From: Candidatus Saccharimonadota bacterium
GTDB lineage: Archaea > Nanohalarchaeota > Nanosalinia > Nanosalinales > Nanosalinaceae
Assembly: GCA_001761425.1 (NCBI GenBank)
Contig: CP012986.1
Location: 240,001-272,000 of the forward strand
DNA: 32,000 bases
Direction of reading: 5' to 3'
Shown here: positions 1-32,000 of the stretch, in pieces
Layout of the letters: each line of letters opens with the position of its first letter
How positions within the stretch are numbered: the first letter of the stretch is position 1
The notes under the pieces: model-generated
What the model was told of the DNA's origin: nothing
Databases searched by the model: none
What the model saw: only the letters and a program-made list of their open reading frames with translations
Translations under genes and position numbers: made by a program

Positions 1-209
1 TGAAAGCTCTCGGTAGAAACTATGCCGGCATCACGGAGATAAGCCACTTCGTTCGAGATATCTTCATCCAGCTCTGCCTTGATCTCCCTCAGTTCGAGAC
101 GGGGAGACCTGTCACTGTCCCGAAACTTGATCAACTCTTTTTGATCTCCTAGAGCAGCTACAACAGCACTCAAAGCACCGGTACGCAACTTTTTTTCACG
201 TTTCTCCAT
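1..209 (-). CDS. hypothetical protein, N-terminal ~69 codons only (continues past window start); possibly a small winged-helix-like DNA-binding protein
   Basis: The ATG at 209-207 directly follows the leuS stop (TAG, 212-210). The frame stays open to position 1 (MEKREKKLRTGALSAVVAALGDQKELIKFRDSDRSPRLELREIKAELDEDISNEVAYLRDAGIV...). I can name no diagnostic family motif. Confidence 0.4.
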   Translation of the reverse strand, partial: MEKREKKLRTGALSAVVAALGDQKELIKFRDSDRSPRLELREIKAELDEDISNEVAYLRDAGIVSTESF

Positions 210-2990
210 CTATTTGACCACTATCGCAGGCCTGCCAGGCTGAGCACGAGAGGCCTTATCCTCATCCGAGCTCTCCTCGCTTTCGACAGCGACTTCAACA
301 TCGAACTCATCCTCGAACCGTTCCTGGTTTAATTCGAGAGCCTCTTCCTCCAGGTCAAGGCCTGTGAAGTCTCTCCTGTAACTTCCAGGGTTTTCAACCG
401 CGTTGACAACTTCGTCATTGATTTGCTGTGCGTACTCCTGGAGATCCCCGTCAAGAACTTTATCCATGACTTCTCCTACATCTTTCGTACCCTGAATCGC
501 TTTAAGAATTTTCTCACCGGCTTTGTACTTCCAGTCTGAGGCCTTGATGATCTTCACCTTCTCAGGTTCTCCCTCGATCATGGCAACGATCTCACGGATG
601 TCAGAGGAGACACGGTCGAAGTAGGCGTCGATCTCTTCGGCTTCTTCATCGATAAGATCTTCATCGACTTCAGGCCAGTCTTCTTCGAGCATGAAGGCCT
701 CGTTGCCGATTCTATCCCAGAGCTCCTCGGTGATGTGAGGTGCATAGGGACTGAGAAGCTTCAGGAGTGTATTGATGCCGTGTGACAGGACTTTGTCTTT
801 TCCTCCCTGCTGTTCGTACCAGTAGAGCTTACTTAACAGGCGGTCGACTTCGTCGATAGCAAGATTGAAGTCATAATTCTCTGTATCTTTCGTGACTTTC
901 TCGATGGCTCTCTGAATCCTGGAGGCCATGATACGGTCGAAGAGTTCTGCATCCTCTAGAGAAGGCCTCTCATCTGTTAAGGCCTCTTCGTTTTCCTTTA
1001 CTATTCTTTCGACTCTCTCAAGCATTTCTTCGGCAGCTTCTACTCCTTCTTCGCTCCAGTCCAGTTCATTTGTAGGGCCTGAAGCTCTGAGGATGAAAAC
1101 TCTTGCCGTATCTGCTCCATGCTCCTCTACAAGCTCGGTTGGATCTACGACGTTGTGTTTGGACTTGGACATCTTCCTGACGTCGACTTCGACTTCTCTA
1201 CCGCATTTTTCACATATGTTTTCCTGTTCGACTTCTTCAGGGAAGATCCATCCGTGTTCAGGACAGTTGTACGCTGGATGGTTCACCATTCCGAGTGTCA
1301 GAAGTCTTTCGAACGGTTCGTCTTCTCCAAGCATGTCTTTGTCTCTGAGGAACTTTGTGAAAAAGCGTGCGTACAGTAGATGCATGACTGCATGTTCTAT
1401 GCCTCCGATGTACTGGTCGACGTTCATCCAGGAATTTGCGTCTTCGATATCGAACGGAGCTGTCTCAAGCTCTGGTGAGATGTATCTGAGGAAGTACCAG
1501 GAGCTTCCGATGAACGTATCCATGGTATCTGTCTCTTTTCTTGCGTCTCCGCCACATTCAGGGCATTCGACCTCCTTCCAGCTCTCGGACGTCTCAATAG
1601 GATTACCTGTCTCAGTAAACTCCACATCATCGGGAAGTTCGACAGGCAGATCTTCTTCAGGTACTTTGACTGTTCCACATTCATCGCAGTGGATCATAGG
1701 GATCGGCGTCCCCCAGTACCTCTGACGGGAGATCAGCCAGTCACGCAGCTGATAGTTCACATCGGCCTCTCCAAGGCCTTCATCATCTAGTTCTTCGATC
1801 ATCTTTTCGATAGCGTCCTCCTTTTTCAGGCCGTTTAACTCTCCAGAATTGATGTGTTTACCGTCGCCCTCGTATGCACCTTCCTCTTCATAGGAATGAT
1901 CTCCTGAAGGCCTAACTACTTCCTGAACTTCAATATCATGTTCCTGGGCGAACTCGAAGTCCCTCTGATCGTGAGCCGGGACCGCCATGATCGCTCCGGT
2001 ACCGTAATCAGTGAGTACGAACTCGGCAACGTAGATAGGGATCTTTTCTCCTGTAATAGGGTTTTCCGCGTATCTTCCTGTAAACACTCCTGCCTTTGAC
2101 TTTTCCTCACGGTCCTCAGTATCCCTCTTCAAGGCCTCTTCACGGTATTCTGCGACCTTGTCGTCTTCTTCAGCGATTTCTTCCGTTAATTCGTGTTCTG
2201 GCGCGAGAGCCATGAATGTTGCACCGTAGATCGTGTCAGGCCTTGTCGTGAATACCTCAAGGCTTCTATCTGATTCCTGTACCGGAAACTCGATCTTTGC
2301 CCCTGTGCTTTTGCCTATCCAGTTTTCCTGCATGTCTCGAACTTTGTCAGGCCATCCTTCAAGTTGCTCAAGATCTTCGAGAAGTTCATCTGCGTAATCT
2401 GTAATCTTGAGAAACCACTGTTCCATATCTTTCTGCTCTACAACGGAGTCACATCTCCAGCAGAGGCCTTCCTCTACCTGTTCGTCTGCTAGTACTGTTT
2501 CACAGCTTGGACACCAGTTAACTTTGGATTCTCCTCTGTATGCGAGCCCTTCGTCCAGCATCTGCTGGAAAATCCACTGGTTCCATTTGTAGTATTCAGG
2601 GTCGCAGGTCGCAACTTCGCGGTCCCAGTCGTATGAGAAGCCCAGTCTTTTGAGTTGGCCTCTCATGTTGTCTATACAGTCCCGTGTCCATTCCTCTGGA
2701 TCGACGTCTCGATCGATCGCTGCGTTTTCAGCTGGTAGCCCGAACGCGTCCCAACCCATAGGATGCATGACGTCGTAGCCCTGCATCCGTTTCATCCTCG
2801 CGGGTGCGTCGCCCAGGGAGAAGTTACGGACGTGTCCCATGTGCAGGTTGCCGGAAGGGTACGGAAACATCTCCAGTACGTAGTATTTCTCCGCGTCAGT
2901 TCTTTCCGTCGTGTGAACTTCTGCGTTTTCCCATTTTTCCTGCCATTTCTTCTCTATACTCGTAAGTCGGTCCGCAAATTCTCCGGTCAT
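210..2990 (-). CDS. leuS: leucyl-tRNA synthetase (class Ia aaRS, archaeal type)
   Basis: 926-aa ORF with the HIGH-type motif (PYPSGNLHMGHVRN), the KMSKS motif (RKMSKSKHN), Cys-rich zinc knuckles (CPSCETV...CWRCDS; CDECG...CPECG) and a CP1 editing region. Overall length and layout are typical of LeuRS. Confidence 0.95.
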   Translation of the reverse strand: MTGEFADRLTSIEKKWQEKWENAEVHTTERTDAEKYYVLEMFPYPSGNLHMGHVRNFSLGDAPARMKRMQGYDVMHPMGWDAFGLPAENAAIDRDVDPEEWTRDCIDNMRGQLKRLGFSYDWDREVATCDPEYYKWNQWIFQQMLDEGLAYRGESKVNWCPSCETVLADEQVEEGLCWRCDSVVEQKDMEQWFLKITDYADELLEDLEQLEGWPDKVRDMQENWIGKSTGAKIEFPVQESDRSLEVFTTRPDTIYGATFMALAPEHELTEEIAEEDDKVAEYREEALKRDTEDREEKSKAGVFTGRYAENPITGEKIPIYVAEFVLTDYGTGAIMAVPAHDQRDFEFAQEHDIEVQEVVRPSGDHSYEEEGAYEGDGKHINSGELNGLKKEDAIEKMIEELDDEGLGEADVNYQLRDWLISRQRYWGTPIPMIHCDECGTVKVPEEDLPVELPDDVEFTETGNPIETSESWKEVECPECGGDARKETDTMDTFIGSSWYFLRYISPELETAPFDIEDANSWMNVDQYIGGIEHAVMHLLYARFFTKFLRDKDMLGEDEPFERLLTLGMVNHPAYNCPEHGWIFPEEVEQENICEKCGREVEVDVRKMSKSKHNVVDPTELVEEHGADTARVFILRASGPTNELDWSEEGVEAAEEMLERVERIVKENEEALTDERPSLEDAELFDRIMASRIQRAIEKVTKDTENYDFNLAIDEVDRLLSKLYWYEQQGGKDKVLSHGINTLLKLLSPYAPHITEELWDRIGNEAFMLEEDWPEVDEDLIDEEAEEIDAYFDRVSSDIREIVAMIEGEPEKVKIIKASDWKYKAGEKILKAIQGTKDVGEVMDKVLDGDLQEYAQQINDEVVNAVENPGSYRRDFTGLDLEEEALELNQERFEDEFDVEVAVESEESSDEDKASRAQPGRPAIVVK

Positions 2991-3010
2991 AAAGCTCCTA
3001 TCGAATCCAA

Positions 3011-3020
3011 CTTATATCAA
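3011..3020 (-). promoter_or_regulatory. TATA-like box for leuS (TTGATATAAG on the minus strand)
   Basis: A/T-rich box centred about 26 nt upstream of the leuS ATG (2990), consistent with a leaderless transcript. Confidence 0.45.
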
Positions 3021-3061
3021 ATTAAGTTAGTGAAAGTGGAGAAGGTTGTTCCTCACTACTA

Positions 3062-3069
3062 ATTTAAAG
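3062..3069 (+). promoter_or_regulatory. TATA-like box (ATTTAAAG) for the first MinD/ParA gene
   Basis: Centred about 29 nt upstream of the ATG at 3095. It lies in the 104-nt region shared with the divergently transcribed leuS. Confidence 0.45.
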
Positions 3070-3094
3070 GCTGAACCGCAACACTCATTATACA

Positions 3095-3862
3095 ATGACC
3101 AGGCTGATCTGTGTGAGCAGTGGGAAGGGAGGAGTAGGAAAAACGACTACTACAGCCAACATCGGAGCTGCTTTAAGCCAGTTCGGTGCTGATACAGTAG
3201 TCCTAGACGCAAACCTCACCAACCCGAACCTTGGGTTCCACATAGGAATCCCGCTGTACCCGAAGACCCTTCACGACGTCCTGAAGGGCGACGCTCACAT
3301 AACAGAGGCCATGTACATCCATGACTCCGGTTTAAGAGTTGTACCGGCAGGCCTTTCAGTAGAGGATCTGAGAGATACTTCCCCGGATAACCTGGCGGAT
3401 GTACTCCTTGATACTGTCGGAGAACCTGATTTTGTACTTGTTGATTCAGCAGCAGGCCTTGGAAATGAATCTATCAATGCAATTGAGGCCTCGGATGAAT
3501 TACTTGTAGTAACTAATCCGAATCTTCCTGCGGTGACAGACGCACTGAAGACGGTTAATGTCGCTGAGGAGGCAGGGACGAAGATAATGGGTGTTGTTCT
3601 CAACATGGTTAAAGGCCATGATTCAGAGCTTGATACGTCTGAAGTCGAGTCCATGATCGGTTACGAGGTTGTCGCGGAGATCCCTCACCATGAGAAGGTT
3701 GAGGAAGCACTGTCGATGAAGAAGCCTGTTGTCCACCATGAGCCGGATCATCATGTCTCGGAGCGTTTCAAGGGTGCTGCAGCAGATATGGCGGGTTTCG
3801 AGTATGAACCAGATCTAACTGAGCCAGGCCTTTTTGAACAGCTTCTAGGCAGGTTCAGGTAA
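3095..3862 (+). CDS. MinD/ParA-family P-loop ATPase (archaeal MinD-like), copy 1
   Basis: Deviant Walker A motif SSGKGGVGKTTTTANIG, Walker B-like motif FVLVDSAAG, about 255 aa. This matches the typical MinD/ParA/Mrp architecture. Confidence 0.85.
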   Translation: MTRLICVSSGKGGVGKTTTTANIGAALSQFGADTVVLDANLTNPNLGFHIGIPLYPKTLHDVLKGDAHITEAMYIHDSGLRVVPAGLSVEDLRDTSPDNLADVLLDTVGEPDFVLVDSAAGLGNESINAIEASDELLVVTNPNLPAVTDALKTVNVAEEAGTKIMGVVLNMVKGHDSELDTSEVESMIGYEVVAEIPHHEKVEEALSMKKPVVHHEPDHHVSERFKGAAADMAGFEYEPDLTEPGLFEQLLGRFR

Positions 3863-3878
3863 TTTAATTTTATTTTCT
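3863..3878 (+). terminator. oligo-T tract after MinD copy 1 (TTTAATTTTATTTTCT)
   Basis: T-rich run immediately after the TAA stop (3860-3862). Archaeal intrinsic termination uses oligo-T tracts. Confidence 0.4.
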
Positions 3879-3900
3879 CCCCATTTTCTACCCGGAAGGT

Positions 3901-3908
3901 TTTTTATT
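3901..3908 (+). promoter_or_regulatory. TATA-like box (TTTTTATT) for MinD copy 2
   Basis: Centred about 27 nt upstream of the ATG at 3931. Confidence 0.45.
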
Positions 3909-3930
3909 GTCCGTTTCAAAGCTTTAGGTG

Positions 3931-4692
3931 ATGACACGCGTTATCTCTGTGATATCTGGGAAAGGCGGAGTTGGAAAGACTACTGTAACATCTAACATCG
4001 GAGTAAGCCTTTCCCAGCAGGGAGAGGACGTACTAATAATCGACGGGAACTTCTCAGGAGCGAACGTCGCACAGCACTTCGGACTCGGATTCAATGACGT
4101 ATCACTTAACCACGTCCTCGAAGGAGAGGCCTATATCACACAGGCCGTCGCAAAACATCCTGCAGGCGTGTCAGTACTCCCCGCATCCATACTGGAGTTC
4201 AATGCGGATGCAGAGAACCTTAAACACTCTTTGGTAGACTTTCTAGGCGAGAAAGATTTTGTCCTGATCGATGCAGCTGCAGGAGTTGGAGAAGAAGTCG
4301 AAGCAGCTATTGAGGCCTCAGATGAAGTGCTTCTGGTCTCGAAGCCGGAGCTTCCAGCCCTTACAAATACACTCGGTGCGAAGAAGCTTGCTGAACAGCT
4401 TGAAAGAGATGTTGTAGGCCTTGTGCTGAATCAGGTCAGAGGCGAAAAATCCGAGGTTGAGGAGGAGGACGTCCTGGATCTTGTCGGAGAGGAAATCATA
4501 GGCCGGGTGCCTGACCACGAACATGTCAGAGAAGGTATCGCCCTGAGAGAGCCTGTAGCTTCTTACAAGCCAAATTCAAGGGCCTCGAAGGCTATTGAGG
4601 ATGTAGCATTCAGGGTCAAAGGCGAGGAAGTGCCTGATAGAGGCCTTCAGGAGAAAATTGTAATGCATTTCAACGAGTTTAACCCTCTGTAG
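3931..4692 (+). CDS. MinD/ParA-family P-loop ATPase, copy 2 (tandem paralog)
   Basis: Carries ISGKGGVGKTTVTSNIG and FVLIDAAAG and is collinear with copy 1. The ORF track starts at GTG 3928. I prefer ATG 3931 because of the TATA spacing. Confidence 0.85.
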   Translation: MTRVISVISGKGGVGKTTVTSNIGVSLSQQGEDVLIIDGNFSGANVAQHFGLGFNDVSLNHVLEGEAYITQAVAKHPAGVSVLPASILEFNADAENLKHSLVDFLGEKDFVLIDAAAGVGEEVEAAIEASDEVLLVSKPELPALTNTLGAKKLAEQLERDVVGLVLNQVRGEKSEVEEEDVLDLVGEEIIGRVPDHEHVREGIALREPVASYKPNSRASKAIEDVAFRVKGEEVPDRGLQEKIVMHFNEFNPL

Positions 4693-4700
4693 ATCGGGTA

Positions 4701-4709
4701 AAGTATAAA
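4701..4709 (+). promoter_or_regulatory. TATA-like box (AAGTATAAA) for the HIT-PGM transcription unit
   Basis: Centred about 29 nt upstream of the ATG at 4734. Confidence 0.45.
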
Positions 4710-4733
4710 CTCGGCTGTTCTTAATTAGTTTAT

Positions 4734-5261
4734 ATGACCGATTTGAAGCCTTACGAGCAGTATCTCTGGAGTCCGAAGAGAGAGGATTACGAAAATACTG
4801 GTGTGCCGGAAGATATTGACTGTGTTTTCTGCGCCCAGGTAGACGGAGATGAACGTGTTACAAAAGCAGCTATCTTCGAGGACGAGTTCCTGATGGTCGA
4901 GTTAAACATCTTCCCGTACAACACTGGACACCTCATGGTAGTGCCGAAGAGACATGTGAACGATCTTACAGACCTGGAGGAAAATGAAAGAAACAGGCTT
5001 TTTGCCATGGTCCAGAAAGTCGAAAAACTGCAGAAAAAAGTGGTAGAACCAGCAGGCATCGACATAGGAATGAACATAGGCAAAGCCGCAGGCGAATCCA
5101 TCCCACACCTTCACGTACAGCTCGTACCGATATATGAAAAAGACAGAGGCTTCATGGAAACCACTCTGGATACCAAAGTCATGAAAAAATCCATAGAAGA
5201 CATGGAAAGAGAATACGAACAAGAAACAGAGATACTCGAAAACTACTGGGACAAGGCCTAG
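4734..5261 (+). CDS. HIT-superfamily nucleotide-binding protein with an H-x-H-x-Q variant triad (transferase/phosphorylase-like branch)
   Basis: N-terminal C-x-x-C (DCVFCAQ), FPYNTGHLMVVPKRH, and the triad region IPHLHVQLVP. I verified the triad codons myself: cac ctt cac gta cag at 5106-5120. Confidence 0.8.
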   Translation: MTDLKPYEQYLWSPKREDYENTGVPEDIDCVFCAQVDGDERVTKAAIFEDEFLMVELNIFPYNTGHLMVVPKRHVNDLTDLEENERNRLFAMVQKVEKLQKKVVEPAGIDIGMNIGKAAGESIPHLHVQLVPIYEKDRGFMETTLDTKVMKKSIEDMEREYEQETEILENYWDKA

Positions 5262-5266
5262 AAAAA

Positions 5267-6598
5267 ATGACATCTTTCTTCCACAGCTACGACCTGAGAG
5301 GCCTCTATCCCGATGAGATATCGGAAAAAGAAGCAGAAAAAGTAGGAAAGGCATATGGAACATTCACAGATGCAGAAAAAGTTCTTGTCGGCAGAGACGG
5401 TAGAAAGCACGGAGAAAAAGTTTCAAAGGCCTTTATTGATGGGTTAAAGTCGACAGGAACAGATCTTGAGTTCGCAGGGGTTGTTCCTACGCCTGTAATT
5501 TATTTTGGCCAGGTAGATAACGGCTTTGGGTCCTCGGCGATAATTACTGCATCTCATAACCCGCCTGAATACACAGGCTTCAAGTTCTGCCTTGAAAATG
5601 CTCTTGCTATGTCCCGGGAAGGTGGAATGGCCGAGATAGAAGAAATTTATGAATCAGAGGCCTTTGAACAGGGAAAAGGCTTTGAAGGGGAGGAAGAACT
5701 TACTGAAGACTATGTAGAGGCTGTCAGGGAAAAGGTTGGAGGCCTTGATCTCAGCGTAGTTATAAACTGTGGTAACGGTGTTACCGGTGTTATGGCCCGT
5801 GAGATGTTCGAGGAGCTGGGTTGTGAGGTTGATATGGTCAATGAGGAGGTGAACGGTGATTTTCCGAACCATCTTCCCGCTCCGGGAAATGAGGAGGCTC
5901 AGAAACAGCTTGAGGAGTCTATGGGTGATGAAGATCTTGGTATAATCTTTGATGGGGATGGAGACAGAGCTGGGTTTGTCCTGCGGGGCTATGGTTACGT
6001 AGAGGAGGATAAGGTTATTGCTCTGTTGGCGGAAGAATCTCTCAAGGGTGAGAAAGGCGTCGTTGTCCACGATCTACGTGCATCCAAGCTTGTACCGGAA
6101 AAAGTCGAGGAACATGGAGGTGAGTCCGAGGAAAGCCGTGTAGGTCATACTTTCATCTCTGAGAGGATCCATGAAGGTGATGAAGTCGTTTTTGCCGGTG
6201 AACTATCTGGCCATTACTATTTCCCGGCTTTTGATTTTCCATGGGATGATGGGCTTTTTGCAGCAGCTCTAATGACCAAGATGGCATCCGAAGAAGATCT
6301 AGAACAGAAGATAGAGGCCTTTCCGGAGTATCCTGTCTCACCGGAGTTAAGAATTGACTGTCCGGAGGATGCGAAGGAAAAAGTGGTGGAGAAATTTGCG
6401 GAGGCCTACTCAGATCACGAGATTTCTACGAAAGATGGTGTAAAAGTCAGTTTCGACTCTGGCTGGGCTCTGGTGAGGCCTTCAAGTACTGAGCCGAAGA
6501 TGAGCGTCCGCTGTGAAGCTGATACGGACCAGGTTCTGGATGAGATCCTTGATGAGGTTGAGGGAAAGGTCAGAAGTCTTATCAAGGATTTTTCATGA
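5267..6598 (+). CDS. phosphoglucomutase/phosphomannomutase (alpha-D-phosphohexomutase superfamily)
   Basis: All four signature loops are present: TASHNPPEYTG (phosphoserine), FDGDGDR (Mg2+), GELSGH (sugar) and RPSSTEPK (phosphate). The gene starts 5 nt after the HIT stop. Confidence 0.93.
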   Translation: MTSFFHSYDLRGLYPDEISEKEAEKVGKAYGTFTDAEKVLVGRDGRKHGEKVSKAFIDGLKSTGTDLEFAGVVPTPVIYFGQVDNGFGSSAIITASHNPPEYTGFKFCLENALAMSREGGMAEIEEIYESEAFEQGKGFEGEEELTEDYVEAVREKVGGLDLSVVINCGNGVTGVMAREMFEELGCEVDMVNEEVNGDFPNHLPAPGNEEAQKQLEESMGDEDLGIIFDGDGDRAGFVLRGYGYVEEDKVIALLAEESLKGEKGVVVHDLRASKLVPEKVEEHGGESEESRVGHTFISERIHEGDEVVFAGELSGHYYFPAFDFPWDDGLFAAALMTKMASEEDLEQKIEAFPEYPVSPELRIDCPEDAKEKVVEKFAEAYSDHEISTKDGVKVSFDSGWALVRPSSTEPKMSVRCEADTDQVLDEILDEVEGKVRSLIKDFS

Positions 6599-7856
6599 CT
6601 TCGCCGACAAAAGTGCCTGAGGAGATTATATCTCCAAGGCCGACCACTCTTTTCGGGTCTTCATGGATGATTGTTGGAATGGCTGCTACACGGTAATCCT
6701 CTACTTTTCCTGTGCCTTCTCTGGCAAAATCATCTATCTCGAAGAAATTTCCGAAGTCTTCAAGCATATCAAGCCTCTTGATGTGCTTATCATCCATCTC
6801 AAGGTCTTTAAAGTCGTTTCTACTGGCTATACCTCCTTTGTCTGCTGACTTGATGGCGGAGATCTCTCCGAAAAGCATCGCATCACGTATCTTTTCGGTT
6901 TCAACAGGATAGTCATCTTCTACAACTGTGAGATGGAAGTTGTAGGTATGGATCTGACATCGGGACAGTCCATGGCTTTCGATAAGATCTTTCGCCAGTT
7001 CAAAGGCCTCTCCCGCAGTTATCTCCTCTTCAAATTCTTCAGAGTTCAGGATCTTGTTTACCTGCTTAACCTCTTCCTCATCAAGGCCTATACTGTCTAA
7101 CTTGGGCATTATCTTTTTGATTATCTTTTCAGCTCTTTCTCTGTCTGTGTTAACGTATTCCATATGGATAGGGGTCTCTATCTGATCCAGCTGTTTCCTG
7201 GCTTTCTCCAGTTTGGCTTCTTTGTTTCCCTCGATATCATGGAAGCCGGATAGGAGAACTCTGTCCAGGTTTTCATCCATCTCCTCGAATTCATCGACTA
7301 TGCTCTTTCTGAAGTAAGGTCCAAAGCCTTTGATGGAGTCTGAGGCGATCACACGTCCTGTCTTGTCCGAATCAAACTCGAAGATCATGTTTTTCTTGGT
7401 CCTGTCCGTATTCGAAGCGTCACGGACGTTTTTCAGGATAAACTCGTCCTCAACGGTGGGGAAAAGAACATTGACGTTGATAAGATCCGCTAACTCCTGA
7501 GAAAGGAAAGGTGTGTAGAAAATAACAGAGTTGCCGATACCGGAAAGATAGTTAGCCATTATCCCTGCCTGGCCTCCAACAGTTTCCTCCCCTCCTGAGA
7601 ACGAATAATCCGGGTTCTCCAGGGAGGCCTCTTCGTTCAAACTGTTTTCGCTAGCGTATTTAAGCAAGGCCTTAAGCTCGTTTATATTGGATATGGTGTC
7701 CAGGTTTTCAGCTTCCGTATCCTCAAGATCTAACTCCAGGTCCTCAAGATCGTAGAGCACATCAATGTTAGCATTGAAACCTGTCAGAACATCGACATTG
7801 TCCGTCTCAGGTACTCTGCAGTGATCCCGGTACCGCTGAATCCAGATATCTTTCAT
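6582..7856 (-). CDS. ADP-dependent phosphofructokinase/glucokinase family (ribokinase-like ADP-PFK/GK)
   Basis: N-terminal GFNANIDVL motif and C-terminal VVGLGDIISSG (catalytic GxGD), about 424 aa. The 3' end overlaps the convergent PGM gene by 17 nt. The start forms an ATGA overlap with the TPI stop. Confidence 0.8.
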   Translation of the reverse strand: MKDIWIQRYRDHCRVPETDNVDVLTGFNANIDVLYDLEDLELDLEDTEAENLDTISNINELKALLKYASENSLNEEASLENPDYSFSGGEETVGGQAGIMANYLSGIGNSVIFYTPFLSQELADLINVNVLFPTVEDEFILKNVRDASNTDRTKKNMIFEFDSDKTGRVIASDSIKGFGPYFRKSIVDEFEEMDENLDRVLLSGFHDIEGNKEAKLEKARKQLDQIETPIHMEYVNTDRERAEKIIKKIMPKLDSIGLDEEEVKQVNKILNSEEFEEEITAGEAFELAKDLIESHGLSRCQIHTYNFHLTVVEDDYPVETEKIRDAMLFGEISAIKSADKGGIASRNDFKDLEMDDKHIKRLDMLEDFGNFFEIDDFAREGTGKVEDYRVAAIPTIIHEDPKRVVGLGDIISSGTFVGEVMKNP

Positions 7857-8485
7857 AGGCCTTCACACAGTTCTTTAACTTCTGCGTATTTATCATTAGC
7901 TTTTACCACTCCCGAAGCAACAAGAACGCCTTCACACCCCAGTTCGATACTTTTCTCCACATCCTTCTTCGATTTAATTCCTGCCCCTGTCAGGACATCG
8001 GCTTCAGTCCTCTCAACCGCCTCCTGTATAAGGCCTGGTTTCGCCTCAGAGACCGGGTTATCTCCGCCGATAAGCTCAGGTGGCTCAAAAGCAATATAAT
8101 CTGGGTCAAAACGCGAGTACTTCTCGCAATCGTCTGGACTCTGAGCACAGACGATTGTCTCAAGACCCAGGCTTTTCGCAGCGTTGACAGAGGCCTCAAT
8201 ATCTCTATCCTGGAGACGCCTCTCAGAATGGTTTATCAGCGTTCCAGTAGCTCCGGCTTCTTTAAGACCTCTTGCCAGGACTGAACCGGTATGGCTTCCA
8301 GGATTAACTCCATCAACGTGCTGTGCAAAAACCTCCACATCTTCAGCACGTAAAAGATCCTCAGGCTGGGGAGCGACCACAACACGCTTACCTGTAACCT
8401 CAGAGGCCCTGCGACAGGCCTCCATAACATCCTCGGATTTTTCTCCAACCGCGTTACTGTAGGCCTTCAAGTTTACGATAATCAT
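7853..8485 (-). CDS. tpiA: triosephosphate isomerase (short archaeal type)
   Basis: MIIVNLKAY..., LINHSERR and YIAFEPPELIG motifs, about 210 aa. The ORF track begins at GTG 8497. ATG 8485 gives the canonical N-terminus and sits 1 nt after the debranching-enzyme stop. Confidence 0.9.
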   Translation of the reverse strand: MIIVNLKAYSNAVGEKSEDVMEACRRASEVTGKRVVVAPQPEDLLRAEDVEVFAQHVDGVNPGSHTGSVLARGLKEAGATGTLINHSERRLQDRDIEASVNAAKSLGLETIVCAQSPDDCEKYSRFDPDYIAFEPPELIGGDNPVSEAKPGLIQEAVERTEADVLTGAGIKSKKDVEKSIELGCEGVLVASGVVKANDKYAEVKELCEGL

Positions 8486-8486
8486 A

Positions 8487-10274
8487 TCATCTTCCACCTC
8501 TTAAATCGACTTCTATACCGGGATCATTCAGTAAATTAATTTTTCCGTCCTCGAACTCCAGGTCGAGGACTTCATCATGGACACGCTTGCCTAGACGTTT
8601 ACCTGTAAAGTTAGAAACAGGATCTACCACGACTTTATCTTTTTTGACGTCTATACCGAGAAGATAGCTGTCCACGACGTGTACGTAGAGGCCTGCGCTC
8701 CAGGCCTGTTCACTGCATCCCAGAAGTTCTCCGTTCTCGGCGTCCACGACTTCTGGGAGTGCTCCGGGCTGGTTCCGGTCTATGAACTGGGTCATCTTCT
8801 TCAGAAAGTTTTTTCCCTGTTTTTCCTGTCCGTAGTTCAGGTTTGCAGCTGCAGCCCACATAGTTGTGAGTCCCCAGACAGATCCGTTGTGGTATCCGTC
8901 TCCCTCGTATCCTGGATCTGTTACTGAGCGTGTTCTGGCTCCGTACGTGGAGGAGAACTCTCCGTTTATCTTCTCAAGGTATCTCTCTGCCTTATCTTCA
9001 TCAACATGTCCGAACATCAGAGGTACAGCAGAGTTTATCGTCTCCGGGACGTCCTCGCCCAGATAATCTATCATGTAGTCCTCTCTTTCAAACTTCTGAA
9101 GGCCTTCAGCCAGTTCCCCGGCCCCGTTTTCTGAGATGCTTGCTGCCTCCAGCCAGAGGCTCTGGATGTCGACGGCCGGACTTCTCTCCAGTGTATCCAT
9201 CCAGGTGGCTGTATCTCCGTGCTGTATGACTCCGTTCTCATCTGTATCAGCTTTCTCCATAAGGCCTTGAACAGCTTCATCTAACTTTTCGCTGATTCTG
9301 TGATGTCTTTTCAGTTTGTCCACAGCTACCGCGAAGAGAGGAAGGGTATCTGCCCGCTCCATCTCGTCTCCTTCTCCGTTTTCAAGGCCGATCTTCGAGT
9401 CAAGGCCTTTATCTACGAAGTTCTCCAGTATTTCTTCAGCGAGTTCGAAGTGTCCTGCGTCTATGAGGCCTAGAACTGTCCAGAAACTGTCTCTCGCCCA
9501 GTAATCCTGGAACCATGGGTGTCCTGCGATTATGCCTGTTCCCTCTCTGTCGTATACCAGGTTTTCCATGCTTTCTATGCTGTAATTAAAGGTTCTGCCC
9601 AGTTCCTGGTTCCTCAGTTCCTGACTCTGTTTTTCCAGTGATTTGAAACTGGCTTCAGAGGTTAGAAACTCCGTTTTGATGGTTTCTCTACTTTCCGGAG
9701 CTACTTCCTTTCTGAAAATTATTTTACCTGGGATAAAGCATTTCTGCCTCTCTCCGGGATAATGTTGTTTGGTGAAGGCCTCTCCATGTCTTTCAAATTT
9801 GTCTTCGCTCCGTAAAACCAGCTTTTTCCCGTTGGAAATAATTTTCAGGCGTTTATCCTTTTCTTCCAGGCTGTAATTATCTTCTGAAATATCCTGGTCT
9901 TTCTTCCTGATGTCGATACCTGTCTCCATGATGGCGTGGACTGCCTTTCTTTCCCTATCCTTGTTTCTTATCCTCAGCTCTACTTCAAGGCCTGGGACTT
10001 TATCAGGGGTTTTTACATGCTCTTCGACTGCGAGGCTTCCGGTCTCATGGTAGTAAACTATTTTATCTCCGTACTCAACGCCTTGAAGTGTATCTGGGTT
10101 CAGCCAGATGCCGTTCACTTTGAAACTGAAATAATCCAGGTACTTGTAAGGTGGGGTCCAGTAGCCGGACCATTTCGACTTGAAGCCGCCGTCCAGATGT
10201 CTATTGAGAAATCCGTGGGGGTTCGAGATAACTCCTTTTCTCTCTGACAGGTTTTCGTTAAGATTATACTTCAT
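8487..10274 (-). CDS. glycogen debranching enzyme / amylo-alpha-1,6-glucosidase family (GDE_C-type (alpha/alpha)6 barrel)
   Basis: Motifs IIAGHPWFQDYWARDSFW and GSVWGLTT...EQAWSAG are typical of archaeal GDE_C proteins. The ORF track starts at TTG 10286. I chose ATG 10274 (MKYNLNEN...) because the TATA box at 10299-10307 predicts a TSS near 10277. Confidence 0.8.
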   Translation of the reverse strand: MKYNLNENLSERKGVISNPHGFLNRHLDGGFKSKWSGYWTPPYKYLDYFSFKVNGIWLNPDTLQGVEYGDKIVYYHETGSLAVEEHVKTPDKVPGLEVELRIRNKDRERKAVHAIMETGIDIRKKDQDISEDNYSLEEKDKRLKIISNGKKLVLRSEDKFERHGEAFTKQHYPGERQKCFIPGKIIFRKEVAPESRETIKTEFLTSEASFKSLEKQSQELRNQELGRTFNYSIESMENLVYDREGTGIIAGHPWFQDYWARDSFWTVLGLIDAGHFELAEEILENFVDKGLDSKIGLENGEGDEMERADTLPLFAVAVDKLKRHHRISEKLDEAVQGLMEKADTDENGVIQHGDTATWMDTLERSPAVDIQSLWLEAASISENGAGELAEGLQKFEREDYMIDYLGEDVPETINSAVPLMFGHVDEDKAERYLEKINGEFSSTYGARTRSVTDPGYEGDGYHNGSVWGLTTMWAAAANLNYGQEKQGKNFLKKMTQFIDRNQPGALPEVVDAENGELLGCSEQAWSAGLYVHVVDSYLLGIDVKKDKVVVDPVSNFTGKRLGKRVHDEVLDLEFEDGKINLLNDPGIEVDLRGGR

Positions 10275-10290
10275 ATTAACCATCAAGGCC

Positions 10291-10298
10291 CTGCGCAG
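10291..10298. promoter_or_regulatory. perfect 8-bp palindrome CTGCGCAG between the debranching-enzyme TATA box and its predicted TSS (candidate operator)
   Basis: Read directly from the sequence. The position is downstream of the TATA, which is the classic archaeal repressor location. Confidence 0.3.
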
Positions 10299-10307
10299 GT
10301 ATAAAAC
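10299..10307 (-). promoter_or_regulatory. TATA box (GTTTTATAC on the minus strand) for the GDE-TPI-ADP-PFK/GK operon
   Basis: It has the same core (TTTTATAC) as the oppositely oriented box at 10351-10359 and is centred about 29 nt upstream of the ATG at 10274. Confidence 0.5.
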
Positions 10308-10350
10308 CTGTATTTTGACTTTGAGGTAGTAATCTCTGTCTCTGATACCG

Positions 10351-10359
10351 TTTTTATAC
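10351..10359 (+). promoter_or_regulatory. TATA box (TTTTTATAC) for the glycogen synthase-PGI-GT operon
   Basis: Centred 26 nt upstream of the ATG at 10381 (leaderless spacing). Confidence 0.5.
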
Positions 10360-10380
10360 GAGCATTACTTAATGTAAAAT

Positions 10381-12135
10381 ATGGCTCCAGATAACCTGGT
10401 GGAGGTTTCTTTCGAAGTTGCAAACAAGGTCGGAGGAATTTACCAGGTGTTGAAATCCAAAGCCTCGAAGATGGAGGACTTCTACGATGACCATTACCTG
10501 ACAGTGGGGCCTTACGATGAGGAATCGGCGAGAAGTGACTTTGCACCCAGAAAAGATCATCCATATGAGGAAGTATTCGAGGACCTGCGTGAGAAAGGTA
10601 TTGAATGCTATTACGGTGTCTGGACGGTCTCAGATTCTCCTAAATGTATACTTGTAGATGCTTCAGGCCTTGAAAGGGATATAGATGATATCAAGACGGA
10701 GATGTGGCAGAAATATGATATAGATTCTTTGGAGACGGGTAGAGACTTTGAAGAACCTGTCAAATGGAGCTATGCGGTAGGCCTTCTTATCGACAGGCTT
10801 GAAGATGAGAAGCTGGAAGGTGATACGGTTGTGCATCTCCATGAATGGCTTTCAGGGCCTGCGATGTTCAATTTTGATTCTCCTGCGGTTTTTACCACTC
10901 ATGCGACAGTGCTGGGCCGTGCTCTTTCTAACTCTGATTTTGGCTTGAGGGGAGCTGTCGAACATGGTAATGTCGATGGTTCTCTGGCCGAGGACTACGG
11001 CGTGAAAGCAAAGCATCAGATGGAACAGACCGCTGCGGAGCTGTCCGATGTCTTCACAACCGTCAGTAAAAATACTGGTAAAGAGGCGGAGGCCGTGCTT
11101 AACGTGAAGCCGGATAAGATTCTTCCGAACGGTTTCAACGTGGATGAGTACCCGAGCCTGGAGGAATTATCCTACAACCACAAGAAAAAGAAGGAGGAGT
11201 TCAAGAGCTTCCTACAGGCCTACTTCGAACCTTACTACGATGTGAACCTGGAGGATGATCCCAGGATACTCTATACATCAGGGAGATATGAGTTCCACAA
11301 CAAAGGCCTTGACCTGCTTATAGATTCCCTTTCCAGGGTTAACCAGATGGAAGGAGATGATTTCTTCGTTTTCTTCTTCGTCCCTGCAGATGTTAAAGGG
11401 GAGAAACTCGAGGTTCTGGAAAATATTTCGCTGTACGAGGAGCTGGAGCATTACGTAGATTCAGTTATGCCCCAGATAAGAGAGAACGTACTGAACTCGA
11501 TCACATCAGGTGAAGAGCCTTCAGCAGGCGTCGAAGACCTGCTCAAAGACTCTGGAAAGCTGGAATCTCTAGAAGCAAACTTCCACACCAAGAAAGATAA
11601 GACACCGCCTCTCTCAGCCTTTGACCTCAACTACGACAACGATGAGATACTTGAAGCCCTGTGGGAGAAAGGCCTCAGGAACAGGGAGGGAGACCGTGTA
11701 AAAGTCATATTCTACCCGACATATCTTTCAGTCGGCGATAAACTGCTTTCAATGGATTATAACGATGCTATAGTCGCATCCAGCGCGGGAATATTCCCCT
11801 CGTACTATGAGCCGTGGGGATACACGCCTGTAGAGACAGCAGCCAACGGATCGCTCGCCGTAACGACAGACCTGGCAGGTTTCGGCCAGTACCTCAACGA
11901 GAACACCGGAAGCAATGAGAGGAAAGGAATCAAGGTTCTTGAAAGACATAATAGAGAACAGAGCCAGGCAGCAGAGGATCTGGCATACATGATAAATGAT
12001 ATCGTAAGCTACTCAAAAACAGAGATTACAGAAAGAAAACACAACGCCAGAAAACTTGCACAGATGACATCATGGGAAAAACTCGGAGAAAACTACAGAG
12101 AGGCCCATGAAAAGGCCCTGGAGGAATCAAAATGA
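10381..12135 (+). CDS. glycogen synthase, eukaryote-type (CAZy GT3-like)
   Basis: Several blocks match animal/fungal glycogen synthase hallmark blocks as I remember them: FEVANKVGGIYQVLKSKA, HLHEWLSGPA, FTTHATVLGR, PNGFNV and FPSYYEPWGYTPVE. Confidence 0.85.
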   Translation: MAPDNLVEVSFEVANKVGGIYQVLKSKASKMEDFYDDHYLTVGPYDEESARSDFAPRKDHPYEEVFEDLREKGIECYYGVWTVSDSPKCILVDASGLERDIDDIKTEMWQKYDIDSLETGRDFEEPVKWSYAVGLLIDRLEDEKLEGDTVVHLHEWLSGPAMFNFDSPAVFTTHATVLGRALSNSDFGLRGAVEHGNVDGSLAEDYGVKAKHQMEQTAAELSDVFTTVSKNTGKEAEAVLNVKPDKILPNGFNVDEYPSLEELSYNHKKKKEEFKSFLQAYFEPYYDVNLEDDPRILYTSGRYEFHNKGLDLLIDSLSRVNQMEGDDFFVFFFVPADVKGEKLEVLENISLYEELEHYVDSVMPQIRENVLNSITSGEEPSAGVEDLLKDSGKLESLEANFHTKKDKTPPLSAFDLNYDNDEILEALWEKGLRNREGDRVKVIFYPTYLSVGDKLLSMDYNDAIVASSAGIFPSYYEPWGYTPVETAANGSLAVTTDLAGFGQYLNENTGSNERKGIKVLERHNREQSQAAEDLAYMINDIVSYSKTEITERKHNARKLAQMTSWEKLGENYREAHEKALEESK

Positions 12136-13292
12136 GCTTTGAGATACAGACAGCCAATATGGATACGAAGGGAAGAGAGATAGCCCAGAAACAGACACCG
12201 CAATTTGCAGAATACTCTCCAGATCTTGAGAAAATAAAGGAAAAGGCCTCTCAGAAAGAATTTGATAACCTGATCGTGATAGGTAACGGAGGATCTATAA
12301 CAAGTTTCAGGGCCTACCTCTATGCTTTCCTCTCTGAAATAGATAAAGACGTCCGTTTAGTCACTACGATGGATCCTGATTACCTGAATAGGCTATCAAG
12401 AGAACTTGAAGCGGAAAATACTCTTGTAGTCCCTGTAAGTAAGTCTGGAGAGACAGTCGGCGTACTAGAGGCCTTAATGTTTTTCATGGAGAAAGGCTAC
12501 GAGATTTTCCCTGTAACTTCAGACAATGACGGTGCCTTGAAGAGTATTGTGGAGAGAGAAGGCCTTGACTGGGTTGAGCACCCTGAGATAGGAGGAAGGT
12601 TCACTGGAGCGGCTGAAACCGCGCTTGTTCCAGCAGCTCTGGCAGGTATGGATGTAGATGAGATCCGATCCGGTGCAGAGGATATGTATGAGAAGCTTGA
12701 GCCTGGAAAGGAGAACGCTGCATGTGATCTGGCCGAAAAATTGTTTGAAGCAGAGGAAAACGGTTTTACTGATATTTTAACGCCTTTCTATTCGACGAGG
12801 ATGTTCGGGTTCTATCCTCTATTCGTACAGCTGATGCATGAGACCGTGTGTAAAGAAGGCGAAGGTCAGACAGTTTACGGCGATTTAGGTCCCGAGTACC
12901 AGCATCATACCAATCAGAGAATGTTCGGAGGGAAAGAAAATATTGTCCCACTTTTCTTCAGGACAGAGACACATGAACACGCACAGATAACGATTCCTGA
13001 AGGCCTGAAAGACGTAAAGGTTAGAGGGAGGGAACTTGGAGAGCTTGAGAGAAACAGTTACTCCAGGGCCCTGAAATCAGAGTATACAGGAGTTAAACAT
13101 GCTTTAGGCAACGATGGGAGGCCTTACGCTACACTTACTTTAGAGGAGCTTTCCTATAGTTCTGGTGGCGAGCTGGTTGCTTTTATGCAGTACCTGGCAG
13201 TTTACTCTGCCTGGTTCCGTGGAGTTAACCCGTTTAATCAGCCTGACGTGGAGAAAAGCAAACAGATCGGTTTTGAGGAGAGGTTCAAGTAG
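12132..13292 (+). CDS. pgi: glucose-6-phosphate isomerase (short PGI, SIS-domain type)
   Basis: Motifs IGNGGSITS, SKSGETVGVLEA, IGGRFTGAAETALVPAALAG and EYQHHTNQRMFGG. The start forms an ATGA overlap with the glycogen synthase stop. Confidence 0.85.
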   Translation: MSFEIQTANMDTKGREIAQKQTPQFAEYSPDLEKIKEKASQKEFDNLIVIGNGGSITSFRAYLYAFLSEIDKDVRLVTTMDPDYLNRLSRELEAENTLVVPVSKSGETVGVLEALMFFMEKGYEIFPVTSDNDGALKSIVEREGLDWVEHPEIGGRFTGAAETALVPAALAGMDVDEIRSGAEDMYEKLEPGKENAACDLAEKLFEAEENGFTDILTPFYSTRMFGFYPLFVQLMHETVCKEGEGQTVYGDLGPEYQHHTNQRMFGGKENIVPLFFRTETHEHAQITIPEGLKDVKVRGRELGELERNSYSRALKSEYTGVKHALGNDGRPYATLTLEELSYSSGGELVAFMQYLAVYSAWFRGVNPFNQPDVEKSKQIGFEERFK

Positions 13293-13895
13293 ATGAATGT
13301 GGTGTTGATTTCTAAGCAGTTCAGTGACGGCGAAGCTATTTCCGAGTATATCAAGACTATCGCAGAGTACCTGGTCGATGAAGGCCTTGATGTAACGATT
13401 GTGTCATTTGATGACGGTTCTTACTACAGTATAGATGATAGGGTTGATGTTCTGAGAGCTCCTCTTGATTTTGAGGGTGATAACCTGTATAACTGGTCGA
13501 TGATGATGAATAATGAGCTGAAGGAACAGGTTATGCAGAACGTTGGGGATGAAGTCGATGTTATACATGCTAATGACTGGACAACTGTTCCTGGAGGTGT
13601 GGCTCTGGCGAAGAAGCTGGAGAAGCCTCTCGTCTTGACCTATCACTCGACGGAGAATGAGCGAGGTTTTCAGGGTGAGCATGCGGAGATGATCTCTGAG
13701 CTTGAGTGGAAGGGTACATATGAGGCAGATCAGATTCTTACGACAAAAGAAGATACCAAGAACTCGGTCCTGTTCGATCTTGATGCGCCGGATGGAAAAG
13801 TGGAGGTAGTCGATCCTTTCGAGGATGCATGGCCGGAAAGAGTTTTAAACAAATACAGAGAACTTGTTAAACAGGAGAAAAAAGTAGAAACCTGA
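13293..13895 (+). CDS. stand-alone GT-B N-terminal (acceptor) domain protein, paralog of the N-terminal half of the downstream GT4
   Basis: 200 aa. It is collinear with residues ~1-190 of the 13906 gene: DVIHANDWTTVPGG...LVLTYHSTENERG...LEWKGTYEADQILT versus DLVHAHDWMAVSGA...MVFTVHSTQKGRDG...LEWYGTYEADEVIT. It lacks the N-terminal EYPP..GG loop and the entire C-terminal nucleotide-sugar-binding domain. The ATG directly abuts the PGI stop. Confidence 0.7.
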   Translation: MNVVLISKQFSDGEAISEYIKTIAEYLVDEGLDVTIVSFDDGSYYSIDDRVDVLRAPLDFEGDNLYNWSMMMNNELKEQVMQNVGDEVDVIHANDWTTVPGGVALAKKLEKPLVLTYHSTENERGFQGEHAEMISELEWKGTYEADQILTTKEDTKNSVLFDLDAPDGKVEVVDPFEDAWPERVLNKYRELVKQEKKVET

Positions 13896-13905
13896 ATGAT
13901 CGACG

Positions 13906-15051
13906 ATGAGGCCTTTATTTATAACCTGGGAGTATCCGCCTTACAAGGCCGGAGGTATAGCCGCGCACTGTGAAGATCTTGCTACGACCATGGCTGCCCA
14001 GGGACATGAGCCAGTTGTCATAACGTATGGAGATGAGAGAACCTGTGAAGTGAGGGATGGAGTACAAATTCAGAGAGTTCCGTCCACAGATTTTGCCACG
14101 AACACTCTTTCCTGGGCCATGCATCTCGGCCATGAGATGGAGAAGAAAGCTATTGAACTGCATAAACAGAATAACTTTGATCTGGTTCATGCACATGACT
14201 GGATGGCAGTTTCAGGTGCTACAGGCATAAAGAAGACTCTAGATCTTCCTATGGTTTTTACAGTTCATTCTACTCAGAAAGGAAGAGATGGAATAGGCTC
14301 TGAGTACCAGAAAACGATACACGATCTGGAATGGTATGGAACGTATGAAGCCGACGAGGTCATCACAGTAGGAAGAGAATTCTCAGAAGAGGTTAAACAT
14401 ACCTACGAGGTACCGGAGAACAAAATAAACTATATACCGAACGGCGTTGACCTGGAAAGATTTGACAGCCACTCAAAAGATCTCAACCGTAGAAACTACG
14501 CACTGGACTGGGAAAACATAGTACTGTTCGTCGGCCGCATGTACCCACAGAAAGGCCCGGGACACCTCATCGAAGCCATGCCACACATCCTGGATCAACA
14601 GCCAGAAGCCAAATTCGTGATGTGCGGATCAGGAGCCACAGAACACTACAAATCCATCGCGAAGAGCCAGGTCGGCGACAAAGTACACTTCCCAGGCTAC
14701 GTATCTGACAACGAACTCATGTCACTCATGAAAGAAGCAGCCATGACAGTCGCACCATCAGTATACGAACCATTCGGAATAGTCCCACTAGAAGCTGCAG
14801 CATCAGAAACAATGACAGTAGGAAGCTACACAGGAGGAATGAAAGACACAATAGTACATGAATACACAGGCCTTCACACATACCCGGCCGATCCAGGATC
14901 AATAACTGACCAGGTATCCAGAGGCCTTGAAGATCCCGGATGGGCTGACTGGATGGGAGACAACGCACGTGAACGCGTAGAAGACAATTTCCGCTGGGAA
15001 CAGATCTCCGCATGGACCACAGGAATCTACAACCAGGCCCTCGAAGAATAA
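13906..15051 (+). CDS. GT-B glycosyltransferase, GT4-like (glucan/maltose-1-phosphate synthase-like)
   Basis: N-terminal WEYPPYKAGGIAAH loop, HAHDW, and a C-terminal E-x7-E region (YEPFGIVPLEAAAS). Confidence 0.8.
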   Translation: MRPLFITWEYPPYKAGGIAAHCEDLATTMAAQGHEPVVITYGDERTCEVRDGVQIQRVPSTDFATNTLSWAMHLGHEMEKKAIELHKQNNFDLVHAHDWMAVSGATGIKKTLDLPMVFTVHSTQKGRDGIGSEYQKTIHDLEWYGTYEADEVITVGREFSEEVKHTYEVPENKINYIPNGVDLERFDSHSKDLNRRNYALDWENIVLFVGRMYPQKGPGHLIEAMPHILDQQPEAKFVMCGSGATEHYKSIAKSQVGDKVHFPGYVSDNELMSLMKEAAMTVAPSVYEPFGIVPLEAAASETMTVGSYTGGMKDTIVHEYTGLHTYPADPGSITDQVSRGLEDPGWADWMGDNARERVEDNFRWEQISAWTTGIYNQALEE

Positions 15052-15088
15052 GGCCTCAGATCTTCCACAAAGTCTACGTTTAAAGCTC

Positions 15089-15094
15089 AAAAAA
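15089..15094 (-). terminator. oligo-T (T6 on the minus strand) 18 nt downstream of the alpha/beta hydrolase stop
   Basis: GAGTTTTTTGAG on the minus strand, in the convergent gap 15052-15111. Confidence 0.35.
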
Positions 15095-15111
15095 CTCGGA
15101 GTAGTAGCTGC

Positions 15112-15816
15112 CTAGAGCTGGCGGAGCCAGGCAAACATCATATCCCTCAACTTTTTCTCTCCTTCATCGCTCATGGAATGCTTCTCCCCCTCCAGTTTCT
15201 GAAGTAAAACATCGGTCTCAAAGGCCTCGGCAACTTCAGCAGAGTTCTCGAAATGGACTGTGGTGTCTGCTCCTCCATGGAATATAGCAACCGGAGCATC
15301 AAGGCCTGAAGCAACTTTTTCAAAGCTGTAAGTATCGAAATCTTCGAAGAAACGCCTGTCAATCGTTTTATCGCCGAAATGAGTATAACTGCCTTTCTCC
15401 TCCACTACTTCCCGGAACTTATCCATTATATGACTGTAGGTTACAGGAGACTTCAGGATCAAGGCCTCAACTTCCAGATCTTCTGTAGCATGTAAAACGA
15501 CTTTGCCTCCAAAGCTCATGCCGAACAGGTAGATATTTTCTGGGTTAAAAAAGTCTATACAGGCCTTTAAATCCTTTATACGTGAGCTGAGATCCTGGTC
15601 TATGAACTCGCCGTCGCTCTCGCCGTTTCCCCTGAAGTCAAGTCTGACGGCGTTGAATCCTTCTTTTACAGCTCTTTCAGACCTCTCCTCGTAGCTCCCT
15701 TCCTTGTCGCTTCCGTATCCGTGACAGAAAAAGACCCAGTTATCAGAATCAGCTTCGTGATGTACTGCAGAGATTTCCTCGCCGTCTTCAACCTCGATAA
15801 AATTTTTCTCCGTCAT
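15112..15816 (-). CDS. alpha/beta-fold hydrolase (serine hydrolase), copy 1
   Basis: Oxyanion region FFCHGYGS, nucleophile elbow GMSFGG, FHGGADTTV (Asp) and EKHSM (His). Paralog of the 19499-20275 gene. Confidence 0.75.
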   Translation of the reverse strand: MTEKNFIEVEDGEEISAVHHEADSDNWVFFCHGYGSDKEGSYEERSERAVKEGFNAVRLDFRGNGESDGEFIDQDLSSRIKDLKACIDFFNPENIYLFGMSFGGKVVLHATEDLEVEALILKSPVTYSHIMDKFREVVEEKGSYTHFGDKTIDRRFFEDFDTYSFEKVASGLDAPVAIFHGGADTTVHFENSAEVAEAFETDVLLQKLEGEKHSMSDEGEKKLRDMMFAWLRQL

Positions 15817-15841
15817 AACAGTTTATCGGACCTCGCTGTTT

Positions 15842-16783
15842 TTATCCTGAAAGGCCTCCATGCAGATCCTCCAGCTGGCCGATCCTATCCTCAAAAATAC
15901 CTCTCATTTTTTTCTCATCGCCTACTCCTCTCTCGATTCTTTTCACAGCCCATACAGCATCGTTAAACGCCAGGAACTTTCTGTACCGTTCACGGTTCTC
16001 CTCGAACTCTTCACCCAGTTCACGGTGCTTCCTGTACTCCTCAAGAAAGAGTTCACGCTGACCCATAGAAAGGCCTTCATGCTCGAAGAAATAGACAATG
16101 TCATGCCCCGGATAACCTGCTGTAAAGTACTCCCAGTCCACGAAAAAAATCTTCTCACCTGATCTACGGACGTTAAACCCTAGATCGCCGTGAACAGGCC
16201 TCTGACTGACTTTTATATCAGGAACGTCCTCGAAAAGCTGTTCCTGTTTCTCGTAGGCTTTTTCCACGCGTTCATCCGTTTCCTCAGCAATCTCCAGGTA
16301 TTCTCTGTAAGGCCTTTCTGACCATTTTTTGTATTCTGTGGCGTAGATCTCTCTTAGTGAGGCCTTATCTTCTTTCTCTGTGTTAAAGAAGTTGTTGTAT
16401 TTTTTGATCGGTGTCAGGTGTATTTCTGCGAGCAGTTTTGCTGATTTTCTGAGCTCTTCATCGGTGAAATCTCCTTTTTCCAGGTCTTCATTTCCTACGT
16501 ATGTTTCTATCAGCACTGCGCCTATCTCTGTTTCTCCGAACCATTCTTTTTCCGGTATTTCTTTTACCCCGTTTTCTTCAAGGAATTCCAGGGCCTTTCC
16601 TTCTTCCTGGAGTCTTGATCGTCTTGAAACGTTTTTTGATACTCGTAGAACGTATTTTTCTCCTCTGGACTTGATTATGAAGTTGTGGTTGGATTCTCCG
16701 GATTTTCTGTCAGTTAGTTCGAATTCTTTGCCGAGAAGCATCTTGTTGTTTTTCAGAAAGGCCTTTATCCTGGTTTTTTCCAC
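15842..16783 (-). CDS. APH/choline-kinase-like phosphotransferase (small-molecule kinase, substrate unknown)
   Basis: Catalytic loop PVHGDLGFNVRR and metal-binding FVDWEY...GYPGHDIVYFF, with a Lys-containing N-lobe (YVLRVSK). The start is GTG 16783, 7 nt after the GH57 stop. ATG 16741 is an alternative. Confidence 0.7.
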   Translation of the reverse strand: MEKTRIKAFLKNNKMLLGKEFELTDRKSGESNHNFIIKSRGEKYVLRVSKNVSRRSRLQEEGKALEFLEENGVKEIPEKEWFGETEIGAVLIETYVGNEDLEKGDFTDEELRKSAKLLAEIHLTPIKKYNNFFNTEKEDKASLREIYATEYKKWSERPYREYLEIAEETDERVEKAYEKQEQLFEDVPDIKVSQRPVHGDLGFNVRRSGEKIFFVDWEYFTAGYPGHDIVYFFEHEGLSMGQRELFLEEYRKHRELGEEFEENRERYRKFLAFNDAVWAVKRIERGVGDEKKMRGIFEDRIGQLEDLHGGLSG

Positions 16784-16790
16784 GTTTACT

Positions 16791-18008
16791 TTACCTTCTG
16801 TATCTTTTTTCTACCTGTTGCTGGAAGTCCATGAGGTGTTCTGTGATGACGGCGAATCCCTGATGTGGATGGTTGAAATACGAGAAGTAGTTGTGTACGC
16901 TGCCGTCTTCCATGGATTTGGTGGCGATATGGTGCAGGTGATCGCTTGTCAGGAACTTTCTCCAGACGTCTGTAACTTCCTCGTCGTCTATAGCCCTGAC
17001 TTTTTCCTCGATATCCTGAAGCCTCTGGAAAAGCATTTTCTGCATTTTGTTGCCGAGCCAGGCAGAGGCATCCATCTCCTGATCTGCCCATGAGACAGTA
17101 TTGTACTCGAAGGCATCGAACTTCCCGACAGGATCGCTGTTCTCTGCAATTTCTCTTACAGTGGAGAATTTCAGGTTATCGTGTTCGAAGACCTGCTGGG
17201 GTAGATCCTCCAGGAACCAGAGAATACCGGTCCCTTCCCAGTGATGCTCCCCGAACGTCTCGTAATCCATGAAAAGATTCAGCATATCGCCAGAAGCGTT
17301 CGAAAGCCATAGAGCGTACTTTTCCGCCGTCAACGGGTACTCATTCCACCACTCCGCAGAGAAACGGTAGCCGACGTCGTCCGTCAGTTTTCTGTTCCTC
17401 AATAAAATATTGTTCCCTTCCTCAGTCACGAAATCCGGCTGAGTATAGGCATGGTTCGGACTTCTCCAGCCTAACATCCTCGGAGCACCCTCCGTGAAAA
17501 TACCGTCGTAACCTTCCTCCGCAGCAACCTTTCCGATCTCATTATGGTAGATTAACTCTGTATTAGTCATGACCTGAGGCCTCCTACCGAAAGTATGCTC
17601 TATAATATCCCTATGCTTCCCTAACTGCCACCTGAATTCACTCTTGTCATGGAAAAGGCCTGAAAGCGAATGGTAATGTGTCTGACCGATGAAATCGACT
17701 GTCCCATCCGGAAACTGGTTCAGCATGTCGATAAGCTCTGGATGATACTTTTTCGCTTGTTCCACCCATGAACTCGAGATCGAGAAATTCACCTTGAACT
17801 CACGGTCCTCTCCCTCAAACTTCTTCGCATTCCTGAGAAGCCGTTCAGTCGCAGGGAAATAACAGTTCTCCGCGACATCCCTGAAAAAATGCTCGTTCAT
17901 CTCATCATCAAAATACCTTCCGTACAGGGTCGAGGCCTCCTCGTTAACGCCTTCTGTCCTCAAACGGTGAGGCTGATGTACCTCGAAGCTCAGGGATACG
18001 GGAAGCAT
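16791..18008 (-). CDS. glycoside hydrolase family 57 protein (alpha-glucan-active: amylase/branching/transferase type unresolved)
   Basis: N-terminal LSFEVHQPHRL (GH57 region I), GTVDFIGQTHYHS and MDYETFGEHHWEG blocks. ATG 18008 is preferred over the ORF-track GTG 18053 because the TATA box at 18031-18039 is centred 27 nt upstream. Confidence 0.8.
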   Translation of the reverse strand: MLPVSLSFEVHQPHRLRTEGVNEEASTLYGRYFDDEMNEHFFRDVAENCYFPATERLLRNAKKFEGEDREFKVNFSISSSWVEQAKKYHPELIDMLNQFPDGTVDFIGQTHYHSLSGLFHDKSEFRWQLGKHRDIIEHTFGRRPQVMTNTELIYHNEIGKVAAEEGYDGIFTEGAPRMLGWRSPNHAYTQPDFVTEEGNNILLRNRKLTDDVGYRFSAEWWNEYPLTAEKYALWLSNASGDMLNLFMDYETFGEHHWEGTGILWFLEDLPQQVFEHDNLKFSTVREIAENSDPVGKFDAFEYNTVSWADQEMDASAWLGNKMQKMLFQRLQDIEEKVRAIDDEEVTDVWRKFLTSDHLHHIATKSMEDGSVHNYFSYFNHPHQGFAVITEHLMDFQQQVEKRYRR

Positions 18009-18030
18009 GGATACAGATTCCAAGGCCTGA

Positions 18031-18039
18031 TTTATAACA
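18031..18039 (-). promoter_or_regulatory. TATA box (GTTATAAAT on the minus strand) for the GH57-kinase-hydrolase operon
   Basis: Centred 27 nt upstream of the ATG at 18008. Confidence 0.45.
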
Positions 18040-18085
18040 AGTCGTGTTGCCACGTAACGGGTAAAAGAAAAGGCCTTATACCAAG

Positions 18086-18094
18086 ATTAAAAAT
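18086..18094 (+). promoter_or_regulatory. TATA-like box (ATTAAAAAT) upstream of the small ORF
   Basis: Centred 27 nt upstream of the in-frame GTG at 18117. Confidence 0.3.
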
Positions 18095-18116
18095 CTACCA
18101 GTGGAAAATTACAACT

Positions 18117-18347
18117 GTGGAAGCTAAAATCACTGAGAAAAGTAACGGCCACCTGATCCGGATCAAAACAGACCAGGAAGTAGCATTAGCGGTTCAAAGC
18201 GAAGAAGGAGAGAGAATCTACCTTCCAGGAGAGGGAGGCTGCGATACAGCATACTACAGCGAAGACCCGACGTTTCTCACAGAGACAGAAAATGGCTACG
18301 CAGTTTTACATGAGGAAAGGCCTCAGAACATTGAAATAATCAATTAA
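18117..18347 (+). CDS. hypothetical small acidic protein (~76 aa)
   Basis: It is the only open frame filling the 331-nt gap 18009-18339 ((V/M)EAKITEKSNGHLIRIKTDQEVALAVQSEEGERIYLPGEGGCDTAYYSEDPTFLTETENGYAVLHEERPQNIEIIN). The composition is acidic like the rest of the proteome. The TATA-like box has leaderless spacing. The 3' end overlaps the convergent GT4 by 8 nt. The non-ATG start lowers confidence. Confidence 0.35.
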   Translation: MEAKITEKSNGHLIRIKTDQEVALAVQSEEGERIYLPGEGGCDTAYYSEDPTFLTETENGYAVLHEERPQNIEIIN

Positions 18348-19386
18348 CTTCTCTGTACAGCTCTACAAATTCTTCTGCCATTTCACTCCAGCTTCTTGAC
18401 TCGTATTCTGGCATCGGACCTTTTTCGACCGCGTTCTCAAGCCCCTGAGCAATCGAACCTGATTCAGGCCTTATCTCGGTTACAGCTTCAGTCTGGATCA
18501 GTTCGTTGACACCGCTTTCAGTCGCCAGAACTTGCGTACCGGATTCCAGAGCCTCTGTAATAGTCAGGCCGAACGGTTCGTTTATCGATGGCGAGACAAA
18601 GGCCTCAGCTTCTCTGTAGTAATCTCCAAGCTCTTTTGAGGGTATGAAACCTGTGAAATAGACTTTTCCATCAATGCCAAGTAATTCTGCAAAGTTTTCT
18701 AGAGGCCTTCTCAAGTGGCCGTCACCGCCGATGACCAGGGAAGCTTCGTTCCCGTTGTCAAGGAACTTTTTGAACCCGTAGAGAAGGTGTTCGATACCTT
18801 TCTGCTCTGCATGCCTCCCAACGAAAAATATCATATCCTCCTCGATATCTAACTCTTCTTTAACGTCTTTTCCAGTAGATGAGGGCTGCGAGAAGCCGTT
18901 GTAAATCACAGAGGCCTCCGCGCTGAACTTTCTCTCAAGGTCCTGTTTCAGGCCTTCGCTGACTGCTATAAGTTTATCAGGTTCTTCCGTTGCTACTTTT
19001 TCCAGTTTTTCGATCTTTTCCGATCCTGAATAAGTCCTGGATGAGGCCAGAGAATGTATAGTCGAGATCCAGGTTGTTTCAGAGTGTTTTGAGGTCTTGT
19101 ATCCTGCTTCTGCGCCGAACCAGTCGTTGGTATGTATTATGTCGAAATCCTGGGCTTTCTTCGCTATCTCTGCGCTCATCTTCCTGGCTTTCCATGTCAT
19201 ATCGCCGTCACCGGTCTCTACAGAGATTATATCCTCTCTTTCCGGCGCATTTTCCTCTGGTAGTGCCAGCTTCACGTCAAGGCCTTTCTTCTTCAGCTCC
19301 TGAAACAGGTGATATACATGGATGTCAAGGCCTCCCTCGATCTCTGGAGGGTAACCCCATCCTGTTAGAAGAATTTTCCTGTTCAT
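18340..19386 (-). CDS. GT-B glycosyltransferase, GT4-like, second copy
   Basis: N-terminal GWGYPPEIEGGLDIHV loop, HTNDW, and the C-terminal INEPFGLTITEALESG (E-x7-E) region. Confidence 0.8.
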   Translation of the reverse strand: MNRKILLTGWGYPPEIEGGLDIHVYHLFQELKKKGLDVKLALPEENAPEREDIISVETGDGDMTWKARKMSAEIAKKAQDFDIIHTNDWFGAEAGYKTSKHSETTWISTIHSLASSRTYSGSEKIEKLEKVATEEPDKLIAVSEGLKQDLERKFSAEASVIYNGFSQPSSTGKDVKEELDIEEDMIFFVGRHAEQKGIEHLLYGFKKFLDNGNEASLVIGGDGHLRRPLENFAELLGIDGKVYFTGFIPSKELGDYYREAEAFVSPSINEPFGLTITEALESGTQVLATESGVNELIQTEAVTEIRPESGSIAQGLENAVEKGPMPEYESRSWSEMAEEFVELYREVN

Positions 19387-19498
19387 CTTACTCTAGATTT
19401 CTTTACAGAGACTTCTTTTGAACTTTTCAAGGTCGTGTAGGCCTCTTTTTTGGATTGATAGATTTTTCGACTTCATGTAATTATCATGTATGTGTAGT

Positions 19499-20275
19499 TT
19501 AATTTTGTTTTCCGGTTTCTGGAGGCATTTCTTTTTCGAAAAATTCTACGGCGTATTCGGCGATTTTGTCCAGTTTTGTGTCGTAGCTGTGTGTAAGTCC
19601 TTCTACTTCTTTTAAATCAGCGTTTTCAAGTTTTTGAACTGCTTTTCTGGAGGCCTCAACAGGAACTACACTGTCTTCTGTTCCGTGGATGATTCTGACA
19701 GTGCATCTGGTCCCTGATAGAAGTTTTTCCTGATCCAGGTTTTCCTTTTGTCTGATTATTTCCTCATCTATCACGTATTTGTCTCTGACTCCTTTTTCTC
19801 TTGTTTTGGTCCAGTATCCGTTTTCTTCGAGTTCTCTCTGCTGTTTTTCTGTTAAACGGTCATCTGCGTAATCTGCGAGACTGTCTGTAACCGGCGAGGT
19901 CAGAAATATGGCTTCTACATCTTCAGAATTCCTGAGAGAGACTAGACCGCCCTGACTGTGTCCGTAGAGTCCAATATTATCGACTCCTCTGGACTCCAGG
20001 TATTCTCTGGCAACGCCTAGATCATGTACCTGTCTGTCAATTCTCAGCGGTTCGTCATCGCTTTCACCGCTTCCAGCGAAATCAAAAGCCAGGACGTTGT
20101 AGCCGGAACCGTTCAACTCTCTGGCGATAAAATCCAGGTAGCCCCACTCACTTTTATCTCCGGTATAACCGTGTGACAGGACTACTCCAGCATCTGAATC
20201 TGCTTTCCAGTAATTTCCTGTTAATTCCAGGTTTTCGCCGTCTTCTCTGGAGGTTTCAAACTTTACCTTTTCCAT
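19499..20275 (-). CDS. alpha/beta-fold hydrolase (serine hydrolase), copy 2
   Basis: VVLSHGYTGD, nucleophile elbow GHSQGG, IIHGTEDSVVP and GLTHSY. ATG 20275 (MEKVKFE...) is preferred. The ORF track extends to 20296. Confidence 0.75.
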   Translation of the reverse strand: MEKVKFETSREDGENLELTGNYWKADSDAGVVLSHGYTGDKSEWGYLDFIARELNGSGYNVLAFDFAGSGESDDEPLRIDRQVHDLGVAREYLESRGVDNIGLYGHSQGGLVSLRNSEDVEAIFLTSPVTDSLADYADDRLTEKQQRELEENGYWTKTREKGVRDKYVIDEEIIRQKENLDQEKLLSGTRCTVRIIHGTEDSVVPVEASRKAVQKLENADLKEVEGLTHSYDTKLDKIAEYAVEFFEKEMPPETGKQN

Positions 20276-20327
20276 ACCAAAAAAGCTGGGAACCAAAAAT
20301 TATGAAATTAAAGGAAAAAAGGGATTT

Positions 20328-21353
20328 TTACATGATCTCCATTGATTTGTTCGTCTCCGCTATGGAGGCCTCTTTCCCCTCCATGTCGAACATTGAACGG
20401 ATTGCGTCCACGTTTTCAGGTACTACGATCGATTCCTGATGGACCATGTGGATCCAGTAAACAGTTCTATCGTCAACTGTTACTGTTTCCTTCCAGACGC
20501 CGGCTTCCTGCATATCAGCTCTCTTCCGGCCTAGATCACGCATCTGCTCGTGGACTTTTCCTGTAGAGTCAAATCCTTCGTCTGCCTCGATCAGATTGAC
20601 ACGTGGCTGATTCTCGAAGGCCTCTAAAACATCCTCTTCAGAAAGTTCTTCCTCTAGCTCTGCGTTGACCATGTGGACGTGTCCATAGGTTACTGGAACC
20701 TTTACAGCCAGAGTCTTGATATCTAGTTCAGGCATAACAGCCTGAACATCCGGTCCGTGATGCGAAGGCACTTCTGTAACCGGTATTGTCGAGTTGACCG
20801 GGCCTCTACCGTCCTGAGGGATATCGCCCGCTCTTCTGACAAGTGAGGCGACAGCTTCGTTAACTCCAAAGGCCTCATCAACAGCACTCATTGTTCTGGA
20901 GAGAGAGGTTGTGTTACAGCTTACTACTTTCACGAAGTCCTCTCCACGTGCTTTTTCGTAGTTTGCGTCGGCGTTGAACTTAACCTCTGCGATATCATCC
21001 GCTGCTCCGCCCTGAAAAATTGCTTTTACGTCGTGAGGTTCGTAGAGGTTTTCCTTGTTCATTTCATCGACTCCTGGCGGGGTCGCATCTACAACAATAT
21101 CCACTTCATCCATCTGATCCTCCAGAAGGCCTTCTACATGCATCCCGTCTTCCTGTAACTGTTCCAGGCCTTTATCGTTTGAAGCGTAGAGGTCTGTTCC
21201 GTGTAGTTCTCCTTCCGGTGATAGAAGGGTTATAAGGCCCTGTCCTGCTGAGACTTCTGAGAGGCCGTATAGCTCCATGTCGTCCTGTTTGTTTACGGCT
21301 TCCGCCACTCTTTTTCCGATCGTTCCGATCCCGTTTACAACGACTTTTACCAT
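20328..21353 (-). CDS. gap: glyceraldehyde-3-phosphate dehydrogenase, archaeal type II
   Basis: VNGIGTIGKRVAEAV Rossmann motif, catalytic VVSCNTTSL and VPSHHGPDV. The start is ATG 21353 (MVKVVVNG...). GTG 21368 is possible. Confidence 0.9.
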   Translation of the reverse strand: MVKVVVNGIGTIGKRVAEAVNKQDDMELYGLSEVSAGQGLITLLSPEGELHGTDLYASNDKGLEQLQEDGMHVEGLLEDQMDEVDIVVDATPPGVDEMNKENLYEPHDVKAIFQGGAADDIAEVKFNADANYEKARGEDFVKVVSCNTTSLSRTMSAVDEAFGVNEAVASLVRRAGDIPQDGRGPVNSTIPVTEVPSHHGPDVQAVMPELDIKTLAVKVPVTYGHVHMVNAELEEELSEEDVLEAFENQPRVNLIEADEGFDSTGKVHEQMRDLGRKRADMQEAGVWKETVTVDDRTVYWIHMVHQESIVVPENVDAIRSMFDMEGKEASIAETNKSMEIM

Positions 21354-21399
21354 AATTTCACGTAACACATTTCCCTCGGTCGAATAAAAAGAATTAATC

Positions 21400-22209
21400 T
21401 TGGCAAAAACTTTTCAGCAGACAGATACAGGTTTTTCTATGGAACAGCTCTTCGAAAAACTGGAGAGGCCTTCAGACACGCATAAAGGCCAGAACGGTAG
21501 AGTACTTGTTATCGGCGGAAGCGGAAAATATACTGGGGCGCCAGCACTTTCCGCCCGGGCAGCACTGAGAGCAGGAGCCGACCTGGTTAAAGTACTGACA
21601 GCGGAAGAGGCAAAACCTGCTGTCCAGAGCTTCTCGGAGAACCTGATAGTCGAAAGCTACGGCGATGAATTTGATGAAAGCTCTCTGGAAAAGGCCTGGG
21701 AACTAGATGACTGGGCCGATACCACGGTTATAGGGCCAGGTCTTATCGATTTCGACGAGAAGGCCTTGAAAAAGTTCGCGGAGAAAGCACAGGATCTTGT
21801 GATAGACGCAGGAGCTATAAAGCACCTGCTCGAGTTCCAGACTCATGTATTTACTCCTCACTCCGGCGAAGCAAAAATTATGCGAGAAAAGTATGGTTCT
21901 GAGAAGGCCTTCGCCTCTGAAACCGGTAACACTGTCCTGCTTAAAGGAGAGGTCGATAAAATTTTTTCTGGAGACAAAACAGCGGATAATAGAACTGGCT
22001 GCGCCGGTATGACGGTCGGCGGCACCGGTGATGTCCTCACAGGTATAGTTGCTTCCTTCAGGTCTCAAGGACTTAGTAAATTCGAGGCTTCAAGGCTTGC
22101 AGCCTTTGTAAATGGGAAGGCTGGTGAAAAGGCCTTTGAAGAGTTCGGTAATGGCCTTGTTGCGACTGATCTGATAGATGAGGTTCCAGAAATTCTGAAA
22201 ATGGAGTAG
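21400..22209 (+). CDS. nnrD: ADP-dependent NAD(P)H-hydrate dehydratase (YjeF C-terminal / carbohydrate-kinase-like domain)
   Basis: HKGQNGRVLVIGGS..YTGAPALSARAALRAGADLV and the C-terminal GGTGDVLTGI. The start is uncertain: TTG 21400 in the ORF track, or ATG 21439. Confidence 0.85.
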   Translation: MAKTFQQTDTGFSMEQLFEKLERPSDTHKGQNGRVLVIGGSGKYTGAPALSARAALRAGADLVKVLTAEEAKPAVQSFSENLIVESYGDEFDESSLEKAWELDDWADTTVIGPGLIDFDEKALKKFAEKAQDLVIDAGAIKHLLEFQTHVFTPHSGEAKIMREKYGSEKAFASETGNTVLLKGEVDKIFSGDKTADNRTGCAGMTVGGTGDVLTGIVASFRSQGLSKFEASRLAAFVNGKAGEKAFEEFGNGLVATDLIDEVPEILKME

Positions 22210-22213
22210 CGTG

Positions 22214-22765
22214 TTATTTTTCGAATGTGTCGTGGTATGCGTTTTTTCGTTTCCAGCCGGGTTTGAACTCGTAGTTGATACCTGAGTCCTTGATTTTTTC
22301 CAGGTATTCTTCCAGCTGGTCTTCACTGCACTGTGGGACGAGGTAGCGCCATTCTTCGCCTGAACGAATTCTTCTCCTGACTTCGGTCCCTGAATAAATT
22401 TCTGGGTCGTACATGTTCTGTTCGATAAGCTCCAGATCTTCATCTTCGTTTACAAGATCTTTTACAAGGGAGTTCTGGGAGATAACTCTTTCTATCCCAA
22501 GGCCTTTCAGCTTCTCAAGCCATCTTCTGTTTCCTTCTTCATCTTGGTCTTCGTCCTCGAGATTCAGGATTTCCAGATCTGAGAAACAGGCCTTGATCAG
22601 TTTTTCACGTTCTTCAGAGGTAAGAGGATTTTTTTCTTCCCTGCTTTTCCCTGAACTGCCGATGACTACGGCGAAGTTTTCTTCGTCTCTGTGGTCCTCT
22701 ATAACTTTTTTGTGGCCCTGATGCATGGGCTGGAAACGACCAAGAAAGACGGTTTTATCGGTCAT
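22214..22765 (-). CDS. nadM: nicotinamide-nucleotide adenylyltransferase, archaeal type
   Basis: GRFQPMHQGHKKVIE (the (H/T)xGH nucleotidyltransferase motif) and YSGTEVRRRIRSGEEWRYLVP, which closely parallels archaeal NMNATs. Confidence 0.88.
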   Translation of the reverse strand: MTDKTVFLGRFQPMHQGHKKVIEDHRDEENFAVVIGSSGKSREEKNPLTSEEREKLIKACFSDLEILNLEDEDQDEEGNRRWLEKLKGLGIERVISQNSLVKDLVNEDEDLELIEQNMYDPEIYSGTEVRRRIRSGEEWRYLVPQCSEDQLEEYLEKIKDSGINYEFKPGWKRKNAYHDTFEK

Positions 22766-22808
22766 AATTCTATCTTTTTCGGAACTTCTAAAACTCTAGG
22801 CCATGTTT

Positions 22809-23369
22809 CTAGTTGAAGGCCTTTTCTCCTGCGTTTCTTACATCTGAAAGAGTCAGCTCCGGGAACTTCTCTAAATCATGTTCTTCCAGAAGTTTTTCGC
22901 CTACCAGGGCCTTTACCTGCCAGGAAAAGTCTTCGTATGCTTCGGTGGAAAGCATGCTCTCTAATTTACCTTCTTTTTCCATCCATTCGTCTGAGAAATC
23001 TTTCTCAACTTCTCTGCTCTCACCGGTTTCTTCCAGAAGCATAAGGCCTGTTACGGAGGCCAGGAACTTCTCCCAGACAAAGTCGATGCTTCCCTTGTTT
23101 TCCCGGAACCAGGCCTCTCCGTAACAGTTCACAGCGGTTTTTTGGAGTTGAGCTTTCCATCCGTCTATCCTGGGATTGAAAAATAGCTGTAAAGTCTCTT
23201 CGCTTTCCGCGAGTCCGTGTCCGCCTCTTCTGTCATCAGAAGACGCTCCCAGGTTCACTTCAAGGCTTTTCTCCTTCTCCAGAACAAATTTGCAGCTTTC
23301 CAGGCCTCCTTCGACGGTTCTCCTGGCTTCTTCTAATTCGTGTCTTTCAGGCCTTACTGTGAAACTCAT
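22809..23369 (-). CDS. hypothetical protein (acidic, no recognisable motif)
   Basis: Long ORF with proteome-typical composition. ATG 23369-23367 forms an ATGA overlap with the redoxin stop (23368-23366), implying translational coupling. Confidence 0.6.
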   Translation of the reverse strand: MSFTVRPERHELEEARRTVEGGLESCKFVLEKEKSLEVNLGASSDDRRGGHGLAESEETLQLFFNPRIDGWKAQLQKTAVNCYGEAWFRENKGSIDFVWEKFLASVTGLMLLEETGESREVEKDFSDEWMEKEGKLESMLSTEAYEDFSWQVKALVGEKLLEEHDLEKFPELTLSDVRNAGEKAFN

Positions 23370-23929
23370 TCTTCTTCCTCTTTCCATTTTATTGAACAGC
23401 CTTGAGAAGGCTCCTGGTCCTCTGGAGGTTCTTTCCTCTTCAGCATTTTCTGGATAGCATCTTTCACATCCCTGTTTTCCACTTCGTCGTTAGGCCCGGT
23501 CTTATCGTTCAAACGTCCGTGGTAGAAGACTGTGTGTCTGTAATCCAGGAGGAAAGGGTCTGGTGTACAGCGGGCGCCGTATTTTTCTGCGATCTCCTGA
23601 TCTGGATCTGCCAGATAGTAGAAGTGCGGAGAGTTAAGGCCTTCGTCTTCGATAAAGCCTCCCATTTTTTCGACAGTGTCCATAGGATGTGTCTCTGCGT
23701 TCGGGTTGATGCCGACGATGGCGATGCTGTTAAATTCTTCATCCAGCTTTCTCAGTTCTTCTGTCTGGGCCTTGACGTATGGGCAGTGGTTGCACATGAA
23801 GACGACCAGAACGCCGTCGTAGTTGTCGAGGTCGCTTAACTCGACTTTCTGTCCTTCATAGTTTTCCAGTTCGAACTCTGGTGCCTGATCGCCGATCTCC
23901 AGCTTTTCCTCAGAACTTATCTTGCTCAT
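23366..23929 (-). CDS. thioredoxin-fold redoxin (TlpA/AhpC-TSA-like thiol-disulfide oxidoreductase)
   Basis: VVFMCNHCPYVKA C-x-x-C motif in a thioredoxin-fold context. ATG 23929 (MSKISSEEK...) is preferred. The ORF track starts at TTG 23956. Confidence 0.75.
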   Translation of the reverse strand: MSKISSEEKLEIGDQAPEFELENYEGQKVELSDLDNYDGVLVVFMCNHCPYVKAQTEELRKLDEEFNSIAIVGINPNAETHPMDTVEKMGGFIEDEGLNSPHFYYLADPDQEIAEKYGARCTPDPFLLDYRHTVFYHGRLNDKTGPNDEVENRDVKDAIQKMLKRKEPPEDQEPSQGCSIKWKEEEE

Positions 23930-23974
23930 AACCAGAAAAGGCCTTTCAAGCTTCAAGTGGGTTGTCCGAAGGAA

Positions 23975-23982
23975 GTTTAAAC
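23975..23982. promoter_or_regulatory. palindromic TATA-like box GTTTAAAC in the divergent redoxin/FBA region
   Basis: Centred about 27 nt upstream of the FBA ATG at 24006. Being palindromic, it could also serve the divergent redoxin gene. Confidence 0.4.
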
Positions 23983-24005
23983 GACGAAAAGTAATACGAC
24001 GTAAT

Positions 24006-24815
24006 ATGAAGGATATAGATGATTCCTCGATAGTGCGTAACGGTAACTCTCTGATCGTAGCTTATGACCATGGAACGGAGCATGGACCTGTCGACTTTGA
24101 GCCGAACCCGGAAAGTGCGGATCCACAGCACGTATTTGACGTGGCGAAACACAATGCAGTCACAGCCCTGGCGGTTCAGAAAGGAGTCGCAGAGGCCTTC
24201 AGAGAGCTGGACGACAGCGACGAAGTCAACCTTCTAGTGAAGCTGAATGGAAACTCGGCTCTTCCAAAGCGAGAGGATTATTATTCTCCGAAGCAATGCT
24301 CTGTCCAGTACGCTGTCGAGGAGCTAGGTGCGGAGGCTGTCGGATACACGATGTACCAGGGAAGTATCAACGAAGACAGGATGTGGGGAGAGTTCAGAGA
24401 GGTACAGGAAGAAGCACGGAAATACGGCGTACCTGTAGTTATGTGGAGCTATCCAAGAGGAAAAGGTATTGAAGAAAACCCGGATTACAGCGGGCAGAAA
24501 GATCCGGAGGTAGTAGCTTACGGAGCACGACTAGGCCTTGAGCTTGGCGCCGACATGGTAAAATGCAAATACCCTGGAAAACAGGATGACTGGAAAAAAC
24601 TGGAGAAAAACATTGGCGAGATGAAATCGGTCATGAGCGGAGGCTCCAAAAGATCGGATAGGGCCTTCCTCCAGGACGTTCACGCAACGATTGAAGTCGG
24701 GGGAAACGGCCTTGCAGTGGGAAGAAATGTCTTCCAGAGGGAAGATCCAGGGGAGCTGCTGGATAAGCTTGAAGGAATCATTTTCGAAGGAAAAACTCCG
24801 GAAGAAGTACTTTAA
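24006..24815 (+). CDS. class I fructose-bisphosphate aldolase, archaeal type (DhnA/FbaB family)
   Basis: IVAYDHG...GADMVKCKYPG (Schiff-base Lys region)...GGNGLAVGRNVFQ. It lies directly upstream of FBPase. The homologous ADH synthase function cannot be excluded from sequence alone. The first 28 codons of the ORF-track frame are rejected (basic, upstream of the TATA). Confidence 0.75.
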   Translation: MKDIDDSSIVRNGNSLIVAYDHGTEHGPVDFEPNPESADPQHVFDVAKHNAVTALAVQKGVAEAFRELDDSDEVNLLVKLNGNSALPKREDYYSPKQCSVQYAVEELGAEAVGYTMYQGSINEDRMWGEFREVQEEARKYGVPVVMWSYPRGKGIEENPDYSGQKDPEVVAYGARLGLELGADMVKCKYPGKQDDWKKLEKNIGEMKSVMSGGSKRSDRAFLQDVHATIEVGGNGLAVGRNVFQREDPGELLDKLEGIIFEGKTPEEVL

Positions 24816-24824
24816 AGGAAAAAG

Positions 24825-25682
24825 ATGGACAGGGAACAGGTAGCAGAACAGATCTTCCAGGCAGTAGCTCAGGCAGCACCGCATATCCGTTCAGGTCTTC
24901 TACACAGGAGAGAGTACGTCGGCGAGGAGAACCCGAGCAGTGAACGGCAGATGGAGGCAGATGTCTGGGCTAACGAACTTCTGAAGGAAAAGATTACCAA
25001 CATAGAAGGAGTGGGCGAACTAGCTTCAGAGGAAGAGGAAGAAGTCATCCAGTGCGGTGAAGGCCTCTCAATTTCTATGGATCCTCTGGATGGAAGTTCG
25101 AACATCCCTACAAATAATCTTATCGGTACTATAATCGGTATCTACGACAAGGAACTTCCTACGGAAGGTGAAAACATATTTGAGGCCTTCTATGTTGTCT
25201 ACGGGCCTCTGATCTCTGTCATGCGTACCGAGGGCGATCAGCTGAATGAGTACGTGCTGGAGGAAAAATCCGGGGACAGAGTTGAGCCTCATCTTGCCTC
25301 GGAAGATATCAGAATCCCTGAGCCGTATGTCTACGGCTTTGGAGGTAACAGAAACTGGACAGAAGACTTCAGAAAGTTCCACGATGAGATCTCGGAGGAA
25401 ATGAAGCTGCGTTACGGTGGTGCGATGGTCGGCGACGTCAACCAGGTTCTGCATCAGGGAGGCCTGTTCGCCTATCCTGCCAGGAAAGATGCACCTGAAG
25501 GCAAACTCCGCCTCCTGTTCGAAGCCAGTCCGATAGCCTACATCTTCAAGGTAGCAGGCGGAGCATCTACTGACACAGAGCAGTCGATACTGGAAAAAGA
25601 GGCAGAAAGCCTTCACGAGAGAACACCGCTTTACCTGGGCAATAAAAAGCTTATAGAGAAAGCTGAGAAGGAATTAAATTAG
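24825..25682 (+). CDS. fbp: fructose-1,6-bisphosphatase, class I
   Basis: Metal-binding motif DPLDGSSN, EEEEE loop, YGGAMVGDVNQVL and EASPIAYIFKVAGG. Confidence 0.9.
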   Translation: MDREQVAEQIFQAVAQAAPHIRSGLLHRREYVGEENPSSERQMEADVWANELLKEKITNIEGVGELASEEEEEVIQCGEGLSISMDPLDGSSNIPTNNLIGTIIGIYDKELPTEGENIFEAFYVVYGPLISVMRTEGDQLNEYVLEEKSGDRVEPHLASEDIRIPEPYVYGFGGNRNWTEDFRKFHDEISEEMKLRYGGAMVGDVNQVLHQGGLFAYPARKDAPEGKLRLLFEASPIAYIFKVAGGASTDTEQSILEKEAESLHERTPLYLGNKKLIEKAEKELN

Positions 25683-25704
25683 CTCTTTGCCTTTTCAGAC
25701 AGGT

Positions 25705-28700
25705 TTAGAAGTAGTCGAGAACGTTTTCCCGGTCGAAGATGTTTTCCTCGCCGACCTGTTTCTTCAGTTTCTTCGCAGTCCTCTTTCCTATCAGCTTCTT
25801 CATTTTCTCGAACTCTACTTCACGTATATCTTCCTGATCTCTTACTCCGTGATCATGAAGTTTTCTAGCTCTTACGCGGCCGATCTGATCGTACTTTACA
25901 AGGCCTAGAAGCTCCTCCTTGATGCCGTGTTTCAGTCTCAGTCTTATCTTTTCCAGGTCCTGTCCAAGTTCGAGTTCTTTCATCCTGGCCAGTTCCTGTG
26001 CTCCGTACACCAGCCAGTCAGCGTTCCGCATCTTTGCGCGGATCCCTCCTGGTGCAGTACCGTACTCGTTCATTATTTTTTCCTCATCTTTCTCCCCGAT
26101 CCACGCTTTCATCATCATCGAGGTCTTTATCACACGCATGAAACGTTCATAGTCCACATCCCATTCTTCCGGAACCGATTCAAGAATGTATTTTTCAGCA
26201 TCCAGTAAGGCCTGTTCGATTTCAGTCCACTCCTCATCTCCCACACGCAGCAGAGGGTTCATCTCTGTAGTCCTCGAAAGCATGAACAGGTAGGAAATAG
26301 CCTTGTTTTCCTTTTCATCCTTCCTTCGCTCCTCCGCTGTCTGAAGACACTCCAGCATATGATGTGCGGAGTCAGGATCAATATAAAGCTCGGAGACCCG
26401 GTGACCGACCTTTGTCGCCTCCAGGGTATCTTCTTTCAAGAACTCGTAATCTCTCAAGGTCTTGACAACATCCTTGATAGTCTTCTCCACCTCGTACATA
26501 CCCGAAGACTCTCCAGAGTCCTCTGGTTCCGCAAACTGGTAGGCGTAAAACGTCTTCTTGTAAAAATTCACAAGCCCCTCCATTGTCGTGCAGAAGTTAG
26601 AAGCCACCAGAGAAAGCGTATGCATACGGAGGACAGGTTCAACAGCCAGCTTTGACTGGATACGCTCCGGCTCCCCCAGGATATACCTGTCCAGGATCTC
26701 TTCTTTCATACCGGGCTGTTTCGCGACAGAAATCGCCTCACCACGGTCATCGTACCTAGGCCTCCCGGCACGACCTGTCATCTGCTCGTATTCCAGGACC
26801 GGGATAAAATCCATGCCGTTGCCTGTATAACGCTTCAGGTCACGGATTATAACCCGGAAAGCAGGAAGATTAACGCCAGCAGCGAGTGTAGGTGTCGCTG
26901 AGACGCTTTTTATCAGGCCTTTGCGGAAAGCCTCTTCCACTAGATTTCTCTGTTCTGTGGTATTGTGTGCTATTATCCCGTTGGCTATGAAGTTTTCTGT
27001 GGAGGTGCTGATATCGTACAGTTTTTCTGGTTCTTTTTCCTCTATTTCAGCAATTTTATCCCAGAAAATATCGGAGTTTGCTATTTTCTGGAGTTCTTTA
27101 CTTTCAAGTTTCTCTGCTAGTTTCTGAAATGTTTCTCTCCTTATCGGCTTCTTTTGGTTCTCGAACCTTGATACTGTAGCCTTTGATAGTTCAGGTTCAA
27201 GGTCTAAAAGGCTAAGACCCTGATTGTTTCTTTCTTTTCTTACTCTAGTGCCAAGTGTTTCAGGTATCACATCGTTCTGTTTTCTTCCTCCTTCAGGATT
27301 TATTTCTAGGGCTTTTTCGAGCTTTGATCTTTTCACTGGATGTGTGAAACCTATCTTTTCTTGGTACTTCCTGATTTGATCAGAACCGTATATTTTAAGC
27401 CGGTGAATATCTCCGTTTGAAGTAATTTTGTGTTCTCCTATCTCTGTCTCTCGTCCTTCTGTTTCTCTCCTGTCTCTGTGAGCGTTTATTTCTAATCTGA
27501 GGAGGGACGTATGTAGTTCGGTGGCAAGCTGCTTGCTTGCGGTGTAAAACTCGATGCAGGAAGCTCCTTCGGCATTCCTTCGGCAATTAACGGAACCGTC
27601 TGTGTCAAAGAGACCTCTGATATACGACGCCAGAAGCTCATCCGGAAGGCCTTTCTCTGGCATCTTGAGATTCAGAGCTTTCTTCCCTCTTGGTATTCCA
27701 AAGTGATCGTTTAAAATATCGGATACTGCTTTGGAGCTGAAATGACAGGTTTTAACTTCGTCTTTTGTTCTTTTGGTGACTGAGACATCTTTCTCAAATT
27801 TCTCTTTTGTTACTTCCTGGTATCTTTCCAGAACTGTTTCTTCGCTTCCGCTCAGGTTTATCCTGCTTGATTTTATATAACCGTCTCCCGCTACAGCACC
27901 AATCAGCCAGGCCAAGTCTTTATCCAGTTTTTCAGGTATCTTAACAGGTTTCCGCCCGGCTTTGGACATCACTGTGTCAAGATACTGGTCTGGATCTTCT
28001 CCTATCTTTTCACATATCTCTCTCAGACCGCCAACTGAAATGTTCCTATCATCTCCATATCTTTTCCGGAAATTCTGTTCAAGGCCTTCAGTATCGATGT
28101 CTTTAACTAATCTATCTATTTCACTATACTTTCTGTATGTCCTTACTTCATCTCTAAGCAGTTTTCTCAATTTCGGAGCCTCAATATCTACTTTAATCTC
28201 TCTAGGCGTCGCTATTCTCTCGTTTTCACGTAGGTTCTTCGCCTTCCTCCAGATCAGACCTTCTTCATCAAGTACGGGAAGCTGATGGCTCTTGCTAACC
28301 TTCAATTCCCTACCTCTCCCAGTTCTAATCTTTAAAACTGGTTTTTCGTTCATTTCATACTTTTCCAGTATCTCATTATCTGCTAAACTATAGTCTGAGA
28401 GGCCTATAGCACTTTCCTTCTCGTTATCCACGAGTTCATCCATCCTGGAAAAACTGCCGTCATCATGCATAATTACAGAATCTCCCGAAACACAGAGCCC
28501 TGCGTGGTGGAAAGCCGCTCCTTTCCTGACATTTTCCGCCAAACGTTCACATTGAGACGTTGGATTCCCCAGAACGTTCAGAATTTTTTCGGAGTATTCT
28601 TTCAGTTCCTTTCTCTCATCTCTGGAGAGTTCTGGTTCAACGACTTTTCCCGCTCTGTCCGAGGCCTTTTCCGCTCCTTTCCTTGATGAGCAGAAGGTGA

Positions 28701-29538
28701 TGGCCTGTTTATCTTTACTGAGAGTATCTTCGATTACGTTCAGTGTTCCACGGCCGTGTTCATCCTCTAACTCGACGATCTCGGATTCTTCCTCGATTTC
28801 ATCCTCCTTCTCCTTTATCTCTGTTCCTCTGGACCAGCCGTCAGGAGTCTCAAGATCAGAGTTCTCAGGTTTCTCATAGCCGTCAGGATAAAACTCTATT
28901 TCACTGTCCCAGTAAACGCCGTGGGAAAGATCTACAGGCCTGTAATCGCTTTCTACAAGCTCTGCGCCCAGCCAGTCCGCCAACTGATCAGAGTTAGATA
29001 TCGTGGCCGATAGACCAAGGAGCTGGAAATCAAGTAATTCACGCAGTCTGGTAATCGTCACTTCAAGCGTAGGCCCTCTGCTCTCCGATGTCAAAAGATG
29101 TATCTCATCCACTACTACAAGGCCTATCTCGCTGATCCACGAAGGATTATGCCGGAGCATCGAATCCAGCTTTTCAGACGTCACAACCACTATATCAGCG
29201 GTCTCAAGGCCTTTACCCTTATCATCCAGATCTCCAACCGAAATCCTGACATCCAGGTCCCCATATCTCTCAGAAAAATCCTCATACTTCTCACTGGCCA
29301 AGGCCTTCAACGGAACAATATACACCGCCGTCTTACCGTTTTCCTTAACCTGGTTGACCATCGCAAGCTCCGCAATAAAAGTCTTGCCTGAAGCAGTAGG
29401 AGAAGCCACAATCATATCCTCACCCTCCATAAGGCCTTGATCAACCGCCATCCTCTGGGGAGGATTCAACTCGGTGATGCCTGAAGACACATAATCCTCC
29501 TCTATACGCTCCGGCAGATCCAGGTTTGAAACTTTCAC
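25705..29538 (-). CDS. hel308: Hel308/Ski2-like DNA helicase interrupted by one intein (extein about 766-785 aa)
   Basis: Walker A ASPTASGKTFIAE, DEIH box VVVDEIHLL, LGLSAT, AFHHAGL|intein|TTEQRNLVEEAFRKGLIKSVSATPTLAAGVNLPA and QMTGRAGRP. The C-terminal winged-helix/ratchet/HhH region ends ...GIKEELLGLVKYDQIGRVRARKL. The start is either GTG 29538 (MKVSNLDLPERIEE..., typical Hel308 N-terminus) or ATG 29595 (ORF track). Confidence 0.9.
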   Translation of the reverse strand: MKVSNLDLPERIEEDYVSSGITELNPPQRMAVDQGLMEGEDMIVASPTASGKTFIAELAMVNQVKENGKTAVYIVPLKALASEKYEDFSERYGDLDVRISVGDLDDKGKGLETADIVVVTSEKLDSMLRHNPSWISEIGLVVVDEIHLLTSESRGPTLEVTITRLRELLDFQLLGLSATISNSDQLADWLGAELVESDYRPVDLSHGVYWDSEIEFYPDGYEKPENSDLETPDGWSRGTEIKEKEDEIEEESEIVELEDEHGRGTLNVIEDTLSKDKQAITFCSSRKGAEKASDRAGKVVEPELSRDERKELKEYSEKILNVLGNPTSQCERLAENVRKGAAFHHAGLCVSGDSVIMHDDGSFSRMDELVDNEKESAIGLSDYSLADNEILEKYEMNEKPVLKIRTGRGRELKVSKSHQLPVLDEEGLIWRKAKNLRENERIATPREIKVDIEAPKLRKLLRDEVRTYRKYSEIDRLVKDIDTEGLEQNFRKRYGDDRNISVGGLREICEKIGEDPDQYLDTVMSKAGRKPVKIPEKLDKDLAWLIGAVAGDGYIKSSRINLSGSEETVLERYQEVTKEKFEKDVSVTKRTKDEVKTCHFSSKAVSDILNDHFGIPRGKKALNLKMPEKGLPDELLASYIRGLFDTDGSVNCRRNAEGASCIEFYTASKQLATELHTSLLRLEINAHRDRRETEGRETEIGEHKITSNGDIHRLKIYGSDQIRKYQEKIGFTHPVKRSKLEKALEINPEGGRKQNDVIPETLGTRVRKERNNQGLSLLDLEPELSKATVSRFENQKKPIRRETFQKLAEKLESKELQKIANSDIFWDKIAEIEEKEPEKLYDISTSTENFIANGIIAHNTTEQRNLVEEAFRKGLIKSVSATPTLAAGVNLPAFRVIIRDLKRYTGNGMDFIPVLEYEQMTGRAGRPRYDDRGEAISVAKQPGMKEEILDRYILGEPERIQSKLAVEPVLRMHTLSLVASNFCTTMEGLVNFYKKTFYAYQFAEPEDSGESSGMYEVEKTIKDVVKTLRDYEFLKEDTLEATKVGHRVSELYIDPDSAHHMLECLQTAEERRKDEKENKAISYLFMLSRTTEMNPLLRVGDEEWTEIEQALLDAEKYILESVPEEWDVDYERFMRVIKTSMMMKAWIGEKDEEKIMNEYGTAPGGIRAKMRNADWLVYGAQELARMKELELGQDLEKIRLRLKHGIKEELLGLVKYDQIGRVRARKLHDHGVRDQEDIREVEFEKMKKLIGKRTAKKLKKQVGEENIFDRENVLDYF
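26962..28494 (-). mobile_element. intein (511 aa) with a LAGLIDADG homing-endonuclease domain and an XRE-type HTH
   Basis: I mapped the junctions codon by codon. Cys1 (TGT) is at 28494-28492, right after HHAGL. The terminal His-Asn is ...GIIAHN, with Asn at 26964-26962, and the +1 residue is Thr at 26961-26959. A block B-like motif is KVSKSH. The two LAGLIDADG motifs are LAWLIGAVAGDGYI and LASYIRGLFDTDGSV. Removing the intein restores the canonical AFHHAGL-TTEQRNLVEEAF. Confidence 0.9.
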
Positions 29539-29574
29539 AGAAAAAAATACGGCTGAAACCTTATGTTTCAAACC
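29523..29574. repeat. perfect 10-bp inverted repeat (GGTTTGAAAC ... GTTTCAAACC) with a 32-nt spacer bracketing the candidate GTG start of hel308
   Basis: Read directly from the sequence: 29523-29532 is the reverse complement of 29565-29574. Confidence 0.6.
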
Positions 29575-29847
29575 CGATACCACAAACCTACACAAACACC
29601 TTCAAACATTCACGTAAAAAAGAGGCCAAAATCAGATCAAGAAAGGAAAAAACCCACGCTAAGGCCTTCGCACAACATGTATCCTCCGCTCCACACTTTC
29701 TACATCTGAAAAAGGTATGTAACAGTTTATCACATATCCAATATCACCTTAGGGGGAGACAAGTGAAAAAGTCAGATTCAACTAATTATTTTCATCCCAC
29801 ATATTCATCTAAAACCCTTTCTAACCACACAAACTCGGATTCCGACC

Positions 29848-29855
29848 GGAGGTGA
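29848..29855 (+). promoter_or_regulatory. strong Shine-Dalgarno sequence GGAGGTGA
   Basis: 8-nt match to the complement of the conserved 16S rRNA 3' end, 8 nt upstream of the ATG at 29864. Confidence 0.6.
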
Positions 29856-29863
29856 AATTTAAT

Positions 29864-31186
29864 ATGAAAGAACACGCAAAAAAGGCCTTGAAACACGACT
29901 TTGAAGTCGCAGGCAAGACCATTCCAACACTCGCAGTAATAGCACTCCTATTCGTAGGAACAGGATCAGCAGCACTACTGAGCAGCTTCGGAACAGTTTC
30001 AGGTACAGCAGATGTAGATCAGGCAGTAGAGCTTACTGGAGGTTCTGACTTCAGCTTCGATACCAACCAGGCTGGAGAGACAGTAATCGAGACAAGAACT
30101 CTACAGAGCAACGCAGATGTCTCTACACAGATCGGATTCGAGACAACCTGTAATGGCACTACTGAAACTACAAACCCTGCGGACTTCAGCGGAGATTGTA
30201 AAGGAATCGACACACGGTACGTCGAGTACTTTGACGATGCAGGACATGAATTTAGTGATTATAGTCATCAATCAGGAACTCCAGTAACCTCTGACCTTCA
30301 AACTGCAATTAACAAAGCATCGTCAGGAGACGTCCTAGTTGTAGAAGAAAATGGAGGCTACAATAATGTAACAGTCAACAAGTCTATAACTATTGTAGCT
30401 AAGAATCAGGGAGGTCCAACTGTTGATGGATTCGACATTAGTGCCAGTGACGTAACTGTCAAAGGTTTCAACATCACCGATGGATTTGAGGCCCAAAACT
30501 CTGGAAACTTTGTAGGAGTCAGAGTAAACAATGACGGCGACAATGCCGTTATTACCCACAACCACATCCACGGTATCAGTGGTTCTGGAGCGACGAAGGG
30601 AGTTCAGGTATTCCGGGGCGACGCAGCAGTTAGAAATAACCACATTGAAGGAATTGAATCGACAGGAAGTGGTGCTTATGGGGTACTGGTTCAGCACGAC
30701 TCAAAAGATGCGACTGTGTCTCAGAACACTGTTGAAGGAGTAAACGGTGTCTGGGCTTTCGGAGTTGATATTGATGATGCAGCGACAGGTGACGGAACGA
30801 CTGGATCGCCAAGCAATGCGTTGGTAGAGTACAACCACATTGACACAGTTACAGGGGATAGTTACCTTGGAACTGCAGTAGGTGTAGAAGCTGCAGCTTC
30901 ACCGGTCGATGTTCAAAACAACATCATGCTGACCGCAAGTGACATAGAGAGCAAGAACGATGTCACTGTGAACGCTAGCAACAACTGGTTTGGAACCGAC
31001 GGCATCAATCTAGATCAACAGGATTCAAGCACCATAGATGCCTCATGGGCTGACGCAGACACAACAGTTGAAGCTAACTCTGATGACAAGTTCGGTATTG
31101 TCAACGAGTTCGCTATCAATCTCAAGCCTGACACTTACAGCTTGACTACAAGCATCACTGCAGCAGGAGCTGAAGAAACGCCTTAA
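29864..31186 (+). CDS. secreted/surface protein with right-handed parallel beta-helix (PbH1) repeats
   Basis: N-terminal hydrophobic segment (IPTLAVIALLFVGTG) followed by SAALLSSFGTVSGTADV. Repeated about 22-25-aa units follow (ITHNHIHGISGSG / VRNNHIEGIESTG / VSQNTVEGVNGV / VEYNHIDTVTGD / VQNNIM). The composition is Thr/Asn/Gly/Val-rich. ATG 29864 is preferred over the ORF-track GTG 29852 because of the SD spacing. Confidence 0.75.
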   Translation: MKEHAKKALKHDFEVAGKTIPTLAVIALLFVGTGSAALLSSFGTVSGTADVDQAVELTGGSDFSFDTNQAGETVIETRTLQSNADVSTQIGFETTCNGTTETTNPADFSGDCKGIDTRYVEYFDDAGHEFSDYSHQSGTPVTSDLQTAINKASSGDVLVVEENGGYNNVTVNKSITIVAKNQGGPTVDGFDISASDVTVKGFNITDGFEAQNSGNFVGVRVNNDGDNAVITHNHIHGISGSGATKGVQVFRGDAAVRNNHIEGIESTGSGAYGVLVQHDSKDATVSQNTVEGVNGVWAFGVDIDDAATGDGTTGSPSNALVEYNHIDTVTGDSYLGTAVGVEAAASPVDVQNNIMLTASDIESKNDVTVNASNNWFGTDGINLDQQDSSTIDASWADADTTVEANSDDKFGIVNEFAINLKPDTYSLTTSITAAGAEETP

Positions 31187-31189
31187 TTT

Positions 31190-31214
31190 CCCTCTCTTTT
31201 TTATTTTTGAGAGG
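31190..31214 (+). terminator. hairpin plus oligo-T terminator after the beta-helix gene
   Basis: CCTCTC (31191-31196) pairs with GAGAGG (31209-31214) around the loop TTTTTTATTTTT. It begins 4 nt after the TAA stop. Confidence 0.5.
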
Positions 31215-31321
31215 CTCGGCGAACCGCAAGGTTTGACCGGTTTAGAAAACCTGCAAAGGTTTTCGTGTGAGCGGTGCTGGTGTCTTTGTCCGGTGTTCGA
31301 TTCCCGGAGCCGCTTTCAATC

Positions 31322-31789
31322 ATGAAGTATGCAAAAATCCTGGCAGTTTTCGCAGCACTAGCCCTAGCCGGAGCAGGTTCAGCAACCTTGCTGAATAGTT
31401 TTGGTACGATCAGTGGTACTGCTGATGTTAGGCCTGCTTTGAATATTACGGATGTAGGTAATGTTTCGAATGAGGAGGAGTATGTTAATCTGACTAGTCA
31501 GACTTCTGTTTCGGTTGATATTTCGCATCTAAGTATCGCTGATGAAGGAGGAAGTTATGATGTGTTAAATAATTCTGAGAACAGTGTTGTTGAGTTAGGT
31601 GAGAAGGTTGTAGTTACAGATAATTCTGTCTCGACCTCTGAAGTTGAGTCGTGGTTTGGAACTTCGGTACTGCATCTTACAACTGACGATAGTGCTATAG
31701 GTGCAGGCCTTAATCAGAATGTCGATACTGTTTATCTCAAAATCGATGACACAGTTGTAGATTCTTTCAGTTATGGTGATTCATCATGA
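31322..31789 (+). CDS. secreted protein with a lamin-tail-domain (LTD)-like C-terminal domain
   Basis: Signal-like N-terminus MKYAKILAVFAALALAGAG followed by SATLLNSFGTISGTADV. The remainder fits the LTD pattern (EEEYVNLTS...VDISHLSIADEGG...VELGEKVVVTDN...GLNQNVDTVYLKIDDTVVDSFSYGD). ATG 31322 is preferred over the ORF-track start at 31274. Confidence 0.65.
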   Translation: MKYAKILAVFAALALAGAGSATLLNSFGTISGTADVRPALNITDVGNVSNEEEYVNLTSQTSVSVDISHLSIADEGGSYDVLNNSENSVVELGEKVVVTDNSVSTSEVESWFGTSVLHLTTDDSAIGAGLNQNVDTVYLKIDDTVVDSFSYGDSS

Positions 31790-32000
31790 ATAAGAAGCTA
31801 TTATTGACGGCCTTTGTCTTGATGTTGGTGTCTGGTGTTTCTGCTCAGTCGCTTCAGGGTTTTGAGTACAGTCCTGGGAATGGTTTTGAGAGGGGTTTGA
31901 CAGGTGGGGAGAGTTTCAGTCAGACAGTTAATTTTTCGAGTGTGGCTGGTCAGGAAGTTCCTTTCGGTGTAAAGGTTATTGTTGAGAACGATTCTACGGA
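31786..32000 (+). CDS. secreted hypothetical protein, N-terminal 71 codons (runs off window end)
   Basis: The ATG at 31786 forms an ATGA overlap with the preceding stop. It has a classical Sec-type signal (MNKKLLLTAFVLMLVSGVSA/QS). I checked by hand that the frame stays open to the window end. Confidence 0.6.
   Translation, partial: MNKKLLLTAFVLMLVSGVSAQSLQGFEYSPGNGFERGLTGGESFSQTVNFSSVAGQEVPFGVKVIVENDST

Follow-up and report, generated by a model that had tools for sequence, protein, structure and literature searches.

AGGCCT as a highly-iterated-palindrome (HIP)-type element of a nanohaloarchaeon

Abundance of AGGCCT

Why does a single six-base palindrome recur throughout the DNA of a nanohaloarchaeon? 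We analysed a 32 kb stretch (the window) of a 1.125-Mb Nanohaloarchaeota (DPANN) contig, in which an exact search found exactly 126 AGGCCT sites, close to the approximately 125 estimated in an earlier sequence-only reading. This amounts to one copy per 254 bp, with 2.4% of the window's bases lying inside sites. The sites start at 228, 251, 358, 539, 695, 963, 980, 1774, 1908, 2132, 2238, 2464, 3349, 3454, 3486, 3826, 4127, 4313, 4416 and 4641 (0–5 kb); 5254, 5299, 5427, 5658, 5740, 6315, 6402, 6476, 7004, 7084, 7625, 7667, 7857, 8031, 8191, 8416, 8461, 8689, 8702, 9100, 9262, 9403, 9466, 9776 and 9988 (5–10 kb); 10665, 10779, 11216, 11304, 11670, 12244, 12469, 12560, 13001, 13119, 13382, 13909, 14868 and 14922 (10–15 kb); 15051, 15222, 15302, 15462, 15561, 15852, 16071, 16196, 16310, 16360, 16759, 17577, 17656, 17933, 18023, 18071, 18318, 18466, 18600, 18703, 18912, 18950, 19280, 19328, 19439 and 19651 (15–20 kb); 20366, 20618, 20870, 21127, 21166, 21466, 21692, 21761, 21905, 22130, 22500, 22588, 22817, 23044, 23111, 23302, 23349, 23637, 23939, 24193 and 24533 (20–25 kb); and 25061, 25183, 25460, 25901, 26208, 26758, 26915, 27647, 28082, 28400, 28662, 28936, 29120, 29207, 29301, 29432, 29662, 29883, 31430 and 31705 (25–32 kb). 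The density is likewise 3.86/kb (199 sites) across 51.6 kb of the source contig and is uniform over the 48 ORFs of that stretch.

AGGCCT is the top-ranked hexamer of the window with an observed/expected ratio (o/e) of 18.6, in keeping with the roughly 19-fold excess claimed earlier, and dinucleotide-preserving shuffles (n = 100) averaged 7.8 copies (sd 2.6, maximum 15) against the real 126. Synonymous-codon shuffles (n = 300), which hold every protein and the pooled codon usage constant, did not reproduce the count either, yielding 15.5 ± 3.5 sites (maximum 25) against the 122 found in coding sequence. The enrichment is thus 16- to 19-fold relative to composition or dinucleotide nulls and about 8-fold relative to codon-preserving nulls. 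Markov expectations rise from 6.8, 8.0, 21.5 and 55.4 (orders 0–3) to 112 at order 4. This maximal-order model, proposed earlier as a check, nominally reproduces the count, yet its value is circular because AGGCCT accounts for 81% of the AGGCC pentamers in the window and for 87% of the GGCCT pentamers.

The favoured unit is the exact hexamer. GGCC is flanked by A and T in 126 of 202 tetramers (62%, vs about 7% expected), as the earlier reading had noticed, and GGCC elsewhere in the window is not enriched (76 vs about 90 expected). The base at −1 is a purine at 76% of sites and T at just 6%, which agrees with an earlier remark on common flanking bases (A upstream, T/C downstream). Occupancy is nearly independent of the −1 base (62% vs 73%), and we therefore attribute the flank bias to Glu/Lys-rich codon context and not to a longer motif. 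Beyond ±1 every base stays at or below 37% at each position, leaving no extended consensus, again as first read.

Pressure on the DNA and its effect on proteins

The hexamer is read in all three codon phases, as had been claimed, with 18 sites in phase 0, 50 in phase 1 and 53 in phase 2. Within leuS (minus strand), sequence reading gives AGG CCT (Arg-Pro) at 963..968, GAG GCC TTA (Glu-Ala-Leu) at 980..985 and nnA GGC CTn (x-Gly-Leu) at 1774..1779, all three correctly read before. The positions at which the protein sequence permits the motif are close to saturated: 122 of 165 synonymous opportunities (74%) are filled, comprising 18/18 Arg-Pro dipeptides in the genes of the window, 50/71 [K/E/Q]-Ala-[F/L/S/Y/C/W/stop] contexts and 54/76 x-Gly-Leu contexts.

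Non-coding DNA (about 1.5–1.7 kb) holds 3–5 sites where about 0.4 would be expected. Of four non-coding sites listed in the sequence-only reading, two are intergenic: 19439..19444, between a gene end at 19386 and a gene start at 19499, and 29662..29667, 67 nt upstream of the start of a Hel308-type helicase. The other two stand only in part, since 15051..15056 covers the final base of the stop codon of a GT4 glycosyltransferase gene (13906-15051) together with the next spacer, and 18071..18076, between a GH57 gene and a short DUF7510 ORF, is intergenic by a 76-aa call of that ORF and coding by a 123-aa call. The site at 18318 lies outside our gene calls but within the DUF7510 ORF annotated by public gene calls.

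Orthologous genes of sister lineages lack the motif; in AGGCCT-poor relatives, only 4–16% of synonymous opportunities hold it. The permissive peptides themselves number 83–93 in the window and 44–48 in the orthologous aligned codons of these relatives (p = 5e-5 to 3e-3). The pressure for AGGCCT has thus roughly doubled the frequency of permissive peptides, reshaping amino-acid sequences.

Together, the spread over three phases, the occurrence in non-coding DNA, the codon-shuffle null, the saturation of opportunities and the motif-free sister orthologues bear out the earlier inference that the pressure acts on DNA and that codon usage, dipeptides or composition do not produce the excess. This pressure is genome-wide and position-independent, and AGGCCT in this nanohaloarchaeon is an element of the HIP type. 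Its close phenomenological precedent is the HIPs of cyanobacteria, themselves still unexplained, of which it is an apparently unreported archaeal counterpart; we found no prior report of hyper-abundant AGGCCT in Archaea in the literature. In Synechococcus PCC 6312 an AGGCCT-containing octamer, CAGGCCTG, is over-represented (PMC5861425).

Gain and loss among nanohaloarchaea

AGGCCT reaches 2–5 sites per kb in at least four nanohaloarchaeal clades (AGGCCT-rich); other clades, interspersed among these, show only the chance frequency. The rich complete genomes are Ga0136257_100001, Ca. Nanosalina VS9-1 (CP180230.1; 4.4/kb) and M3_22 (CP046106.1); Ca. Nanohalobium constans LC1Nh (CP040089.1) is poor (0.09/kb). 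Rich taxa were monophyletic in 0/200 bootstraps, and sister groupings of rich with poor taxa were supported at 92–95%. The trait is therefore labile and lineage-specific, on in some lineages and off in their sisters. No replacement palindrome was found in the poor lineages. One genome (L153), with 27% of opportunities occupied and 44% one base off, looks like a decaying AGGCCT state.

Candidate mechanisms

The explanation we prefer, and advance tentatively, is that repair or gene conversion is biased genome-wide by a mobile enzyme specific for AGGCCT (StuI-type), probably a methyltransferase. AGGCCT-rich lineages would carry this sequence-specific enzyme (recognition site AGGCCT); its likeliest form is a DNA methyltransferase, either orphan or derived from a restriction-modification (R-M) system, that is gained and lost horizontally. 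Once the full hexamer is marked or bound, the AGGCCT allele may be favoured when mismatches are repaired or when chromosome copies undergo gene conversion, so that fresh alleles would be preferentially fixed and decayed ones restored. Such a molecular drive would be akin to the ratchet that Elhai modelled for the HIPs of cyanobacteria. Site density would then be an equilibrium of mutation and drive, and loss of the enzyme would let the sites decay to chance level. A pattern of gain and loss is typical of mobile R-M and methyltransferase genes.

Contiguous 6-bp palindromes are archetypal Type IIP targets, and Alcanivorax has an AGGCCT-specific system with the methylation AgGCcT (PMC12128166). 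Among cyanobacteria, a palindrome is hyper-abundant only in genomes that encode a methyltransferase capable of modifying it; with active R-M systems, avoidance of the site, not excess, is normal (PMC4390886). Neither a methyltransferase nor a nuclease or Vsr/Mig-type gene turned up in approximately 52 kb of source genome and the syntenic pieces of relatives, nor did any C5-methyltransferase across nanohaloarchaeal loci totalling 669 kb. Among nanohaloarchaea a methylome has been published for Ca. Nanohalococcus SVXNc alone, whose genome may be AGGCCT-rich or -poor; it has GDGcHC and not AGGCCT (PMC10266531, PMC11001535). Compared with a 97.7%-identical strain, 2.8% of synonymous positions inside AGGCCT differ, as do 4.6% elsewhere, a reduction that is not significant (p = 0.36). 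At unoccupied x-Gly-Leu opportunities AGGTCT makes up 19/31 position-4 variants in rich genomes and 6/23 in poor ones, a weak hint that the first C of the motif is hypermutable, and perhaps methylated.

A serious rival, raised already by the sequence-only reading but in our judgement less likely, is that an abundant dimeric DNA-binding protein, for instance a nucleoid-associated or condensin-loading one, is present in some lineages only and binds AGGCCT there, and that selection for densely spread sites, not biased repair, maintains the motif. Such selection would fit the tolerance of amino-acid replacements that host the motif, and also its retention between rich genomes, 3–4 times that of control hexamers (60% vs 20% for L001, 41% vs 11% for L005 and 73% vs 31% for L221). 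Saturation accounts for the retention, however, because co-occupancy of opportunities shared between distant rich genomes is about that of independent filling (31 observed between the window and L005, about 29 calculated), which also indicates that no particular positions are needed. Spacing is slightly evener than Poisson (per-kb variance/mean 0.85, KS p = 0.036), which favours a protein site, but it is about exponential (mean 252, CV 0.89), long gaps included: the longest measures 1547 bp, where about 1200 is calculated for 125 exponential gaps of mean 252 bp. This largest gap is due to the window's single long AGGCCT-poor stretch, a gene for a secreted or surface protein (29852..31186, plus strand; 1 site in 1.3 kb), with only 3 permissive peptide contexts. 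For the cyanobacterial HIP1, Xu et al. favoured selection and proposed that it contributes to chromosome structure (PMC5861425). A core chromatin function would nevertheless not be expected to switch at least 3–4 times among sister clades, with complete decay and no replacement palindrome. Contiguous 6-bp palindromes are, moreover, unusual targets for nucleoid proteins.

We consider improbable another candidate of the sequence-only reading, that AGGCCT is a self-recognition or uptake-type sequence, analogous to the USS/DUS of Pasteurellaceae and Neisseriaceae, preferred by an import, transfer or recombination machinery such that biased uptake and recombination raise its frequency. Those sequences are likewise dense, present in all reading frames, lineage-specific and of consequence for the encoded peptides. 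To our knowledge, however, the uptake sequences described so far have 9–12 nt, lack palindromic symmetry and recur about once per kb, whereas AGGCCT is a 6-nt palindrome at one per 254 bp, a length that gives little specificity. Nanohaloarchaea live as symbionts in contact with other cells and exchange material with them (PMC11001535), a setting that would suit such transfer.

Classical very-short-patch-type repair alone, in which a GGCC or AGGCCT m5C methyltransferase and a T:G-mismatch endonuclease or glycosylase (Vsr- or Mig-like) over-correct T to C in near-cognate sites, seems highly improbable. Precedents are E. coli Dcm/Vsr (CCWGG) and the Methanothermobacter GGCC methyltransferase with the Mig.MthI glycosylase, and when the two 97.7%-identical strains are compared, 4/7 differences are C/T or G/A at inner C positions. 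The sequence-only reading raised methylation-linked repair as a candidate, the simplest form of which predicts depletion of the deamination neighbours AGGTCT and AGGCTT. One-step neighbours, among them the deamination products AGGTCT/AGACCT and AGGCTT/AAGCCT, are however not depleted (o/e 1.4–1.5 in rich genomes, 1.15–1.65 in poor) and are also the most frequent relics at AGGCCT opportunities, so simple Vsr-like T:G correction is insufficient; selection for a protein site would give this result if nothing short of the perfect site had any value. Moreover, the outer A and T are as strongly fixed as the inner bases (all 18 Arg-Pro dipeptides use CCT, none CCC, CCA or CCG), which C-to-T correction could not yield, and GGCC without the A...T flanks shows no excess.

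The order-4 Markov value would favour an artefact of composition, codon pairs or amino acids, or a mobile repeat (REP/MITE) scattered through the genome and carrying AGGCCT, but, that value being circular, this reading has negligible probability and is refuted by the codon shuffles, the phases and non-coding sites, the sister orthologues, flanks too variable for any longer repeat, and the presence of the identical sequence in independent JGI, ENA and Logan assemblies.

Abundance and coding context of AGGCCT

An exact search of the 32,000-bp window found 126 AGGCCT sites (3.9 per kb), compared with a mean of 7.8 (sd 2.6, maximum 15) in 100 dinucleotide-preserving shuffles. AGGCCT is the most frequent of all 4096 hexamers in the window and has the highest observed/expected ratio (o/e, 18.6); AAGGCC and GGCCTT, ranked after it, are overlaps of the same word. 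A and T flank 126 of the 202 GGCC tetramers. Both the excess and the A/T flanking of GGCC claimed in the sequence-only reading are borne out by these counts. The o/e climbs with word length (GGCC, 2.1; AGGCC, 6.5; GGCCT, 5.3; AGGCCT, 18.6), and GGCC not within AGGCCT is seen 76 times against ~90 expected. The enrichment is shown to appear only once the full hexamer is complete: the target is the exact hexamer.

Markov models of order 0, 1, 2 and 3 predict 6.8, 8.0, 21.5 and 55.4 copies. The maximal-order (order-4) model, proposed earlier as a check, comes nominally near the count with 112 expected, but we discarded it as circular because 81–87% of its pentamers sit inside AGGCCT.

The window is 100% identical to positions ~238,963–270,962 of contig Ga0136257_100001 (1,125,078 bp; JGI metagenome 3300010222). 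Across an extended stretch of 51.6 kb of this contig there are 199 sites (3.86/kb), at a similar density in nearly all of 48 ORFs, and extrapolation from this stretch would give roughly 4,300 sites per genome. Gaps between sites in the window are approximately exponential (mean 252 bp, CV 0.89), with a per-kb variance/mean of 0.85.

The sequence-only reading had placed the motif in all three codon phases and in non-coding DNA, and had suggested a codon shuffle as a control. Over 27 genes of the window, delimited from the ORF list and Pfam matches, phases 0, 1 and 2 hold 18, 50 and 53 sites, and 5 sites lie outside or across gene calls. Genes contain 96% of the sites. Depending on the gene call, 3–5 sites are non-coding: site 18071 is so solely under the shorter of two public gene calls, and site 18318 lies inside a DUF7510 ORF that was omitted from the 27-gene list and is annotated in public gene calls. 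Both statements therefore hold. The synonymous-codon shuffle, which keeps the proteins and the pooled codon usage, gave 15.5±3.5 sites (maximum 25) and does not reach the 122 coding sites observed; this null is conservative because the motif itself inflates codon usage.

We counted as opportunities the peptide contexts in which AGGCCT can be written synonymously, namely Arg-Pro, [K/E/Q]-Ala-[F/L/S/Y/C/W/stop] and x-Gly-Leu. In the window 122 of 165 (74%) are occupied, including 18/18 Arg-Pro dipeptides. The synonymous opportunities are nearly saturated, and the AGGCCT excess is not a coding artefact.

In the symmetrised flank profile, purines (R) are preferred just before the hexamer (−1) and pyrimidines (Y) just after it (+1); 6–9% of sites have T at −1, and no base exceeds 37% at any flank position beyond ±1. 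Because the flanks show nothing past ±1, AGGCCT is not part of a longer repeat. A REP/MITE-type dispersed repeat was rejected, since such elements are conserved over tens of bases around their core and are mostly intergenic, whereas the sites are overwhelmingly intragenic and have no flank conservation.

The base adjoining the hexamer varies by lineage. In a comparison of the window and loci L001, L002 and L007 with locus L005 (L-numbers denote retrieved loci), AAGGCCTT dominates in the clade of the window (29 copies) and GAGGCCTC in L005 (24 copies). Ca. Nanosalina VS9-1 (L223) resembles L005 in this respect, as judged by its commonest hexamers (GGCCTC, 58; GAGGCC, 49). This could stem from Lys/Glu usage, or the extended specificity could truly differ between lineages.

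Distribution and turnover among nanohaloarchaea

Glycogen synthase relatives place the window in Nanohaloarchaeota. We surveyed ~35 nanohaloarchaeal contigs and ~55 others, retrieved with the same protein profile; none of the ~55 non-nanohaloarchaeal contigs is AGGCCT-rich. In the syntenic loci of other nanohaloarchaea, AGGCCT density is bimodal. Rich loci, with 2.1–5.0 sites per kb, are L001, L002, L005, L006 (M3_22, CP046106.1), L007, L142, L145, L146, L151, L154, L161, L221 and L223 (Ca. Nanosalina sp. VS9-1, CP180230.1, 4.4/kb). Poor loci, with 0–0.45 per kb, are L003, L004, L008, L009, L137–L141, L143, L144, L147–L150, L152 and L222 (Ca. Nanohalobium constans LC1Nh, CP040089.1, 0.09/kb). 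L153 is intermediate at 0.94 per kb, and L163, with 2 sites in 1.5 kb, is too short to class. A search for a substitute palindrome in the AGGCCT-poor relatives found none.

Neighbour joining on concatenated proteins (up to 6,685 columns, 200 bootstraps) gave each of five shallow clades that were tested 100% bootstrap support, and three of them are uniformly rich or uniformly poor among classed loci. Rich taxa were monophyletic in 0/200 bootstraps. A sister grouping of rich L006 and L007 with poor L004 and L009 has 94.5% support, and a clade containing rich L146, intermediate L153 and poor L150, L147, L149 and L152 has 92.5%. From this topology we infer at least three or four changes of state. 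AGGCCT abundance is shown to be phylogenetically labile, with several rich clades interleaved with chance-level clades. L146 and L150 were set aside as a recent rich/poor pair because their amino-acid identity is only 65%; L146 and L153 make a useful pair.

Codon-aligned orthologues show how completely the two states differ. Occupancy of synonymous opportunities is 61–77% in rich genomes (VS9-1, 86/116) and 4–16% in poor ones (LC1Nh, 2/48). At the AGGCCT positions of the window, poor genomes carry the motif in 2–6% of cases and mostly mismatch it by 2–3 bases out of 6; the sites thus did not arise from earlier near-sites. Positions are shared between rich genomes 3–4 times as often as those of control hexamers (60% vs 20%, 41% vs 11% and 73% vs 31%). 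Among opportunities common to the window and L005, 31 are occupied in both, 5 and 8 in one only and 4 in neither, and independent filling would give ~29 occupied in both. Because co-occupancy matches independent filling, site conservation reflects saturation, with no sign that particular positions matter.

The pressure also reaches the encoded proteins. At the same aligned codons, the window has 86 vs 44, 93 vs 45 and 83 vs 48 permissive peptide contexts in comparisons with poor relatives (binomial p of 3e-4, 5e-5 and 3e-3), and its number is similar to that of other rich genomes. Typical replacements toward permissive peptides are KSL to KAL, ESF to EAF, and xGI, xGM or xGF to xGL. Since permissive peptides are approximately doubled relative to poor relatives, the pressure overrides weak purifying selection on proteins. 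Occupancy odds of ~0.74/0.26 against ~0.07/0.93 would correspond to a roughly 40-fold boost or, in mutation-selection-drift terms, to a scaled advantage of ~3.6.

Site turnover is ongoing. Over 21 kb aligned with a 97.7%-identical strain (L010/L012), 87 sites are common, 3 are found only in the window and 4 only in the strain; all seven differences are single-base and six are transitions. Bases in sites differ by 1.2% vs 2.3% elsewhere, and synonymous third positions by 2.8% in sites vs 4.6% elsewhere (p = 0.36), so that divergence within sites is only modestly reduced and, at this depth, not significantly. Among unoccupied opportunities in rich genomes, 82 are one base away from AGGCCT, 47 two and 27 three, with transitions away from AGGCCT making up 65% of the one-off variants. 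This dominance of one-off variants is as expected for a balance of mutation and pressure. In L153 (LFCJ01000384.1), at 18% amino-acid distance from rich L146, 27% of opportunities are occupied and 44% hold relics, of all kinds, that are one base off; this profile is the one expected once the pressure has relaxed, and the motif seems to be decaying there.

Some related words also differ between pools of loci. CCTAGG, in which the half-sites of AGGCCT are swapped, has an o/e of 0.19 in pooled rich loci vs 0.96 in poor ones, on small counts. Other CTAG-containing hexamers are depleted in rich and poor pools alike, and GGGCCT/AGGCCC show the opposite trend (1.75 rich vs 0.32 poor, small counts; window and L001–L009).

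Known systems and candidate causes

Cyanobacteria were found to harbour hyper-abundant palindromes in the 1990s, and both the cause of these words (biased repair or selection) and any function they have are debated. HIP1 was reportedly described there by Robinson et al. in 1995. HIP1 is GCGATCGC, the highly iterated palindrome (HIP) of cyanobacteria (Elhai, 2015, PMC4390886; Xu, Lawrence and Durand, 2018, PMC5861425). Like AGGCCT, HIP1 is short, GC-rich and palindromic, exceeds every other word of its genome in over-representation, lies scattered in coding DNA (all frames) and non-coding DNA without a longer repeat, and occurs in many lineages of a phylum while missing from others; biased repair and selection have both been proposed as its cause. 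HIP1 sites are also common to genomes beyond control words (Xu et al., 2018, PMC5861425), a likeness that saturation alone can explain for AGGCCT. HIPs have an o/e of at least about 10–15 and number hundreds to thousands per Mb. Phenomenologically, AGGCCT is a HIP, showing every testable defining feature: a top-ranked palindrome with o/e >15, present in all frames and non-coding DNA, without a longer repeat, lineage-specific and shared above control. It differs in being a hexamer with A/T ends, without a GATC or CGATCG core, in a DPANN archaeon, whereas HIP1 is an octamer of bacteria, and it is denser (3.9–5 per kb, where the HIPs of cyanobacteria have roughly 0.5–2.5; Elhai, PMC4390886). HIP1 sites recur with a periodicity of 10–90 kb (Xu et al., 2018, PMC5861425).

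The closest precedents are alternate HIPs, the hexamer GGCGCC of Calothrix PCC 7103 (o/e 15.5 for the related Calothrix D253; PMC4390886) and CAGGCCTG of Synechococcus PCC 6312, which contains AGGCCT (PMC5861425); rCCGGy and GCsGC are further examples in cyanobacteria (PMC4390886). These are sporadic, lineage-specific replacement palindromes, one of them a plain hexamer with a similar o/e, and Elhai tied each to a methyltransferase able to modify the site (PMC4390886). They occur in single genomes of a HIP1-bearing phylum, whereas AGGCCT is the sole such word in at least four nanohaloarchaeal clades and its poor relatives have no replacement.

The sequence-only reading had attributed the excess to DNA-level selection or a strong repair or conversion bias. 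A DNA-level pressure, shown to be genome-wide, strong and independent of position, frame, gene and strand, is established, which supports that reading in part. Two features, the reading of a contiguous 6-bp palindrome as a unit and the on/off switching of the trait between sister clades, suggest a sequence-specific, Type II-like enzyme that is mobile. We tentatively favour a bias in mismatch repair or gene conversion that is tied to a methyltransferase, or to some other enzyme, and that fixes AGGCCT alleles, because AGGCCT-specific systems exist and because all cyanobacterial genomes in which a palindrome is hyper-abundant also encode a methyltransferase that can modify it (Elhai, PMC4390886). 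An enzyme reading AGGCCT would bias mismatch repair or gene conversion until AGGCCT alleles are fixed, a single mobile enzyme or pair could in this way rewrite ~4,000 positions of a 1.1-Mb genome, amino-acid positions included, and loss of its gene would let the signal decay. Elhai's mechanism for HIPs is a methylation-directed repair ratchet that relies on MutS/MutL-type mismatch repair (PMC4390886). It is possible, if rather doubtful, that the excess amounts to a sequence-specific molecular drive in DPANN archaea by an AGGCCT-reading enzyme or, alternatively, to a new archaeal code of chromosome organisation.

Alcanivorax borkumensis SK2 has a StuI-type system that methylates AgGCcT, and its whole genome contains 1674 AGGCCT motifs (PMC12128166). 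Since StuI-type Type IIP restriction-modification (R-M) systems have the identical 6-bp palindromic specificity, enzymes reading exactly AGGCCT exist and are mobile. The Alcanivorax density of ~0.5 per kb, an estimate from approximate genome size and GC content, is only modestly above expectation. Active R-M systems usually lead to site avoidance (PMC4390886), whereas a check for under-representation here found the opposite, with AGGCCT 18-fold over-represented.

We searched for a matching enzyme in several ways. No methyltransferase or other R-M gene was found in 52 kb of the source genome or in 669 kb of nanohaloarchaeal loci: regular expressions and phmmer with M.HaeIII gave no match, and neither did an HMM built from 120 C5-methyltransferases when run on every ORF in the 669 kb. 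The M.HaeIII query matched a database entry at 99%. In the database search seeded with it, the best 120 matches were all close relatives, the few with an organism name being bacterial, so this search could not reach nanohaloarchaeal enzymes. Three clustered AGGCCT copies were sought in IMG/VR; among the matches listed, tandem repeats or chance clusters were found and none had nanohaloarchaeal density. Two low-GC viral contigs from IMG/VR (L017 and L088, GC 36%) carry a different repeated element around TTAAGGCC(T).

The main rival to an enzyme-linked bias, which we consider unlikely on the whole, is selection for dense binding sites of a lineage-specific dimeric DNA-binding protein. Such selection has been argued for HIP1 by Xu et al. 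(PMC5861425), and it fits both the slightly under-dispersed spacing of sites and the neighbour words, which are not depleted. Depletion of the deamination neighbours AGGTCT and AGGCTT was not seen in rich genomes: the o/e of AGGTCT/AGACCT is 1.42 in rich vs 1.65 in poor genomes, that of AGGCTT/AAGCCT 1.50 vs 1.15, and AGGTCT is the commonest relic at opportunities. Binding-site selection fits the repeated on/off switching poorly.

Uptake or self-recognition drive is improbable. The uptake sequences of Haemophilus (USS) and Neisseria (DUS) are 9–12 nt, non-palindromic, present at ~1 per kb and tied to competence machinery. They accumulate genome-wide by a drive of biased uptake and recombination, in all frames and with a footprint on encoded peptides. 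AGGCCT shares the genome-wide accumulation, the spread over frames and the peptide footprint, but it is a 6-bp palindrome without an extended consensus, unusually short and palindromic for such a sequence, and lacks the length and asymmetry of USS/DUS.

Methyltransferase-linked, context-specific repair is known to shift oligonucleotide frequencies, as in the Dcm/Vsr very-short-patch repair bias of E. coli (CCWGG vs CTWGG) and, as an archaeal GGCC example, in Methanothermobacter, with a GGCC methyltransferase and the Mig.MthI T:G glycosylase. These effects are less than two-fold, come with a depletion of T-variants that is not seen for AGGCCT, and cannot fix outer A/T positions. The methylation-linked repair of the sequence-only reading, taken as simple Vsr- or Mig-type T:G correction, was rejected as insufficient because the deamination neighbours it predicts to be depleted are not and because the outer A/T are no less strongly fixed than the inner positions. 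AGGTCT makes up 19/31 of position-4 variants in rich vs 6/23 in poor genomes, a comparison confounded by codon usage that gives a weak hint that the first cytosine is hypermutable.

Significance and gene content of the loci

In full-text literature searches we came across no description of an AGGCCT excess, whether in nanohaloarchaea or in other archaea, no paper on nanohaloarchaeal methyltransferases or methylation or on archaeal iterated palindromes reporting one, and no papers on strain VS9-1 or on the source sample and contig identifiers. The published nanohaloarchaeal methylome reports only GDGcHC (PMC10266531, PMC11001535). The excess has apparently not been described before and adds a second instance of a hyper-abundant palindrome, in another domain of life and with a different word.

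Complete genomes exist for both states (rich VS9-1, M3_22 and Ga0136257_100001; poor LC1Nh), with only ~1,000 genes, so a causal gene should be identifiable by presence/absence. The AGGCCT-poor LC1Nh is kept in co-culture (PMC9765267). Because the trait is extreme, the genomes are ~1 Mb and both states are complete, the origin of hyper-abundant palindromes is directly testable; as the trait flips between sister clades, gene presence/absence, methylomes and population genetics could identify its cause. If true, molecular drive by an AGGCCT enzyme would give the 30-year-old HIP1 problem its first mechanistic entry point. In practice, AGGCCT density is a strong signature for binning and host assignment of nanohaloarchaeal contigs, possibly including their mobile elements, and it biases analyses of codon usage, dN/dS and protein evolution in rich lineages. 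Extreme fragmentation by StuI and HaeIII is predicted, or resistance if the sites are methylated.

The leucyl-tRNA synthetase gene (window 210-2990, minus strand) matches the LeuRS editing domain PF13603, which we take to be characteristic of bacterial-type LeuRS; its presence in an archaeal genome suggests that the lineage gained it horizontally long ago. Window ~3000-25700 is a glycogen and gluconeogenesis block, syntenic in all nanohaloarchaeal loci examined (L001–L009, L222, L223), with genes for PGM, an ADP-dependent kinase, TIM, debranching enzyme, glycogen synthase, GT4 transferases, GH57, GAPDH, class I FBP aldolase and FBPase. L004 (GenBank JBLGBK010000002.1), labelled 'MAG: Colwellia polaris', has the gene content and synteny of a nanohaloarchaeon and proteins 64-89% identical to those of the window, and is probably a mis-binned or mislabelled MAG. 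In LC1Nh (CP040089.1), positions 15661-19024 are an insertion in the otherwise syntenic block containing a reverse transcriptase (RVT_1), a bAvd-like protein and an FGE-sulfatase-fold gene; together they resemble a diversity-generating retroelement, and ParE and TumE genes occur as well.

A Hel308-type helicase gene (window 25705-29595, minus strand) is interrupted by an intein of ~505 aa (aa ~374-878) with a LAGLIDADG homing-endonuclease domain and an HTH domain. AGGCCT occupies 3/9 opportunities in the intein vs 10/16 in the exteins, on few sites. Two adjacent plus-strand genes (29852-31186 and 31274-31789) encode acidic secreted or surface proteins with a common N-terminal motif, ...LL(S/N)SFGT(V/I)SGTADV, after a hydrophobic stretch, the second with a lamin-tail domain. 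The first, with 1 AGGCCT in 1.3 kb, is the only long AGGCCT-poor gene. Downstream, ~5 kb past the window end on the source contig (L016, 15417-20468), a giant ORF with a 4,057-aa product has a normal AGGCCT density, with 15 sites in the 5 kb seen.
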